Origin: a virus
Lineage: Duplodnaviria; Caudoviricetes
Strand: one strand, 5' to 3'
Length of the DNA: 64,000 bases
IMG/VR virus record: IMGVR_UViG_3300033120_000865
Location: 38,595-102,594 of that record
The notes under the pieces: generated by a model
What the model was told of the DNA's origin: nothing
What the model saw: only the letters and a program-made list of their open reading frames with translations
Database searches by the model: none
Part shown: in pieces, positions 1 to 64,000 of the stretch
Layout of the letters: each line of letters begins with the position of its first letter
Numbering within the stretch: the first letter of the stretch is position 1
Translations under genes and position numbers: made by a program

Positions 1-538
1 TTAATGTAGTTAAAATAGAATCTTTTTTTAAAACTAATCTTTCAAATTGCTCAAAATCTATTCTAGCACCATTAAAATCAGATGGATGAGTTTTTGCTGA
101 TGGATGATTATTTACCATACCATAGGCAGAACCAAAACTAAAAATTTGATCATCAGGATATTTAAGATCTGCCCACCATTTTTTAATAATTTCTACATTC
201 ACACTATCAATAAGTATAAACCAATTATGAGGTAATTCAATAGATGTACTTTCTTGTTTTAAAATATTCTTTTTAAATTGTTCAAATGTTATTTCTGTAT
301 AATCCTTATATTTTACATTACCTTTTACAGTACCAGAAAAGTATTTAGAGTTATCTGAATGATGCTCTGATACTAATGTATAACCTATGCTAATAATTTT
401 TCTATCTTCACAAGAAATATTTGGTTGTCTTAATCTCCATTCACTTGCTGCTTTTTGATTTTCTTCAGTAATTACCATAAACCATTTATTAGGAAATGAT
501 TTAGTAGAATTATCAACTTTATTTTTTATTATAGCCAT
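1..538 (-). CDS. hypothetical protein with two internal repeats (partial, runs off window)
   Basis: Manually read ORF from ATG at 538 (MAIIKNKVDNSTKSFPNKWF...), open to position 2; duplicated motif FPNKWF..EITFEQF / LPHNWF..RIDFEQF. Confidence 0.7.
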   Translation of the reverse strand, partial: MAIIKNKVDNSTKSFPNKWFMVITEENQKAASEWRLRQPNISCEDRKIISIGYTLVSEHHSDNSKYFSGTVKGNVKYKDYTEITFEQFKKNILKQESTSIELPHNWFILIDSVNVEIIKKWWADLKYPDDQIFSFGSAYGMVNNHPSAKTHPSDFNGARIDFEQFERLVLKKDSILTTL

Positions 539-756
539 CTTATATTATTTTTAAGATGATAAATAATAGTCATATAAGCTGTTTTTCTACCATGAGTATT
601 TACAATAATATCTCCTGAAACATTATACTCAAAAGTGTCTCCTTCTTCTATTTTTAATATAGAATCTGACACATTATTATAAGGGTTAAGATGAGCAGGA
701 ATATATTCTGTTCCTGGTAGAAACATATTTTTAACTATTTCTAATTGTGGAGCCAT
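529..756 (-). CDS. hypothetical protein
   Basis: 75-aa ORF tightly packed in minus-strand gene string. Confidence 0.6.
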   Translation of the reverse strand: MAPQLEIVKNMFLPGTEYIPAHLNPYNNVSDSILKIEEGDTFEYNVSGDIIVNTHGRKTAYMTIIYHLKNNIRWL

Positions 757-760
757 AATA

Positions 761-1105
761 TTATTTTGATTTAAGTTTTTCTATTTTTCTTATAGCTATT
801 TGTTTAGCTATTGGTTCATAAGTTCTTAAAACGATATAATGCATCATAGATGTAATACCCATAATACAAAATATTGTTAATATAAAGTTCATTGCTTGCC
901 AATCACAAAAATCATAACTATAATCTACTATAAATAGTAGAATAATAGTTATATAATGACCAAGGCAATAAGGACAATGTATCAACTCTTCCAATTTAGA
1001 ATGAAGAGTTGATACATATTCTCTTAAGAATTTAAAAATACTTGTTACTGTAATAGTAAATGATACACTACATACAATAAATGATAATAATAATAATTTT
1101 TCCAT
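761..1105 (-). CDS. membrane protein, DUF1360-like
   Basis: Three hydrophobic segments with central CPYCLG motif. Confidence 0.55.
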   Translation of the reverse strand: MEKLLLLSFIVCSVSFTITVTSIFKFLREYVSTLHSKLEELIHCPYCLGHYITIILLFIVDYSYDFCDWQAMNFILTIFCIMGITSMMHYIVLRTYEPIAKQIAIRKIEKLKSK

Positions 1106-1278
1106 TATATTACTATATCACCATCTTCATAATCTTCAGCCATATCACCATCTTTTAAAAGAGAGTCAATAGGAACTTTTCTTAATAAAGTAATTTCATC
1201 ACAACCACAACCACAACATGATGTATATTGTAATTTTACTTCTCTGTAATCTTTTTCTTCTTCTTTAGCTAATGCCAT
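1105..1278 (-). CDS. small acidic Cys-cluster protein (57 aa)
   Basis: Manually read: MALAKEEEKDYREVKLQYTSCCGCGCDEITLLRKVP...; its TAA overlaps the next ATG at 1105. Confidence 0.6.
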   Translation of the reverse strand: MALAKEEEKDYREVKLQYTSCCGCGCDEITLLRKVPIDSLLKDGDMAEDYEDGDIVI

Positions 1279-1350
1279 AATTAAATTTATTTAATTAATA
1301 ATAAAATGGAATATTTAATATTCTCATTATAATAAGTTTGATTAACATTT

Positions 1351-1572
1351 TCATGTTAAATATGTTTTAGGTAAACTAAGAATAATATAATGAGTGTATA
1401 GTTGATTAATATACTCAGCATATCTATCTTTATGTCTGTATTTCTTTATTCTTTCTAGTTCATGTTTTTGAACTAATACTAATGAATCTCCTAATTTTAA
1501 TAAGTTTACAAGCTTATCATTAATAGAAGGACCAGGATTCTTTTCATGAATCCAATTGCTTGATGCTGTCAT
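1351..1572 (-). CDS. hypothetical protein
   Basis: 73-aa ORF in gene string. Confidence 0.5.
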   Translation of the reverse strand: MTASSNWIHEKNPGPSINDKLVNLLKLGDSLVLVQKHELERIKKYRHKDRYAEYINQLYTHYIILSLPKTYLT

Positions 1573-1583
1573 ATATAATATGT

Positions 1584-2180
1584 TTATAAGTTTTCTTCTA
1601 CTTCCTTTCTATTCCAATTATTTTTTAATTTCTTAATTGTAATAGTATTATCTTTAGGATTTATTTTAGTACATTTACTTAAATCTCCTTTAGTCCTTCT
1701 ATTAGAACAATAATCATATTCAACTAATACATCAGTAATAATTTCACCTTTATTATAAGATTCAATATATTTTTTAATGAATTGTTGTGATGGTTGAGGT
1801 AAAATATATTTAACACTAGAGTCACTTCCTCTAACAAGACATTCTTCTAATTTAAATAATGAAGTATCTGTTGTAGCTATAATTTTTCTAAGATATTGTT
1901 CATAGTCTAAAGATTTCATATTATGAATAACTACTTTAGTAGCTTGATAAACAGAATTTTTATAACTGTCATATATATAATCACCTTCTTTTATTTTGTC
2001 ATCTTGTTCTTTATTGCCAGATGAAATAATATATAGATTACAAGGTATTAAATCACTACTAGAAGAATGTGTATGTAATAATTGATTTTTAGTATTTAAC
2101 CATAATATTTGTGATTTTCTATCAATACTATCCAATATAGTATGTAATAGTATTATCTGTGCTCTTTTAAACTGATTCAT
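1584..2180 (-). CDS. hypothetical phage protein
   Basis: 198-aa ORF with motifs KIIATTD, LPQPSQQFIKKYIE, DVLVEY. Confidence 0.7.
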   Translation of the reverse strand: MNQFKRAQIILLHTILDSIDRKSQILWLNTKNQLLHTHSSSSDLIPCNLYIISSGNKEQDDKIKEGDYIYDSYKNSVYQATKVVIHNMKSLDYEQYLRKIIATTDTSLFKLEECLVRGSDSSVKYILPQPSQQFIKKYIESYNKGEIITDVLVEYDYCSNRRTKGDLSKCTKINPKDNTITIKKLKNNWNRKEVEENL

Positions 2181-2591
2181 ATCATTTGTTTTTAAGATTA
2201 ATAATTTATTTGTATTTTACACCTAAAACTAATAAAGATTTATTCGCAAACTTGCAGAACTATTATAAGAAACTGGTGCACTCAATATCTTGTGAAGTTA
2301 TTAAGTTTTTTATCTGATTAGAGCATCTCACTCCTTTACATAACTATACCTTTTGAGCTGCATCAATGTGGCTGTTCATAAACTAGCTTAAATAGCATCT
2401 TAAGTATATATCGTTCTTTAATGATTAAGACTATCTTGTTTTTAGTCAACTATACTATTTACATATTTTAAAATCACTTGTCCATATCTAGTGGAATATA
2501 ATAGTGGTTATCTCCACTATAATATGTTTTTATTTTAGAATACCTCTACAATATTAGAAATGTTGATTTCATTTGTGATTATTTTAAATTA

Positions 2592-2732
2592 TTAATAAAA
2601 TGGTTTAGTCATAACATATAAAAATGCTGAATATGAACATCTACCTGATTGATAAAAATATTGAGCTATTGTAATAGCTCTTGATTTATTCTCTTTAGTA
2701 AGAGATTTGAATAATATACTTGATATATCCAT
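2592..2732 (-). CDS. small hypothetical protein (46 aa, start revised to MDISS)
   Basis: The upstream part of the track ORF overlaps a strong RNA structure; ATG at 2732 has an A-rich leader. Confidence 0.4.
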   Translation of the reverse strand: MDISSILFKSLTKENKSRAITIAQYFYQSGRCSYSAFLYVMTKPFY

Positions 2733-2767
2733 AATATTTAAGTTTTGGCTATTAGTATAAAATAAAT

Positions 2768-2842
2768 AAAATACTATCCTAAATGGGAGTAAACCCCTAT
2801 AGGTCATGACTCCTATATTGTCTGTTTATTAGGATAGTATTT
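2768..2842. ncRNA. candidate structured RNA (multi-branch hairpin)
   Basis: Outer 14-bp stem aaatactatcctaa/ttaggatagtattt enclosing ggg-agtaaa-ccc and tatagg-tcatgact-cctata hairpins. Confidence 0.45.
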
Positions 2843-2995
2843 CCAATGAACTTGTGCTTATCTATCAAATATTGGCTTAATAGAAAAATGCCCAGAATGC
2901 TACCAATATGGTCTAACATTTTATTCCAACACATTTTTGTCAGGGTGTAATTCATTGTTTATTGTGGTCATGCCCACCTGTTATACATGAATTTG

Positions 2996-3072
2996 TAGCA
3001 TTGAGAGGATTTACACCTCCAAATAGGGCTGATGTTTGGATGCCCTTGTTTTCTATTTTAAACTACAATGCT
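2996..3072 (-). ncRNA. tRNA-like RNA / pseudo-tRNA with 12-nt anticodon loop
   Basis: Cloverleaf AGCATTG-TA-GTTT(AAAATAGA)AAAC-A-AGGGC(ATCCAAACATCA)GCCCT-ATTT-GGAGG(TGTAAAT)CCTCT-CAATGCT-A. Confidence 0.7.
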
Positions 3073-3214
3073 TGAATTTTAATACTTTAATATAATTACC
3101 CATTGATAATTAATAACTTAGTTATGTAAATTCTTAAAGTATTAGTATATTTTGAGTAACATCTTACCTCTATTTTGTAGTTGTCGAGATTATAAAGATA
3201 TTGCTCTTGAAGTA

Positions 3215-3439
3215 TTATATACCACCAGTTCTATGTAAAACAGCTATTTGTTTATCAATAGAATATCCATTTAATGAAAGCTGGTGTTGTTGTGCTATTT
3301 TATTCTTTAGATTTTCTGTCTCTTCAAGTAATGCTTTACCTAAATAACCAGAAGCTATTAATCTAAATTTATAGTGGTCTAATATATCTAATAGTGATAT
3401 AGTTTCCTCTTCTGTTAATATAAGATTGATTGGTATCAT
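3215..3439 (-). CDS. hypothetical protein
   Basis: 74-aa ORF. Confidence 0.55.
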   Translation of the reverse strand: MIPINLILTEEETISLLDILDHYKFRLIASGYLGKALLEETENLKNKIAQQHQLSLNGYSIDKQIAVLHRTGGI

Positions 3440-3449
3440 AATATAAATA

Positions 3450-3680
3450 TTAAAAGATTTTTCTATTAATTTCAGGGTAATCAGTTGATTCTACTTTAAC
3501 CATTATATCTCCACAACATATTGTATAATGTGTTCCTTTAAATACATCACTAAATGATGTAGTATATTTAAGGTTATATTTATTAACAAATTGTCTTCCT
3601 TCATAGAATGAAAATGAAGCTATATTATGTCCACTATCTTTATTTTGAGTTATTTCTTTTGGTATGATTGATGTGTTCAT
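3450..3680 (-). CDS. hypothetical protein
   Basis: 76-aa ORF. Confidence 0.55.
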   Translation of the reverse strand: MNTSIIPKEITQNKDSGHNIASFSFYEGRQFVNKYNLKYTTSFSDVFKGTHYTICCGDIMVKVESTDYPEINRKIF

Positions 3681-3740
3681 AATTTAAGTTTTAGCTATTA
3701 ATAAATATGTTTTATTTATTTGTGTAATTTAAATGTAGTT

Positions 3741-3927
3741 AAAACTGGATGTATATGTAGTGACACACACTCTTATCATCATATTAATCAATATAATTGG
3801 AATAATATAGTAAGACTTCTATCTATTACTATATTAACAATCTTGCCTAATACAAAATGAGTAGCATTTACTTCTTTAATATTCAAATTTTACTTTTAAT
3901 ATCTTATACTACATATACTCCAGTTTT
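3741..3927. ncRNA. candidate structured non-coding RNA
   Basis: ~20-bp long-range inverted repeat (aaaactggatgtatatgtagt 3741-3761 / actacatatactccagtttt 3908-3927) enclosing an 11-bp hairpin at 3803-3836; no substantial ORF. Confidence 0.45.
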
Positions 3928-4042
3928 TATTCCAACTAATTATACTTCCACCTTATTTAATCACATCCTTTACCTTATATATGTAATATTGTAATCACCT
4001 CAATACCTTAATAGGTATTATATTAGATTATATCTACAAATT

Positions 4043-4063
4043 AGTGTGGGTTTTTAGAGTGGG
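4043..4063 (-). promoter_or_regulatory. G-rich repeated motif, putative phage (virion) RNAP early promoter, copy 1
   Basis: agtgtgggtttttagagtggg; first 14 bp identical to the copy at 4467. Confidence 0.5.
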
Positions 4064-4121
4064 AAACCACTGATAAATAAGATAGAGAACAAGGTTCTTT
4101 GATTTAATAGTGTTGTTAAAT

Positions 4122-4153
4122 AAAAATAAAAAAGAAAGGGAGATTGCTCTCCC
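4122..4153 (-). terminator. intrinsic terminator
   Basis: GGGAGA-GCAA-TCTCCC hairpin followed by a U-rich tract on the minus strand, just after the stop of 4161..4433. Confidence 0.75.
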
Positions 4154-4160
4154 CTTATTA

Positions 4161-4433
4161 TTATAGTGTCATCTCAGCATCAGCATATTTGACAATTCTA
4201 TAAGCTTGGTATTCACCTTGCTCACCTTTTCTTACTTCATGTTGTAGTCCTAATCCAGCTAGATTAGCATCTTTCTTCAACTCAGCAACAGTGTCTTTAT
4301 GGATAGATACAGCAACTCTGTTGTCATTATCCCAGTGTCTCATCCACTCAGTAGTTTCACCAGCTTCATTTTTAGCAGTGTTCAATTCAAAGGTTGGAAT
4401 TCCTAATTTAGTTTTAATGTCTTGTAATTTCAT
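4161..4433 (-). CDS. early hypothetical protein
   Basis: 90-aa ORF flanked by its own promoter-like motif and terminator. Confidence 0.8.
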   Translation of the reverse strand: MKLQDIKTKLGIPTFELNTAKNEAGETTEWMRHWDNDNRVAVSIHKDTVAELKKDANLAGLGLQHEVRKGEQGEYQAYRIVKYADAEMTL

Positions 4434-4466
4434 GATAATTTAATTTAATGATTTATACTCAAGATA

Positions 4467-4487
4467 AGTGTGGGTTTTTAAGATGGG
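4467..4487 (-). promoter_or_regulatory. G-rich repeated motif, putative early promoter, copy 2
   Basis: agtgtgggtttttaagatggg, 34 bp upstream of ATG 4433. Confidence 0.5.
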
Positions 4488-4496
4488 TTATAGATG

Positions 4497-4521
4497 AAAA
4501 CAAAAAGGGCTAATTGCCCTT
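4497..4521 (-). terminator. intrinsic terminator
   Basis: aagggc-taatt-gccctt hairpin with minus-strand U tract. Confidence 0.65.
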
Positions 4522-4527
4522 AATGGT

Positions 4528-4605
4528 TTACTGTCTGTCATAGCTGTTGAAATCTGCTAGGTTAGCAGACAATGAGCCATCAGGTAATTGATACATTGTT
4601 CTCAT
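4528..4605 (-). CDS. micro-ORF (25 aa) MRTMYQLPDGSLSANLADFNSYDRQ
   Basis: Manually translated; fills the gap between 4631..4861 and the terminator. Confidence 0.4.
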   Translation of the reverse strand: MRTMYQLPDGSLSANLADFNSYDRQ

Positions 4606-4630
4606 GGGTAATAGTGGTTAGTAGTAAGGA

Positions 4631-4861
4631 TTAGTTAGGGTTTTTAGTTCTAGTGATTAGGATGAAGCCTAATGCTAATGTGCTTAATATAAGTATATAC
4701 ATTGAGCAGTTGTACATTTCAACTTCTTGGTCTAGTACAGCAGACATAGTACCATGAACATCATCAACATTGACATGATTGTAGATACAACATACAATAG
4801 ATGAGTAGAACATTGATAGACATAGGATAGAGATGAAGAATATTTTACATACTTTAATCAT
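4631..4861 (-). CDS. small two-TM membrane protein
   Basis: Two hydrophobic helices in 76 aa. Confidence 0.55.
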   Translation of the reverse strand: MIKVCKIFFISILCLSMFYSSIVCCIYNHVNVDDVHGTMSAVLDQEVEMYNCSMYILILSTLALGFILITRTKNPN

Positions 4862-4918
4862 GGCTGGAGAATTTAGTTGTTAGTATAAAGAGTGGGGGGT
4901 AGTTCCCCTCTAAGGATT

Positions 4919-4939
4919 GGTGGGGGTCTTTATGTGGGG
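4919..4939 (-). promoter_or_regulatory. G-rich repeated motif, putative early promoter, copy 3 (degenerate)
   Basis: ggtgggggtctttatgtgggg matches copy 1 at 14/21 positions. Confidence 0.35.
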
Positions 4940-4996
4940 TGGTTCACACTCCTATTATTTCTCACTAAAAATTTTTTCCTAGAAAATTTTAGACAT

Positions 4997-5023
4997 AAAA
5001 AAACTCTCATAAGATTGAGAGTT
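4997..5023 (-). terminator. intrinsic terminator
   Basis: aactctca-taagat-tgagagtt hairpin with minus-strand U tract. Confidence 0.6.
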
Positions 5024-5139
5024 CAGTAAAAACCTTAAAAGAAAAAGAACCAAAAAGAAAACTATATATTTAGCCTATTATTCTTTCAGAATCATTGGTT
5101 GACTATGGTGTGTGAACACACATAGAAAACTATGTTTGG

Positions 5140-5170
5140 CAAAGTTAGTCTTTTTTTTTGACATAATCAA
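5140..5170 (-). promoter_or_regulatory. Bacteroidota sigma-A type promoter (leftward)
   Basis: TTG-N20-TAACTTTG on the minus strand. Confidence 0.55.
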
Positions 5171-5255
5171 GTATTTTATAGAGTTTTTAGAAAAAGTTAT
5201 TAACAATCTGGCTACACTATTAACTTCCTGGTATTATTAAATTTATTAAAATGTT

Positions 5256-5286
5256 TTTGTTTATATTAATTTTTTAATTAACTTTG
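5256..5286 (+). promoter_or_regulatory. Bacteroidota sigma-A type promoter for the late operon
   Basis: TTTG-N19-TAACTTTG, matches the -33/-7 consensus. Confidence 0.75.
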
Positions 5287-5298
5287 CTTCAAATTAAA

Positions 5299-5670
5299 AT
5301 GAATAATATGATAATAGAATTCAATACCTCAAAAGCTTCTTTAGAAGAAACCTTTGATAGAGCAATGCAAGCAGAGACTACAGGAGAGGCTTCTCTAACT
5401 TTTCATAGAGAAAGAGATTACATTTCTACAACAGCAATTGAAATGGATAATGTAGTTGATTATGAAGTAGGTAAAGTTTGGGTAAATAACCAGGAATATG
5501 ATTGTGTGTATGCTAAGTTAGATATTACTGATGATTCTTATACAAGAAATCTAATGATAACAGGTGCAGATTTTAGAGTATTATTAGAGAGTACTAGAAA
5601 TATAAAAATAAGAAGTGCAGAAGAAATGTTAAATAAGATAAACAATGAAAATAATCCAACAAGTATTTAA
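5299..5670 (+). CDS. hypothetical protein (start revised to ATG 5299)
   Basis: Track start TTG 5284 lies inside the -7 promoter box. Confidence 0.7.
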   Translation: MNNMIIEFNTSKASLEETFDRAMQAETTGEASLTFHRERDYISTTAIEMDNVVDYEVGKVWVNNQEYDCVYAKLDITDDSYTRNLMITGADFRVLLESTRNIKIRSAEEMLNKINNENNPTSI

Positions 5671-6007
5671 GTTAGAAAGAAGTGAATATTATACCATGCA
5701 TCTTGGTATTATTAACTCTGTATTACCAGTTAAATTAAGTGATAAAGAGTTGGAAGTTTTAGCAGCTTTTATGGCATTAGATGAGAATATTATTAAAGAT
5801 GATAATTTTAATTCATTTGCTAGGAAAATTGTTAGAGAAAAATTAAAACCTAATCTTTCTTCTGCTGGTTTAAGTAATCACTTGAAGTCAATGATTGATA
5901 AAGGTTTTCTTTCTAAAGATAGTATTACAAATGTAATTACTATTAAAGAGTTTTTAAAACCAGAACAAGATACACAAGGTTATCAATTTAAAATTAGTAA
6001 AATATGA
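5645..6007 (+). CDS. putative winged-HTH DNA-binding protein
   Basis: LSDKELEVL...LSSAGLSNHLKSMIDKGFL pattern. Confidence 0.5.
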   Translation: MKIIQQVFKLERSEYYTMHLGIINSVLPVKLSDKELEVLAAFMALDENIIKDDNFNSFARKIVREKLKPNLSSAGLSNHLKSMIDKGFLSKDSITNVITIKEFLKPEQDTQGYQFKISKI

Positions 6008-6309
6008 AATACATATTAGGAGTATATGGTAAAACAGCATATAATTTATACTCACATCAACATGAATATACAACTAAAATTTTAGTCTCACAAGATGTTC
6101 TTGATTTTTTAAATAATCATGATATAGAAATAACATCAAAAGGAGAAAGACTTTATATTATGAATAATGTAAAGTATATTTATTTAGGTATAGATTTTGA
6201 ACCAGAAGTAGATATAAAAGAAGTAGTAAAAAAATATCAATATATGTATGACATTATAGTTGGAAGACTTGAAGAATTAATAAAGAAAGAATATGAGAAA
6301 AACAAATGA
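6004..6309 (+). CDS. hypothetical protein
   Basis: 101-aa ORF, overlapping start/stop with neighbours. Confidence 0.65.
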   Translation: MKYILGVYGKTAYNLYSHQHEYTTKILVSQDVLDFLNNHDIEITSKGERLYIMNNVKYIYLGIDFEPEVDIKEVVKKYQYMYDIIVGRLEELIKKEYEKNK

Positions 6310-6616
6310 TATATTAATTACTGAATTTCATAAAGAAAAATTAGATGTGTATCCTGATATTAATTTAGACCAAGCAAAAGAAATATGTAATGCTCCCTGG
6401 TTATTTTTAAAAGAAGAAATGGAAAGTGGAGAATTACCAGAAGTTAGATTTAAATATTTTGGCACTTTTCAAGTTTATAAAGGTAGAGCAAAGAATATGT
6501 TAGATAATTTGAAAGAAAGATTTAGGTTTAATAAGGTAGATAAAAAAGAATACTTTAGAATTAAAAATATTTTAGATAATTTTTTAAATAAAAAAGAAGA
6601 TGATTTGGAAAAATAA
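6293..6616 (+). CDS. HU/IHF-like DNA-binding protein
   Basis: EVRFKYFGTFQV resembles the HU V.L.GFGTF motif. Confidence 0.55.
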   Translation: MRKTNDILITEFHKEKLDVYPDINLDQAKEICNAPWLFLKEEMESGELPEVRFKYFGTFQVYKGRAKNMLDNLKERFRFNKVDKKEYFRIKNILDNFLNKKEDDLEK

Positions 6617-6893
6617 ACATATAAATATAGGAGAAGTTAAAGTAGGTAAGAAAAAAATGATTACATTTAATGGTCTTGAAAATCTACCAGAGATTAGAAG
6701 TATGACTTCAACTTGTGGATGTAGTGCTCCAAAAATAGAAGGTAATAATATAGTAGTTATATTTGTTGCTCCTTCTATTCCTTTAAATAAGATTACTATT
6801 GGTTATGATAATATTATAAAACAAGTAAAAATTATCTATAGAGATGGTACACAAGATACATTAAGTTTTTCAGCTAAAATAATTAAAAATTAA
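6600..6893 (+). CDS. DUF1573-like Ig-fold protein
   Basis: IGEV..G, TSTCGCS motif, all-beta pattern. Confidence 0.55.
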   Translation: MIWKNKHINIGEVKVGKKKMITFNGLENLPEIRSMTSTCGCSAPKIEGNNIVVIFVAPSIPLNKITIGYDNIIKQVKIIYRDGTQDTLSFSAKIIKN

Positions 6894-6896
6894 ATT

Positions 6897-7388
6897 ATGA
6901 GAACAAGTGTTAAAGGAATAGCAATGATAAAGAGTTTTGAAAGTTTACATGATGGGGATTTAAGTATGATTGGTTTACAACCTAAAATGGACCCAGTGGG
7001 AATATGGACTGAAGGTTATGGTAGAGCAATGAGAGATAAGAATGGAAATTTTATTAAAGGTATTCTTAATAAAAAATTAGTTTATGAATGTATTACTATT
7101 AAGACAGAAGTTCAAGCAGAGAAAGCTTTAATAGAAGATTTAGCAGCAAGAGAGCATGTTGTTATGCAAAATATTAGAATTAAATTAAATCAGAATCAAT
7201 TTGATGCATTGGTTTCCTATGTATATAATACAGGTGGTTCTTCTACTTTATATAATCTTATTAATAAGAATGCAGGTAAAGAAAAAATCCAAAATTGGTT
7301 TGAAACTAAGTATATAACCAGTGGAGGGATTAAATTACCAGGATTAGTAAATAGAAGAAAAGCAGAATCAACTTTATATTTTAGTTAA
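6897..7388 (+). CDS. endolysin, GH24 lysozyme
   Basis: FESL..., DPVGIWTEGYG, LNQNQFDALVS, GLVNRRKAE. Confidence 0.9.
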   Translation: MRTSVKGIAMIKSFESLHDGDLSMIGLQPKMDPVGIWTEGYGRAMRDKNGNFIKGILNKKLVYECITIKTEVQAEKALIEDLAAREHVVMQNIRIKLNQNQFDALVSYVYNTGGSSTLYNLINKNAGKEKIQNWFETKYITSGGIKLPGLVNRRKAESTLYFS

Positions 7389-7389
7389 T

Positions 7390-7962
7390 ATGGCATATTT
7401 ATTTCAAATAAATGGAAAGGCAGTATTTCCAAATCCTGAGACTCTATTAATCTCTCCATTCAAAGAAATATGGGATAGAGATTTAAGTTCAGAAAAAGAA
7501 AATGCTATACAAGAATTTGCTTACATAGAGTTTATGACTTCTATGTTAAAGTCAAATCCTTATAGGGAATATCCAGAAACTAAGAAAGATGAAATTATTA
7601 GAAAAGATATTATCACACAAATAGAATGGCAACCTGATGATTTAGTTGTAGAAGCAATGGAATGGTTGGTTAATAAACAAACTGAAGGTTCTATTACTTT
7701 TACTTATTGGTTATCTAATAAAGCAGCTATTGAGAAAATGATTAATTTTTTTAATAATTTTGATATTGATGAAAGAAACTTTAAATCTGGAATGCCTATT
7801 TATAAACCAAAAGATATTACAAGTGCAGTGGCTGATGCTGAAAAAACATTGACTACATTAAGTGCATTAAAAACAAAAGTAGATGAGGAATTATATGAGA
7901 GCAATAGAAATAGGGCAGATAAAGTAATCAGTCCTTTTGCAAATCCAAACAGTTTAAAATAA
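7390..7962 (+). CDS. hypothetical protein, candidate terminase small subunit
   Basis: Helical 190-aa protein upstream of TerL; function inferred from position only. Confidence 0.45.
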   Translation: MAYLFQINGKAVFPNPETLLISPFKEIWDRDLSSEKENAIQEFAYIEFMTSMLKSNPYREYPETKKDEIIRKDIITQIEWQPDDLVVEAMEWLVNKQTEGSITFTYWLSNKAAIEKMINFFNNFDIDERNFKSGMPIYKPKDITSAVADAEKTLTTLSALKTKVDEELYESNRNRADKVISPFANPNSLK

Positions 7963-7968
7963 AAAATT

Positions 7969-8385
7969 ATGAGTGTAGTTAAAAAAAATTTATTAGATTA
8001 TTTAGATAAAGATGAATCTAATGAGAATGAAAAATCTTCTATACAAGCAGTTTTATTTAAGGCACAAGTAGATACTAAAATAACTCATTTATTACAAAAA
8101 GATAAAACATTAGCAAGACATAATGCAATGGGAATGTTTTATGATGAGATAGGTGATAAAATTGACACATTTGTAGAGACATATATGGGATTATATTCTA
8201 TTGAAGATATATGTACAGAAGAAAGTTGTTGTATTAAAGAGCCATTGACTTATTTTCAAAATTTATATAGTCAGATAGAACTATTAAGAAAGCCTATTAA
8301 GGAAACATTTTTACAAAATCAAATTGATGAAATGCAACAATTAATTGCACATACTCTTTATAGACTTAAAAATATAATTACATAA
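7969..8385 (+). CDS. ferritin/Dps-like four-helix bundle protein (DUF5856-like)
   Basis: THL....ARHNAMGMFYDEI...IDTFVETYMG and QIDEM...TLYRL. Confidence 0.65.
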   Translation: MSVVKKNLLDYLDKDESNENEKSSIQAVLFKAQVDTKITHLLQKDKTLARHNAMGMFYDEIGDKIDTFVETYMGLYSIEDICTEESCCIKEPLTYFQNLYSQIELLRKPIKETFLQNQIDEMQQLIAHTLYRLKNIIT

Positions 8386-8386
8386 T

Positions 8387-10543
8387 ATGAGTCAAATAAA
8401 TTCAATAAGAAATCCAGAAGGTATATGGATAAATAGTCAAGCATTTAGAGAGGAAGGTAATAAATTCAAAAAACATGGATATTATATTGCTGACCCTTGG
8501 GGTTCACCTGCTTGGTATGATTACTGGACAGAACAAAGAGGTAGATGTATTAATGGTTACTCAGTAGGAGGGGCAAAAATAACAGGAGAACATTATTTTT
8601 ATTTAAATTTTACACCTATTCAAAAGGTAGATAATATTAATGGAAATAGAGCAGATAAGATAGAGGGTTTTCCTGACTTTTGGGATGGAGATTATAATTA
8701 TTTCTGGTCAAGAGAGATAGCAAAGAATGGTATTGTTAGAGCATTAGGGTTAGAGGCAGAATTTGAAGAAGAGTTTAGAATTAGTGTAAAAACACTTCCA
8801 GAAGCAGAGGCTCAGAAAAAGATTTTACAAAAATTATTTGATGGGTTGCAACTTGAAGTTAAGATTGAAGTTGATTTTCTTGGTGGTGGATATAATTTGA
8901 TTGTTGGTAAATCAAGAAGAAAAGGTTATTCACTTAAAAATCAAGCTATTGCAGCTAACAATTATCAAACAATACCTAAAAGTTATACAGCCTTTGGAGC
9001 TTATGAGAAGAGATTTTTATTTCCTGGTGCTATCTTTTCTTATACAATGGACACAATTAACTTTGTTAATACCAATACAGCATGGGCAATGCCCTCAGAT
9101 GTATTAAAAAAAGCAGACCATATTAAGTCTAGTTATATTGAGTATAAGAATGGTATTAAATTAGAGAGTGGTTTTAAATCAGAAATACAGGCAGTTACAT
9201 TTAAGGATAACCCTGATGCTTTAAGGGGTAAGAATGCGAAAGATATTTTCTTCGAGGAATCAGGAGCATTTGGTACACCAGGATTATTGAAATCTTCGTA
9301 TGCTGCTTCTCAGGACTGTGTAATGGCAGGAGCTATTAAAACAGGAATGATTACAATCTTTGGAACATCTGGAGATATGGAAGGTGGTACTTATGATTAT
9401 GCTGATATGTTCTCAAGACCAGAAGCATTTGATTTAATGCCTTTTGTAAATATATGGGATGAAGATAGTTTGAAAACTAAAGTAGGATTCTTTCACCCTA
9501 TTAACTGGAATATGGAAGGGTTTTATGATGAGCAAGGTAACTCAAATAAAAAAGCAGCAAAAGATTTAGAATTAGCACATAGAGCAAAATTAATTAAAAA
9601 TGGGGCTACTTCAACAGAGTTACAACAAAGAATGCAAGAGAAACCTCTTGGTCCAGCAGAAGCATTTGCAGCAGTGTCAAGTAATACTTTTCCAGTAGTA
9701 GAATTAAAACAACAATTACAAAAAGTAAAAGCAAATGGATTACAATTTATAAAAGGAACTCCAGTTGATTTATTGATGGAAGATGGTAAGATAATAGCAA
9801 AACCAATTCTTAATTCTAGTAAAGAACCAATTACAAGTTATCATCATATACCAACTAATAAAAGAGGATGTCCTGTTATTTATGAATATCCAGTAAATAA
9901 TGCTCCTTCAGGTTTATATAAGATTGGATATGACCCCATAAGACAGGAAGAAGGAACTTCATTAGCTTCAATATGTGTATATAAAAGTTTTCATGTTGGT
10001 ACTGCTTATCATAGTATTTTAGTTGCTGAATATATTGGAAGATATGAAGACCCAGATGATATTGATAGAATAGCAGAGATGTTTGCTGATTTATATAATA
10101 CTAAAATAATGTATGAGAATGAAGTTACTGGAGTTAAGAATTATTTTAGAAGAATTAAAAGGTTAGGTTTACTAGCATTACAACCTGATTCTGTAATTTC
10201 TAAAAATGTGAAACATAGTAAGGTAAATAGGGTCTATGGGTGTCATATGAATGTGCAACTTAAAGATGCTGGAGAAAGATATGTTAAGTCATGGTTACTA
10301 ACAGTATTAGATTATGATGAAGAAGGAAATCCTATTAGAGTTATTGATAGAATATATTCAATAAGACTACTTGAAGAATTAATCTCATATAATAGAAAAG
10401 GTAATTTTGACTTAGTTTCTTCTCTATTTATGTGTATGTTTCAAGTACAAGAAGAAGTCTTAGGTAAAGAGTATGATGAGAAAAAAGAAAGTAAAAATGC
10501 AAAATTATTATTAGAAATGATAAATGATATGTACAAGAAGTAA
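8387..10543 (+). CDS. terL: terminase large subunit
   Basis: KSRRKGYS Walker A, DIFFEESG Walker B, FGTSG motif C, RNase H-like GYDP...YENE...NFDLVS. Confidence 0.93.
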   Translation: MSQINSIRNPEGIWINSQAFREEGNKFKKHGYYIADPWGSPAWYDYWTEQRGRCINGYSVGGAKITGEHYFYLNFTPIQKVDNINGNRADKIEGFPDFWDGDYNYFWSREIAKNGIVRALGLEAEFEEEFRISVKTLPEAEAQKKILQKLFDGLQLEVKIEVDFLGGGYNLIVGKSRRKGYSLKNQAIAANNYQTIPKSYTAFGAYEKRFLFPGAIFSYTMDTINFVNTNTAWAMPSDVLKKADHIKSSYIEYKNGIKLESGFKSEIQAVTFKDNPDALRGKNAKDIFFEESGAFGTPGLLKSSYAASQDCVMAGAIKTGMITIFGTSGDMEGGTYDYADMFSRPEAFDLMPFVNIWDEDSLKTKVGFFHPINWNMEGFYDEQGNSNKKAAKDLELAHRAKLIKNGATSTELQQRMQEKPLGPAEAFAAVSSNTFPVVELKQQLQKVKANGLQFIKGTPVDLLMEDGKIIAKPILNSSKEPITSYHHIPTNKRGCPVIYEYPVNNAPSGLYKIGYDPIRQEEGTSLASICVYKSFHVGTAYHSILVAEYIGRYEDPDDIDRIAEMFADLYNTKIMYENEVTGVKNYFRRIKRLGLLALQPDSVISKNVKHSKVNRVYGCHMNVQLKDAGERYVKSWLLTVLDYDEEGNPIRVIDRIYSIRLLEELISYNRKGNFDLVSSLFMCMFQVQEEVLGKEYDEKKESKNAKLLLEMINDMYKK

Positions 10544-10552
10544 TTAATTTTG

Positions 10553-10560
10553 TATATTTG
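10553..10560 (+). promoter_or_regulatory. TAnnTTTG -7 box upstream of portal
   Basis: TATATTTG in intergenic gap; no clear -33 box. Confidence 0.5.
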
Positions 10561-10600
10561 CAATTAAATTAATTATTATGAAAAAAATTAATATAAAATT

Positions 10601-13051
10601 ATGCCTACAATAAACCAAAATCAAAATCAAAGATTAAGTTATGCAGCAAAAAATGCTGATAATAAACAATGGTATAAGAATCAAGCAAATATGATTGATA
10701 ATCAACATCATTTAAATAATTATAATACTTATCATACTGATAATGTATCTGATTTTAAAAGAATGAAAGTTAATTATGATTTATTTAATAATATACTTGA
10801 TTTATCTGATTTTGAATATGTTTGTAAACCATTTGGTGCAGAAGCTGGAGAATTACCTGCAAAGATGATTAATAGAGATATTGTTTCTGGTAAAATTAAA
10901 GCTATGCTTGGTATGGAAATGAAAAGACCTTTTTCATGGAATGTTATAGCTACAAATCCAGAAGCAACTACTAGAAAAGAACAAGAAGAGTTTGGAAGAA
11001 TAAGAGATTATGTTATTTCAGAAACTCTTAAACCAATTAGAATGCAAATTGAGCAACAAAAGGCTCAAGAAACTCAAGGAAGAGAATTAACTCCAGATGA
11101 AATACAAAAAATTCAACAAGAAATTGAAGAAGAATTACAAGCACAAACTCCAGAGGAAGTAAAGAAATATATGCAAAGAGACCATCAAGACCCATCAGAG
11201 GTAATGTCTCAGCAACTACTTGAATATTTAATTCAAAAATGTGATGTTAAAAGAAAATTTAATAATGCACTAAAGCATGGATTATTATCTGCTAAAGGTA
11301 TTATGTATGTTGGTATATTAAATGGAGAACCAGAAACTTGGAATACAAATTCAATGAGATTCAACTATGATAAATCACCTGATTTACAATTTGTTGAAGA
11401 TGGAGAATTTGCAAGTTGTGAATATCCTATGACACCTTCAGAGATTGTTAGATTCTTTGGTGATGAGTTAAAGCAAGATGAGATTGATAGAATTTATAAA
11501 TCTTGGGGTGGACCAAATAGAGCAAAGATAATTGATAGTGATTTATTTAATATTGAGGAGACTGTTAGAAACCACAATAATAATAGTTCAGTAATGATGG
11601 TTCATACTGTATGGAAATCATTAAGAAAGATAGGATTCTTAAAGTATAAAGATTTTAAGACTGGTAGCACTGAAGAAATGATTGTAGATGAAAACTACAA
11701 ATTAAATAAAGATACAGGAGACCTTTCTATTCAATGGGAATGGATTCCAGAAGCTTATGAGACATGGAAAGTTAAAACAGTAGAACCTATCTACTTAAAA
11801 ATGCAACCCATTCCAGGGCAATTTAAAGATATTGATAATTTATATTATTGTAAACTTCCTTATTATGGAATAATTTATGATAATATGAACTCACAAGAAA
11901 CTTCATTAATGGATAGATTAAAAGTTTATCAATATTATTATAATATTGTAATGTATAGACTTGAATTATTACTAGCTTCTGATAAAGGAAAAAAAGTGTT
12001 AATGAATATTAATATGATTCCAGACTCAGCAGGTATTAATATTAAGCAATGGCAGTACTTTATAGAGTCAACCCCTTATATGTGGTATGACCCAAGTGAA
12101 GAAGGTGCTCAATATGCTGATGCTAATACAGTTGCAAAAGTTATTGATTTATCTATGGTATCTGATATTCAGAAATATATTGAAATTGCTGAATATCTTA
12201 GAAATCAATGTGGTAGAAGTGTTGGTATTAGTGATGCTGTAGAAGGTCAAATTGGACCAAATGATAGTGTTGGTGGTACAAGACAGAATCTTATACAATC
12301 TTCACATATTCTTGAACCTTATTTTGAATTACATAGTTATTTAAAAAGAAATGTATTACAAGCTTTAATTGAGACTGCTAAGGTTGCTTACTCAGGAACT
12401 AAAAAGAAAAAATTAACTTATTTTCTTGATGACATGTCTAAAAAAATTATTGATTTAGATATAGGTTTAATTAATGACTCTACATTAGGATTGTTTGTTT
12501 CTAATTCAGCTAAAGCAGAAGAAGCTAAAGATTTAATAAGACAACTTGCCCATGCAGCTTTACAAAATCAAAAAGTAGAACTATCTGATGTTATTTCAAT
12601 AATTAGACAAGAGTCAATAATTGAAGCAGAAGAAACTCTTAAGGTTGCAGAAGAAAAAAGAAATGCATTTGAATCTTCACAAACTCAAGCAACAATAAAA
12701 GCAAATGCAGAAGAAAAAGAAAAAGATAGAGAATTTGAGAGAGAAAAATGGGAACATGAAAAAGATATTGTTATTGTTAAAGAAGAAGAGAAAAGAGAGA
12801 CTGAAGTTATTAAAGGTGCTCTGGTTGGAGCTTCATTTAACCCAGACCAAGATGCAGATAATGATGGGGAAAATGATTTTGTTGAAATTGCTAAACATGG
12901 TTTAGATGCTGAAATTAAAAGACAAAATGTTCAATTACAAAAAGATAAATTTGAACATCAAAAAAATATTGATTCTAAAAAATTAAAACAGAATGATAAG
13001 AAATTGAGTATTGATGAAAAGAAATTAAATCAAAAGAAGTCTAGTTCTTAA
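10601..13051 (+). CDS. portal protein
   Basis: 816 aa directly after TerL; crAss-like portal features (SLMDRLK.YQY.YN, GISDAVEGQI, coiled-coil C terminus). Confidence 0.85.
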   Translation: MPTINQNQNQRLSYAAKNADNKQWYKNQANMIDNQHHLNNYNTYHTDNVSDFKRMKVNYDLFNNILDLSDFEYVCKPFGAEAGELPAKMINRDIVSGKIKAMLGMEMKRPFSWNVIATNPEATTRKEQEEFGRIRDYVISETLKPIRMQIEQQKAQETQGRELTPDEIQKIQQEIEEELQAQTPEEVKKYMQRDHQDPSEVMSQQLLEYLIQKCDVKRKFNNALKHGLLSAKGIMYVGILNGEPETWNTNSMRFNYDKSPDLQFVEDGEFASCEYPMTPSEIVRFFGDELKQDEIDRIYKSWGGPNRAKIIDSDLFNIEETVRNHNNNSSVMMVHTVWKSLRKIGFLKYKDFKTGSTEEMIVDENYKLNKDTGDLSIQWEWIPEAYETWKVKTVEPIYLKMQPIPGQFKDIDNLYYCKLPYYGIIYDNMNSQETSLMDRLKVYQYYYNIVMYRLELLLASDKGKKVLMNINMIPDSAGINIKQWQYFIESTPYMWYDPSEEGAQYADANTVAKVIDLSMVSDIQKYIEIAEYLRNQCGRSVGISDAVEGQIGPNDSVGGTRQNLIQSSHILEPYFELHSYLKRNVLQALIETAKVAYSGTKKKKLTYFLDDMSKKIIDLDIGLINDSTLGLFVSNSAKAEEAKDLIRQLAHAALQNQKVELSDVISIIRQESIIEAEETLKVAEEKRNAFESSQTQATIKANAEEKEKDREFEREKWEHEKDIVIVKEEEKRETEVIKGALVGASFNPDQDADNDGENDFVEIAKHGLDAEIKRQNVQLQKDKFEHQKNIDSKKLKQNDKKLSIDEKKLNQKKSSS

Positions 13052-13118
13052 AAAAAGCTATTAGACATTATTTTTGAAAAATTAATTTTAAAAATGTAGT
13101 TTTATTAATTTTTAATAT

Positions 13119-13126
13119 TAAATTTG
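13119..13126 (+). promoter_or_regulatory. TAnnTTTG -7 box, possibly leaderless transcript
   Basis: TAAATTTG 4 nt before ATG 13131. Confidence 0.45.
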
Positions 13127-13130
13127 TAGC

Positions 13131-14273
13131 ATGATAAAAGAGAATAAAAGTCTTGAAGGATTTGAAGGATTTGAAGAGATGTCATCAGAAGTAGATTTTT
13201 TCAGTCAGACCCAAGACACAGATGTTAGTACAGATACAAAATCTGTTATTGATGAAATATCTAAAGATGATATTTCATCAGAAGAAAATAAAAATGTTGA
13301 GGTAACAAGTGCAACAGAAAAAGATGACTTGTTTAGTGATAAAACTATATTAGATGATAATGAAGAAGAGGAAGCAGAGGTTAAAACTGATTCAAATATT
13401 TCAATCCTTAATAAATTAAAAGAAAAAGGTTTCATTGAATTTGAACTTGAAGAAGGAGAAGAATTAACTGAAGAGTTAGCAGAAGAATTACTTGAAGATA
13501 AGTTTGAAGAAAGTGTAGAAAATAAGGTAAAAGAGTTAGTAAATGATTTACCTGATGAAAAGAAACAAGCAGTACAATATCTACTTAAAGGTGGTAGCTT
13601 AACTGACTTGATAAGTGCTTTTTCATCAAATGATGTTTCAATTGATTTAAATATAAATTTAGAAAAAGAAGAAACACAAATTAGTACTTTAAAAAAACTT
13701 TTGAAACTTGAAGATAAAGATGATGAAGAAATTGAAACAGAAATTGAGTTCTTAAAAGATTCTGGTAAACTTAAATTAATTACTGAAAAGAAATTTAATA
13801 AGTATAAAAAAGAAATTGAAGAAGATCAAAGAGATTTTCTTGCTGAACAAGAAGATAGAAAAGAAAAAGAAAGAATAGCAATTAGAGAATCAAAAGCAAA
13901 AATTTCTACTTTCTTAACTAAAAATGTAGAAGTAGATGGTATTACATTTACAAAAGAAGATAAAAAATCTTTACCTTCTTATATGAATGATAAGACTGTA
14001 AAATTACAAAATGGTACTCTTATAACAGAAATGCAAAAACAACTGTTTTATGATATACCAAAGAATGATAAAGCATTAATACAGCTTGCTACATTATTGA
14101 AAAATAGAAATGAAGATGGAACATTCAATTTTGATAGTATAGCAAAAAGTGCAAGAACAAAGGTAACACAAGAAGTGAGAAAAGAAATTAGAAGAGGACA
14201 GAGTATTCCTGGAAATTCAACAATTACAGGTAAAGAATCAGTGAAAAGTTTAGCTGATTACTTTACAAAATAA
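13131..14273 (+). CDS. acidic scaffold-like head assembly protein
   Basis: Very acidic N terminus, coiled coil, located between portal and MCP. Confidence 0.65.
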   Translation: MIKENKSLEGFEGFEEMSSEVDFFSQTQDTDVSTDTKSVIDEISKDDISSEENKNVEVTSATEKDDLFSDKTILDDNEEEEAEVKTDSNISILNKLKEKGFIEFELEEGEELTEELAEELLEDKFEESVENKVKELVNDLPDEKKQAVQYLLKGGSLTDLISAFSSNDVSIDLNINLEKEETQISTLKKLLKLEDKDDEEIETEIEFLKDSGKLKLITEKKFNKYKKEIEEDQRDFLAEQEDRKEKERIAIRESKAKISTFLTKNVEVDGITFTKEDKKSLPSYMNDKTVKLQNGTLITEMQKQLFYDIPKNDKALIQLATLLKNRNEDGTFNFDSIAKSARTKVTQEVRKEIRRGQSIPGNSTITGKESVKSLADYFTK

Positions 14274-14295
14274 CTAAATTTAAAACAATTAAATT

Positions 14296-15774
14296 ATGGC
14301 AATGACAATTAATAAATTGCAAGTAAGACAAGCAAAATTTGATTCTACTAGAATGACTGACTTAAATCATTGGAGTAAGAATCTGGCTATCAAGCCAACT
14401 GTTTTTGAAGCACCACAGAGAGCTTTGTTCTCTTCAAAAACAAATAGTATAAATTTATCAAGTGGAAATATCCTTGAAGGTATTTTTGGTTTAGGTAAGA
14501 CTAAATATATTGATGATTTAACTTGGTCATGGAAAATGAATGTAAAAGGATATAGACCTATTACAATTCTTGAAAACAGAACTGCTGGTTCAACACCAGG
14601 AAAATATAGAGGTAAAATCAAAGTCTTAGTGGATGTTGATTTAGCTGCTATTGGTGAATCTTGGGGTCCAGGTTCTTCTGACAAATCTCAAGTGGTAACT
14701 GTTGTAGATAAAAGAAAAGATGGTAGAGGATATGAATATACTTTACAAACTTACACTGAAGGTGCAGAGCACTTTATTAAACCAACTTATCTTGAGCCAG
14801 GAACAAAATGGACAAGAATGTACACTATGAGAGGTGAGGCTGCTGAGTCAGGTGGTCATACAGAAGGGTACACTCAGGTTGAATACAAAAATTCATTAGT
14901 GAAACTAAGAAAAGAATTTAAAGTAACAGACTTTGGTGCTCAAGCTGTTTTGGATATTGCTTTCCAAGATGAAAATGGTAAAGTATATAGAGCTTGGATG
15001 GATATGCAAGAAGCTCAATATCATATGGCAATGAATAAAGAGATGGCTATACATGGAATGTATAGTAGATTGGGAGACCAACCTCTTATTGACCCAGATT
15101 CAGGTTATCCAATTAATCCTGGTGCAGGTATGGAGCAACAAATTGAATTTGGTGGAAACAATGAAAGATATACAACTTTAAGTGCAGAATTAATTGAAGC
15201 ATTCTTTGATAGAATTGTTTATTCAAGAATTAGTCCTGGTGATTTAGGAGATGTAATTGGATTGTCTGGACACTATGGTATGAAAGAATTTGCAAAATCT
15301 TTAGATATTTGGGCAGGTGGTAAAGCTATTGTTAGAAATAGTCAAGATTTTGTTAAAAATGATGCAAGTGGTGTACATAATAACTCATTAAGAGTAGGTT
15401 ATCAATTCACTCATTATGATTTACCTAATGGTGGTAGTTTCAAATTAATTCATAATCCATTAAATGATGATAAATCTATCCATAGAGATATTGACCCATT
15501 AACAGGTTATCCTTTACAATCACAAAGAATTACAATTCTTGATGTAACTGGAGGAAATGGGCAATCAATTAATGAAAGAGATAATATTTGTTTAGTTAGA
15601 AAAAACAAAGTTTATGGTACAACTTTAATTGAAGGTAGAGTAGGACCAGGTGGTGAGATTTCTAAAAATCCTAAACACTCTGGGGATTATTACAGAGTAG
15701 ATATTTCTGATTCAGTAGGTGTTGAAATTAAAGACCCAACTGTAACAGGAGAATTAATTAAAACAGTAAACTAA
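14296..15774 (+). CDS. major capsid protein
   Basis: 492 aa, crAss-like MCP position and size; GAGMEQQI, GYQFTHY.LPNGG. Confidence 0.85.
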   Translation: MAMTINKLQVRQAKFDSTRMTDLNHWSKNLAIKPTVFEAPQRALFSSKTNSINLSSGNILEGIFGLGKTKYIDDLTWSWKMNVKGYRPITILENRTAGSTPGKYRGKIKVLVDVDLAAIGESWGPGSSDKSQVVTVVDKRKDGRGYEYTLQTYTEGAEHFIKPTYLEPGTKWTRMYTMRGEAAESGGHTEGYTQVEYKNSLVKLRKEFKVTDFGAQAVLDIAFQDENGKVYRAWMDMQEAQYHMAMNKEMAIHGMYSRLGDQPLIDPDSGYPINPGAGMEQQIEFGGNNERYTTLSAELIEAFFDRIVYSRISPGDLGDVIGLSGHYGMKEFAKSLDIWAGGKAIVRNSQDFVKNDASGVHNNSLRVGYQFTHYDLPNGGSFKLIHNPLNDDKSIHRDIDPLTGYPLQSQRITILDVTGGNGQSINERDNICLVRKNKVYGTTLIEGRVGPGGEISKNPKHSGDYYRVDISDSVGVEIKDPTVTGELIKTVN

Positions 15775-15778
15775 TTTT

Positions 15779-16600
15779 ATGATAAATAAAGAGTTAAAAA
15801 TAGAGATTAGACCTATTCCAGACAGAAATAATATCAAACAATTTTCTGAAAATTTAGAATATTTTTCTCAATCAAATATTATAGCTGCTTTTGTGAATCC
15901 TGTCTCATTAAAATATGAGACAGGTCTTTCACCAGAAGATAAAGAATATTTATTGAAAGAAGAATTTCCTTATAATATTTCTGATAATTATACTAAAGGT
16001 ATTCCACATCCATTCTGGGAAAGTTCTATGGCAAAGGTAGAATTGAAAAATAGTCCAACATTTTTGTTTCCAGGAAAAAGTCTTATTGATTTTATTAAGT
16101 ATAAATATTTACTTGTAAATAATTATATTTATAAATCAGAAGAAGAGATGAGAAGTGGTATTAAACCATTAGCCACTCATTATATTCATAATGAAGTTGA
16201 AGCTACATCTATAAAAGCAGGAAAATTAGAAACAAGAAATACATTAATTAGAAAAGTATCAGATTTATCATTAAAAAGAAAAAGAGATATTGTTCTTATT
16301 TTATTAAATGAAGACACTGATAATAAAAATGAAAATTATTTAACTGTTAGGTTAGACACTATTATCAATGATAAAGAATTGTCTGAAGAACTAAGTGAAC
16401 TTTTAAATCAAGATTCAGAAGAAGTAGCTTTAGCAGCAGAAATTAAATCTGCTATACATAAAAATATTTTAAGAAAAACTAAACAAGGTATCTTTTTCTT
16501 TGAAAATAATCTTGGTTTTTCTGAAGAAAATGTAAAAGAGTTTTTAATTAATCCTGACAACCAGGAAATTTTATTAAATATCAAATCTAAAATTCAATAA
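15779..16600 (+). CDS. conserved structural-module protein following MCP
   Basis: 273-aa ORF, synteny with crAss-like capsid block. Confidence 0.6.
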   Translation: MINKELKIEIRPIPDRNNIKQFSENLEYFSQSNIIAAFVNPVSLKYETGLSPEDKEYLLKEEFPYNISDNYTKGIPHPFWESSMAKVELKNSPTFLFPGKSLIDFIKYKYLLVNNYIYKSEEEMRSGIKPLATHYIHNEVEATSIKAGKLETRNTLIRKVSDLSLKRKRDIVLILLNEDTDNKNENYLTVRLDTIINDKELSEELSELLNQDSEEVALAAEIKSAIHKNILRKTKQGIFFFENNLGFSEENVKEFLINPDNQEILLNIKSKIQ

Positions 16601-16602
16601 TT

Positions 16603-17808
16603 ATGAAGAGTACATTAGCAGACATAAGACAACTATTCAATGTTACAAATATTGCTTATAGCACTAATATAAATGCTTTAACAGAAGGGCAGTTTGCTGT
16701 CTTTGCTGAAGGAAGTGATGTCAGTGTGGCATCAGGAACAACTTATCTAACTTTACCTGATAAGTTTAGAATTGTATCAAAATTAGGAGGTAAAATTTAT
16801 TACAGTCTTGATACAATTGAAAAAACAAGAATGTTTAATCAAATGGCAACAGAGTATCAACCTCAACAAATTAATATTTGGGAAGCAGTTATTCAACATT
16901 GTAATTGTATTGATGGTGTAAGACTAAATATCAATGTTAGTGAACAATCATTAATTCAAAGAGATGGTCTTACATGGACACACAATGACTTTGTTGTTAT
17001 AGTATCACCACAAGAATTACTTTGTTTCTGTAATTGTGATGGTTCAAAACCAGTTTATGAAAATAACATTTTGACACAACTTTTATATGAAAAAGTAAAT
17101 GCATTAAATTCTCCTTATTATGAAGCAGCAGTGTCAATTGATATTGCAGATTTAGACACTTATGCCAATCAAGGAGCTTTAGATATAGCAGTGCCATCTC
17201 CAACTCAAGGTGATTTAGCAATTGTAACAGGAGCAGGTTTAAAACAATATAATGGGTCAGCATGGGTAGTAGTAGGTACTGTTCTTGGACAATTAACAGA
17301 TGTAGCTACTTTTGTAGAAACTAATAAAACTGTTAATACAGATGATAATTTGTTAAATGATGGAGTGCTTTTAACTTTAATAATTAAAGGAAAATTATCA
17401 CCAACATTAACTTATAAAGAAATTGATGTAAATTATGTATATCCAAGAGGAGTGAGAATTAATCCTTCACTTAGTATAAATAATGAAGTTTCAATAGCAT
17501 TTTCTGAAACACAACAATTAGCATTTGAAATTGGAGCAGGTTATGATTTAAGAGCAGAAGAATGGGAAAATATGAACTTCTACACAAATATGAATTTCTA
17601 CCCAAGATTATCTGATGGTGTAACAGTACCAGGATTGACTTATCAATTTGAGAACAACACTACTTATAATACAATTACTTTTGAATTTGGTTCTAAGAAA
17701 AGTGGATTAGAAGATGTTCCAGAAGGAAATTACAAAAAATTCATGATGTTACTTGGTATTGAAGATGATACTTTATATAGTGCATTGGTAGATATGTTTA
17801 TAGCTTAA
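16603..17808 (+). CDS. putative auxiliary capsid/virion protein
   Basis: 401-aa beta-rich ORF in capsid block. Confidence 0.5.
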   Translation: MKSTLADIRQLFNVTNIAYSTNINALTEGQFAVFAEGSDVSVASGTTYLTLPDKFRIVSKLGGKIYYSLDTIEKTRMFNQMATEYQPQQINIWEAVIQHCNCIDGVRLNINVSEQSLIQRDGLTWTHNDFVVIVSPQELLCFCNCDGSKPVYENNILTQLLYEKVNALNSPYYEAAVSIDIADLDTYANQGALDIAVPSPTQGDLAIVTGAGLKQYNGSAWVVVGTVLGQLTDVATFVETNKTVNTDDNLLNDGVLLTLIIKGKLSPTLTYKEIDVNYVYPRGVRINPSLSINNEVSIAFSETQQLAFEIGAGYDLRAEEWENMNFYTNMNFYPRLSDGVTVPGLTYQFENNTTYNTITFEFGSKKSGLEDVPEGNYKKFMMLLGIEDDTLYSALVDMFIA

Positions 17809-17822
17809 TAAAACTTTAGACC

Positions 17823-18524
17823 ATGACTATAAAAGATATGCACTATGACTTCAAAAAGAAGTTAAATAAAATTGATAGTCAACAAAATAGAAATTTGTTG
17901 ATTCCAGAAATTGATTGGGCATTGAATGAGGCACAAGAATTATTTGTAAAAATGATTGCTCAACCTAGAATAAAGTCATATCTTGGTTTTGAAATGAGTC
18001 AGAGAAGTATAGATGATATTAGGACAATTGTTGTAAAAAACAATTGTCTTAATATTATTAATAATACTGCTACATTACCATCTAATTATTGGCATTTTGT
18101 AAAAGGAAGAGTTGAAATGAGTAAAGGAACATGTAGTAATGTTAAAGGAAAATTTCATCTTAGACAACATGATGATGAATTTGAAGAGAGTCCTTTTGAT
18201 AATTCAAATTTTGAATGGAGAACTGTCAATGGACTATTTTATGAAGGTGGGATTAAAGTACATACTGATGGTACATTTACTGTTAATAAATTATGTGTTG
18301 ATTATATAAGAAAAACTAATTATATACATAATGCAGTAGATTTTAGAGGAGGCACTTATAAATTACCTTCTGGTACTATATTAACTGGTTCAGTCAATAG
18401 TGAACTTCCTGAGCATACTCATAGAGAAATTGTAGATATTGCTGTACTTATAGTGACAGGAGAAATACAATCCCCAGACTATGAAATAAAAATGAATAAA
18501 TTAAAGTTCAATCAAATTACTTAA
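17823..18524 (+). CDS. tail ring / head-tail connector protein
   Basis: EIDWALNEAQ...ELPEHTHREIVDIAV, crAss-like ring protein pattern. Confidence 0.65.
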   Translation: MTIKDMHYDFKKKLNKIDSQQNRNLLIPEIDWALNEAQELFVKMIAQPRIKSYLGFEMSQRSIDDIRTIVVKNNCLNIINNTATLPSNYWHFVKGRVEMSKGTCSNVKGKFHLRQHDDEFEESPFDNSNFEWRTVNGLFYEGGIKVHTDGTFTVNKLCVDYIRKTNYIHNAVDFRGGTYKLPSGTILTGSVNSELPEHTHREIVDIAVLIVTGEIQSPDYEIKMNKLKFNQIT

Positions 18525-18546
18525 TTGAATAACTAAAAATCTTAAA

Positions 18547-19566
18547 ATGGCATTTACCTATATTTATAAAAAATATAAAGATGTTCATACTATTGAAAAT
18601 ACTGGAGGAACATCTTTTAATTATAAAATAGATGTTAAAGAATGTGATAGCTTAAATCTTTTTAAATCAGGTATAATATTGCCTGGTGCTATTTTTACAT
18701 TACCTATAACATTTTCAGATGGTATGTACATTGTAACTTTATCTGATAATACAGATGAGGTAATTCTTACTGATATATTACAGTATAATAATATATTAAC
18801 TTCTTTTATAAGTGGAACAGAAAATAGTATTTGTGGATGCAAGAAATGTGATGATTGTAAAGATTGTAATGAGTGTGAAGATTATCTTAGTACACTGGCT
18901 TATGGTTTAGGATTTCTACACATAAATAATCCAAAATATAATGATTACTTAAATATTATTTCAGAGACATTAAAATGTAATTACTCACAAGAAATATTAA
19001 CTACTATACAAATTGAAAATCTTACAGGAGTTAAAGAAGTTAAAAAATTAACTCTTTTAAATATTGCAGCATTATATCTTGTATTTTATCTTATTGATTT
19101 AGCTCAAGCTTTTGATATAGAAGAAGCTAATTATATTAAAACAAAATATAAATCTTCTAAAATACTAAAATGTATTAGAAAATTAGGTATTGATGTTGAT
19201 TTATTCATTGATAGTTTATTTAATGATATGAAAGTGTATTATTGGCAATTAGATAATGTAACATTAAATATTGAGGATATAATTCCATTATTTAACAGTG
19301 TATATTTAAATGATAAACCTGTTTTACCATTTACAATTTTTGAACAAGGTAATATAGTAAATTATTCACAAATAGGAAGAATTGCTTTTGCAATTAAGAA
19401 AACTGATGTTTTAAATTTTCTTATTACAGATTCACTTAATAATGATATTACAGATGAATTTGACTATGAATATTTTCCTCTAACTAAAACTGTATTATTT
19501 GTATCTAAAAATCCTTATAGTTTTAGTAATGTATATTTTAAATTTAAAAAAATAACTAATTTATAA
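18547..19566 (+). CDS. virion structural protein with Cys-rich segment
   Basis: CGCKKCDDCKDCNEC motif; tail module. Confidence 0.55.
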   Translation: MAFTYIYKKYKDVHTIENTGGTSFNYKIDVKECDSLNLFKSGIILPGAIFTLPITFSDGMYIVTLSDNTDEVILTDILQYNNILTSFISGTENSICGCKKCDDCKDCNECEDYLSTLAYGLGFLHINNPKYNDYLNIISETLKCNYSQEILTTIQIENLTGVKEVKKLTLLNIAALYLVFYLIDLAQAFDIEEANYIKTKYKSSKILKCIRKLGIDVDLFIDSLFNDMKVYYWQLDNVTLNIEDIIPLFNSVYLNDKPVLPFTIFEQGNIVNYSQIGRIAFAIKKTDVLNFLITDSLNNDITDEFDYEYFPLTKTVLFVSKNPYSFSNVYFKFKKITNL

Positions 19567-20522
19567 TGAGTGATATAAATAATATATTAACAGGACTTAA
19601 GATTCCTGCACAAATACCTTTAGATGCAAAATTATATAGTGCTTCTCAAAGTGTATTAACTAATTTAGGAACTGACAATAATCTTGCATATACTTATTAT
19701 AGTGGTATGATTGTTTATTGTGTACAAGAAAAAACTAGATGGGAATGGAGAGAAGTAGTAGGTTCAGAAGAAGGATTATTACCAAGTAATTTTCAATATC
19801 CTACAGGTCTCTTTGTTTTTGGAATAGATTATTCAAATAAGATTTATAATTTTTTTGAAATTATAGGTAATACAATTCCTGTTGTTCAAGATAATTTTGT
19901 AAGAACTTTAGAGATTCAAAGTGCATCATTACCTAATCCTTATACAACTATTGATATATGTACATATATATTATCTCTTCCAGAAGAAGATAGAACTATT
20001 CTTGAAACAGATAGTAAATGGAATGTAGTTATAAAAAAACTTGAAAGTATTCTTATAATAGAGATATATGAAATTATTAATATAGGAAAAGGTATAATTA
20101 ATTTTATCTCTAGTTCAAATTTATTAAGAATAGAACAAAATGTTTCTGAATATATTGCAAATAATATGGACTCTTTATTACCTTATAAAAGTTATATAGC
20201 AATACTAACTCAAGAAGGAACTACAGCTCCTAATGCTCAAGTAGTATTTAATAATACAGGTATCACTTTTACATATACTAGATTAGGAGAAGGAGAATAT
20301 CATATAGTAGCAGACACTTTGTTACCTACTACATATCCTCAAAAAATAGTTCCTAGACTAACTAATGGATATTGTGATGGTGTAAATGGAGTAGCTTATG
20401 ATAATGATGGAGTAGGTTTAAGAATCTTTTGTAGGTCTATAAGTAGTGTTCCAGGAGACCAAGGACAGTTTAGAGATGGAACCTTATTTAATGATGTTTT
20501 AGAAATAAGAATATATAATTAA
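19566..20522 (+). CDS. tail fibre/spike-associated protein, paralog 1
   Basis: C-terminal YKSYIAILTQEGTTAP...LEIRIYN domain shared with 21444 and 24377. Confidence 0.55.
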   Translation: MSDINNILTGLKIPAQIPLDAKLYSASQSVLTNLGTDNNLAYTYYSGMIVYCVQEKTRWEWREVVGSEEGLLPSNFQYPTGLFVFGIDYSNKIYNFFEIIGNTIPVVQDNFVRTLEIQSASLPNPYTTIDICTYILSLPEEDRTILETDSKWNVVIKKLESILIIEIYEIINIGKGIINFISSSNLLRIEQNVSEYIANNMDSLLPYKSYIAILTQEGTTAPNAQVVFNNTGITFTYTRLGEGEYHIVADTLLPTTYPQKIVPRLTNGYCDGVNGVAYDNDGVGLRIFCRSISSVPGDQGQFRDGTLFNDVLEIRIYN

Positions 20523-20525
20523 TTT

Positions 20526-21392
20526 ATGAAAAGAATAGTAATTGCAAACATAGAAAGTGGGTTTCAAAAAAGAGAGTGTAAAACACAATCAAAAAAAGAT
20601 TGTAGTTGCCATTCTAATTCTCATAATAATTTTAATCAAAATAATAAAATAAAAAGTTTCATTATATATAATGAAACTTCTTTTAATAATCCTTTACAAC
20701 AATTAGTAAATATTATTAATCAAGATAATATTATACTTGATGAATTTGAAATAGGTTTTATTAATTTTTATGATGATGAACAAAGAATAATACAATACCT
20801 TTTTGGTCCAGGAAAAGGAAGTTATGGATTAAATGGTATATTAGTAACTACTGATATGTTTGTGAGAGTAGAACATTTACAATTATCTACAGCCATAACA
20901 GATAATTCATTAGGGTCTAATGGAACAGATATTATATCTTCTGATGTAAAAATAATAAGTTTTTATAATGAACATTTTAAACTTATAGACTCTCCATATA
21001 ATATATCTAATATAATTGGAGGGCATACAGTATTAAGTTTATCTGATGATTTTATAGAATCTTTAATAAGAACAGGAGATTTTAGCACTTTCTTAATTGG
21101 TAGTATTACAGATTCAAATAGTGCTGCAAGTACTCTTTCTTTAAATGCTAATAATTTTGAAAATTATTATACTTTTTTAGGTACAACTACTACTTGGACA
21201 GTTCCTATTATTGGAGGAAATTATAAAAAGAAAATTACTGTTATAAATCAAGGTTCTGGTATTATAACTTTAAACTCTAATTTAGGAGGAAATGATTTTT
21301 TATTAAGTGGCACATTAGTTAATACAATTAATATATCTTCTGGAGAAATTTTATTATTATATAATAATGGAATAAAATGGTGTGTATTGTAG
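20526..21392 (+). CDS. putative tail fibre protein
   Basis: Beta-rich; C-terminal ITVINQGSG...LYNNGIKW. Confidence 0.5.
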   Translation: MKRIVIANIESGFQKRECKTQSKKDCSCHSNSHNNFNQNNKIKSFIIYNETSFNNPLQQLVNIINQDNIILDEFEIGFINFYDDEQRIIQYLFGPGKGSYGLNGILVTTDMFVRVEHLQLSTAITDNSLGSNGTDIISSDVKIISFYNEHFKLIDSPYNISNIIGGHTVLSLSDDFIESLIRTGDFSTFLIGSITDSNSAASTLSLNANNFENYYTFLGTTTTWTVPIIGGNYKKKITVINQGSGIITLNSNLGGNDFLLSGTLVNTINISSGEILLLYNNGIKWCVL

Positions 21393-21413
21393 TATTATAT
21401 ATAATAAAATAAT

Positions 21414-21421
21414 TAACTTTG
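21414..21421 (+). promoter_or_regulatory. TAnnTTTG -7 box
   Basis: TAACTTTG in intergenic gap before 21444. Confidence 0.45.
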
Positions 21422-21443
21422 TACTGTATTAAATAATAATAAA

Positions 21444-21881
21444 ATGAAACAAAATTTAGGTAAAACAATAAAAGATATATATCATAAAATTTCATGTCTT
21501 GAAAATAAATTAAAAAATTCTACTTCTACTGACTTAAGGTTATATAAAGTCTATACTGCATTACTAACTCAAACAGGAACAAATGACCCTATTCCTACTA
21601 TTTTAGAGAATACTCTTGGGGAATTAAATTTTAGTTATTTAGATGTTGGTAAGTATGAAATAAGTTCTTTAAACTTATTTACTAATAATAAAACTACTAT
21701 ATTTTTTGGTAATGTTATTAATAATGCAAATGCACAATTAGGTAATGTTACATGTCAAGGTGAAGATATTTCAGATAGTTCTATTCCATTTGTAGTAAAT
21801 GGTGATTTTGTATCAGGAGCATTAGATATAAGTAATAACTTATTATTAAAAACTTTAGTTGAAATTAAAGTTTATTATTAA
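21444..21881 (+). CDS. tail fibre/spike-associated protein, paralog 2
   Basis: YKVYTALLTQTGTNDP...LENTLG...VEIKVY. Confidence 0.55.
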   Translation: MKQNLGKTIKDIYHKISCLENKLKNSTSTDLRLYKVYTALLTQTGTNDPIPTILENTLGELNFSYLDVGKYEISSLNLFTNNKTTIFFGNVINNANAQLGNVTCQGEDISDSSIPFVVNGDFVSGALDISNNLLLKTLVEIKVYY

Positions 21882-21920
21882 AATATATAAGTTTTATATT
21901 AATTACTAAAATACAAATAC

Positions 21921-22313
21921 ATGGAACAAATCAAAGAAATTATTATTACAAATTTTACAACAATTTTTGCATCTCTATTTGGAGGTGGCTCTTTATATGC
22001 TTATTTTATTGAAAAAAGAAAAAACAAAGCAATAACAAATCAAGAAGTAGCAAAAGCTGGTCAAGAAGAAGCTACAGCTTTATCAAATATGAGACAAGCT
22101 TATAAGGATTTTACAGAAGACATGACTAAGAGATATGATGAGTTAAGTACAGAAGTAGAAAGTTTAAAAAAAAAGCTGGCAACTGTTACAACTCAAGTAA
22201 AAGAGGAAGAGAATAAATATGATACTTTGAAAGTATCATATGATAAGTTGAAAGTCTCCTATGACAATTTAAAGAAAGAGTTTGATAATTATAAGAAAAA
22301 ACATTTAAAATAA
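21921..22313 (+). CDS. holin-like membrane protein with coiled coil
   Basis: N-terminal TM followed by heptad coiled coil. Confidence 0.45.
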   Translation: MEQIKEIIITNFTTIFASLFGGGSLYAYFIEKRKNKAITNQEVAKAGQEEATALSNMRQAYKDFTEDMTKRYDELSTEVESLKKKLATVTTQVKEEENKYDTLKVSYDKLKVSYDNLKKEFDNYKKKHLK

Positions 22314-23630
22314 ATGATAAAAAAACAAATCATAGACTATTTACTGTCTAATTCTGGAAAGTTAAAAGATGGTGAAACATGGTATGATATTGGATTAAGG
22401 TTTGGGATAGAACCTAAAGACAAAAAAAGAGCAGAGACAGATGATGCCTATAAAGTATCATCTGTCACTAAGAAAGCAAATGATATATGGAGGTATTATT
22501 TAACAATAAAAAATACTCTAAAATTATCTAAAGAAACATACCAAAATGGTAAATTAAAGTTTGAAACCTTTAAAAATATACCAGAAGAAGTTAAGATTAA
22601 CCATGAAGATTTTGATATTGAAAGAATGACTACCAGTCCTTATGGTGGTGCATGGATTAAACTAAAGAAAAAAGAAAAGATTTATGAAGAAGAACATCTT
22701 GATAAATTAACAGAACTACTCAAAAAAGAATTAAATCCAATTAAATACAGACAACCAGAAACTACAAATGATAAAGCATTATTTATCTATGGGTCTGATA
22801 AGCATATAGGTGCATTAACTAAAGAAGATTCTATATATACTAATAAATATGATAGAGAAGTAATGAGACAAAGAATTGTAATTAAAACTCTTGCTATTAT
22901 TCAAGACAATATACAATTACATGGAGAATTTGACTCATTATATATTATGGATTTAGGAGATGCTTTAGATGGATTTAATCAAAAGACTACTGGAGGATTA
23001 AGAGGAACATCCTCACACACATTACCTCAACAATTAAATAATAGAGAGCAACATGATTATTATGTAGAATTACATAAAGAATTATTTGATAGTATTATGG
23101 CATGTACATTTGCTAAAAATGTCTATTTTGTAGCTACAAGTAATAGTAATCATGGTGGAGATTTTGAGTATGGAGCAATGAGAAATCTTGAAACATATTT
23201 AAATATTAAATTTCCTGACATTAAAACTTATGTGTCTTTTAAAGCTTATAATCATTTTGTATATGGAGAACATTGTATAATTTTTGGTCATGGGAAAGAT
23301 GATGAAGATATGAAAAATGGACTACCATTAGTTTTAAATGATAAAGTATCTAATGTAATTGCTGATTATATTAGAGTTAACAAACTAGAAGATTATAATG
23401 TTACATTTGTTTCTGGTGATTTACATCAGAGTGCTGAAACTTATGCTAAAAATTTTAGATATAAAAAAGTATTATCTCAATATGGTAGTTCAAAATGGAT
23501 GCACACAAACTTTGGTTCAGGTTCTCCTGGTATTTCTTCAGAAGTAATTATGAAGAATGATAATAAAATTTATAAATCAGATGAATTTTTTAACATTAGT
23601 AATCAATCAAATACAGGAATTACCTTCTAA
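22314..23630 (+). CDS. calcineurin-like metallophosphoesterase / nuclease
   Basis: SDKHIG, LGDALDG, SNH, GHG, GDLH motifs. Confidence 0.75.
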   Translation: MIKKQIIDYLLSNSGKLKDGETWYDIGLRFGIEPKDKKRAETDDAYKVSSVTKKANDIWRYYLTIKNTLKLSKETYQNGKLKFETFKNIPEEVKINHEDFDIERMTTSPYGGAWIKLKKKEKIYEEEHLDKLTELLKKELNPIKYRQPETTNDKALFIYGSDKHIGALTKEDSIYTNKYDREVMRQRIVIKTLAIIQDNIQLHGEFDSLYIMDLGDALDGFNQKTTGGLRGTSSHTLPQQLNNREQHDYYVELHKELFDSIMACTFAKNVYFVATSNSNHGGDFEYGAMRNLETYLNIKFPDIKTYVSFKAYNHFVYGEHCIIFGHGKDDEDMKNGLPLVLNDKVSNVIADYIRVNKLEDYNVTFVSGDLHQSAETYAKNFRYKKVLSQYGSSKWMHTNFGSGSPGISSEVIMKNDNKIYKSDEFFNISNQSNTGITF

Positions 23631-23644
23631 TTAAAATTAATTTG

Positions 23645-23652
23645 TATCTTTG
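23645..23652 (+). promoter_or_regulatory. TAnnTTTG -7 box, possibly leaderless transcript
   Basis: TATCTTTG 4 nt before ATG 23657. Confidence 0.45.
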
Positions 23653-23656
23653 CTTT

Positions 23657-24373
23657 ATGGAAGAAGCAAAGATACAAATATTAGAATACTTTAAAGGTTT
23701 AGAATTTTATGAAGATGAACATAAATATATGTATCATTCTAAACCTATTAAAATATCTGTCTCTGGACTTATTAAACATTTTTATGAACCATTTGATTCA
23801 TATAATATAAGTTTAAGGATAGCAAAAAGAGATGGAATAAGTCAAGAAGAAGTTTTAAAAGGATGGGATAATGAAGGAAAGAAAGGAATAAGTAAAGGTA
23901 ATAAAGCTCACTTATTTGGAGAAGTATATCCATTTAATAAACATTTAGAACCTAATGATAAATATGATGAAGCTATTATAAAGTTTTGGAATGATTTACC
24001 ATCTCATATAGTACCTGTTATTATGGAGCTGAGAATGTTTCATAAAGAATATATGTTTGCTGGAACAGCAGATATTTTGTTGTATAATACAATTACTAAA
24101 ATGTTTATTATTGGAGATTATAAAACTAATAAAGATTTATTTAAAAATTTTAAAGGTAAGAAAATGCTAGGTCCATTTAAAGATTTACTTGATTCTCCTT
24201 TTAATCATTATCAATTACAATTATCTTTTTATCAGATACTATTTGAACAATGTGGTTTAAAGGTATCTTCAAGAAAATTAATATGGCTATTGTCTGATGG
24301 TACATATAATATGTATGATTTAGAAGATTATACTAAAGTTTTAAAAGAACAACTACAAATACTAAAAATTTAA
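23657..24373 (+). CDS. PD-(D/E)XK exonuclease (start revised to MEEAK)
   Basis: SVSGLI, G...H, AGTADIL, IGDYKT, YQLQLSFY. Confidence 0.8.
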   Translation: MEEAKIQILEYFKGLEFYEDEHKYMYHSKPIKISVSGLIKHFYEPFDSYNISLRIAKRDGISQEEVLKGWDNEGKKGISKGNKAHLFGEVYPFNKHLEPNDKYDEAIIKFWNDLPSHIVPVIMELRMFHKEYMFAGTADILLYNTITKMFIIGDYKTNKDLFKNFKGKKMLGPFKDLLDSPFNHYQLQLSFYQILFEQCGLKVSSRKLIWLLSDGTYNMYDLEDYTKVLKEQLQILKI

Positions 24374-24376
24374 ATA

Positions 24377-24835
24377 ATGGCATATCCAAAAAAAATAAAA
24401 GATAATACTACTAAAGAATTAATTCAATATATTTTAGATAAATTAAGAATGCAAAAAAGTGTACAAAGTATTACAGGCACTTTTGTAGATAATACAGATG
24501 CATTAAATCCTGTAATAGCTTTACCTTATAAATCATATAAAGCATTAATAACACAATCTGGTACAGATAAACCAACAGCAGTAGTGTTAGAAAATAGTAT
24601 AGGAACAGTCTCTTTTCAGTATATCTCTGCTGGTATATATAGACTAATCACAAGTAATTTTAATGTGAATAAAGTTAGTGTAGATATTAATCAAGGAAGA
24701 GTAGATTCAACAAGAAGTCTTGTAGGAGCTTTTTATGGTGGTGGTGGAGTTACAGAAATAACTTCTATTGCTAATGTTACTCCTACAAATGGGATATTAA
24801 ATAAAACAAGTATAGAGATAAAAGTATATAATTAA
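24377..24835 (+). CDS. tail fibre/spike-associated protein, paralog 3
   Basis: YKSYKALITQSGTDKP...LENSIG...IEIKVYN. Confidence 0.55.
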   Translation: MAYPKKIKDNTTKELIQYILDKLRMQKSVQSITGTFVDNTDALNPVIALPYKSYKALITQSGTDKPTAVVLENSIGTVSFQYISAGIYRLITSNFNVNKVSVDINQGRVDSTRSLVGAFYGGGGVTEITSIANVTPTNGILNKTSIEIKVYN

Positions 24836-24837
24836 TC

Positions 24838-25539
24838 ATGCTGATAAAAGAAATTATACAAAGGATATTATCCCTTTATTCAAAAGGTGTACAATCTCAA
24901 TCTAGTAGATTGTCAGATAGACATGTTTATAATAAAATGGTAACTGTCAGAAGTAAACTTGTTGCTCAAGAAGCAAAAAAGAAACAAAAGATAAATCAAT
25001 GGAGTTATCAAACATTATCTTGTGTTGAACTTATTAAAGCTCAACCAAATGAATGTCCTTGTATAGCACCTCCTGGTTGTGAGATACTTAGAAGTAAATA
25101 TCCTATTCCTAAACCAATAACAGATTTAAATAAACATTTAATTCAATCTGTTACTAGCTTAGATGGAGATGTTATTTTTTCTGAGATAACTTGGATTGAA
25201 AAGAAATATAAAGCATTTAATAAATACACAGCAGATAAACCTGATTATTTTATTAGAAATAATTATCTATATATCACAAGTAGAAATGGGTTAAAAGTTA
25301 TAACTATAACTGGATTATTTGATAATCCTATTGAGGTTTATAACTTTCCATCTTATTGTGAGGATTGTATTGATTGTCAAGAATGTGTAAGTCCATTAGA
25401 TATGGAATTTCCAATTGATAATGATATGATTGACACATTAGTTGATATGTGTAAAGAGGAATTGATAGGACAATTTACTCAGATGACAGAAGATTTAAGA
25501 AATAATTCAATTGATAATCTTCCTGAAAATAGTAAATAA
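24838..25539 (+). CDS. tail ring protein
   Basis: QTLSCVELIKA..., ILRSKYPIPK, YFIRNNYLYI, EFPID; crAss-like tail tubular pattern. Confidence 0.6.
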   Translation: MLIKEIIQRILSLYSKGVQSQSSRLSDRHVYNKMVTVRSKLVAQEAKKKQKINQWSYQTLSCVELIKAQPNECPCIAPPGCEILRSKYPIPKPITDLNKHLIQSVTSLDGDVIFSEITWIEKKYKAFNKYTADKPDYFIRNNYLYITSRNGLKVITITGLFDNPIEVYNFPSYCEDCIDCQECVSPLDMEFPIDNDMIDTLVDMCKEELIGQFTQMTEDLRNNSIDNLPENSK

Positions 25540-26006
25540 TGAGTTGTAAGAATGTAAGAGATAGTTATAAACTATATAAAAAGATAGTAGAGAATCCAGT
25601 TGATATTAAAATTTACATTAAATATGTTAATGATTATCATAAATTTTTAATGGATAAAGTTCTTAGTGGAGAAGAAATTACTTTGCCAGCAAGAATGGGC
25701 ACATTATCTATTATAGGTAAAAAGCAAAAAATAACTTTTGATGAAAATGGTATTATGAAAGGATTAGCTCCTGATTGGGTTAAAACTAAAGAACTTTGGG
25801 AAGTAAATCCAGAAGCTAAAGAAAAGAAGAAATTACTCTATCATATTAATAATCATACAGATAATACAAGATATAGATTTTTATGGTCAAAAACTAATAT
25901 TTTAACAAAGAACAAAATTTTATATTCACTAAGAATGACTAGAGATAATAAAAGAGCTGTTCATGGTTTAATAAAAGAAGGTAAACAATATATAACTAAA
26001 AATTAA
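25539..26006 (+). CDS. IHF/HU-like protein
   Basis: GEEITLPARMGTLSI, PDWVKTKELW. Confidence 0.55.
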   Translation: MSCKNVRDSYKLYKKIVENPVDIKIYIKYVNDYHKFLMDKVLSGEEITLPARMGTLSIIGKKQKITFDENGIMKGLAPDWVKTKELWEVNPEAKEKKKLLYHINNHTDNTRYRFLWSKTNILTKNKILYSLRMTRDNKRAVHGLIKEGKQYITKN

Positions 26007-26011
26007 TAAAT

Positions 26012-26335
26012 ATGGAAGCATTAACAAGAGCAACATTTAAACAGAAAGAAATTGATAATATTCCTAAAGGAGCAAAGATATTGTCAAAAGATGTCTCAAT
26101 TACAGTAGAAGAAATTGAAAATGGGTACTTAGTATCTAAGTCTATTGATATTAAATATGAATATGATAAGAAAAATGATTATTCATATATTACAAAAAAA
26201 TACTTTGCAAAAGAAAATCCATTAGAATTAGATATGGAAAAAATATCAGATAAATCCTTAGCAGATAATTTCTCAGATAAAGAAACAAAAAAAGAAGAAA
26301 AGAAAGAACAGAAATCATTAGCAGATAATTTTTAA
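26012..26335 (+). CDS. hypothetical protein with duplicated KSLADNF tail
   Basis: 107-aa ORF; VEEIENGYLV. Confidence 0.7.
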   Translation: MEALTRATFKQKEIDNIPKGAKILSKDVSITVEEIENGYLVSKSIDIKYEYDKKNDYSYITKKYFAKENPLELDMEKISDKSLADNFSDKETKKEEKKEQKSLADNF

Positions 26336-26339
26336 TAAT

Positions 26340-27314
26340 ATGTCAGAACTACAATATACATCAATAAACACAGTACTTGCTAAATTTCATAGAGATTTAA
26401 GAGGCACTGAAATGAGTGAGAGTGATATTATTGAATGGGTTGGAGAAGCTTTAGAATTTTTAAAAGTTCAACAAATCCAAGACCAATCTATTGCTTTTAT
26501 GGAAGTAAAAGACCATCATGCAGAAATACCAAAAGGATTTCAGATGGTATTGCAAATTGCAAGAAATAATAGATGGACACCAGAAAATAAAGAATTATGT
26601 TCTCCAGGTAAAACTATTTGTGAGATTGAAGAAATAGATTTTGAAGAAGTTAATACTTGTGCTGATAGTATAGTTATTACAGATGCTAATGGATTTATAA
26701 TAGAGAATGGTGATGTAATTGATTATAGACCTTATTTTGATTTAAAATTTGATTTTCCATATTGGACTCATAGTACTTATTATAGAAGACATTATACTCC
26801 AGTAAGATTAAGTAATCATACATTATTTAATTCTATTGTTTGTAAAGAAAAAGTAGATGAATGTATTGGATGTACTGATGAATATACTATTGTAGGAACT
26901 ACTGAAAAAAGAATAAGAACTTCTTTTAGAGAAGGATATATTGCAATGTCTTATCTCAAAAATGCTCTTGATGAGCAAACAGGTTATCCATTAATTCCTG
27001 ACCAAATATCTTATATTACTGCTATTACTTACTATATACAATGGAAGATAGCACAAATGTATGATTGGAATGGAAGAGAAGGTTATGCAAGAATAGCTCA
27101 AGATAAAGAAAGACTTTGGTTAAAGTATGCTAAACAAGCTAAAAATTTTGCAAAAATGCCTAAATCAATTGATGATTTTCAAGACCATTTAGAACAGACT
27201 CATTATCTTATTCCTAACCATAAAAAATATTATGGTTATTTTGGTAATCTTGGAAGGTCAGAACAATTAAAATTTAATTTAAATCTTAAAGCAAGTTATG
27301 GATATAAATACTAA
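26340..27314 (+). CDS. tail ring protein
   Basis: DIIEWVGEAL...GYPLIPD...AITYYI; precedes the muzzle gene. Confidence 0.6.
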   Translation: MSELQYTSINTVLAKFHRDLRGTEMSESDIIEWVGEALEFLKVQQIQDQSIAFMEVKDHHAEIPKGFQMVLQIARNNRWTPENKELCSPGKTICEIEEIDFEEVNTCADSIVITDANGFIIENGDVIDYRPYFDLKFDFPYWTHSTYYRRHYTPVRLSNHTLFNSIVCKEKVDECIGCTDEYTIVGTTEKRIRTSFREGYIAMSYLKNALDEQTGYPLIPDQISYITAITYYIQWKIAQMYDWNGREGYARIAQDKERLWLKYAKQAKNFAKMPKSIDDFQDHLEQTHYLIPNHKKYYGYFGNLGRSEQLKFNLNLKASYGYKY

Positions 27315-30300
27315 TAATGTTACAGAGAATACTGGTGGTTTACATTCTGATAATTCTTTACAGAATCAACCTAAAAGTAGTCAAAGATTTGTATTAAATG
27401 CAATTAATGAAACTGAACAAGGAGATGAATTCTATAGAAGTAATGAAGAAAGTAATGAAATATGTGCAGCATTAAAAGAAGATTTTGTACCTATTGGTAA
27501 ATGCTATAAAGGTAATAATGAGACTATTATATATTCAGTAAAGAAAGATAATAGTGTTTCAGAGATTGGTATTCTTAGTAATAGTTGTCAATATACTGTT
27601 CATGTTAATGATGAAAATTCAAGTAGTAATGATAAATTAGGATTTACTGTTGAACATCAAATCCAAGCTACTTATAGATTAAGAAGAGGATGTGAAAGAA
27701 CTACTTATTTTACTGATGATAATAAGAAACCAAGATACTATAATTTTGATAAACCAGAAGATTTTAAAAATGATAATGGTACTTGGGCAGGTAGAAAATT
27801 TAATTTATTTAAAGAGTATAATAAAATACCTAAATTCAAATCAGTTCAAGTAATAGATTCTGGTGGTGTTATAGAACCAGGAAGTGTAAATATCTCTATT
27901 AGATATGTAGATGAAGGTTTAAATCCATCTGAATGGATTATTTCTTCTCCTATAATAAATATTTATAATGACTCTCAAACTGAGGATTTTTTAAATATAA
28001 GAGGAAGTATAAATTCTGATACAGATTATATTAATTTTCCAGCAACATCTAAGTCTATTAAAATAGAATTAGATAACCTAGATGATAATTATCCTTTCTA
28101 TCAGTTAGCTTTTATTGAAGCAACAAGTGGTAATGGACAAATAACAAAAATAAAATACACTGACACTATTCCAACATCTAAAGATTACTTTATATATACT
28201 GGAGAAAACATATCTACAATAGGAACTGAAGAAGAAATATTATTTTTTAATGATATTATCTACAGAGCTAATTCTATTGAACAAATTGAAAATAGATTAA
28301 TACTAGCAAATACTGAAGGAAAGAGTGTAGATTTTTGTAAACTTCAGAAGTATGCAAGTAAGATAAAAGCAGATGTTATAACAAAAAAAATTATAGTAAA
28401 CCAGATTCAAGACCCAAGAAATGCAAAAAATCCAACAATGCATTTTGGAGATATGATTACTGGTGGTACAGGTTACATGCCAGGAGAAATGTATTCCTTT
28501 GGTTTAGTTTATGTATTCTCTGATGGTAGTCTTAGTCCTACTTATCATATACCAGGAAAAAGTAATGATATTAACCCAGATACTATATTTGAATCTGGAG
28601 TGAATACATATCCTATGAGTAATGATAATGAAAGTGAAAATAATACATATATAGATAATAATAATTGTTCTTCTGATGATTATTGGGGGTTAGATTCTGA
28701 AGGTGTATTACTAAAAGGAAAGCCTGTTAGACATCATAGATTTCCTCTTAGAAGTAAGCTTGGTTTACCATTAGTAACTGAAGAAAGTTCTTCTTCTCAA
28801 ACTTTTGATTATTATAAATTAAGTTTTTCAGCTAATGGAACAACTCCTTTACCATGTACACAAGAGATGATAGATGCTGGAAGTTGCTCTACAATAGTAG
28901 TAGCTCCACCATTTCAAGCAAGAGTAAGTTATACTGTTGATGGTTCTCCAGAAACATTAGTAATGAATATAGATACAAATAATATTCCTAATCCAGTAAA
29001 TATAACAGAGTTATCTGCTTTATACAGTTCTAATGTTATTGTTGTCACTCAATTTGAAGAGTCAGATGGAGCTGGTGGTTTTTATACAGTATCATCTTTC
29101 CCATCACCTAAAGGATTAACTTATACTTCTAATATAGTTCCTTCTTCTTTTGATATTAAAGGTAAAGTATATTCAACAGAAATTCTTGGAATTAAATTTT
29201 CAAATGTAGAGATACCTAATCTAATAGATACAAATGGAGAACAAATTATAGGTTACTATATTGTAAGAAATGAAAGAGTTGAGAATGAAAAAACTATATT
29301 AGATAGTGCTGTTCTTACTCCTTCTCTTATAAACAATAAGTATATATCTCATGGTTTATTACAACCACAAATAGGAGATTCAAATAGATTAAGTAAAGAT
29401 ATTTTTGGTTTAATACATCCTGAGCATAAGTTTAATAATAAAGAATATACTAATTATACAAGTATAATACAAGAAGGAAATTTTGATGTAGTACAAAGAT
29501 ATGATAGTAAGACAAGATATAATGATGTTCTTGATGGTTCATCTTATGATTCTAGTATTCATAAGAAAGGAAATGATGATGGAGATAATCAAGATGGTTG
29601 GTGTTTAACAACTGTTAATAGAGATACTCATGTAAAATTTACTCCTAAAACTTCTTTTAATATTTTAGAAGAAGATATTAAAGAAAAGTTTTATTTAAGT
29701 GCTGTACATAGTAGAGATATAAATGATGGTGCAAATACAGTATATAATATAGCAGGAGATAATAAGATTGGTATGATTCAATTAAATGCAAATAATTTAA
29801 TTAATCCTGTAACTGAGAATCTGCCTTATGTATTATTAAAAAGAAAAATTGCTGATTCATATTCTAATTTTAGAACCTTACCTTATTATAAAGATAGTAT
29901 TAATATGGAAACTACTTCTACTACTAATGTGTTTAGTGGTGATACATATGTTTCTCCTATGAGATATACTAATACTTTATTTTGGGATAATAGAGTAGCC
30001 AAAAGAGCTGGAAAAACTTCTGTGTGGAATTATATTATTGGAGCAATTTTAATTGTTGTTGGAGTAGTATTATTAATTTTTGGAGGTTCTGGTGCTTTAG
30101 TTATTGGAGCAGGTATTGCTGTAATAGGTGGTGGTGCTTTATTCTTATCTTCTGGTATTGAAAAAGATGCTCTAGTTAAAGCCTATTATGAAGAGTATGA
30201 TAAAGGATTAAGAGAGACAGTTTTAGATGATTTAATTCAACTATTTTATAGAGATAATATATCACCATTTGGAATAATAAATTATCCTTATAGTAATGAT

Positions 30301-32631
30301 GGACCTTCTGATGATGAAATACAATGGATAGGAGAGACTGTTACAGACCTTTGGTTTGAGTCTCAAATAAATATGTCTCTTAGAAATAAGATGACTTCTG
30401 ATGCACCTACCTTTTTAGATGGACCAGGATTATTAGAGAGTGGTAATACTGAACCTTTAATTGGAAAGGAATACTATGGATTAAATTATGATTTATCTGT
30501 ATCAAGATACCCAGTATCTAAAATGGATAATCACATAAATAAAAAATTACTTGTTTATAATTCTAAAAGAAAGGATAATAGAGGGTATATAGGACACTCT
30601 TTAGGAGAGTGGTATCAGGTTAATCCTGATTATCATAGGATAAATAAACAAAAAATTTATTATCATCTTCCTTTAGAGTATGATTGTTGTTCAGATTGTA
30701 AAGAGAATTTTCCTCATAGATGGCACTGGTCTGAGCAATCTTTTCAAGAAGAATTGACAGATAATTATAGAGTGTTTTTACCTAATAATTATAAAGATTT
30801 AGAAGGAGAGACTGGAGAAATTACTAATATCTTTAAGATAGGTAATAATTTATTTATACATACAGAGGAAGCTTTATATCAAATACCTAGAAACTATCAA
30901 GAAAGAGTTACTGACCAAATTGTATCTTTTATAGGTACAGGTTCTTATGGAGAAATACCTGCTCAGAAAATATTAGATGATGATACAGGAAGTTCAGCAG
31001 GGTCTCAACATAAATGGGGATTAATAAAAACTCCTAATGGTGTCTTCTTTCCAAGTGAAAATCAGAGAAAAATATATCAATTTAATGGACAAAATTTAAA
31101 ACCAATAAGTGATATTGGAATAAGTAATTGGTTTCAAAATAATATGGAAATAAAACTTGATAAGCAATATTATGATGCTAAACAAGAATTATATCCTCAT
31201 AGAAATAATCCATCTAATCCATTAGGGTCTGGATTTATTTCAACTTATGATACAACTAAAGAAAGAATAATTTTTACAAAAAAAGATTTAATTCTTAATC
31301 CTGAGATATTTGAAAATTTAGATTTTGAATTATGTATAAGTAATAATCAAGTAACTTACTTTGCTAATTTTAATGAAACTATACATAATAAAGAATTAGA
31401 TGGTTGGAGATATGAAGGAATAAGTAACTGTAGATTACAATTTAGTAAGACACTACCTGTAGTTACAACAGAAGTTAGAGAAGTACAAGTATGGCATCCA
31501 GAACAAACTATTACTACAGAAGAGCCCAGTGGTTGTGACTATTTATCTTCTGCTGAATATATTTTTACTTATGATGCTTCAGCAGAGTTTAATAGTAATT
31601 CTATTACATATACTTTATGTGGAGATGATACTCCAATTATTCAAAATATTGTTTTAGAAGTTGATGAAGTATTTACAGTGAATTTAAATAATATATGTAT
31701 ATCAGGAACAATTAATGTTACAGGAGATTCTATAATTACAGGAATTGGTGATGAGATATTTGGTACTAATCATGATTGTGAATTTAATACTGTTGTTACT
31801 ATCATACCAGGATTTTATACAACTTCAGAGGAAATAGTAAGTGTCACTACTTTAGAAAAAGTTTTTAGTTATATAGATGGAGTAGTAATAGAAAATGCAA
31901 TACAAGCTAATAATTCTTGGACCATAAGTTATTCATTAAAACAGAATACTTGGACTTCATGGCATTCTTACTTACCTAATTTCTATATTAATGTCCCAGA
32001 GAAATTTTATTCTTGGATTTATGGAAACAATAATATTTGGAAACATAATAGAAAAGGGCATTATCAAACTTATTATGGTGAATTATATCCATTTATATTA
32101 GAGTATGTATCTTTATCAAATCCATTAACTACAAAAATATGGGAATATTTAACACTATTAGTAGAAGCTAAAAAATTTAATTATTCTCTAAATGAATATG
32201 TAGATGTAAATGATGTATTTTTTAATAAATTAATAGCATATAATGCAAGACAATGTTCAGGATTAATTAATATTAAAGTGAAAGATTTTAATATTGATAG
32301 TGAAGATTATTTATATCAACAAATTGAAAATTTAAATAATAATGAAATCATTGTAGATAGAAATGAAAGAAACTGGGCTATCAATGAATTAAGAGATATA
32401 AGAGTTAATTATACAGAACCAATATTTATTTCAGATTTATATTCATTACAAAATGAATATTATATTGATAAAGTTCTTAATAATAATGCAATTGACTATA
32501 ATAAAGACTGGACAGAGCTTGAAAGTTTTAGAGATAAATATTTGGTAGTTAGATTAATATTTGATAAATTTGCTGATACAAAAATGATTATGAATTTTTC
32601 AGTTGAAAATGAATCACAATCCTTTAGATAA
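27298..32631 (+). CDS. tail stabilization / muzzle protein
   Basis: 1777 aa; YFTDD...PRYYN, RLILANT, TISYS...WTSWHSYLP, FRDKYLVVRL. Confidence 0.7.
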   Translation: MDINTNNVTENTGGLHSDNSLQNQPKSSQRFVLNAINETEQGDEFYRSNEESNEICAALKEDFVPIGKCYKGNNETIIYSVKKDNSVSEIGILSNSCQYTVHVNDENSSSNDKLGFTVEHQIQATYRLRRGCERTTYFTDDNKKPRYYNFDKPEDFKNDNGTWAGRKFNLFKEYNKIPKFKSVQVIDSGGVIEPGSVNISIRYVDEGLNPSEWIISSPIINIYNDSQTEDFLNIRGSINSDTDYINFPATSKSIKIELDNLDDNYPFYQLAFIEATSGNGQITKIKYTDTIPTSKDYFIYTGENISTIGTEEEILFFNDIIYRANSIEQIENRLILANTEGKSVDFCKLQKYASKIKADVITKKIIVNQIQDPRNAKNPTMHFGDMITGGTGYMPGEMYSFGLVYVFSDGSLSPTYHIPGKSNDINPDTIFESGVNTYPMSNDNESENNTYIDNNNCSSDDYWGLDSEGVLLKGKPVRHHRFPLRSKLGLPLVTEESSSSQTFDYYKLSFSANGTTPLPCTQEMIDAGSCSTIVVAPPFQARVSYTVDGSPETLVMNIDTNNIPNPVNITELSALYSSNVIVVTQFEESDGAGGFYTVSSFPSPKGLTYTSNIVPSSFDIKGKVYSTEILGIKFSNVEIPNLIDTNGEQIIGYYIVRNERVENEKTILDSAVLTPSLINNKYISHGLLQPQIGDSNRLSKDIFGLIHPEHKFNNKEYTNYTSIIQEGNFDVVQRYDSKTRYNDVLDGSSYDSSIHKKGNDDGDNQDGWCLTTVNRDTHVKFTPKTSFNILEEDIKEKFYLSAVHSRDINDGANTVYNIAGDNKIGMIQLNANNLINPVTENLPYVLLKRKIADSYSNFRTLPYYKDSINMETTSTTNVFSGDTYVSPMRYTNTLFWDNRVAKRAGKTSVWNYIIGAILIVVGVVLLIFGGSGALVIGAGIAVIGGGALFLSSGIEKDALVKAYYEEYDKGLRETVLDDLIQLFYRDNISPFGIINYPYSNDGPSDDEIQWIGETVTDLWFESQINMSLRNKMTSDAPTFLDGPGLLESGNTEPLIGKEYYGLNYDLSVSRYPVSKMDNHINKKLLVYNSKRKDNRGYIGHSLGEWYQVNPDYHRINKQKIYYHLPLEYDCCSDCKENFPHRWHWSEQSFQEELTDNYRVFLPNNYKDLEGETGEITNIFKIGNNLFIHTEEALYQIPRNYQERVTDQIVSFIGTGSYGEIPAQKILDDDTGSSAGSQHKWGLIKTPNGVFFPSENQRKIYQFNGQNLKPISDIGISNWFQNNMEIKLDKQYYDAKQELYPHRNNPSNPLGSGFISTYDTTKERIIFTKKDLILNPEIFENLDFELCISNNQVTYFANFNETIHNKELDGWRYEGISNCRLQFSKTLPVVTTEVREVQVWHPEQTITTEEPSGCDYLSSAEYIFTYDASAEFNSNSITYTLCGDDTPIIQNIVLEVDEVFTVNLNNICISGTINVTGDSIITGIGDEIFGTNHDCEFNTVVTIIPGFYTTSEEIVSVTTLEKVFSYIDGVVIENAIQANNSWTISYSLKQNTWTSWHSYLPNFYINVPEKFYSWIYGNNNIWKHNRKGHYQTYYGELYPFILEYVSLSNPLTTKIWEYLTLLVEAKKFNYSLNEYVDVNDVFFNKLIAYNARQCSGLINIKVKDFNIDSEDYLYQQIENLNNNEIIVDRNERNWAINELRDIRVNYTEPIFISDLYSLQNEYYIDKVLNNNAIDYNKDWTELESFRDKYLVVRLIFDKFADTKMIMNFSVENESQSFR

Positions 32632-32659
32632 AGATTAATGTTAACCAATTCAGATTAAA

Positions 32660-34831
32660 ATGAAACAACCAAATAAAGATAAAAAAATTAAGGTCAGTTC
32701 TGAAGATAATGATTTTATCACAAATTGGTATAAAACTAGAAAGACAATCTTAGGTAATGATGGGAAACCAACCAATTTACCTAAGATTCCTCTTAATTTT
32801 AATCCTGAGATAATCGAACAAAATTTTAGTAATTCAGGCACACTAGGAGAATATAATCCAGCAACAAAGCAAATAGGAGTAAGTCCTAATTATAAAAATA
32901 TTCCTGGTATTCTTTCTCATGAAACAAATCATTTTGTTTTAGACCAATATAAAAGACCTGATTTTAGAAATATTGTAGCTGCTCCAATTGAAAAAATTAT
33001 CAATGAAGATACTGAGAATAAAGTAAAAGATTTAGGAGACTATGGTAATTACTTATTAGACCCAGATGAAGTTCATTCAAGATTAATGCAATTCAGACAA
33101 AATAATAAATTTAAGCCTGATGAAATTATTGATGCAAAAAGATTAAAAGATTCTAATAATAGAGAACTTTTTAAATTAGATATGTTTGATGATAATCAAA
33201 TGTTAGATTTATTAAATAAGACAGTTCAACTTGATAATACTGAAAGTAGTAAAGTTCAGACAGCTAAATATGGTGGGACTATAAATTCAAAAAAAATGAG
33301 AAAAAATAAAAAAACTAACTTGCCTAAATATGAATTTGGTACTTATGTTGATAATCCATCTACTGATTTAGCTCAAAATCAAATCAATTTAGAAAAGGCA
33401 AAATTAAAAGCAAGTAAAAATCCTTGGGTTCAAGGACTAGATATATTTGGTAATTTAGCTATGCAAGTTGGAACCTCTATGATGAATAAAGGTATGTCTA
33501 ATGGAGAAGGAGCAGATGGTAAAGGTGTAGCTGGATTCTTAGCTGGAAATAGTGGTACTATTCAATCAGGTCTAAATACTTCACAAACTTTTGCAAATTC
33601 TGGTGGTTTTGCTTTTGGTGGCAATGTACCAGGAAGTAAAGTAGAAGTAGAGGGAGAAGAAGTAGGTCAAACTCCAAATGGTGATGTAATGCAATTTTCA
33701 GGACCTTCTCATGAAGCAGGTGGTATTCCAATAGCTTTACCAGAAGGTACAGAAATATATTCTAAGAGAATTAAAGTTGATGGTGTTTCTATGGCAGATA
33801 GAAAAAAGAAAAGAGAGAGTAAGAGTTTAAGTTTAGAATCTTTACTTGAGAAAAATCATACTGATACTTTACTTAAGAATTCATTATCAAGAACAAAACA
33901 GAATAATGAACTTGAAGAAGTTAATGATAATAAAATACAACAACTTGTAAAAATGTTAATGGAAGGAAATGGAGATGCAGAGCAACATGCTTATGGTACT
34001 CCTGTAGGTCCTGGAAAAAGAAATAATGAGTTTAGTACAGATATTGATGGTTTCAGTCCTTATAATCCAAATGTTGATATGGCTTATAGAGTTAATGAAG
34101 ATATGCAAACTATTGGAGGTTCTCCAATGAGTACAGCTCCATTAGATTTTAATGCAATCAAAGCTGATGGTAAAAAAGGTAGTGGATCAACTTTAGATGA
34201 TTTGATTGGTGGTGTGACTGCTGGAGATGCTATGGGTATTTTTGGTAATCTTTATCAAGCCTTTGCTCCAGCTAGAGAAACTCAAAAAAATAGAGCAGGA
34301 GACACTCCAAATATAAATGCTTTTAAAGATTATGGGAAAGATGGTTTAGATGTTTTAGATGAAAGTAAAGGTTATGTTAATCAAGTAAGAGATGCAAAAT
34401 TAAAAGATTTAGAATTGTCAAGAAATGCAGCAATCAAATCAAGTAGAAATGGTGCAAGAGGAATTAATACTTCAAGAGCACTTAATTTAGCAACTGATGC
34501 AAATATTAATAATGCTAAATCTGATACTTATAGTCAATTTGCACAAGAGATGTTAGGCATTCTTGGACAAGAGGCAGGTATGAAAAATCAACAAGACCAA
34601 GTGGTTATGGGTGGTGAACAAGGTAGAGATTTAGCTGATAGACAAGATAGAGATAATTTCTTTACTCAAACTGCTGCTGATAAAGCAGCTATTGGAGAAG
34701 GACTTTCAAAAACTGGTGGTAATTTAAATGATATTAAACAAAGAAAAGTTATAGAGAATTTAATTAATCAACTATCTGCTTATGGAATTACAGTTAACTC
34801 AAGTGGTAAATTATCTAATAAGAAAAAATAA
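32660..34831 (+). CDS. virion cargo/ejection protein with N-terminal zincin (HExxH) domain
   Basis: LSHETNH and P.EVHSRLMQFR; EVEGEE...GPSHEAGGI. Confidence 0.6.
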   Translation: MKQPNKDKKIKVSSEDNDFITNWYKTRKTILGNDGKPTNLPKIPLNFNPEIIEQNFSNSGTLGEYNPATKQIGVSPNYKNIPGILSHETNHFVLDQYKRPDFRNIVAAPIEKIINEDTENKVKDLGDYGNYLLDPDEVHSRLMQFRQNNKFKPDEIIDAKRLKDSNNRELFKLDMFDDNQMLDLLNKTVQLDNTESSKVQTAKYGGTINSKKMRKNKKTNLPKYEFGTYVDNPSTDLAQNQINLEKAKLKASKNPWVQGLDIFGNLAMQVGTSMMNKGMSNGEGADGKGVAGFLAGNSGTIQSGLNTSQTFANSGGFAFGGNVPGSKVEVEGEEVGQTPNGDVMQFSGPSHEAGGIPIALPEGTEIYSKRIKVDGVSMADRKKKRESKSLSLESLLEKNHTDTLLKNSLSRTKQNNELEEVNDNKIQQLVKMLMEGNGDAEQHAYGTPVGPGKRNNEFSTDIDGFSPYNPNVDMAYRVNEDMQTIGGSPMSTAPLDFNAIKADGKKGSGSTLDDLIGGVTAGDAMGIFGNLYQAFAPARETQKNRAGDTPNINAFKDYGKDGLDVLDESKGYVNQVRDAKLKDLELSRNAAIKSSRNGARGINTSRALNLATDANINNAKSDTYSQFAQEMLGILGQEAGMKNQQDQVVMGGEQGRDLADRQDRDNFFTQTAADKAAIGEGLSKTGGNLNDIKQRKVIENLINQLSAYGITVNSSGKLSNKKK

Positions 34832-36450
34832 TGGGAAGATTTTATAAAACAGTTCAAAGAAATTATGTTGATAATTTTATATATCAACCTCCTGTTGAGT
34901 TAATGACTAAAACAATTGGTAATGCAGACAATCAAATTAAAGAAAATGAAACTGCATTACTTTCTTTATATGATAAACTGCAAGCAAATTCTTTGAAGGT
35001 AGATGAACCAAGATTAAAAGAAATTATTGGAGGTTATCAATCACAAATTGAAGAGATGGCAGGTAAGATTCAAACAGACCCTTTAGCTTTTAGAAAAGAA
35101 ATTGGTAATATTAGACAACTTAGTAGAACAATCAATAATGATTGGACACAAGGAGAAGTATCAGCTATACAAGGTAACTATGGTGCTAGAGCTAAATTTG
35201 TTAAAGACCATTTAGAAAAAACTAAAAAAGAAAAAGGTTATGTAACTCAAGATGATGTTACTTTTGCTACTAATAAGTTTGATACAGATTTTAATAAAAG
35301 TGGAGGAACAGGATATAAAGGACCTGATAACTATAATCAATATAAAGCAGAAGATTTAAATCCATTTGTTAATATTGAAGAAAGGGCTATGGAGACTGCT
35401 AAAGGTTGGTTAGCTGATAGTGTTACTAAAAATAATGCTTATACTGATGGTAAATATATCTACAAATCAAAAGATATGAAAGAAGTTGTTCCTTATAAAG
35501 AAGTTAAACAAGGAATTCTTTCTTCTATGGTTAATGATAAAGAATTAATGGCTTATTATGGACAGCAAGTAAGATTAGGTAGATTTTCTCAAGAAGAAGT
35601 GGCAGGTAAATTAAGTCAAATGGCTGATGTTGCTGCAAACAAATATAGTTATTCTAAAACTGAAAAAGGAAAAACAGGAATGGATGAAAATCAGTTTGCT
35701 CTACAAAAAGATAGTCAAGCATTCCAAATGAAAATGAAGATGATGGATTGGGGTAGAGAAGATAAGAAAGAACTTGCTGGTCCAGCAATTGATGCAAATA
35801 TTAGAACAGGAGAACAATTAGATATTTTAAATAAAAGTTTTAGTAATTCAATGAATGTTCTTGGTAATAAACTTGGTGTACAACCCTCTCAATTAGATGG
35901 AAGATTGAGACCAAAAGATATTAGAAGTAAAATTGAAACATTAAAAAGATTAGCAAGAACTTCAGCACAGAAAAAAGCTGTTGACCAGTATTCTACTCAA
36001 TTAAATAGTATTACTTCACAATATAACTCTGGACAAGTTAAAGCATCATGGGCAGGATTTGGTTCAGTACATGGTACTGGTGTTGCAGCAAGTGCAATGA
36101 AACAAATGGAAAAATATACTAAAGATGCAAGAAATCTTTATGATAAACCTATGGATTTTAAGATTAATGGTAAAACATTTAAAGATGCAAATCTATATGA
36201 TATATATAATAATCCATCTAAGTATGGCTTAAAACCAGATGCCTTTGTAAAAGAGGATGAAATCACTGGAGAGAAAGTAAAAAGAGATATTAAAGAAGTG
36301 TTTGTTCAAGGTTCACAAGTTCCAATTATGGTAAGTGATAGAAAAGAAGATTGGCAATATAATGATATGCTTTTTGAGTTTGAAGGTGATGACTTAAACA
36401 TTGAAGGTCAAACAAGTTTTGGGAATTTAGGAATTGATTATACAAAATAA
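34831..36450 (+). CDS. virion cargo/ejection protein
   Basis: 539-aa helical protein preceding the RNAP gene. Confidence 0.55.
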   Translation: MGRFYKTVQRNYVDNFIYQPPVELMTKTIGNADNQIKENETALLSLYDKLQANSLKVDEPRLKEIIGGYQSQIEEMAGKIQTDPLAFRKEIGNIRQLSRTINNDWTQGEVSAIQGNYGARAKFVKDHLEKTKKEKGYVTQDDVTFATNKFDTDFNKSGGTGYKGPDNYNQYKAEDLNPFVNIEERAMETAKGWLADSVTKNNAYTDGKYIYKSKDMKEVVPYKEVKQGILSSMVNDKELMAYYGQQVRLGRFSQEEVAGKLSQMADVAANKYSYSKTEKGKTGMDENQFALQKDSQAFQMKMKMMDWGREDKKELAGPAIDANIRTGEQLDILNKSFSNSMNVLGNKLGVQPSQLDGRLRPKDIRSKIETLKRLARTSAQKKAVDQYSTQLNSITSQYNSGQVKASWAGFGSVHGTGVAASAMKQMEKYTKDARNLYDKPMDFKINGKTFKDANLYDIYNNPSKYGLKPDAFVKEDEITGEKVKRDIKEVFVQGSQVPIMVSDRKEDWQYNDMLFEFEGDDLNIEGQTSFGNLGIDYTK

Positions 36451-36461
36451 AATAAACATAT

Positions 36462-39400
36462 ATGTCTAAAAAAAGATATTCTGACCCTACATATCAAAAT
36501 GTAGTGAATAAAAATTATACTGGAAATGTAGATGAAACTGGAGTAAATGCCAATAAAGTAATTACTAATATACTTCAAGGTGAAGATAATAAAACTAATT
36601 CAATTTCTCATCCTGAAGGGTGGGATGATTTGTTAATTCAAGCTGATAATCAAGAACAAAAAGCAATACAAGAGAAAGCTGATAATGCAAAAATTATTGA
36701 AGAACTTGGTAAAGAACAACAGCATTTTGATTTAGCTAAACAAAATAAGACTCAAGAATCTTGGTATTCTGGTATTGTTAACTTCTTTGATGCTTTTGAA
36801 GATAGAAATACACTTGCAGGTTATACTAATGAAAATGGGAAGTGGTATAAAAAAGAATCTGAAAGTGGTAGTTTTTTTGGAAAACAACTTCATAAAGAAG
36901 TTCCATTTGAAGAAGTACAAAATCTTATAGACAAACAAGCTAATAAGATGACAACTTCTGGTGCTTACCAAGCAGGTGTTGGTATAGATAATGTATTGAA
37001 TAAAGCTTGGGAAGATGGTGTTGTTAATGGTATTAAAGGATTAGGAAGTTTAATTACAAGAGGTGTAACAGGTAATTGGGATAATGTAAATGATGCTCAA
37101 ATAAAATCTCTATGGAATAGAACTAAATATTATGGTGCTAACACTTTAGATTTATTTAATGATGCTATAACAAGTGCTGATGCTGGTTTAGAAAAAGAAG
37201 CTGAAGACCCTAATAGTCCTTTTTCATTTTTAATGAGTAATAAAGAACAAGATGTTAGAAACTCTAAATATGATAAAGAATATAAAAATATTCAAGTTGA
37301 AGGTCAAAAATCTTTAGATACAAGATTTGAAGAAGAAAAGAAAAGAAGAGCTTCAGGAGATAAATTATTTATTGATAAAATATATGATATGTCTGGTGTT
37401 GCTGAAGATAATGAATATAGAAATCAACAAACTCTAATGAAACAAACTATTTCTGAGAGAGCTTTAGAACTTGAAAATAGAAAGAAAAAATCATTCAGTA
37501 ATGTGGATGATGTTATTAATCCTGGTACTTTTAAATATGTAGATGATTCCAAAGGAATTAATATGGATTTACCATTGGAGATGTTAGGTGGAGATGATGG
37601 AAAATCTAAAAGTGTATGGGATGTTAAAAAATTAGTTATTGATGCTTCTGGTAAACCTGTATTAGATGAAAAAAATTCTCCAATATATGCTGATAAATAT
37701 TCATTTACTGAGAAATTAGCCAAGTCTAATTGGGATGTAATGAGTGATGCTTATTATTTACAAGATGATTTTGCTCAAGGTGCTGGTACTGCTTTAGGAT
37801 TTGTTATTGGTGGTAAAGGTACTAATGCTCTTGTAGAAGGTGTTACTGAAGGAATTGGTAAAGTGGCTAATGTTGCAGCTAAAGGATTTAATCTTGAAAA
37901 TAAGTTGTTTAATTATACTAATAAAATATTAAGTAAAACAAGTCAAGTTACTGAACCTTTTGGTAAAACAATTAATACTGTTGATAATATTGCATTTAAG
38001 AAAGCAGTAAATGTTGTGAATGACAAAGTATCAAGAGCAATAAATACTACTGCTCAATCATATATTATGACTGATAGTGAATCTGAAACAATTGGAACAC
38101 AAGTTCAAAAAACTGTATTAGATGAACAAATTGATAAATATGCAAATATTAATATTAATGGTATTGTAAATGATTTAAAACAAAATGGTAAATTTTCAAG
38201 TGATTCTACTTTATTTTTACAAGCTAAAATGCAAGCAGAAACTTTAAGAAAAAAATGGGCAGAAGAAAATCCTAAACTATTTAATGAAGTATTACTACAA
38301 GCTCAACTAGCTAAAGAACAAGCTAGAGGAATTAATAATATTAACTTTATAAATAATATAACTTCAGCAGGTTTATTTGTTAAAGGTAAGTCTTTTGCAA
38401 GAAATCTAATTGATAATCCATTTTCAAAAAAAGCTTTAATGAAAAGTGCATGGACTTTATCTCATGAGATGGTTCAAGAAGGTTTGATAGAAGAAGGTTT
38501 AATAAATGGATTTGCACAAAAAGCAGGTGAAGAAACTGGAAGAATGAAATTTTATGACACTTCTGATTTTATGAAGAATGATGTTGGTTCTGCTGATTTT
38601 GCTGAGAATGTTTTTGCTGGTGCTCTACTTGGTGGATTACAAACAGGTGGAACTAAAGCAGTAAATGTTGTTAGTGAATATGAACATTTTAAAGACCAGA
38701 AAAAAACAGTGAATGAATTGTCTTCTATTGGTTCATTGGATATAAAAGAAAATATTAAAAAAGTAATTGAATATTCATTAGATAAAAATAATAATGAAGT
38801 TGTTGCTCAAAAAATGAATGATTTACTAGCAGAAGGTAAAGAAGCTGAAGCAAATACTTTAGCTGATACTTTATTACTTAACAAGTCTGTAAAAGCAGCT
38901 AATACTGGAACAACTGAAGTGTTAAATAAATCATTACAAGAGTTAATGAAAAATGAAGATTTAACTCCTGAAGATAAACAAGAATTACAAAAAGCAATTA
39001 CTTTTAATAATAAAATTGCTGATACTTATGATGCTCATATTCAATACAATAATAAAAAAGATATTATTGAAAATAGAGGTAATAAAGAATTACTTGAAAA
39101 TTATAAACAAGAAATTATTCAATCTCTTTCTGATATTGAAATGGACTATAATAATAATTTAGAAAGACAAATTAGAAAAGAGATAGGTCCAGAAAGTACT
39201 TATGCAAGTGATAATTATAATGAGATATTTGAAAATAAAAAACAATCTTCTAAATTACCTAGTGACCATAGAGCTTCAGTTGAATTAGCTAATGCTAAGA
39301 AACAAATTGAAGAGTTGCAAAATACTCAAGATGAATTAGATGATAAATATGATTATCTTGTTTCAGATAAAGGACAACAAGAATATGCTGTAAAAATTAA

Positions 39401-42400
39401 TGAATTTAAAAAATCAAATATTATAAAAAGTGTTAATGCTAATAATATAAATAATGTAAAAGAAGAACTAAAAAATAATAATCAATTAACATCAGAAATA
39501 AATTCTCAATTAAATCAATCTGTTGAAGAGAAAATTGTAAGAGATAATACTGAAGTTGTTGCTCCAGTTATTAATCCTATTGAAAAATTTGTGACTCCTA
39601 ATAATGATAAAAATATAAAAGAGGATATTAAAAATGTACCAGAAGTTATTAAAGATAAAGCAAAACAATTTACTTTAATATCTCAAGAGCCATTATTTGA
39701 TGACAGTCCTAATCTTGGAGACCCTTCTTTAGATAGTAAATCTAATGAAGCAACTGCTGATAATAATGATTCATTGTCTTTACAACCTATTGGATTAGAT
39801 GAAAATATTCCAAGTCACAATAATATTGTTAAAAAGTATGCAGGTGTAATGCAAGCAATGAATGAGAATATTAGTAATGACTTTGGAACTAATTTAAGTG
39901 GAAAAGAAATGTTTGGTTTATTTGCTTCTCAAGTAGGATTTGATGTGGCAGAGAAACATTTTAATTTCTTTAAGAAAGCATTTCAACAAACTATTAATGA
40001 TGATAATACTAATTGGGATAATTTATATAATAAGTATTTTGATAAGATGAAGTCATTTAGTTTTAATGAAACTAATATTGAAGTACCAGTTACTGTTAAT
40101 GAAGTAAAGCAACAAGATGCTGATACTAATTCAATAATTCAAGAAGATACTAAGCCTATTGGTTATAATCAAGATAATTCTCCTATCAAATATCTTGGTA
40201 GAAAGATTGCTGTTGCTGTAAATAAAATACCTTTCTTAGGTGTAAAGTATAGAGCTATTACAAATGAACTTGATGGTAGTGTTACTTATGTAGATGATAA
40301 TGAAGGAGAATTAAATACAGAAGGAATGTCTAATTTAGATATTGTTCTTAATCCTGATTTATTAGTTGCAGGTAAAAAGTTTACTTTAGAAATTCCTGAA
40401 GATTGGAAAACAAGAGTGGTGTCTAATTGGAACAAAAATGATGTTGGTGTATTAGTACAAAATACAACTACTATGGAAGAGTGGATGCAAAGTAAAAATA
40501 TTGCAGAAGGTTCTCAAGAGTGGTTTGATAAAGTACCAATGGATATGATTATTGATGGTATAAATATAGGTTCTGGTGTTCATGATGTATCATGGTGGAA
40601 TTCAAGAAATGTAGCTGATTTTATAGATGCTACTATTAATGAAGAAAAAATAACTATTGACCAAGCTAAACAAAAACAAGAAGCAGTAATTAAAGAAGGT
40701 AGAAATATTACAAGTAATATTAGAAAGAATGTTTTCCAAGGTAATAATGAAATGATAATTACTGATAGAGAAGAAGGGCATACTCTTTCTAATACTGATG
40801 GTAAATTGAATTCTATAGCTGAAGCAAATCCTGAAGCACAAATTGCTATATTTAGTCCTCAAGGATTTATTATAAATAAAGGTGATAATGGAAATGAATA
40901 TTCAAAACTTAATATTATAAATTTAAATTCTATTACTGATAAAGGACATGTTTTTATGCTTTCAAGAATTGGTACAGAAAATAAAGATGGAAAAAATGTA
41001 CCAACTTATGTTGCTCATAAATTACATACTAACCATAATCAAGATAATTTAAATGAACTTGCTAAGTCAAGACAAAGAATGTATGATGCAGCAGATATTT
41101 TAAATAAACTTGGTAAACATATAAATCCAACTTCAGAAGAGATTAACTGGGCAGAGAGTGTAAAAAATCAAGTTAGAGTTATGACTGGTGTATCTATTGA
41201 TAATATTTCATCAGAGGGCACTAATATTCAATATATTGGTCTTGGTAAATTAAAACAATTATATCCTTTACCAGCTAAAGATAAATCTGGGTTAATGTTA
41301 TTGCCTCAACTATCTAATGTAAGTAATAAAAAATTACCAATCATACATGGAGATGGTTCTGTAACTAATTATAAATCTAAAGTAGGAGAAGGTTATAAGG
41401 CTATGTTAATGGATAATTTACATACTCAGAAAAAGTTTCATACTATTCAAGACCAGGAAGGTAATAATATTAATATTTTAGATGTACAACCTAGAATTAA
41501 ATTTGATTTAATTAATAAAGAAAAAGATGTAATTAAACAAGAGAAAAAAGAAGAAGTTAAAAAAGCTAAAGAACAAATCAGAACTGAAGCTCAAATAGTA
41601 ACAACTCCTATATCAGAAATAACTCATGGTCAAAGACAAAGAGTTGTAGAACATTTATTTCATAATATCTTAAGCTCTGTTGATATTAGTAAAGATTTTA
41701 CTAATCAAGATATATTAAGAAATATTAAAGATTCATTTGAGAATCATTTATCTGATATTAAAGGAACTAAAGAATATGATTATTTATCTGAAAATAAGGA
41801 TTCTATATTAGGTCTTGGTTCTTTTAGTAATGATATTAATACAGTTAAATCAGAACTTGAATCATTTTTGAATCAAGAATTTTTAGATGAGAATGAAGAT
41901 GTAGAGACTCAATTAAATGATGAAGGACAATTTGAAAAAAATAATAACAAAGCCTCATTTGAAAATGATGTAAGAACTTCTTTATCAACTAAACTTAAAA
42001 TGTTTTTTGCAGGTATTGAAAAAGATAGTTCTAAATCAGTGACAGATGAATTTGCTGGGTTAAGTTCTTACTATGGATTAGATGAAGTAATTGGTGGGCT
42101 ACAAGATATGTTGGTAAATGTATCTAATAGTCCAGTAGCATTTACAAATAAAATTCAAAATCAAATTGATAAGAATCCAGATGAGTTTGGATTTCTACAA
42201 TCTGTGTTGAATAAATTTGAATCAGCTCCTATTGAAATACAAAAAGAAATTCTTTTTAGATTAAATCAAACTAAAAATGAAATGGCTTTTGTAATGTATT
42301 CTAAATCTAAAAGTGGTAATTATACTTTAATGGCTTATGATGCTAACTCTAAAAATCCTAATATAAAAACTAAATTAGAATGGCAAGAGAATTTCAAACA

Positions 42401-45400
42401 ATCTAATTTAATTGAAAATTATGGAGATAATTATAAAGTAAAACAAGATAAAGCTGGGCAACTAATCAATCAATATAATTCTTGGAAAGGTAAATATGAA
42501 AATGTTTCTAATAAAGAATATGTAGATTGGTTAAAACATTTTGGTGTTCTTGTGTCTGAAAAAACTATTCAAGATTACAAAGATGGATTGGTTGAAGGTA
42601 ATATTAATTTTCCTGGTGTCTTTGCTATAAATGGTGGTGTATTTGGGACTTTATATAATAATCTTAATCATATTATTACTAAACAAAATAATGATGCTGA
42701 GATTGTATTTAAATATAGAAATGAAAATAAAAATGATAAAGGTGCATTTAATCTTCTAACAAATAATAATAATGGTTTTTTAAAAACTATGATTGATGTA
42801 CAAGTAAGTAATACTTTTACTTTAGCAAGTAGTATGTATATTGGTGGAAAAACTATTAATGCTTTTTCTCAACCAAATTATACAACTGAACAATTAAGAA
42901 AAATAAAAGATGAAACAAATCCTTTAAATCAAAATTTAAGAGATACTGCTTTTTCTAAAAATAGTTTATTATTAAATTTAATTCAAAATCCTAAAATTAA
43001 GAATGCATTAAATATTGGGTATGTAAGTTTACAATCTTTAAAACAACAAGGTCAGAAAGCTTATCAAGATTCAGAAATTGTGGATTTATCTTCTCAAGAT
43101 TATGATTTATTACTACAAGGTTTCTTTGAAAATGAAGGAGCTTATTTTAAAAATCAAGAATTAGAGGATAAAGGTATTTCATTAAGAGAAACTAAAATGA
43201 CTTTCCCTACTCTTTCAGATTCTTCTCAAATGTTTGTATTCAATACTGTTGGATTAGATTTGAAAAAAGGTAACTTTACTTTTGAAGATGATAAAATTAA
43301 AATGAATCAAGAGGTAGTTGATGTTTTATATAGTCAATTAGTTAAACCAGATTTAGATAGAATGGAAGCATTCTTAAAATCTACTGGTAATACAAATATA
43401 CAAGGATTAGATTTAGGTTCTCAATTGTTTACAATGATACCAAGTCTTAATACTTTACAAGTTGAATTAAATGATAATAAAGTTAAATTATTGACTGTAT
43501 TACATACAGCAATTAAAAATGGAAATAATATAGATGATATTATTGAAGATTATAAACATTTGATTAATAATAAATTACAACAACTTATTTCAAGTAGTAC
43601 TGAATCTAAATTAAGAATTGAAGATAATAAACTTGCAGGTTCTTGGGTTGTTAATGGATTTGTTAAGAATGCTGAAAATGAATCTTCAGATATTGATATT
43701 AGTTTCTTAGACTCTAAATATTTAACATCAAGAGGTACAAATGTTAAATTAGAATCTGCTAGAATAGCAGCTTATGATTTTACTATTAACTATTATATTA
43801 ATCAAGCTAATATTCAAATGCTATTTGCTGGAGATATTTCTAATTATGTTCAAGATAAACAAGCTTCTAAGTTTAATTTAGATAGTAATGGAAGACCTGA
43901 TTTAACAAAACCTAAAGTGTCTGTTGATGTTAGTGAAGACCAATTATTGAAAGAACAACAAATTTATACAGACTTGATTAAAGCAACTTCTGTAAATATG
44001 TCTAAAAGGTTAAAAGAATTAATTAGTCCTGGTAACAGGTTAGCTGAAAGTTCTAATGAAAAATACATTCAATTAATGGTAAATGATGTTGAAGAATCAT
44101 CTAATACATTAGAGTCTTTAGTTAAAATGTGGTATTCAGAATTATATCAAGAGAATAAAAAAGATATTCAAAAACTAAAAGAATTAGAGAAAAATATAAG
44201 AAAAGAAAATAAAGAAGGTAAGTCAGCTAAAGTTTCAGAAGGTGAATATAATGCAATCAAGAAATCATTACAAAATAAATTTCCTGATATAGCTGATTAT
44301 TTTAATATTACAGCAACTGATGCACAAGAATACACATCATGGAATGAACATTTAAATACTCTACTTAATCAAGGTAGAATACAACAAAATACTTATGATA
44401 GTATAACAAGTAAATTAAAATCTCAAAGTGATGAAGGATTAAATATTAATAATAAATTAAATAAAGATGAAAAGAAAGTAATATTTCAAGTAATTAAACC
44501 TTTACATGCAGGTATGTATTTTGAAGATTTAAAAGATTCTAATGGAGAAGTATTATCCAAAATACAAAGATATGTATATGTTAAGACATCATCATTTCCT
44601 TTACTACCTGAATTAACTTATGGTCTTGAATTAGATAATCTAAGAAAGAATGTTGAGCAATTAGAAAACAAAACTGGTAAAAAAGTTAGAGTTTCTTATC
44701 AATCAGGAAATAAAGTAGGTGCAGTTAAAAATGCAATAAATATGTCTGAGTTGTATTCAGAATACACTCCTGATTTAGAATCTAAAATAATGGCTAGTTC
44801 TGCTATACTTGATAGAGAGAATTTTTCTATTCAACAAGATAAACCATTTAAGACTGATAAAAATATTAAAGCAAACAAAAGAGATGAGATTAATAGAGGA
44901 ACTCAATTTGAGAAAATTTTATTAGGTAATGGTATTAACCAAATATCTGAGAAAATATTTCCTAATAAATTTGATAGTTCTTTATTAGAATCATTAGGTA
45001 TTAATGACACTGATGGTAAAATATCTGGTAAAGATTTATATTCAATTTATACAAATCTTTATACTCAAGAGCAAAATATTCTAAGAAATCAATTATATAA
45101 TTCATTAGGATTAAATAATAATGGTGATTGGGTTAATAATATTGAGACTTTAGAGCAAATTAAAAATGCTTTAAATAAAAGATTATCTAATCAACAAGAT
45201 AAAGAAATTTTAGAATTATCTTATATTGTTCCAGAAGAAGAGAATGGTAAATTAGTCAATCACTATTATACTAAAAAACAAATGGAAGAAAAAGGTCTAA
45301 AACCTACAAGAGCAGAGTTTAATATTCCTATTTGGATGTCTCCAAATTCAAGAAAATTTGAATCAGTTCTTAATTCAATTGTTAATAATAAATTAGTGAA

Positions 45401-48400
45401 TCTAAAATTACCAGGATTCTCATCTCCTGTAGCATCTCAAGAAGGATTTACTTTTACAGATGATTTAAGTAATAAAACAGGAATTATTTTTACAGATAGT
45501 TTTGATGGTGAATTAAAAGCAACTCATAATTCTGATAGTAGTTTAAAATCTGCTCAAGTATTAGTGGCTTCTAAATTTAGAGTTAAAAAGAAAAATGAAG
45601 ATACAGGTAAATATACAGATGAATTATTAGATTTGACTCAATATACAAAAGTAAATGAAGATGGAAAAACTGTATTAGATATAGATAGAATTAATCCAGA
45701 TTTATTACAAATGTTTTCTTTTAGAATCCCAACCTCAGCTCACCAATCAGGTGCTTTAATTGAGATTGTTGGTTTTTTACCTCATAGCTCTGGAGATTTA
45801 ATGATTGTACCAAAAGACCATACTACTCAATTAGGAGAAGATTATGATATTGATACAAGATATGTTTATTCACAAAATTATAGAATAGATAGTAAAAATA
45901 ATGTAAGAAAAATTGATGCAGAATATATCAATAGAAGAATTGATATGTTAGATGAAAATTTAAAATCAGAACAAGAGACTGAAAAACAAATAGATGAAAT
46001 ATTTAATTTGTTTGATGCTATAAAAAATAATGAAGAGATTCAAAATATATTTGCTAATGAAAGAACAAGTCAAGAACAAAAAGTTCAAATTTTAAAAGAT
46101 AAATTAAATCATATGTTAATTGAGAATCAAATAGTTGATGTATATAAATCAATCTATTCTTCAACTAATAATAAAGTTCAAAAAATGATTGGAGCTACTT
46201 TATCTACTAAATTTGCTGAAGATACTGCTGAAGCTATTGATAGTAAATTAAACAGTCAAAAAGATGAAAGTAATTTTTCAATATTTGATGATGCTCATCA
46301 GAAATCAATACTTAAGTTAGGAGCTTCTGGTAAATTAGGAATTGGTGTACACTCTAACTGGGTTGTATTAAATTCTTTGTTTCAACAAATGGAAATAAAA
46401 CCTAAATTGGTTAGTGGATATAATGCAAAAATAGGAAAAGAAATACCATTTAACATGACTATTGGTAATTTTACTTCTTATGGTAACTTAGGAGAAATAA
46501 ATGGATTAGAACCTAATAGAAATATTAAAGGATTTATTCCAAGAACTTTAGCTGTTATTAATATGGAGTCTCAAAACTCTGCTACTGATAATCAGAAATT
46601 GCAGATTATGGGTAGAAGAAATGAGAATAAATATACTATTAATGTATTTGCTTTAATGTCTAATCTTGGATTTGATAAAGATATAGTAAATGGAAATGAA
46701 TTATCATTACCATCTTTATTTATCTCTCAACCAATTATTAGAAGATATGTGCAATTAAAAGAACAATATGATTCTATTATGTCTGATTATCAAGAAAATG
46801 TTGATGAAAAAATAAAAGGACAATTAGTAGAGGAATTTGGAGAGGGTGTGGATTTTGTTAATGATAAAGCTTTTGGTTTAAGAATGAATTTTGACCAAAT
46901 GAAAGGAATAGAGAAAACTGAATTAACTTCACAAAAATTATATGATAGTTTATTAGTAGGTCCAAATGCTCAACAATGGGCTGTATATGAAAAGTTTATG
47001 GATTTATCAGCACATGCTATGAATATTAATAAAGTGCAACAACTTGCAAATATTGATAGTGATGGATTAGGTATATCATTTTTTAATACAATTAATAAAA
47101 AAGATTCATTGTTGTTACAAATGACTTCTAATAATTTAAATATAGAAGGTATTGAAGGTTTATTTGGTAAACAAGAAGTTATTAGTAATGATGATGAGAA
47201 TGCTCAAATAGAATTAATTAATGAAGGTTATATCAAAGTAGAAACACAAGATGTTTATAGTGTATTTGTAAAACCTACATCACCTTTAAATGGAAAATTA
47301 ATAAGTTCTATTGCTTCTGGTTACAATTTATGGAAAAATGTATTACCATTTGAAGATGAATTTATTGATGAACAAATTACTAATATTATTGATATTACAG
47401 GAAAGACTCCTGATACTAAAAATGGATTAGAATTAAAATATAAAATAGTTTCTGAAATGAAAGATTTTATATATTCTTATTCAAATCTTGGTATTTTTGA
47501 TAAAGGCACTGATGAAGAAAGAAAAAGTTTATTTATAGACACTGATACTAATGAATCATTAGCATCTTATCTTAATAATCTTAAAAAATCTGGTCATAAA
47601 TTATTTAATGAACCATTTTTTAAAGATTTAGAATTTGTAATTAACAAAAACAATGATGCTTCATTAGTTAAATATACAACTAATGACAGAACTAATTTTA
47701 ATAAGAACTCAGTTTATAATACATTTAGTGTATTAAATGAATCAAAACAATCATTACCAGAATATAATGGCAAAGAATATAGTTTTGAATTATTAGCAAA
47801 AGACTTAACAAAATATAGTTTGCTTGCTAACCAAGAAAATGGAGCAATTGGATTTAGAAATTATATTCCTTTATCTATATTAAGTAAATATAAAGTGAGT
47901 GACAATTTAAGAAGATATTCTGGAGTTGGTAAAAATAGTAGTCATAATTTATTATTAAATGGTAATTTTAAAGGATTGATGAATATTATAGGAGCTTATC
48001 AAATTAATGCAGATAATACAATTGATGTGAATCAAGGTTCTACTAAAGATATTCAAAGTAATGTTGATGTTATTAATACTAAGTATGGTACATCATCTTT
48101 AGTTTATGATAAAAATAATAGTAGAATAATTGTAAATACAGATTTATCTAATTTTAAAAGTATTTTTATTAGACAGTTCTTTCAACATAATCCATCAGAA
48201 GCTAAAAAGTTCAATTGGAATAATAAAAAAGATTGGCTTAAACAAGGTAGTACTTCTAAATTAGAAAATCTTGAATGGTTTGAAGTTTCAAAAGAATTAC
48301 CTGAATATATATCTATTAGAGATTCTAAAAATAGTATGTTCTTATTATTTGAAAAAGATATAAATGGAATTTATAGAAAAGTAAATACATTAGGTGGATT

Positions 48401-49490
48401 TGGATTTAATGAATATTCTCCTTTTGTGAATAATCAACAATCATTATTAGATGTAAATGTAAAAACAAATATTATAAGTACTCAACCAATTTCTAAAACT
48501 GTCAATATTAGTGATGATTTTGGAATATCAAATGGAGTATCTTATTTATTAGAAACTATTATTAGTGATAATTCTAAATTTAAAGATGTAGCTAAATTAA
48601 TATTACCTTATATTAATGATGTAAAAATTGAAGCTAAAGATTTGAAAGGAATGGCTAATGGTATTTATGTTCCTCTTCAACAAGGTGGAAATATTAATAC
48701 TAAAGTGGGAGATTTAAATAGAGGTACAGTTTATATTTCACAAGAACTTATTGATAGTGGAAATAAAGAGAAGATAAACTATGCAATTATGGAAGAATTA
48801 GTTCATGCATTGACTGTTGATACTGTTGATAAATATGTTAATACAAGAGAGACTTATCTTAATGAAAATGGTGAAACAAATGTTCAATATCTAAATGATA
48901 ATCCACCAACTTTTATTATAAAATTAGTGTCTCTATTTAAAGCAGGTTCTAGTCATATATTAAATAAATATGATAAATCATCTGATATTAAAGATTCAAT
49001 TGGTTTAATAAATGAACAAAAAGCAATATGGAACAATGATACTGAAAGTAAATTCTATACTAATGAAAATACAGAAGATAATGATTTAAAAGTAGATACT
49101 TATAGAACATTAAATTTAGGAGAGTTTATAGCAGGAGTAATGTTATCTGATAAATTTAGAAGTGAGATGGATAAAGTGGAATTTAAAAGTTCTGGTAAAT
49201 CAATCTTATCACAATTTGCAAGTATTATTACAAAAATTATAAATTCTTTATCTCCTGAAGCTGTTAAAGATTCTGTAACTGAACATACATTTGATGCAGT
49301 AATGTCATTATTAAATAATATGGAAGAAGAAATTAGTCCAGTAAACAAGTCTGGTTTTAATGAAACTGAAGCTGATATTAAAGCTCAAGAATTATTAAAT
49401 AATAATCCTGAGAATGATGTAAAAAATGAGAATAGTATTGATTTACAACCAATGAATTTAAATGAAGTATTAAAAATTAAAACCTGCTAA
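36462..49490 (+). CDS. virion-packaged DNA-dependent RNA polymerase polyprotein
   Basis: 4342 aa; TDAQEY, FRIPTSAHQS and catalytic-type GEDYDIDT (45840-45854) resembling the crAss-like DFDID motif; C-terminal EELVH zincin-like region. Confidence 0.85.
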   Translation: MSKKRYSDPTYQNVVNKNYTGNVDETGVNANKVITNILQGEDNKTNSISHPEGWDDLLIQADNQEQKAIQEKADNAKIIEELGKEQQHFDLAKQNKTQESWYSGIVNFFDAFEDRNTLAGYTNENGKWYKKESESGSFFGKQLHKEVPFEEVQNLIDKQANKMTTSGAYQAGVGIDNVLNKAWEDGVVNGIKGLGSLITRGVTGNWDNVNDAQIKSLWNRTKYYGANTLDLFNDAITSADAGLEKEAEDPNSPFSFLMSNKEQDVRNSKYDKEYKNIQVEGQKSLDTRFEEEKKRRASGDKLFIDKIYDMSGVAEDNEYRNQQTLMKQTISERALELENRKKKSFSNVDDVINPGTFKYVDDSKGINMDLPLEMLGGDDGKSKSVWDVKKLVIDASGKPVLDEKNSPIYADKYSFTEKLAKSNWDVMSDAYYLQDDFAQGAGTALGFVIGGKGTNALVEGVTEGIGKVANVAAKGFNLENKLFNYTNKILSKTSQVTEPFGKTINTVDNIAFKKAVNVVNDKVSRAINTTAQSYIMTDSESETIGTQVQKTVLDEQIDKYANININGIVNDLKQNGKFSSDSTLFLQAKMQAETLRKKWAEENPKLFNEVLLQAQLAKEQARGINNINFINNITSAGLFVKGKSFARNLIDNPFSKKALMKSAWTLSHEMVQEGLIEEGLINGFAQKAGEETGRMKFYDTSDFMKNDVGSADFAENVFAGALLGGLQTGGTKAVNVVSEYEHFKDQKKTVNELSSIGSLDIKENIKKVIEYSLDKNNNEVVAQKMNDLLAEGKEAEANTLADTLLLNKSVKAANTGTTEVLNKSLQELMKNEDLTPEDKQELQKAITFNNKIADTYDAHIQYNNKKDIIENRGNKELLENYKQEIIQSLSDIEMDYNNNLERQIRKEIGPESTYASDNYNEIFENKKQSSKLPSDHRASVELANAKKQIEELQNTQDELDDKYDYLVSDKGQQEYAVKINEFKKSNIIKSVNANNINNVKEELKNNNQLTSEINSQLNQSVEEKIVRDNTEVVAPVINPIEKFVTPNNDKNIKEDIKNVPEVIKDKAKQFTLISQEPLFDDSPNLGDPSLDSKSNEATADNNDSLSLQPIGLDENIPSHNNIVKKYAGVMQAMNENISNDFGTNLSGKEMFGLFASQVGFDVAEKHFNFFKKAFQQTINDDNTNWDNLYNKYFDKMKSFSFNETNIEVPVTVNEVKQQDADTNSIIQEDTKPIGYNQDNSPIKYLGRKIAVAVNKIPFLGVKYRAITNELDGSVTYVDDNEGELNTEGMSNLDIVLNPDLLVAGKKFTLEIPEDWKTRVVSNWNKNDVGVLVQNTTTMEEWMQSKNIAEGSQEWFDKVPMDMIIDGINIGSGVHDVSWWNSRNVADFIDATINEEKITIDQAKQKQEAVIKEGRNITSNIRKNVFQGNNEMIITDREEGHTLSNTDGKLNSIAEANPEAQIAIFSPQGFIINKGDNGNEYSKLNIINLNSITDKGHVFMLSRIGTENKDGKNVPTYVAHKLHTNHNQDNLNELAKSRQRMYDAADILNKLGKHINPTSEEINWAESVKNQVRVMTGVSIDNISSEGTNIQYIGLGKLKQLYPLPAKDKSGLMLLPQLSNVSNKKLPIIHGDGSVTNYKSKVGEGYKAMLMDNLHTQKKFHTIQDQEGNNINILDVQPRIKFDLINKEKDVIKQEKKEEVKKAKEQIRTEAQIVTTPISEITHGQRQRVVEHLFHNILSSVDISKDFTNQDILRNIKDSFENHLSDIKGTKEYDYLSENKDSILGLGSFSNDINTVKSELESFLNQEFLDENEDVETQLNDEGQFEKNNNKASFENDVRTSLSTKLKMFFAGIEKDSSKSVTDEFAGLSSYYGLDEVIGGLQDMLVNVSNSPVAFTNKIQNQIDKNPDEFGFLQSVLNKFESAPIEIQKEILFRLNQTKNEMAFVMYSKSKSGNYTLMAYDANSKNPNIKTKLEWQENFKQSNLIENYGDNYKVKQDKAGQLINQYNSWKGKYENVSNKEYVDWLKHFGVLVSEKTIQDYKDGLVEGNINFPGVFAINGGVFGTLYNNLNHIITKQNNDAEIVFKYRNENKNDKGAFNLLTNNNNGFLKTMIDVQVSNTFTLASSMYIGGKTINAFSQPNYTTEQLRKIKDETNPLNQNLRDTAFSKNSLLLNLIQNPKIKNALNIGYVSLQSLKQQGQKAYQDSEIVDLSSQDYDLLLQGFFENEGAYFKNQELEDKGISLRETKMTFPTLSDSSQMFVFNTVGLDLKKGNFTFEDDKIKMNQEVVDVLYSQLVKPDLDRMEAFLKSTGNTNIQGLDLGSQLFTMIPSLNTLQVELNDNKVKLLTVLHTAIKNGNNIDDIIEDYKHLINNKLQQLISSSTESKLRIEDNKLAGSWVVNGFVKNAENESSDIDISFLDSKYLTSRGTNVKLESARIAAYDFTINYYINQANIQMLFAGDISNYVQDKQASKFNLDSNGRPDLTKPKVSVDVSEDQLLKEQQIYTDLIKATSVNMSKRLKELISPGNRLAESSNEKYIQLMVNDVEESSNTLESLVKMWYSELYQENKKDIQKLKELEKNIRKENKEGKSAKVSEGEYNAIKKSLQNKFPDIADYFNITATDAQEYTSWNEHLNTLLNQGRIQQNTYDSITSKLKSQSDEGLNINNKLNKDEKKVIFQVIKPLHAGMYFEDLKDSNGEVLSKIQRYVYVKTSSFPLLPELTYGLELDNLRKNVEQLENKTGKKVRVSYQSGNKVGAVKNAINMSELYSEYTPDLESKIMASSAILDRENFSIQQDKPFKTDKNIKANKRDEINRGTQFEKILLGNGINQISEKIFPNKFDSSLLESLGINDTDGKISGKDLYSIYTNLYTQEQNILRNQLYNSLGLNNNGDWVNNIETLEQIKNALNKRLSNQQDKEILELSYIVPEEENGKLVNHYYTKKQMEEKGLKPTRAEFNIPIWMSPNSRKFESVLNSIVNNKLVNLKLPGFSSPVASQEGFTFTDDLSNKTGIIFTDSFDGELKATHNSDSSLKSAQVLVASKFRVKKKNEDTGKYTDELLDLTQYTKVNEDGKTVLDIDRINPDLLQMFSFRIPTSAHQSGALIEIVGFLPHSSGDLMIVPKDHTTQLGEDYDIDTRYVYSQNYRIDSKNNVRKIDAEYINRRIDMLDENLKSEQETEKQIDEIFNLFDAIKNNEEIQNIFANERTSQEQKVQILKDKLNHMLIENQIVDVYKSIYSSTNNKVQKMIGATLSTKFAEDTAEAIDSKLNSQKDESNFSIFDDAHQKSILKLGASGKLGIGVHSNWVVLNSLFQQMEIKPKLVSGYNAKIGKEIPFNMTIGNFTSYGNLGEINGLEPNRNIKGFIPRTLAVINMESQNSATDNQKLQIMGRRNENKYTINVFALMSNLGFDKDIVNGNELSLPSLFISQPIIRRYVQLKEQYDSIMSDYQENVDEKIKGQLVEEFGEGVDFVNDKAFGLRMNFDQMKGIEKTELTSQKLYDSLLVGPNAQQWAVYEKFMDLSAHAMNINKVQQLANIDSDGLGISFFNTINKKDSLLLQMTSNNLNIEGIEGLFGKQEVISNDDENAQIELINEGYIKVETQDVYSVFVKPTSPLNGKLISSIASGYNLWKNVLPFEDEFIDEQITNIIDITGKTPDTKNGLELKYKIVSEMKDFIYSYSNLGIFDKGTDEERKSLFIDTDTNESLASYLNNLKKSGHKLFNEPFFKDLEFVINKNNDASLVKYTTNDRTNFNKNSVYNTFSVLNESKQSLPEYNGKEYSFELLAKDLTKYSLLANQENGAIGFRNYIPLSILSKYKVSDNLRRYSGVGKNSSHNLLLNGNFKGLMNIIGAYQINADNTIDVNQGSTKDIQSNVDVINTKYGTSSLVYDKNNSRIIVNTDLSNFKSIFIRQFFQHNPSEAKKFNWNNKKDWLKQGSTSKLENLEWFEVSKELPEYISIRDSKNSMFLLFEKDINGIYRKVNTLGGFGFNEYSPFVNNQQSLLDVNVKTNIISTQPISKTVNISDDFGISNGVSYLLETIISDNSKFKDVAKLILPYINDVKIEAKDLKGMANGIYVPLQQGGNINTKVGDLNRGTVYISQELIDSGNKEKINYAIMEELVHALTVDTVDKYVNTRETYLNENGETNVQYLNDNPPTFIIKLVSLFKAGSSHILNKYDKSSDIKDSIGLINEQKAIWNNDTESKFYTNENTEDNDLKVDTYRTLNLGEFIAGVMLSDKFRSEMDKVEFKSSGKSILSQFASIITKIINSLSPEAVKDSVTEHTFDAVMSLLNNMEEEISPVNKSGFNETEADIKAQELLNNNPENDVKNENSIDLQPMNLNEVLKIKTC

Positions 49491-49505
49491 GATTGATTTA
49501 TTTCA

Positions 49506-49513
49506 TATCTTTG
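49506..49513 (+). promoter_or_regulatory. TAnnTTTG -7 box
   Basis: TATCTTTG in gap before 49537. Confidence 0.5.
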
Positions 49514-49536
49514 TTAAAAATTTTAAATAAAACTAT

Positions 49537-52500
49537 ATGAGTTTAGGATGTACAATAAAAGAAATAAAAGAAAATGCTTTTAAAAGTATTCAAGAATTAG
49601 TCAAAACTAAAACCATCTCTATGTCTGGAGATGGTTTTATTGACTTTGATTACTTAAAGAGTAATGAATATAAGACTAAAGAGGCTGCTTATAATGTAGC
49701 TGTATCTGTTCAGAATAAAATTAAATCTTTCATATCAAATGAACTTGATTCAAAATTATCTGATGGATGGACAGAAATTATTCAAAATGATGAACAAGTA
49801 AGACTTCAATATCATTTTCCAAAACATGTTAGTGATTCTTTAAATAGAAAGTTTCAAATTGAAGAAGGAAGAGAAAAAATTGAAGAAGAAGTTCATGAAG
49901 CAAGAATACAACAAATTGAAGATGCTAAAAGAGCAGGAATAGATGAGTCTGAATTTAAAGATGGTTATATGTATTTTCAATATCAAGAAGATTTTGATGA
50001 TTTTATGGACCCAGATATTCAAGAAAGATTAGAGAATTCTATTCCAAATGATTTTAGTTCTTATAAAAAACATAAAGTTGATTTGTTAAAAAGACTTGAA
50101 GATAAGTATGAAACATATAAAACTCTTAATAAAACTAATTATGGTACACATAAATATAAAGCTGATACTTATGCTTTTCAGAATACTATAACAAAATTAA
50201 AAGATGAGATTGAAAATATTGATTTAGATAACACTGAAGTTATGTTTCAAGATGTTATTAATGAATTAGACTATCTTAATGGAATTCTTGATACTACTGA
50301 TACTGAAATATTAGGGAACCAGGATGTTATAAATAGAATAGATTTCCTTAATCAAATGATTACAGGACAAAATCTTAATGGTGAGTTGGTTAATTATAAT
50401 GTGTGGAATGGTGATACTTATGTAAAGTATGATTCTCTCATTATTGCCAATATGACTAAATTAACTAATAAACTTAAGACAAAACAACAAGAACTTATTA
50501 AAGATTTACTTTCTAAAGATATTATATTTCAAGCTCATAAAGATAATTTTACTGAAGAAGAAGTTCAATCTTTATTTGAAAAGATGTCTGATATTAATAT
50601 ACTACAAGAATTATTTCTTGGTATTAATTCTAATAATGATAGTGTAGTAGCAACATTATTAAATACTACATTTCAAACTAATGTTCAAAAAACAAAACAA
50701 TTTGCAAGACCTTTTGTTGAATCTATTAAACAATTGGATAAAAAACTAAAAGATAAAGACTTTCAACTTGAAAATTTCTTTGAGAAAGATGAAGAAGGTA
50801 TTGATACTGGTAATATAGTTCATAAATATACTAAAAAATATTTTAAAAAATTATATGATTACTATGAGATAAATAAAGAATTCAATCAAGCTAATAAGGA
50901 GAAAAAGCCATTAGTTTATAATAAAAAAATTACATGGTTAAAAGAAAATACTAATGTTATTGATTTTAGAAAGATAAAATACTTTAAAGATGTGTATGGA
51001 GACCAATATGATAATTTTTTTACAACATCAGATGAAGATATGTCTTCTTATGAAAATGAATTAAAACAATCATTAGGTAAATTATATGATTATCATATTA
51101 AAGATTTAGAGAAGAAGTTATCTGAATATGAAAATTATAAAATGAATGAAGAATTAAAAGGTAGTAAATGGTTAAATAAAAATATTAATTCAAATAGTCC
51201 TTGGGTATTTATTCAAAACTATAATTCAGAAAATGCTTATAATCAAGTTGAATATTCAAGTGGAGATAATACTTATTTTACATATAATAATAGTAAATTT
51301 ATTGAATATGTTCCAAAGAAAAATAAAGTTAATGTAGATACAAATGAATCAGAAAGTACAGGATATTTCAATGATAAATTTAATGATATTGAAAAAGATG
51401 AAGATGCATTTAATTATTGGGAAAGTATTAGAGAAGTTTATACTAAACATATAAATCCTACTTATTCTTCTATGGGTAATCATGTATCTTCACTATCTTG
51501 GGCTAAGTTTGAAAGAAGCTTTGGAGAAGAGATGAGTGTTAGTAAAGGTATAAAAAGTTTCTTTAAAAATTTATATGAGGAAGCTAAAAAATCTTTTAGA
51601 CAAATGTGGTATGAGAGAGGATTTCATAAAGAAGATTCTGGTATTAAAAGTAATTATACTGATGCTACAAATAAGTTAATCAATACTATGAAGAAATATT
51701 TAAGTCTAAAAGACATTAAAGAAATTCAGGAAATGGCTGACTTAGAAGGTATAGAATATAAAGATTTAGAAAAAATTATTAATGGATTAAAAGATACTGA
51801 TGCAAAAGCTAGTTCAGAAGAATTTAAAAAAGATTTAATTGATAAGATTGCAAGAAAAAAAGTATTCTCTGATTATTCTAAAGATTTAACAAAAGTTACT
51901 TTAGCTTTGTCTGACTTAGCTACATTACATAAAACAAGACAAGAAACTCAGTTTATTGCTGATATGTTATTAAACTATCATAAAACAATTAAAGATAATG
52001 ATGGTAAAAAAGATAGAAATAGGTCTAATAAGAAATTACAGTCTTGGGTATCAACTAATATCTATAATGAAAGAGCAGTAAGTAGAGGAAATAATGAAGA
52101 TGGATTGGGAACTGAAAATAGTCAAAGATTTTGGAAGTATTATTCAGATACAGAAAAAGATTTACTTAAAATATTAGAAAGTTTAAAAGATAAGAGTGCA
52201 GACAATACTATTAATTTTTCATTCTTTAATAATGGAGTTAGCTATACTAAAAAAGGAAATTCATATTATGAAACTCTTGAAGGTAAGCCTGCTAAATTAG
52301 ATAAGGAAGGATTTGAAAAAGCTTTAGAAAATTATATTGATAGTGAGATAAATAGATTAGGTATTCCTATAACTCCTGGTGGAGTTGGTTTAGGTATAAT
52401 GAAAACAATTATTGCTAAATCATTAGCATTGAATCCTATATCTGGTATATTTAATAGGGTTGATGGTTTGTTTGCTAATACTATCAGAGATAGAATGGGA

Positions 52501-54189
52501 GATTATTGGAGTTCTGGTAATCTTAAACATTCAAAAAGATTCATGGCTTTAGCTAATATTAATAAATTTGCTGGGGAAAAATTAAGTATTGAGAATAAAC
52601 AAAAAGCTTTACAAATGAAGTCTTTTCAGTTATTACTTGATGAACTTTCTTTATTCCAAGATAAGAAGAATGAATTAGATAGAAAAGATAAAGAATCTAA
52701 ATTTGATTCATGGAAAGAAAAATTAAATATATTTCAATTTGCAGTAGATAATCCTGAATTTAAAAATCAAGGAGAGATTGTTCTCTCTATGTTAATGGAC
52801 ACTTATATAAAAGATAATGAAGGTAAAGAATATAGGTTTTTTGATGGTTCTGGTTTTCCTGCTTATAAACCAGGAACTCTAACATTAGCTGATAACTTTA
52901 AAAATGAAGAAAATAATGGTTGGGAAGATTTTCATATTAATACTGAAAATCCAAGCTTTAATCAATTCTTTGTTCAAAAACTAAAGATTGAAGATACTAT
53001 TAAGAAAACTCAAGGTAATTATGCTTCATTAGATAGTATTCAAATACTTGATAATAACTGGGGTAAATTCATGATGCTATTTATGAGATGGATGCCTGAA
53101 CATGTTAATCAAAGATTTGGTACAAGAAGTGTAGATATTGTGCAAGGTAAGAAGAAAATTGCTGGTAGATATAGAGGACTATTAAATAATGCTGGAGCAA
53201 CTGGTATATTTGGTTCTGTTGCATTAGGAATAAGTTTTGGTCCAATTGGGGCTTTAGTGGGAGCTAGTGCTGCTATTATACCTTTTGTTATTCAGAAATG
53301 GTATTCTAAAAATGTATATGGAGAGAAAGATGTTCAAAATCATTTATTTGATATACATACAAGTATTGGATTTATGAAAGAAATATTAATTCAATCTATG
53401 AACTTACCATTAAAAATGGCTTATGGTAAAACTAATCTTGATACTATTATAAAAAATAATAAATTATATCAAAATCCAAATTTATCTCAAGATGAAGTAA
53501 AAGCATTAAAAGGTATGGCTCAAGAATCAGCTATCATGTTAACTCAATTAGTTACATTAATGTTATTAAAATCTTTATTATGGGATAATGATGATGAAGA
53601 TGAAGATTATAGAAGACAATTTCATAATTTTGTTGACAATCAAGCTAATAGGTCTATTGGTAATATGTTAAATTGGAGTAATCCAAGAACACTTGTAGAT
53701 GAAAATTCTAAATTAGCAATGCTAAGATATATAGGGGATGTTGAAAAATTAATTACACATATTAATGATTATTATGTAAAAGATAAAGGTAGTGCTTCTG
53801 ATTTAATGTATGATTTTACTAAAATACAACCATTTATACCTGTACCTAATTCTGTTAATAAAGCAACATTTAAAGGAGAAGTTCCTGGTTTAGATAAAAA
53901 AGAATATAAAGGTAGTCAATGGTTTGATGCTTATGCTAAAGGTGAAGAATGGGTAAGTAAGAAACAACTTCAAAATAAAAGAAGTAAGTTTAAGCAAGAA
54001 TATGAAGAGATAATTAGACAGAAATATGAAGCTAAAGATATACCTGAAGAAAGATTAGAAAAAATAATTGATAAACAAGTAAATAAAAGAATGGCTAAAT
54101 ATGATATAAAGAAAAGAAAGAATGAAACAGCAACTGAAGCTTTAAAGAGAATTGATTTTGAAGAGAAGACTGATGCTATTACTAAATAG
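49537..54189 (+). CDS. large virion cargo/ejection protein with TM hairpin
   Basis: 1550 aa; QGNY...GKFMMLFMRWMP, Gly-rich hydrophobic segment. Confidence 0.6.
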   Translation: MSLGCTIKEIKENAFKSIQELVKTKTISMSGDGFIDFDYLKSNEYKTKEAAYNVAVSVQNKIKSFISNELDSKLSDGWTEIIQNDEQVRLQYHFPKHVSDSLNRKFQIEEGREKIEEEVHEARIQQIEDAKRAGIDESEFKDGYMYFQYQEDFDDFMDPDIQERLENSIPNDFSSYKKHKVDLLKRLEDKYETYKTLNKTNYGTHKYKADTYAFQNTITKLKDEIENIDLDNTEVMFQDVINELDYLNGILDTTDTEILGNQDVINRIDFLNQMITGQNLNGELVNYNVWNGDTYVKYDSLIIANMTKLTNKLKTKQQELIKDLLSKDIIFQAHKDNFTEEEVQSLFEKMSDINILQELFLGINSNNDSVVATLLNTTFQTNVQKTKQFARPFVESIKQLDKKLKDKDFQLENFFEKDEEGIDTGNIVHKYTKKYFKKLYDYYEINKEFNQANKEKKPLVYNKKITWLKENTNVIDFRKIKYFKDVYGDQYDNFFTTSDEDMSSYENELKQSLGKLYDYHIKDLEKKLSEYENYKMNEELKGSKWLNKNINSNSPWVFIQNYNSENAYNQVEYSSGDNTYFTYNNSKFIEYVPKKNKVNVDTNESESTGYFNDKFNDIEKDEDAFNYWESIREVYTKHINPTYSSMGNHVSSLSWAKFERSFGEEMSVSKGIKSFFKNLYEEAKKSFRQMWYERGFHKEDSGIKSNYTDATNKLINTMKKYLSLKDIKEIQEMADLEGIEYKDLEKIINGLKDTDAKASSEEFKKDLIDKIARKKVFSDYSKDLTKVTLALSDLATLHKTRQETQFIADMLLNYHKTIKDNDGKKDRNRSNKKLQSWVSTNIYNERAVSRGNNEDGLGTENSQRFWKYYSDTEKDLLKILESLKDKSADNTINFSFFNNGVSYTKKGNSYYETLEGKPAKLDKEGFEKALENYIDSEINRLGIPITPGGVGLGIMKTIIAKSLALNPISGIFNRVDGLFANTIRDRMGDYWSSGNLKHSKRFMALANINKFAGEKLSIENKQKALQMKSFQLLLDELSLFQDKKNELDRKDKESKFDSWKEKLNIFQFAVDNPEFKNQGEIVLSMLMDTYIKDNEGKEYRFFDGSGFPAYKPGTLTLADNFKNEENNGWEDFHINTENPSFNQFFVQKLKIEDTIKKTQGNYASLDSIQILDNNWGKFMMLFMRWMPEHVNQRFGTRSVDIVQGKKKIAGRYRGLLNNAGATGIFGSVALGISFGPIGALVGASAAIIPFVIQKWYSKNVYGEKDVQNHLFDIHTSIGFMKEILIQSMNLPLKMAYGKTNLDTIIKNNKLYQNPNLSQDEVKALKGMAQESAIMLTQLVTLMLLKSLLWDNDDEDEDYRRQFHNFVDNQANRSIGNMLNWSNPRTLVDENSKLAMLRYIGDVEKLITHINDYYVKDKGSASDLMYDFTKIQPFIPVPNSVNKATFKGEVPGLDKKEYKGSQWFDAYAKGEEWVSKKQLQNKRSKFKQEYEEIIRQKYEAKDIPEERLEKIIDKQVNKRMAKYDIKKRKNETATEALKRIDFEEKTDAITK

Positions 54190-54207
54190 GTAAGAGAAAT
54201 TTTTTAG

Positions 54208-54242
54208 AAAACCCAATAGTGTAACAAACTATTGGGTTTTTT
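54208..54242. terminator. bidirectional intrinsic terminator at the convergence point
   Basis: aaaacccaatagt-gtaacaa-actattgggtttt(tt), 13-bp stem. Confidence 0.85.
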
Positions 54243-54370
54243 ACTTAACATAAAGTGAAAATCAAACTATTATGTTTCAACATTACTATTTTAGTATTAA
54301 AAATATGGTTTTACGATACCAATATTTAATATACTATTCAAGATTTATTCACCCATCTTTAAATAATAAT

Positions 54371-54444
54371 TGGGGTGTTGCAGGGATTTGAACCCTATCC
54401 TCCTGATTCACAGTCAGGCACTTTACCAATTAAGCTAACAACAC
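54371..54444 (-). tRNA. tRNA-His(GTG), CCA encoded
   Basis: Anticodon arm CCTGA-CTGTGAA-TCAGG; T loop TTCAAAT. Confidence 0.9.
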
Positions 54445-54446
54445 AG

Positions 54447-54519
54447 TGAAAGTACTTAGATTTGAACTAATGACACTCTGCTCTTCAAACAGATGCTCTA
54501 CCAACTGAGCTATACTTTC
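54447..54519 (-). tRNA. tRNA-Phe(GAA)
   Basis: GAAAGTA/TACTTTC acceptor; TCTGT-TTGAAGA-GCAGA. Confidence 0.88.
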
Positions 54520-54562
54520 TTCTTCAAGTTAGTTAAAGTGCAACTTGATAGTAATCACTATG

Positions 54563-54633
54563 TAAACTTATCAGGACTCGAACCTAAAATAACTGCACCA
54601 AAAACAGTTGTGTTACCATTACACCATAAGTTT
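54563..54633 (-). tRNA. tRNA-Gln(TTG)
   Basis: AAACTTA/TAAGTTT acceptor; ACTGT-TTTTGGT-GCAGT; GTTCGAG. Confidence 0.85.
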
Positions 54634-54699
54634 TTTCATTGTGGGTATAACATATTGATACACACTTAATCCTTAATCAAATTGTTATTAAGGCAATTG

Positions 54700-54788
54700 C
54701 AGAGAGTACAGGATTTGAACCTGTGAACCCCTTTTCAGAAGTTGCCTGATTAGCAGTCAGGTGGATTAAACCACTCTCCCAACTCTCT
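54700..54788 (-). tRNA. tRNA-Ser(GCT)
   Basis: CCTGA-CTGCTAA-TCAGG, long variable arm, discriminator G. Confidence 0.9.
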
Positions 54789-54794
54789 ATTATG

Positions 54795-54868
54795 TGGACC
54801 TCAAAGGACTTGAACCTTTAACCTTTTCATTATGAGTGAATTGCTCTAACCAATTGAGCTAAAGGTCC
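54795..54868 (-). tRNA. tRNA-CAT, most likely Ile2 (lysidine, reads ATA); elongator Met not excluded
   Basis: GGACCTTTAGCTCAATTGGTTAGAGC body resembling Ile2 tRNAs; loop CTCATAA. Confidence 0.8.
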
Positions 54869-54875
54869 AAATTTG

Positions 54876-54947
54876 CTGGATAGATAGGACTCGAACCTAT
54901 ACTCTACTGATTAACAGTCAGTTGCTTCACCATTAAGCTACTATCCA
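54876..54947 (-). tRNA. tRNA-Asn(GTT)
   Basis: ACTGA-CTGTTAA-TCAGT; discriminator G. Confidence 0.9.
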
Positions 54948-54953
54948 ATATTG

Positions 54954-55026
54954 TGGAGAAGATGGGATTTGAACCCACATAATCTTCATTGCAAATGAAG
55001 TGCATAACCAATCATGCTCCAACCCC
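54954..55026 (-). tRNA. tRNA-Ala(TGC)
   Basis: CTTCA-TTTGCAA-TGAAG; G3:U70 pair present; two U-U mismatches in the acceptor stem. Confidence 0.82.
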
Positions 55027-55028
55027 AT

Positions 55029-55060
55029 AAAAAATCCTCCTATTATTAGTAGGAGGATTT
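55029..55060 (-). terminator. attenuator terminator immediately 5' of the tRNA array
   Basis: AAATCCTCCTA-CTAATAA-TAGGAGGATTT, U6 run, ends 2 nt before tRNA-Ala. Confidence 0.85.
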
Positions 55061-55086
55061 ATGTTTTTATAAATAAATTTAATTAA

Positions 55087-55164
55087 TTATATACCATCAA
55101 AATCCTCCTTGAGATTACTCTCATGGTTGAAATTAAATGCTATATTTTGAATTGACTTTTTCAT
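55087..55164 (-). CDS. leader peptide MKKSIQNIAFNFNHESNLKEDFDGI (tRNA-array attenuator)
   Basis: ATG AAA AAG TCA ATT CAA AAT ATA GCA TTT AAT TTC AAC CAT GAG AGT AAT CTC AAG GAG GAT TTT GAT GGT ATA TAA. Confidence 0.75.
   Translation of the reverse strand: MKKSIQNIAFNFNHESNLKEDFDGI
55100..55109 (-). promoter_or_regulatory. antiterminator strand
   Basis: AGGAGGATTT, perfect complement of the terminator 5' arm AAATCCTCCT (55060-55051). Confidence 0.75.
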
Positions 55165-55179
55165 CTGTATTATTTATTG

Positions 55180-55210
55180 CAAATATATAAACTATTTTCT
55201 AATATACAAA
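55180..55210 (-). promoter_or_regulatory. Bacteroidota sigma-A promoter for leader + tRNA array
   Basis: TTTG(55210-55207)-N19-TATATTTG(55187-55180). Confidence 0.8.
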
Positions 55211-55213
55211 TAA

Positions 55214-57037
<1,824 letters not shown>

Positions 57038-57038
<1 letters not shown>

Positions 57039-57454
57039 TATAATTGTTTTTTATTAGTTACCATGAAAATATCATCCTGTTTCATCATTAAAAATTTACC
57101 TTCTGGTAAATCAATATCAATTCCAGAATATTTACCAAATAAAACTTCATCTCCTGGCTTTACAACCATATCAATATCTTTAGTTCCTGGTCCTACCAAA
57201 ACTACTTCACCTTTCATAGGTTTTTCTTTTGCACTATCAGGGATATAAATTCCTGATGCTGTTTTAGTTTCAGCTTCTGCTGATTTAATTAGCACTCTAT
57301 CTGCTAACATTTCATTATTTGTCATTTCATTTTTGTTTAAATATTGTTCAATTTCATCTTTTAATTTACCTGGTACTAAATAAACATCTTGTGTACTTCC
57401 ATTTTCTAAAGAAAATCTTATACCAATAAGTTCAGTTTTACCTTTTTTTATCAT
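57038..57454 (-). CDS. groES: co-chaperonin GroES with N-terminal extension
   Basis: LADRVLI...KTASGIYIPDSAKEKP.KGEVVLVGPG...VKPGDEVLFGKYSG. Confidence 0.92.
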
Positions 57455-58035
57455 GGTATATATAAATTAGTTGGATTGTCTTTATGAATCTCAATATCTT
57501 TATAATTTTCACTAAACTCTCTTAAATCAAAAGGTTTTGTAATTAAATGTAATCCAGATTTTGAAGGAATATAAACAATAGTGTTTTTACCATCTGGTTT
57601 AGAACTATTAATTAAGTCTTCCATACACATTAAATATTCATAAGTTTTATCACCATCTATATCAAGAATCCATTTCTTTTCATTATCATTATGACCTAAT
57701 CCACAAGCTCTATCATAAGATGCTTTTAAGAATTTATACTCTCTATTCATCATAGTATTAGCTAAATTGGTCATAGCTTTAAAACCTACTTTCTCATAAG
57801 ACCTCTTATTTAATCTAATAGAAGCTCTTGCATTAAAAACTTCACATAATTTTTTAATTTCATCATAATGACTAATTAAATATTCTTCTGAATTTATGTA
57901 ATAGTTTTTAATAACTCTACTATTGCTACCTATTTGTGGATTCTCTTTCTTTCTTTGAAGAATCTGAAGATAATAAAAATCATCTTCAGATTCAAATTTT
58001 AAGAAAGGTAATATTAATCTTAAATTATCAACCAT
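57451..58035 (-). CDS. conserved phage protein (possible primase/polymerase-like fold)
   Basis: WILDID, PSKSGLHLIT motifs. Confidence 0.55.
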   Translation of the reverse strand: MVDNLRLILPFLKFESEDDFYYLQILQRKKENPQIGSNSRVIKNYYINSEEYLISHYDEIKKLCEVFNARASIRLNKRSYEKVGFKAMTNLANTMMNREYKFLKASYDRACGLGHNDNEKKWILDIDGDKTYEYLMCMEDLINSSKPDGKNTIVYIPSKSGLHLITKPFDLREFSENYKDIEIHKDNPTNLYIP

Positions 58036-59252
58036 TATTTTTTAGAATCATATTCAAGATTCATTACTTTAGCTGAAAAACTACTATCAAGAGTTCTGAC
58101 TACTATACCTTCAATCATATTTTCTTTAAAATATTTATTACAGGTATTTATTAAATGGTCTTTTGAAACAAATGGTTGCATAAATACAGTTTTTACTTTT
58201 TCAAACTGTAATGTAGAAGGTGGAGCTGAAAAATAATTTAAAACTCCTCTAAATTCTTCATCACTTTGTCTAACTGCTATATTATTTTCAAATTTATCTA
58301 AACCAAAAAACTTAATATTAGCTTTTTCTTTAGATGCTGGATTATTTTTATTACCAGAACCTTTAAGACTTCCACCATTTAATTCTCCTCTTAACACCCA
58401 ATTTTCCATTGAAGATTTTATAATTTCATTTAGATATGGTTTACCATATTTTACAAAATCATCATCATTCTCAACTTCTTCATAAATTTTTAAATCAGGT
58501 ATAATACCAAATACAGATTTAATCCATTCCCAAATAGTTGGTTTTCTAAAATCCACTACTTTTTTGATAGTTAAAAGTTTATTAACATTTCTTGAACAAA
58601 TAAATCCTTCACCATTCTTAATGCCAATAGTTATAGAACTTCCATCTATTTTTTCAGTACCTACTAAAATAACTGGATAACCTATTTTGTTTTCTAAATG
58701 ATTCCAAAGATTATTAATATTTTCTTCATCAGTTTTATAAACTCCTTCAGGAAATACTTTACCAGCACCAATTTTAATACCATATTTATTAGTATGTTCT
58801 GGTTCTTCATATTTAGTAATTTTTAACATCTCTGTTAAATCTAATAAACTAAAACTATCTGAAAATATATCAATTTTAATTAAACCTAAATAATTTAAAA
58901 CTTCATTTAAAGGTAATAAAATACCATTACTATAAACAGGGTCTCCATTTGGTACTTTAGAAAGATTAAACTTTTTAGCTCTAATTCTTCTTGCTTGACC
59001 ACCAACTTTACCTAACATTGATTTACTTTCATCACCATTAGGTCTAATGAATGAATCAAATAAACTTATATCAGATAGGTTATAATCAGGTTGAATAAGT
59101 ACAGCTTTATCACCTATCTGGTATAAAGTTTTGTTTGCTACTAATTCATATCCTACTTCTTCTAATGCTATTAGTTCAATAGCATTAGCTTGTTCTTCTC
59201 CTTTAAATAAAGGAATTTTGTTTTTAATTGTTACTATTTGTACAGCACTCAT
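58035..59252 (-). CDS. RNA ligase (DRB0094/Rnl2-like)
   Basis: TEKIDGSS (motif I), CSRN, LRGEL, FFGL, EGIVVR; N-terminal OB-like domain. Confidence 0.85.
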   Translation of the reverse strand: MSAVQIVTIKNKIPLFKGEEQANAIELIALEEVGYELVANKTLYQIGDKAVLIQPDYNLSDISLFDSFIRPNGDESKSMLGKVGGQARRIRAKKFNLSKVPNGDPVYSNGILLPLNEVLNYLGLIKIDIFSDSFSLLDLTEMLKITKYEEPEHTNKYGIKIGAGKVFPEGVYKTDEENINNLWNHLENKIGYPVILVGTEKIDGSSITIGIKNGEGFICSRNVNKLLTIKKVVDFRKPTIWEWIKSVFGIIPDLKIYEEVENDDDFVKYGKPYLNEIIKSSMENWVLRGELNGGSLKGSGNKNNPASKEKANIKFFGLDKFENNIAVRQSDEEFRGVLNYFSAPPSTLQFEKVKTVFMQPFVSKDHLINTCNKYFKENMIEGIVVRTLDSSFSAKVMNLEYDSKK

Positions 59253-59253
59253 A

Positions 59254-59739
59254 TTATTTAATTAATTCTATTAATAATTTAGGTTGATAATCAACTACTT
59301 CACAAGATACATTTACATATCTTGCATCATCAAGACTATTTTCATGTACATGACCATGTATATTATACTTAACTCTATAATCTAATTCACTTGTATGAAT
59401 AGGATAATGAGTTAAAAATACTTGACCAAGTTCCTTATGTTTATATTTAAACATTCCACATACAGAATTTACATATTTAAGTAATTCTGGTATATGTTGG
59501 GGTTCATCATGGTTTCCAAGAACTACTTTCTTGATACCATTAAGTCTATTTAGTATTTCATAATTAGACTTTTCCATAGTTATATCTCCAAGAATCCAAG
59601 TAACATCTTTTTTAGATACTACTTTATTCCATTGACTTATAATATGTTCATTCATAGATTCTGCATTAGTAAAACCTCTTTTTATAGCCATATTAGTATG
59701 ATGAAAATGTGTATCTGAAATAAATCTAACTACTGACAT
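59254..59739 (-). CDS. metallophosphoesterase (calcineurin-like)
   Basis: SDTHF, LGD, GNHD, THYP, HGHVH. Confidence 0.88.
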   Translation of the reverse strand: MSVVRFISDTHFHHTNMAIKRGFTNAESMNEHIISQWNKVVSKKDVTWILGDITMEKSNYEILNRLNGIKKVVLGNHDEPQHIPELLKYVNSVCGMFKYKHKELGQVFLTHYPIHTSELDYRVKYNIHGHVHENSLDDARYVNVSCEVVDYQPKLLIELIK

Positions 59740-60007
59740 TTTTTAACTCAAATTGAAAACTATTATTCCATATAGTTTTATCATTTATTTTCAATTCAAT
59801 AGTAGATTTACCATTATTTTCTACTACTGGTAAAAATTCTTCTGTTTCATTAATAACTTCCCATTCTACATCAAAATTAGGATTTGAATAAGCAATATCT
59901 AAAGGTAAAGTACCTTCATTTAATTGTTTTATCATTTCTTCTTTTGTAATTGTTTCATTTGGAAATTTTAATTTACACCAAGTTGTACATTTATAATATA
60001 ATTCCAT
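59726..60007 (-). CDS. hypothetical protein
   Basis: 93-aa ORF in operon. Confidence 0.6.
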   Translation of the reverse strand: MELYYKCTTWCKLKFPNETITKEEMIKQLNEGTLPLDIAYSNPNFDVEWEVINETEEFLPVVENNGKSTIELKINDKTIWNNSFQFELKNVSS

Positions 60008-60010
60008 AAT

Positions 60011-60778
60011 TTAAAATCTAATAAAATTATATTGAATACCTATTCCAATAAATACTTGAGGTTGAAAATTGTTTCCAATACCATAATAAACTCCTGGTCC
60101 TATACCTATCTTTTTAATAGGTTTAGTTTCAACTTGATAAGTTCTTAATTTAGTTGTTTCTGAAAATGGATTCAAATTAATTACTTCCACAAAAGGTTTT
60201 TTAGGTTTAAACCAACCTTGAGATTCTTCTCCAATAATAACTGAATATTCATTAATAATTTTTTGTGTAAGATGTAAAGAATCTTTAGTGGCAATAGCAT
60301 TACCTATTACCCATACTTTTTCTTTTTTATCTTTTAACAATATATCATATAAATATTTATGTGTCTTTATTGTATCATTATCTATTACTTTTGTCTCTAT
60401 TGTATCTTTTTTGATACTAAATGAATTATCAATTTTAGTTTCAGATGTAAAATTAGTTGCACTACCTTTACTATCTAATTGTTTTTTATACTTTTTAACT
60501 AATTCTTGTAGTTCTATAATTTGTTTGTCCTTAACTTCTAAATCAATAAAATCTTTTGCCTTACTTTCAATAACATTATTTGTAGTATGATTTAGACTAT
60601 CTTTATCTTTAAATGTTTTTTGATTATCATTCAAAATAGGATTTACTAATTTACTATTATCATTCTTATTGAAACAAGTATATAATAACAATAATAACCC
60701 AATACATAACATTATTAAGAATATTCTTTTAACTTTTTTTAAAGAATCATCAAATTCTTTTTGTTCTTCTGTTGTCAT
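60011..60778 (-). CDS. membrane-anchored protein, putative spanin-like
   Basis: N-terminal TM, coiled coil, C-terminal amphipathic beta strands ending in F (FIGIGIQYNFIRF). Confidence 0.5.
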   Translation of the reverse strand: MTTEEQKEFDDSLKKVKRIFLIMLCIGLLLLLYTCFNKNDNSKLVNPILNDNQKTFKDKDSLNHTTNNVIESKAKDFIDLEVKDKQIIELQELVKKYKKQLDSKGSATNFTSETKIDNSFSIKKDTIETKVIDNDTIKTHKYLYDILLKDKKEKVWVIGNAIATKDSLHLTQKIINEYSVIIGEESQGWFKPKKPFVEVINLNPFSETTKLRTYQVETKPIKKIGIGPGVYYGIGNNFQPQVFIGIGIQYNFIRF

Positions 60779-61107
60779 AATTTTTCTTTTTTACATATTT
60801 CATCTAACCAAAAATCTAATACATCCCAATTAATACCTTCATTTGCATCATGTTTTTGAATCATTTTTTCAAGAGCATCTTCAAATTTTGTTGCATCATA
60901 AATATTTTTCCAATTTGATTTTTCTCTTTGTTTAGCTCTCATTTTAAAATCATCAGCATCCCAAACAACACTTTTCCATTTTGGTACATAGTTTTGTTCA
61001 ATCTCTTTGATAACTTGCATCATACCATCTCCTTTAGCTTTTTCTTTGGAATTGCCAAAATCTAAAAGTTCTTGTGCTTGTTCTTTTAATTCTTTTATTG
61101 TTATCAT
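60775..61107 (-). CDS. hypothetical protein
   Basis: 110-aa ORF. Confidence 0.65.
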   Translation of the reverse strand: MITIKELKEQAQELLDFGNSKEKAKGDGMMQVIKEIEQNYVPKWKSVVWDADDFKMRAKQREKSNWKNIYDATKFEDALEKMIQKHDANEGINWDVLDFWLDEICKKEKL

Positions 61108-61118
61108 AAAATTAGTTT

Positions 61119-61145
61119 AAAAGAGAGGATTTAATTATCCTCTCT
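61119..61145 (-). terminator. intrinsic terminator-like hairpin
   Basis: agagaggat-ttaatt-atcctctct with short minus-strand U tract. Confidence 0.5.
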
Positions 61146-61370
61146 ATCTGCAAATTTGTCAATTTGTTCATTAGTAAATGTGTTAGAGAAATCAACAGAA
61201 TTACCATATTTATTCAATAAAGTAATAATACCTGTTTCATAGTCAATTTTAATTTGATTTCCTTTTTTATTTACATAATATTGTTTCTCACTATCAGTTT
61301 CTTTGAATTGAAACCCCATCATTGTGATATAATCTACAAATGATTTCTCTACTGAAAAAAATTTAGCCAT
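61131..61370 (-). CDS. hypothetical protein
   Basis: 79-aa ORF. Confidence 0.65.
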   Translation of the reverse strand: MAKFFSVEKSFVDYITMMGFQFKETDSEKQYYVNKKGNQIKIDYETGIITLLNKYGNSVDFSNTFTNEQIDKFADREDN

Positions 61371-61436
61371 AATAATATATAATTATATGATTAATAATAA
61401 TTTAGAAAACTCTTTGTTAATTATTGTAGTTGGATA

Positions 61437-61946
61437 TTAGTGTGTTCCACTACTACCAAACCCATTTTCTCCTCTATCAGTTACACTAATTTCTAATTCT
61501 TCTTCTGGAATTATTCTTGCTGAAATAGAAGGAACAAATTGAGCAATTCTTTCTCCTCTATCTACTTGATTTAAAAATGGTGTAGAATTATAAATAATAA
61601 CTCCACAACTACCTCTATAATCAGAATCAATAGTACCAGGAGCATTAGCAATCATTAGTCCTCTTTTTAAAGCTACTCCACTTCTTGCTCTTACTTGAAT
61701 TTCAAGTGATTGATTCATGTCAGCAAGAGTTAAACCTGTATGAAAAAGAATTCTTTCAAAAGGTCTTAATTTAATATAACCTCTTTCATTAAATCCATCT
61801 TGCATTTTTTGTAGCTTTTCTCCTGTAATTTCTGTATCACCTTTGTAAGCTTTAAGAATACTATGAGCAATTACATCAAATCCTGATGCTCCTGTTGATT
61901 CATATTTTGGTAATTTAACACCTTCTTCTAATTTAAACTTTATCAT
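61437..61946 (-). CDS. dut: trimeric dUTPase
   Basis: ASGFD, RARSG, GTIDSDYRG, ERIAQ, RGENGFGSSG. Confidence 0.95.
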   Translation of the reverse strand: MIKFKLEEGVKLPKYESTGASGFDVIAHSILKAYKGDTEITGEKLQKMQDGFNERGYIKLRPFERILFHTGLTLADMNQSLEIQVRARSGVALKRGLMIANAPGTIDSDYRGSCGVIIYNSTPFLNQVDRGERIAQFVPSISARIIPEEELEISVTDRGENGFGSSGTH

Positions 61947-62015
61947 CTTCTTTTTTTGTTTTTATATACAGACTATATATCCAACACTGTGTTCCTAAAT
62001 AGCTATACATGATTA

Positions 62016-64000
62016 TTAAAAATTAACTTCACAAGCTCCTGAACTACAAGCCATACCTGATAATTCATCTGCCTGTAAATATTTTTCAGTATAATTTATC
62101 TTGTTGAAATCTATTGGTTTGTTCTTCAAAACTCTGTTTATTTTAACCCATTTATGATATAAATGAATATCTTTCAAACAATCTGTTGCTTTAGTTAAAT
62201 TACCTTTAAAATAATTCTTTGCAAATTTCTTGATTCTAGCTACAATATCTTTCTTTACCATTACAGTAATTCTATCTCCTGTTAAAATAAAATCTCTATC
62301 AGTTACAGCAGAACATACATCCCATAAATCATCATTGAAACAATGAAGTGCATCAACTACAAGACCAGAAGCAAATATAGATGCATCTCCATATTTTTCC
62401 ACTAATTGTGTAATATTAAGAACTTCTACAAATGGAGCTTGTTTATAAGCTTTATCTCCTGTATCAGCTAAAAAAGAAAGTCCACAAAAGTATTCTTTAT
62501 TTTCAAAAATATAATCAAAAGTTTTATCCCAATCTTTTATAGAAACAGTATTACTCACATTATGAGTAACTCTTGAACTATAACCTTGCAGTTTATTTGT
62601 TCCTTCTAATACCCAATATTTATAAACAGTTTGTACTGCTTTTAGAAATTCAATTTCATCAACTTGAGATTTCACTACTGTTTCTGGTGTTTCTTCCATA
62701 GGAATAAAACAAGCATAATCTGTATTAGTTGGACTCCAGACTCCTTGCTCTAACAATTCAGAATAATTTTCATTAAGATACTTTGCCATAGGTGTATCTT
62801 TATTTAATTGAATAGTTCTGAAATAATTATGAGCATGAGCAGGATGAATACCTGAAGCTGTTTTAGCAAGCACTGAAGCATTACCAGAAGGTTTAACACA
62901 TGTAGTTCTTGCTGATTGGTTAATACCAATTAATTTTGCAATTAATTCATTTGTTTCTCTAACAATTTTTGCACCATTCATTAATACTTCTGGATTTAAT
63001 AATACATCAGGATTATTCATTATACCTGTAATAGATACTCCTAATAAAGATTCCCATCTTACTAATTCTTCAGTATCTTTTCCTAAGAAAGAAAAATCTG
63101 TATAACTAGCTTGAAAAGTTCCTATAATAGCAGCATTATGACATGCATCATAAAATTTCTCAGGTGTATCACATTTAGAACCAATAATTTCATTAAGATT
63201 ACAGAATGACCAACATGATTTTCCTGTAAATGGATTTCTTGGTATAAATCCAATTTCAACACAAGGATTACACATCATATCAATATCATCTACTAATAGT
63301 ATTCCTGGTTCACCAAATTGTTTAATAAATTCTTTATAACTATCAAGTTCTTCTTTTGTTAAAGAATTCTTTAATATTTTAGCAGAATTATTAGCTCTAG
63401 CTCTCCAAGGTGTATCAATAAACCAATTACCTGTTTTACAAGATAACATTAATTTATCATCTTTATCAAATAAAGAGATTAATGCACTTCTTCTAACTCC
63501 TCCAGATAATACAGCATCAGATAGAATACAAATAATATCATGACAATCTAATGATGTTAGGACATTATCACCATTATTAATTTTAGCATCAAGAAGTTTT
63601 TCAAGCAAATCTAATGATTTCTTTAATCCTTCTGGTCCTGGAGCTAAAAACTCTCCAGCAATTAATGCTCCTCTTTCTCTAATTAGAGAATAATCAAAAA
63701 GAACTTTTTGAGCATCTGGAGTAAAATAAGACATCATTAACATATCAATAGCTATTGCCCAGCCTTCAATACTATCTTCAACAGTATGAACAAATTTACC
63801 ATCTACCTCTCTTTTAGAAATTTGTGGTAATTGACTAACAAATCTATTTTCTACTGAAAATCCAACCCCAGCTCCATTTAGTAATACCCACATAATCTCT
63901 TTAAATACTTCTGGTCTATCAATATAAGTAACAGAACAGTTATATAATTTAGTATTATGTTTTAATATACTTTTTTCTCTAAATTGAAGATTTCTTTGTG
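62016..64000 (-). CDS. nrdJ: class II (AdoCbl-dependent) ribonucleotide reductase, 5' end outside window
   Basis: GGVRRSA, NPCVEI, CNLNEI, TTCVKPSGNAS, C-terminal CSSGACE; frame stays open upstream of 63893 (..LYNCSVTYID..). Confidence 0.88.
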   Translation of the reverse strand, partial: QRNLQFREKSILKHNTKLYNCSVTYIDRPEVFKEIMWVLLNGAGVGFSVENRFVSQLPQISKREVDGKFVHTVEDSIEGWAIAIDMLMMSYFTPDAQKVLFDYSLIRERGALIAGEFLAPGPEGLKKSLDLLEKLLDAKINNGDNVLTSLDCHDIICILSDAVLSGGVRRSALISLFDKDDKLMLSCKTGNWFIDTPWRARANNSAKILKNSLTKEELDSYKEFIKQFGEPGILLVDDIDMMCNPCVEIGFIPRNPFTGKSCWSFCNLNEIIGSKCDTPEKFYDACHNAAIIGTFQASYTDFSFLGKDTEELVRWESLLGVSITGIMNNPDVLLNPEVLMNGAKIVRETNELIAKLIGINQSARTTCVKPSGNASVLAKTASGIHPAHAHNYFRTIQLNKDTPMAKYLNENYSELLEQGVWSPTNTDYACFIPMEETPETVVKSQVDEIEFLKAVQTVYKYWVLEGTNKLQGYSSRVTHNVSNTVSIKDWDKTFDYIFENKEYFCGLSFLADTGDKAYKQAPFVEVLNITQLVEKYGDASIFASGLVVDALHCFNDDLWDVCSAVTDRDFILTGDRITVMVKKDIVARIKKFAKNYFKGNLTKATDCLKDIHLYHKWVKINRVLKNKPIDFNKINYTEKYLQADELSGMACSSGACEVNF

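Follow-up and report, generated by a model that had tools for sequence, protein, structure and literature searches.

Gene content of the window

The DNA analysed here (the window, 64 kb) spans positions 38595 to 102594 of the genome designated G000 and makes up the right-hand 62% of a crAss-like phage genome. Terminase, portal and capsid genes of the crAss type in conserved order (Table 1) indicate membership in a Crassvirales-like lineage related to FpV4 (Fipvunavirus), and a tblastn search with the large terminase subunit (TerL) of the window matched 159 records, all crAss-like or FpV4-like. No viruses are more abundant in the human gut than crAss-like phages, whose relatives also have hosts among fish pathogens and freshwater Flavobacteria.

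Table 1. Features of the window, with residual CG sites
Feature	Position	Strand	Remarks
CG-purged stretch	1..64000		part of a 102,594-bp genome purged over its full length
Four residual CGs (832, 2245, 2412, 3185)	832..3186		early region of small ORFs and intergenic DNA; all outside the DNA that aligns with the close relatives G002 and G003
Terminase large subunit	8387..10543	+	phrog_6681
Portal protein, CG-free	10601..13051	+	phrog_6547
Major capsid protein (MCP), CG-free	14296..15774	+	phrog_11589; PF23898 (Crass_capsid) on orthologue
Muzzle-like virion protein, 1,777 aa, CG-free	27298..32631	+	PF25731 (crAss_MUZ); phrog_15100
Lone residual CG at codon junction	32815..32816	+	inside 723-aa ORF 32660-34831
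Giant virion ORF, 4,342 aa, presumed virion RNA polymerase	36462..49490	+	0 CG in 13 kb; phrog_16227, 'virion structural protein'
Residual intergenic CG	54314..54315		between late operon and tRNA cluster
Seven tRNA genes	54372..55026	-	2 CG, each in a TTCGA T-loop: 54579 (tRNA-Gln) and 54892 (tRNA-Asn)

Genes for an RNA ligase and a phosphoesterase lie beside the tRNA cluster, a conserved uracil-DNA glycosylase (UDG) gene is present, and many giant virion and early proteins have no assignable function. The 4,342-aa ORF contains a single DYDID motif, of the DxDxD type of RNA polymerases, at residue 3127, and it matched no Pfam family and no PDB sequence. An earlier note on this DNA had described it as a CG-free RNA polymerase gene; the absence of CG is exact, whereas the polymerase function is presumed from the phrog_16227 assignment and the one motif.

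Loss of the CG dinucleotide

The window contains 11 CG dinucleotides (832, 2245, 2412, 3185, 9237, 9253, 9297, 32815, 54314, 54579 and 54892) against 1,138 expected from mononucleotide composition, an observed/expected ratio (o/e) of 0.010, and GC occurs 1,137 times (o/e 1.00). The whole genome has 19 CGs against 1,855 expected (o/e 0.010; GC o/e 0.98). These counts bear out what the earlier note had read by eye: about a dozen sites, every one at its correct coordinate, where roughly a thousand would be expected, with GC common. Depletion extends through all three codon phases, intergenic DNA (6 CGs against 114 expected) and tRNA genes, and stretches of 23.5 and 21.5 kb have no CG at all. As had been noticed, arginine is specified by AGA or AGG, in 994 of 997 codons; there are four NCG codons, and codon junctions of the form NNC|GNN number 6 against 330 expected. 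The tRNA genes together have 2 CGs against 22 expected, compared with 39 against 39 in host tRNAs, and five of the seven do have a TTCAA T-loop, the other two having TTCGA. The divergent promoter region at 4862-5283 (approximately 420 bp) has no CG.

Nearly all residual CGs are private to this genome and most lie in variable DNA that cannot be aligned to relatives; only that in tRNA-Gln is common to a relative (G003). The three terminase CGs, private and synonymous, fall within 61 bp (9237 in GCG, 9253 at the junction TTC|GAG, 9297 in TCG). Relatives read CA, TG and CT at these sites, and comparison with them revealed no recombination tract. Other short words of the restriction-site type are also avoided in the lineage of G000: GATC occurs 4 times against 248 expected, GGCC 0 against 33, and CCGG not at all, and GCGC is the most depleted CG context in these genomes.

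Selection against CG

The CG deficit is actively maintained by natural selection. Among 4,729 recent substitutions in a 41-kb three-way alignment, 8 created a CG where 356 were expected, and T>C changes at TpG took 3 of 3,819 opportunities compared with 635 of 18,549 elsewhere. In 208 columns of conserved arginine, CGN codons appear 54 times in a sister lineage with normal CG and never in the window genome, a replacement of CGN by AGR that needs C>A transversions, which deamination does not supply. The substitution spectrum, the arginine codons and the purged tRNA genes all indicate selection; each new CG carries a small fitness cost in any coding phase and between any flanking bases. A relative fixation of about 2% suggests, as a rough parsimony estimate, a scaled selection coefficient of about 5. 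So small a cost per site is unlike that of a classical restriction site.

The earlier note had proposed methylation followed by deamination as one source of the pressure. More generally, a hypermutable CG, whether methylated or attacked by a CG-damaging enzyme, might be lost without direct selection; such decay is the textbook explanation for the low CpG of vertebrates and Mollicutes, and the low G+C content of this genome (26.9%), the rarity of C in third positions and the UDG gene would all suit it. Decay of this kind is nevertheless very improbable here. No C5 or N4/N6 methyltransferase was detectable in five genomes of the group (no PF00145 or PF01555 match in a six-frame search of G000 and G002-G005), CA (o/e 1.13) and TG (1.11) are no more frequent than CT/AG (1.19), the arginine codons changed by transversion, and an o/e of 0.01 would require loss to be some 100 times faster than gain. 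Moreover, the CG word likeliest to be methylated, CCGG, is the one spared in 18 relatives (see below), and both types of DNA polymerase occur in purged genomes, one of them also in the CG-normal sister.

Nor is the deficit, by the comparison available, one of host composition. Flavobacterium psychrophilum, which is the host of the cultured relative FpV4 and may not be that of the window phage, has an o/e of 1.05 (182-kb sample) against 0.065 in FpV4 itself, so host composition is not the cause. The strong pressure postulated earlier thus stands as selection, the value of 0.010 being neither near 1 nor equal to that of this host; its attribution to methylation and deamination is not supported, nor is its attribution to restriction sites, considered below.

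Purged and escaped relatives

Among relatives identified by TerL, 77 of 80 are purged (median o/e 0.067), with a strength that varies continuously from 0.006 to 0.3. Across the 80 loci, CG loss is correlated neither with GATC avoidance (rho -0.06) nor with G+C content (rho 0.06). The exceptions are a sister pair of the window lineage (L113 and L114, o/e 0.93 and 1.14), whose MCP is 75% identical to that of the window, and L174 (1.15). A 78-kb reconstruction of the L114 phage from another assembly (GN) has 4,422 CGs (o/e 1.2). All three fall among purged lineages in the phylogenetic trees, and by an AU test they do not form a single clade of escape (p 0.001); on this evidence a second lineage has escaped the purge independently, and the pressure is external or removable.

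The trait is restricted to certain lineages within Crassvirales, and no phage gene was found to track it. There is no link to DNA polymerase type, and no protein of the window genome was present in all of the purged genomes compared (G002, G003, G004, FpV4, IAS, DAC17 and PhiCrAssBcn23) but absent from GN, phi14:2 and p-crAssphage (tblastn, E<1e-3). The best local candidate, a 291-aa family, was rejected, as it is found in phi14:2 and missing from three purged phages.

Unrelated phages of the same hosts have normal CG: Fpv5, from the same F. psychrophilum strain, has an o/e of 1.56, and B40-8 on Bacteroides fragilis 1.19. Phages of these hosts are therefore not all subject to the purge, and Fpv5 and B40-8 would need some other protection if a host nuclease acts. 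The genome of F. psychrophilum DSM 3660 encodes three C5 methyltransferases, one M.HhaI-like, one M.HaeIII-like and one unassigned. The CpG methyltransferase that the earlier note suggested seeking in the host is not among them, since none resembles the CG-specific M.MpeI (one host genome, C5 types compared), and no cognate CG restriction-modification system was found in the same genome. With a normal CG content and no M.MpeI-like enzyme, this host would have no evident self-protection from a constitutive nuclease of its own.

Flanking contexts and the sparing of CCGG

All 16 NCGN contexts are depleted in these genomes, with GC at an o/e of 0.98-1.06. Non-palindromic contexts such as ACGA/TCGT (0.02-0.12) are lost as fully as palindromes, and words with GC, apart from GGCC, show no depletion. 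These observations bear on the second source proposed earlier, restriction sites containing CG, which might act as the sum of many ordinary restriction-modification systems with diverse sites across host strains. Hundreds of methylation motifs are present in Bacteroides populations (PMC10333322), these phages do avoid GATC, GGCC, CCGG and GCGC, and the host has the M.HhaI-like and M.HaeIII-like methyltransferases. However, such a sum is highly unlikely to have produced the purge, given the loss of every flanking context, the intact GC words, and a CG loss that nearly the whole clade shares and that is not correlated with the avoidance of GATC, which varies by strain.

In 18 relatives one context alone is spared: CCGG has an o/e of 0.68, compared with 0.04-0.17 for the other contexts, and its half-sites are hardly spared (0.11-0.17). 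In 34 other relatives CCGG occurs 0 times against 297 expected. The pattern is therefore bimodal within the clade, specific to the palindrome and not multiplicative over the two strands. No methyltransferase gene was found in the phages examined, the CCGG-sparing relatives included, and the DNA of those lineages is probably CCGG-methylated by the host. Sparing of the palindrome points to an agent that is sensitive to methylation and reads duplex DNA, although the same outcome could arise if the agent has a sequence preference and a separate restriction system acts on CCGG.

The same pattern weighs against an agent acting on RNA, such as a ribonuclease or RNA sensor, of the host or triggered by infection, that would recognise CG in phage transcripts as ZAP does. 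Because CG reads the same on both strands, a purge at the RNA level would look alike in both; almost the whole of the phage DNA is transcribed, the tRNA genes are purged too, and the RNA ligase and phosphoesterase beside the tRNA cluster suggest that RNA-directed attack on the phage occurs. Even so, an RNA-level agent is very improbable: sparing of the full palindrome but hardly of its half-sites, and in some lineages only, speaks for duplex DNA or methylation rather than RNA, other purged relatives do not share the RNA-repair genes, and the CG-free promoter region is weak evidence in the same direction.

Possible source of the selection

Selection appears to act on the double-stranded DNA of the phage, and its likeliest source, which we favour tentatively, is a DNA-damaging activity of Bacteroidota hosts, that is, a putative defence nuclease. 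Such an activity, met during infection, would recognise CG that is unmethylated, largely or wholly irrespective of the neighbouring bases, and might be a restriction-like nuclease or one that is switched on by infection and needs no host self-protection. Phages without a DNA methyltransferase that already avoid GATC, GGCC, CCGG and GCGC would meet a CG threat likewise, by avoiding the word. New CGs hardly ever persist, and those arriving with new genes are removed over time. The pressure would weaken or end when a lineage leaves the threat, as may have happened in the two lineages in which CG has rebounded to 1.1-1.2, or where CG lies inside CCGG in lineages with probable host methylation of that site. 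The CG-sensing defence put forward in the earlier note as a third mechanism is thus the best reading, yet unproven, and the agent could be encoded by host or phage. We know of no prokaryotic nuclease with a bare CG specificity.

Second in rank, at a distinctly lower probability, is a purge that is self-imposed: the phages would carry or express a CG-directed nuclease or nickase of their own against host or competitor DNA, their own genome would have to be CG-free, and loss of the enzyme would free a lineage to regain CG. Self and non-self are distinguished by DNA chemistry in T4, through hydroxymethylcytosine, and chlorella viruses have nucleases with sites of 2-4 bp. A phage nuclease would account, with no extra assumptions, for the normal CG of the host and its lack of a CG methyltransferase, for the unpurged unrelated phages on the same hosts, for the lineage-specific trait and for the full release of the sister lineage; it might be one of the many proteins of unassigned function. 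On the other hand, there is no candidate gene, as neither the 291-aa family nor any other protein of the window genome matches the division into purged and unpurged genomes, the graded purge suits variable exposure better than an on/off gene, and the 19 residual sites would remain cut.

Implications

No paper describing this purge was found in the literature, and the CG-normal sister lineage, the second independent escape and the sparing of CCGG alone in 18 relatives all seem to be new. A force able to delete a dinucleotide from 100-kb genomes, tRNA genes included, implies a major undescribed mechanism of immunity or takeover. Our judgement is evenly balanced on the broader proposition that Bacteroidota, or crAss-like phages, possess an undescribed DNA-targeting activity, with unmethylated CG as its effective recognition element, that is widespread enough to have rid the greater part of a large phage order of CG. 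That element would, to our knowledge, be shorter than in any known restriction system. The proposition is directly testable, as there are cultured model phages with the trait and CG-normal close relatives for comparison: the activity could be sought in FpV4 with F. psychrophilum, DAC15/17 with B. thetaiotaomicron and phages of the PhicrAss001 type with B. intestinalis, and in the natural escape lineages, and the CCGG pattern predicts that CpG methylation would rescue CG-bearing DNA. CG content could serve as a marker of lineage and host exposure in viromes, and the purge would need to be considered when these phages are engineered or DNA is delivered into Bacteroidota.

Comparison with known systems

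Restriction-site avoidance by non-temperate phages lacking methyltransferases (Rusinov et al. 2018, PMC6286503) is similar in that selection strips short words from a virulent double-stranded DNA phage with no methyltransferase of its own. Here, in contrast, the missing word is a bare dinucleotide, depleted whichever of the 16 pairs of flanking bases surrounds it, the sampled host shows no matching CG methyltransferase, and across the clade the loss varies far less than GATC avoidance, of which it is independent; that study mentions neither dinucleotides nor phages of Bacteroidota. The CpG deficit caused by deamination of 5-methylcytosine, in vertebrates and in Mollicutes with M.SssI or M.MpeI, shares the specific deficiency of CG with normal GC, but the loss here is 99% rather than roughly 60-80%, with no methyltransferase, no CA/TG signature, AGR in place of CGN by transversions, sparing of the probably methylated CCGG, and a normal host genome. 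In vertebrate RNA viruses and HIV-1, CpG is suppressed under the action of ZAP; there too a dinucleotide serves as a mark of non-self and is removed synonymously from the viral genome; ZAP, however, reads RNA in hosts whose own genomes are CpG-poor, whereas in the present case CpG is normal in the host, and the behaviour of CCGG suggests that duplex DNA is read.

CG content of the phage genome

The dinucleotide CG is nearly absent from the genome of this crAss-like phage, an IMG/VR record of 102,594 bp (100% complete by CheckV) whose bases 38595-102594 make up the window. There are 11 CG in the window against 1,138 expected, exactly the number and positions picked out by eye in the earlier note (832, 2245, 2412, 3185, 9237, 9253, 9297, 32815, 54314, 54579 and 54892), and 19 in the whole genome against 1,855 expected, all expected counts being derived from mononucleotide composition; the mirror dinucleotide GC has an observed/expected ratio (o/e) of 0.98. 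CGN accounts for 3 of 997 arginine codons, and the coding regions contain 4 NCG codons; CG occurs 6 times across codon junctions (NNC-GNN) against 330 expected, and 6 times in intergenic regions against 114 expected. The seven phage tRNA genes have 2 CG against 22 expected, compared with 39 against 39 expected in sampled host tRNA genes. A 13-kb ORF contains no CG, and two CG-free stretches of the genome exceed 21 kb. An expression-level gradient was considered and rejected: CG is scarcest in the giant late ORFs, yet in FpV4, a cultured relative, the purge is no more thorough in the terminase, portal and capsid genes than in those of the replication core. Codons ending in C are very scarce (44 ACC versus 992 ACT; 27 GGC versus 891 GGT), which may be partly a consequence of avoidance at NNC-GNN junctions.

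Relatives, hosts and unrelated phages

The nearest cultured relatives are the FpV4 group of Flavobacterium psychrophilum phages (57% identity in the large terminase subunit, TerL, and 35% in the capsid protein), and the CG o/e of the whole FpV4 genome is 0.065. Close relatives from other metagenomes have ratios of 0.006 (G002), 0.023 (G003), 0.14 (G004) and 0.11 (G005). Other purged crAss-like phages are IAS virus (0.090), Bacteroides phage DAC17 (0.021) and the PhicrAss001-type PhiCrAssBcn23 (0.025); depletion is only moderate in Cellulophaga phage phi14:2 (0.46) and a p-crAssphage genome (0.54). Among 80 loci with a related terminase, the median is 0.067.

Host composition was rejected as the cause by a ratio of 1.05 in the F. 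psychrophilum type strain (182-kb sample), a comparison made with FpV4 and a single F. psychrophilum genome, which may not represent this phage's own host. A pressure felt by all phages of the host was rejected on the evidence of Fpv5, grown on the F. psychrophilum strain used for FpV4 (1.56), and of B40-8 of B. fragilis (1.19). The CG purge is a trait of the clade and not of host composition, and the ratio for the genome is neither near 1 nor that of the sampled F. psychrophilum chromosome, the results that the earlier note had named as telling against it. Fpv5 (KU599880) is the opposite of the FpV4 group in the same host strain, being enriched in CG and having 139 CCGG against 27 expected.

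CG-normal lineages

Normal CG content is found at three of the 80 loci: L113 (0.93) and L114 (1.14), which belong to a sister lineage of the present genome, and L174 (1.15). Walking along a 98-kb JGI contig with the same proteins as L114 recovered 78 kb of that phage (GN), which is present in several independent assemblies and has a G+C content of 43.5%, 4,422 CG (o/e 1.2), a crAss-like gene order and a capsid protein 75% identical to that of the window. Besides L174, the CG-normal lineages include JGI 3300002405 contig G312J29652_10000002. In trees of one gene, the terminase (FastTree and IQ-TREE), the present genome is sister to L113 and L114 with support of 100, and the surrounding lineages and outgroups are all purged. 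The AU test rejects L113/L114 and L174 as one group (p 0.001), the group having been named after the tree was seen. On this phylogeny, the most parsimonious history would be a purged ancestor followed by two releases from the constraint, in which case the cause would not be built into conserved core machinery.

The CG-normal sister and the present genome have only about 27 detectable genes in common. No methyltransferase, hydroxymethylase or deazaguanine gene was found in the sister with Pfam and PHROGs. There are two glycosyltransferase-like genes on opposite strands, inserted in its structural module and absent from the window genome; DNA-modification genes were set aside as an explanation of the sister's normal CG, these two giving no evidence either way. 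The higher G+C content of the sister suggests that it may have a different host.

CG as the target

All 16 NCGN contexts are depleted, including frequent non-palindromic ones, and of the 4-mers lacking CG, none has been eliminated from the whole genome except GGCC and GATC. Across the 80 terminase loci, CG o/e shows no correlation with G+C content (rho 0.06) or with the avoidance of GATC (rho -0.06), which varies from absent to total. Thus, the loss of every context and the lack of a link with GATC avoidance speak against CG-containing restriction sites, one of the pressures proposed in the earlier note; CG itself is targeted, not a sum of such sites. Site avoidance is found beside the purge (GATC, 4 against 248 expected; GGCC, 0 against 33; CCGG, 0 against 33), and among relatives the avoidance of these three sites varies independently of CG.

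The purged relatives include 18 loci (243 kb) that spare CCGG (130 against 191 expected, o/e 0.68), with ratios of 0.04-0.17 for other CG contexts and only 0.11-0.17 for the half-sites CCGN and NCGG, and 34 loci (488 kb) without CCGG (0 against 297 expected), where other CG contexts are at about 0.02-0.13. No methyltransferase is encoded by the CCGG-sparing phages examined, and their CCGG sites turn over like neutral sites. Host methylation of CCGG would shield CG from an agent unable to act on methylated cytosine, and sparing of the full palindrome is the effect to be expected of it, as total loss of CCGG would be of an HpaII-type restriction system. That sparing is specific to the palindrome favours recognition of duplex DNA over a cause at the RNA level; that CCGG is spared at all speaks against decay driven by methylation, in which CCGG would be the first to go. 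Of all CG contexts, GCGC shows the heaviest depletion, which fits the M.HhaI-like methyltransferase of F. psychrophilum.

Selection and mutation

Selection rather than mutation accounts for the CG deficit. When the window genome was aligned with G002 and G003 (three-way alignment, 41 kb, 81% identity), CG was created by 8 of 4,729 lineage-specific substitutions against 356 expected if context were irrelevant, a spectrum that bears out selection, one of the two strong pressures (selection or mutation) postulated from the sequence at the outset, and T>C at TpG is approximately 44-fold rarer than T>C elsewhere. A relative fixation of new CGs of about 2% suggests that each site adds a small cost, the scaled selection coefficient being roughly estimated at about 5; such a cost is fitted better by a promiscuous, inefficient hit per site than by a classical restriction site. 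Nearly all residual CGs are private and most lie in DNA that cannot be aligned between relatives, the sole one common to a relative being in the T-loop of tRNA-Gln. Three of the 19 CGs of the genome are private synonymous changes in a 61-bp stretch of TerL, in the conserved Walker-B region; they may represent a multi-base mutation event or chance, and their acquisition by recombination with a CG-normal relative is not supported.

A CpG methylase acting with deamination, the mutational route that had been suggested, is contradicted on several counts. The window genome and its CG-normal sister have 208 conserved arginine columns in common, at which CGN is used 54 times by the sister and 0 times by the window genome, and conversion of CGN to AGR requires a C>A transversion, which deamination cannot deliver. 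CA and TG are not enriched above the remaining dinucleotides that begin with C or end in G. Six-frame searches covering five genomes from the window's group detected no C5 or N4/N6 methyltransferase, and no phage cytosine methyltransferase was found in ten related genomes or contigs, or by PF00145 alone in four loci of relatives (L113, L174, L117 and L172). The DNA polymerase has been swapped between close relatives, PolA being present in this genome, G003 and G004, and an unrelated polymerase (phrog_1252) in G002, FpV4 (gp62) and GN. Polymerase error was rejected as the cause, since purged genomes have either type and the CG-normal GN has one of the two.

Nature of the agent

A host-side activity is favoured, on the grounds of the graded strength of the purge, the composition shift in the escaped lineages and the absence of any phage gene that tracks the trait. 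Its weak points are that the sampled host retains CG and has no methyltransferase resembling the CG-specific M.MpeI, that unrelated phages of these hosts are untouched, and that we know of no CG-specific prokaryotic nuclease. A nuclease activated by infection would spare the host any need for self-protection. A CG nuclease borne by the phages themselves would account more simply for the CG-normal host and the unpurged bystander phages, but there is no candidate gene for it, a search for a single phage gene tracking the purge having found none. A 291-aa protein that lacks a Pfam domain (confident AlphaFold model with pLDDT 85, mostly beta with several C-terminal helices) belongs to a large uncharacterised family with 1,365 homologues that is missing from the CG-normal sister; it was rejected as the cause, being present in phi14:2 and absent from IAS virus, DAC17 and PhiCrAssBcn23.

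Gene layout and other features

The window has a crAss-like layout of TerL, portal and major capsid genes, with a muzzle-like protein, a 4,342-aa virion ORF and the tRNA genes (ORFs were predicted with a simple longest-ORF caller). The replication module upstream encodes RNR, ThyX, helicases, primase, UDG and PolA. RNA ligase and phosphoesterase genes adjoining the tRNA cluster look like an RNA-repair module of the type that counters anticodon nucleases, and have no counterpart in G002, G003, G004, FpV4 or GN. A GroEL-type chaperonin and a ribonucleotide reductase are also phage-encoded in the window, and a second, B12-type RNR upstream of it. Among the genomes compared, the upstream pair of rIIA-like and rIIB-like genes is found outside this genome only in G003 and IAS virus.

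Terminase genes are interrupted or extended in several relatives: in G004 the open frame is 1,068 aa long and its two matching parts are separated by a gap, and in Fpv1/2 and L174 the ORFs are split, which suggests inteins, introns or homing-endonuclease insertions. Read with the standard code, the annotated terminase gene of crAss-like phage cr115_1 contains TAG in frame seven times, and it was aligned with TAG taken as Q; this looks like stop-codon recoding, which has been described for some crAss-like phages.

Coordinates of features in the window, the whole phage genome (G000) and related loci
Feature	Sequence	Coordinates	Strand
TerL, three private CGs	window	9237-9297	
tRNA cluster, seven genes	window	54372-55026	
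GroEL-type chaperonin (phrog_5725)	window	55214-56821	-
Region with RNA ligase and phosphoesterase	window	57451-59739	-
RNA ligase (phrog_968)	window	58035-59252	
Phosphoesterase (phrog_547)	window	59254-59739	
Ribonucleotide reductase	window	62016-63893	-
rIIA-like (765 aa) and rIIB-like (389 aa) pair	G000 (L083)	11339-14792	-
291-aa protein	G000	23925-24800	-
291-aa protein, same gene	L084	4925-5800	
PolA	G000	25948-27873	
Polymerase phrog_1252	L193	7872-9965	
PF09612 HtrL_YibB (551 aa) and PF11397/phrog_24687 (455 aa)	L196, sister contig	615-3697	opposite
Extended terminase	G004:C1	50285-53461	
Split terminase	Fpv1/Fpv2 (L080, L082)		
Split terminase	L174	1638-3697	
Terminase of cr115_1	L088	8977-11022	

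Comparison with known phenomena

No paper on a CG purge in crAss-like or Flavobacterium (psychrophilum) phages was found in the literature, nor was one found by way of bacteriophage CpG depletion or anti-phage defence. The nearest described phenomenon, treated in a study that considers neither dinucleotides nor phages of Bacteroidota, is the avoidance of restriction sites in virulent phages (PMC6286503).

Follow-up and report, generated by a model that had tools for sequence, protein, structure and literature searches.

The seven tRNA genes of a crAss-like phage are very probably regulated by a ribosome-mediated transcription attenuator of the trp/phe type, in which the tRNAs under control are those that decode their own leader. 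The locus lies on the minus strand of a window of 64,000 nucleotides, which forms part of an IMG/VR virus record (IMGVR_UViG_3300033120_000865) of 102,594 bases (102.6 kb) with a G+C content of 27%; all coordinates refer to the window unless another locus is named. A first-pass annotation made from the letters alone had described a promoter, a 25-codon ORF, an 11-bp terminator ending in U6 and seven tRNAs with named anticodons, and all of these are present at the positions it gave. Judged from its sequence, the locus has every feature of the multivalent leader-peptide attenuator class that can be tested in this way.

The phage is crAss-like (Crassvirales-related, Fpv3-like) on the homology of its capsid, terminase, portal and virion proteins together with a genome of ~100 kb, an assignment distinct from formal taxonomy. 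The major capsid protein shares 34.7% identity with its counterpart in Flavobacterium phage Fpv3/FpV4 and has more matches among Bacteroides and crAssphage records, and the terminase, portal and very large virion proteins match PHROG families. The phage GroEL is closest to copies in uncultured phages and then to Flavobacterium GroEL at ~70%, and the host is a probable member of the Flavobacteriaceae. The tRNA array comes last in a minus-strand block of genes for ribonucleotide reductase, dUTPase, phosphoesterase, RNA ligase, groES and groEL (55214..56821, directly upstream of the promoter) and converges on a gene for a 1550-aa protein. At the end of the array a hairpin with A/U runs on both sides (54208..54239, strand undefined) is probably a two-way terminator common to the array and the converging gene; similar array-end hairpins occur in the related loci L002, L084, L091 and L096. 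Contigs from two sequencing runs are identical to the locus with zero differing letters, and one of them may be the source sample.

The promoter (55180..55210, minus strand) begins 3 nt past the groEL stop codon and has the elements recognised by the Bacteroidota housekeeping sigma factor, with the −33 TTTG at 55210, a 19-nt spacer and the −7 TAnnTTTG at 55187-55180. On the minus strand it is the sole full match to the Bacteroidota consensus anywhere in the genome. As the tRNA array contains no −7 box, there is no other consensus promoter between the leader and the array end. (A sigma-70 promoter scan, of a kind that does not cover Bacteroidota promoters, gave the hairpin on the plus strand only.) Elsewhere, another of only four full consensus sequences in the genome is found at 5256-5286 (plus strand), where the plus-strand structural block begins. 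The leader ORF of 25 codons (55087..55164, minus strand) follows the promoter, an order conserved in nine loci; ORFs of 24–27 codons with divergent peptides occupy the equivalent place in the eight other loci, and the −7 box is retained in all nine.

The codons of this ORF closely match the array. Segment 1, the sensor block of codons 6–16 (55117..55149, minus strand), reads Gln, Asn, Ile (ATA), Ala, Phe, Asn, Phe, Asn, His, Glu and Ser (AGT). Counting over codons 6–17 we obtain the figures given in the first-pass annotation, with 11 of the 12 decoded by the array and all seven tRNAs represented; codon 15 is Glu, though the array has no tRNA-Glu, and codons 2–5 (Lys, Lys, Ser-TCA and Ile-ATT) are not decoded by any of the tRNAs. 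The matching codons, earlier estimated at about a quarter of those in the genome, amount to 27%. The chance origin of such a run had been called very unlikely, and against the genome this stands: not one of 28,367 twelve-codon windows in its ORFs has at least 11 matching codons and three cover all seven tRNAs, for a window (codons 6–17) that was picked after the fact. When no window is chosen and all codons ahead of the antiterminator are counted, the significance is more modest (11 of 17 matching, binomial P = 1.2e-3). With all seven tRNAs represented, and with co-variation across loci as described below, the control codons are tied to the function of the genes downstream.

These genes, all on the minus strand, are tRNA-Ala (TGC; 54953..55026), tRNA-Asn (GTT; 54875..54947), a CAT tRNA of Ile2 type (54794..54868), tRNA-Ser (GCT; 54699..54788), tRNA-Gln (TTG; 54562..54633), tRNA-Phe (GAA; 54446..54519) and tRNA-His (GTG; 54372..54445). 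The CAT tRNA, already suspected to be Ile2-like, matches the host Ile2-type CAT tRNA at 54 of 75 positions as against 44/75 and 41/76 for two Met types, the class of each compared tRNA being one that we assume from its acceptor-stem features. A Met identity was rejected on this comparison, and an Ile2-type tRNA, which decodes ATA if lysidine-modified, is consistent with the ATA at leader codon 8. The anticodon loop differs in four of the seven tRNAs from those of one Flavobacterium genome, which may not be that of the host; such differences in phage tRNAs have been proposed to serve nuclease evasion (PMC10264068). In the tRNA-Ala (54953-55026) the G3-U70 identity pair is kept, although the acceptor stem apparently contains two U-U mismatches; at 51.5 bits it scores lowest in Rfam among the seven, none of which appears to encode a complete CCA end. 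The spacer between tRNA-Ser and tRNA-Gln (54634-54698, minus strand) contains two weak hairpins, is near-identical in L001 despite the differing arrays, and may be the remains of a tRNA or a signal for processing.

Three mutually exclusive helices can be drawn in the leader RNA. The intrinsic terminator (segments 3:4; 55029..55060, minus strand) lies between the leader ORF and the first gene and has an 11-bp stem (55060-55032), a 7-nt loop and a U6 tract that ends at 55029, 2 nt ahead of tRNA-Ala; its energy is −13.9 kcal/mol (z −4.93). Segment 2, the antiterminator arm, covers codons 19–24 (55094..55109, minus strand) and pairs with 55063-55051 to give a 2:3 helix of −17.4 kcal/mol (z −4.23). 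The complementarity of 55109-55100 to the terminator 5′ arm was reported as perfect and is indeed exact over all 10 nt, with pairing as good in none of 1000 shuffled ORFs and in 3 of 1000 random stretches of the genome. The third helix, missing from the first-pass list, is a 1:2 protector and possible pause hairpin within the ORF (55089..55145, minus strand; −18.6 kcal/mol, z −3.65), which in silico excludes the 2:3 antiterminator. The likeness to the trp/his/ilv attenuators suggested earlier is extended by these three alternative helices of the trp/phe type. The minimum-energy fold of the untranslated full leader contains 1:2 plus 3:4.

The effect of a ribosome on these helices was modelled by folding the RNA with the region up to 12 nt beyond the A-site codon masked. 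In the nascent RNA the probability of the 2:3 helix is ~1.0 with the A site at codons 2–15, 0.46 at codon 16 and ≤0.06 after that, which places the modelled switch point at codons 15–16, where the matching codons come to an end. From this drop it follows that the matching codons occupy the zone of permissive stalls and extend no further. The stalls at codons 6–14 first proposed as permissive lie within this zone, which at codons 2–15 is slightly wider than was supposed. In the homologs the switch point is likewise at the end of the matching block, for example at codons 18–19 in L002, 15–16 in L099, 23–24 in L251 and 14–15 in Gundel_1, a phage described below. In the model, then, a stalled ribosome frees segment 2 and one that has finished the leader covers it. 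At full-length equilibrium a stalled ribosome does not keep the terminator from prevailing in most loci, and in this window its probability is 0.38–0.99 for stalls at codons 6–15, so the switch must be kinetic and decided during transcription, as in known attenuators.

From these features we propose the following sequence of events. Host RNA polymerase would initiate at ~55175, as judged from the −7 box, and a ribosome would load on the leader. With all seven tRNAs charged and abundant the ribosome would move past codon 16 and cover segment 2, the 3:4 terminator would form, and a transcript of a predicted ~147 nt would be released just ahead of tRNA-Ala. If any one of the seven were scarce, the ribosome would wait within codons 6–15, covering segment 1 and leaving segment 2 free; 2:3 would then form before segment 4 is made and the array would be transcribed. 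The new tRNAs would relieve the stall, giving negative feedback with OR logic over seven inputs.

The same RNA switch could also gauge translation in general, by its speed or coupling, and respond to any stall or to failed initiation, the codon match being fine-tuning or a record of the history of the array. Modelled stalls at codons 2–5, none of which is decoded by the array, also permit 2:3, and the equilibrium nascent RNA of the window favours 2:3 (0.99) with no ribosome at all. Against this, the 1:2 protector can form first in transcription, although our folding results are divided on whether it does so. The comparison of related loci weighs further on this alternative, which we regard as unlikely.

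Eight related loci (L001, L002, L083, L084, L091, L096, L097 and L099) were reached via the phage GroEL and the flanking large gene. All share the promoter, ORF, terminator and array, and in them the peptide and the tRNA set vary together. For the permutation test we used eight complete arrays, leaving out L083, where the contig ends within the array, and L095, where the leader is missing. In these eight, every tRNA has a matching codon ahead of the antiterminator (38 of 38 intact tRNAs, and 43 of 43 when remnants are included), in line with the co-variation of leader codons and anticodons predicted in the first-pass annotation. The score of the own pairing is reached by 222 of the 40,320 array-to-leader permutations for intact tRNAs and by 68 of 40,320 with remnants (p 0.002–0.006); given the relatedness of the loci, and a permutation p of 0.02–0.04 obtained also for the zone past the antiterminator, these values are optimistic and serve as guides only. 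For the ten variable anticodons, codon and tRNA are both present in 25 cases, the codon only in 17, the tRNA only in 1 and neither in 37, the single tRNA-only case arising because the first five codons were skipped in this count. The match is thus one-way: a tRNA implies its codon, and codons outlast lost tRNAs.

Individual loci illustrate this. The array of L002 (Pro, Asn, CAT, Gln, Ile-GAT, Glu, Phe and His) is preceded by a leader with 15 consecutive codons all decoded by it, and that of L099 (Asn, Glu, Phe, CAT, Gln, His and Cys), which has no groEL upstream, by one with 12 consecutive matching codons. A Cys codon ahead of the antiterminator is found only in L099, the sole array with tRNA-Cys. 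Pro codons are present in all four of the arrays with tRNA-Pro or its remnant and absent in this window, which has no tRNA-Pro. In L091 and L096 a short matching block goes with Pro, Gln, Phe and His tRNAs, of which the Pro tRNA is split in L096, and the leader of L097, whose array includes a Tyr/Ser fusion remnant, has Tyr and Ser codons. The leader of L084 retains His and Pro codons, yet its tRNAs are Gln and Phe alone, and such keeping of codons after loss of their tRNAs is what a general gauge of translation would allow. The coming and going of Cys, Pro, Glu and Ile2 codons with their tRNAs speaks against it.

Several of these loci show signs of rearrangement. The first tRNA of L097 (minus strand, ~10812-10727) consists of a Tyr-like 5′ part fused to a Ser-like 3′ end, a recent deletion, and a LAGLIDADG gene with its own −7 box (minus strand, 10168-9695) follows that array. 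In L001 (7800-8211) and L096 (minus strand, 10640-10226) an HNH endonuclease gene is inserted in tRNA-Pro, of which the 5′ half is left; the insertion carries its own Bacteroidota promoter past the terminator and would therefore bypass the switch for the remaining tRNAs. The leader ATG is only 4 nt past the −7 box in L084 (5647), L096 (minus strand, 10786) and L318 (4514), so that these leaders are probably leaderless mRNAs. An RNA ligase gene (PF09414), which in the window adjoins that for a calcineurin-like phosphoesterase upstream of groES/groEL (58035-59739, minus strand), is also found upstream of the array in L099; none is annotated within 4–5 kb upstream in L084, L091 and L097.

The helices also change in step, as was expected of an attenuator. 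Over the nine loci 100% of the cells in the terminator alignment pair and five of the nine pairs have changed on both sides, two rows contributing partly via a one-base shift of the stem. The antiterminator follows these changes: for each of the nine leaders tested the own terminator arm is the best partner or falls short of the best by no more than 0.7 kcal/mol, and the own-terminator pairing in the clade is equalled by at most 11 of 1000 shuffles. This bears on the possibility that the hairpin is a fixed, leaky terminator, which marks the end of the ribonucleotide reductase-groES-groEL transcript or damps a strong promoter, or that it signals processing of the first tRNA, with the ORF incidental. 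We found no terminator between groEL and the promoter or array apart from the leader hairpin, as a fixed terminator would have it, and a hairpin 2 nt ahead of the first tRNA could help 5′ processing. The tracking of terminator changes by an internal antiterminator, the retention of an ORF with start and stop at 24–27 codons in nine loci and the presence of the element without groEL in L099 make such a role extremely improbable. Host tRNA genes and the phages crAss001 and DAC15 speak further against it, as their promoters lie close ahead of the tRNAs and a leader of this kind is absent. Of the tRNA units in one Flavobacterium genome, the majority carry a −7 box 10–48 nt upstream and none shows the leader layout; in crAss001 and DAC15 a promoter lies a short way ahead of the first tRNA, with no leader-terminator.

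Read-through might also depend on a phage protein or on the leader peptide, as a timing switch or a small protein acting in trans, the ORF being a binding site or the source of the product. Protein antiterminators are common in phages. Some leader peptides act in trans, as does peTrpL (PMC7968998). The peptide here is poorly conserved while codon identity follows the tRNA set, and no conserved unpaired motif stands out in the leader alignment; we therefore judge protein or peptide control very improbable.

Searches around the clade define its extent. In L086–L090 another gene is fused directly after groEL, and they end there, and where tRNA arrays follow groEL in L044–L058 and L079, neither a leader nor a terminator was found over the 330 nt ahead of the first called tRNA. 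A search with the exact terminator pattern returned the L001 and L002 contigs alone, again, and a scan of genome contigs gave bacterial groEL only. The 1550-aa gene gave no match in a single-protein search of IMG/VR; in an alignment search it matched the L002 contig and distant relatives that have no tRNAs at the site, as is the case for L196 and L197.

The design extends beyond this clade. In a more distant phage (L017, GroEL 55%) a different leader and terminator with a 13/14 antiterminator precede a 12-tRNA array. A pattern search based on the promoter and the first four codons only, in which the tRNAs were not used, found two kinds of leader: those in which Pro, Gln and His codons abound precede Pro/His/Gln arrays (in L248 and L256, among others), and those with many Asp, Glu, Leu, Val and Ala codons precede arrays whose first tRNAs are Asp, Asp, Glu, Glu; L251 has an Asp/Glu/Val/Leu array behind its leader. 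L256 has one leader of each type, for separate clusters, and this occurrence of different leaders for different tRNA clusters in one genome again disfavours a general gauge of translation. Two such searches yielded 32 short promoter-proximal ORFs. A terminator is present in 13, all of which are followed by tRNAs (11 of the 13 belonging to one family), and absent in the other 19, none of which has tRNAs downstream; with a second promoter pattern we obtained 16 short ORFs, all of them lacking both terminator and tRNAs. Across five families the own leader-array pairing is the best of 120 permutations. Phe codons in the leaders are TTC in 8 of 20 cases, compared with 11% genome-wide, which suggests that both codons of one tRNA are sampled. 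The phages with these Pro/His/Gln and Asp/Glu/Val/Leu arrays (L256, L248, L251, L214, L215, L218, L221, L236, L268, L272, L274 and L278) are large and of Bacteroidota type, one contig being 327 kb; in this group the tRNAs are clustered by amino acid (Pro/His/Gln and Asp/Glu/Val/Leu) with a matching leader for each cluster, and several tRNAs are duplicated. A short ORF and terminator in a large tRNA region at L311:10639-10800 were not counted, as the antiterminator is weak (equalled by 111 of 1000 shuffles) and the tRNA match poor; the intervening tRNAs there may have been split by HNH genes.

The same design is found in a cultured phage-host pair. The Tenacibaculum phage Gundel_1, whose host is Tenacibaculum sp. 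AHE14PA, has a 20-codon leader (L318:4514-4576), with its ATG 4 nt past the −7 box, in which codons 6–15 are all Tyr, Ser, Cys, Phe or Trp; a terminator follows, and then Tyr-like, Trp, Phe, Ser-TGA, Cys-like and Ser-GCT tRNAs. The leader, antiterminator and terminator (L318:4514-4640; MT732474.1 ~72937-73063) are unannotated, and the record lacks the two tRNAs after the terminator (Tyr-like and Trp). The paper describing the phage lists tRNAs and makes no mention of a leader or attenuation (PMC8776804). Gundel_1 offers the best bench model for this type of locus.

Attenuators of this kind are well known in E. coli. In pheL a stalled ribosome frees segment 2, and 1:2, 2:3 and 3:4 helices are formed (PMC3082878). 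Our locus resembles pheL-pheA, trpL, hisL and the multivalent thrL/ilvL in its short ORF of control codons, its three helices and its U-tract terminator. It differs in that tRNAs rather than biosynthetic enzymes would be regulated, in being phage-encoded and in Bacteroidota, and in having seven inputs of one to three codons each in place of the single-amino-acid run of amino-acid operon leaders. None of the Rfam leader families searched (Trp, His, Phe, Thr and Leu leaders and the trpB motif) scored above its cut-off, the best being the trpB motif at 26.7 bits (cut-off 59) and Phe_leader at 21.6 (cut-off 55); a T-box gave no match up to E 5 and no riboswitch family scored above cut-off. The T-box is also a terminator/antiterminator switch on tRNA charging, but it binds the tRNA directly and involves no translation. 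A further comparison is the E. coli pheM-pheST attenuator, in which a leader that senses charged tRNA controls a component of translation that restores that tRNA; there the target is a synthetase, the input single and the location chromosomal.

In Anabaena a spare tRNA array, the trn operon, is silent until translational stress and is under the control of TrcR (PMC10272220), a DNA-binding repressor that acts at initiation in a general-stress response, unlike the codon-reading attenuator proposed here. Counter-defence tRNAs of T5-like phages, directed against retron-Eco7 and PARIS, replace host tRNAs lost in infection (PMC11555353, PMC11464382); their expression has been credited to a strong promoter with no mention of an attenuator (PMC11555353). 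Replacement of lost tRNAs is the shared theme, although the targets in those phages (Tyr and Lys) are absent from the array of the window. Leader-peptide attenuation is textbook for amino-acid genes, and in a search whose coverage leaves out most subscription journals we found no paper describing attenuation for tRNA genes or attenuator control of those in phages, in keeping with the novelty claimed in the first-pass annotation.

The reason why phages carry tRNAs has been open for more than 50 years (PMC10264068). A codon-matched attenuator implies a supply that is conditional and given when decoding slows, rather than a constant supplement for codon bias, and brings under attenuation a case in which sensed molecule and regulated product are one. 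The phage would thus probably make its array tRNAs mostly at times when they are scarce for the ribosomes. A pure lack of amino acids is hardly relieved by more tRNA, so the purpose would lie in replacing lost tRNA molecules; the likeliest role is to top up tRNAs that are depleted in infection, whether through anticodon nucleases of the host, through RNA decay or through the heavy demands of late translation. The RNA ligase and phosphoesterase encoded upstream may fit a theme of tRNA repair. It is also possible, at somewhat below an even chance in our estimate, that the leader specifically senses attack by the host on tRNA, nuclease cleavage of any one of the seven isoacceptors causing the stall that turns on the replacements. 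PrrC and PARIS AriB, named earlier as defences that might be countered, fit this poorly and were rejected as the specific trigger, as both cleave tRNA-Lys (PMC10264068, PMC11464382) and the array has no tRNA-Lys. If the leader does sense attack, its codon content, shifting with the gain and loss of tRNAs, would record which tRNAs are destroyed by Bacteroidota defences, and product-sensing attenuation would be a widespread and repeatedly used phage counter-defence circuit. A leader reporter could reveal which conditions of infection (nuclease attack, starvation or RNA decay) induce the array, and for which tRNA, and the 150-nt cassette could be used as a programmable tRNA-depletion reporter in the search for anticodon nucleases of Bacteroidota.
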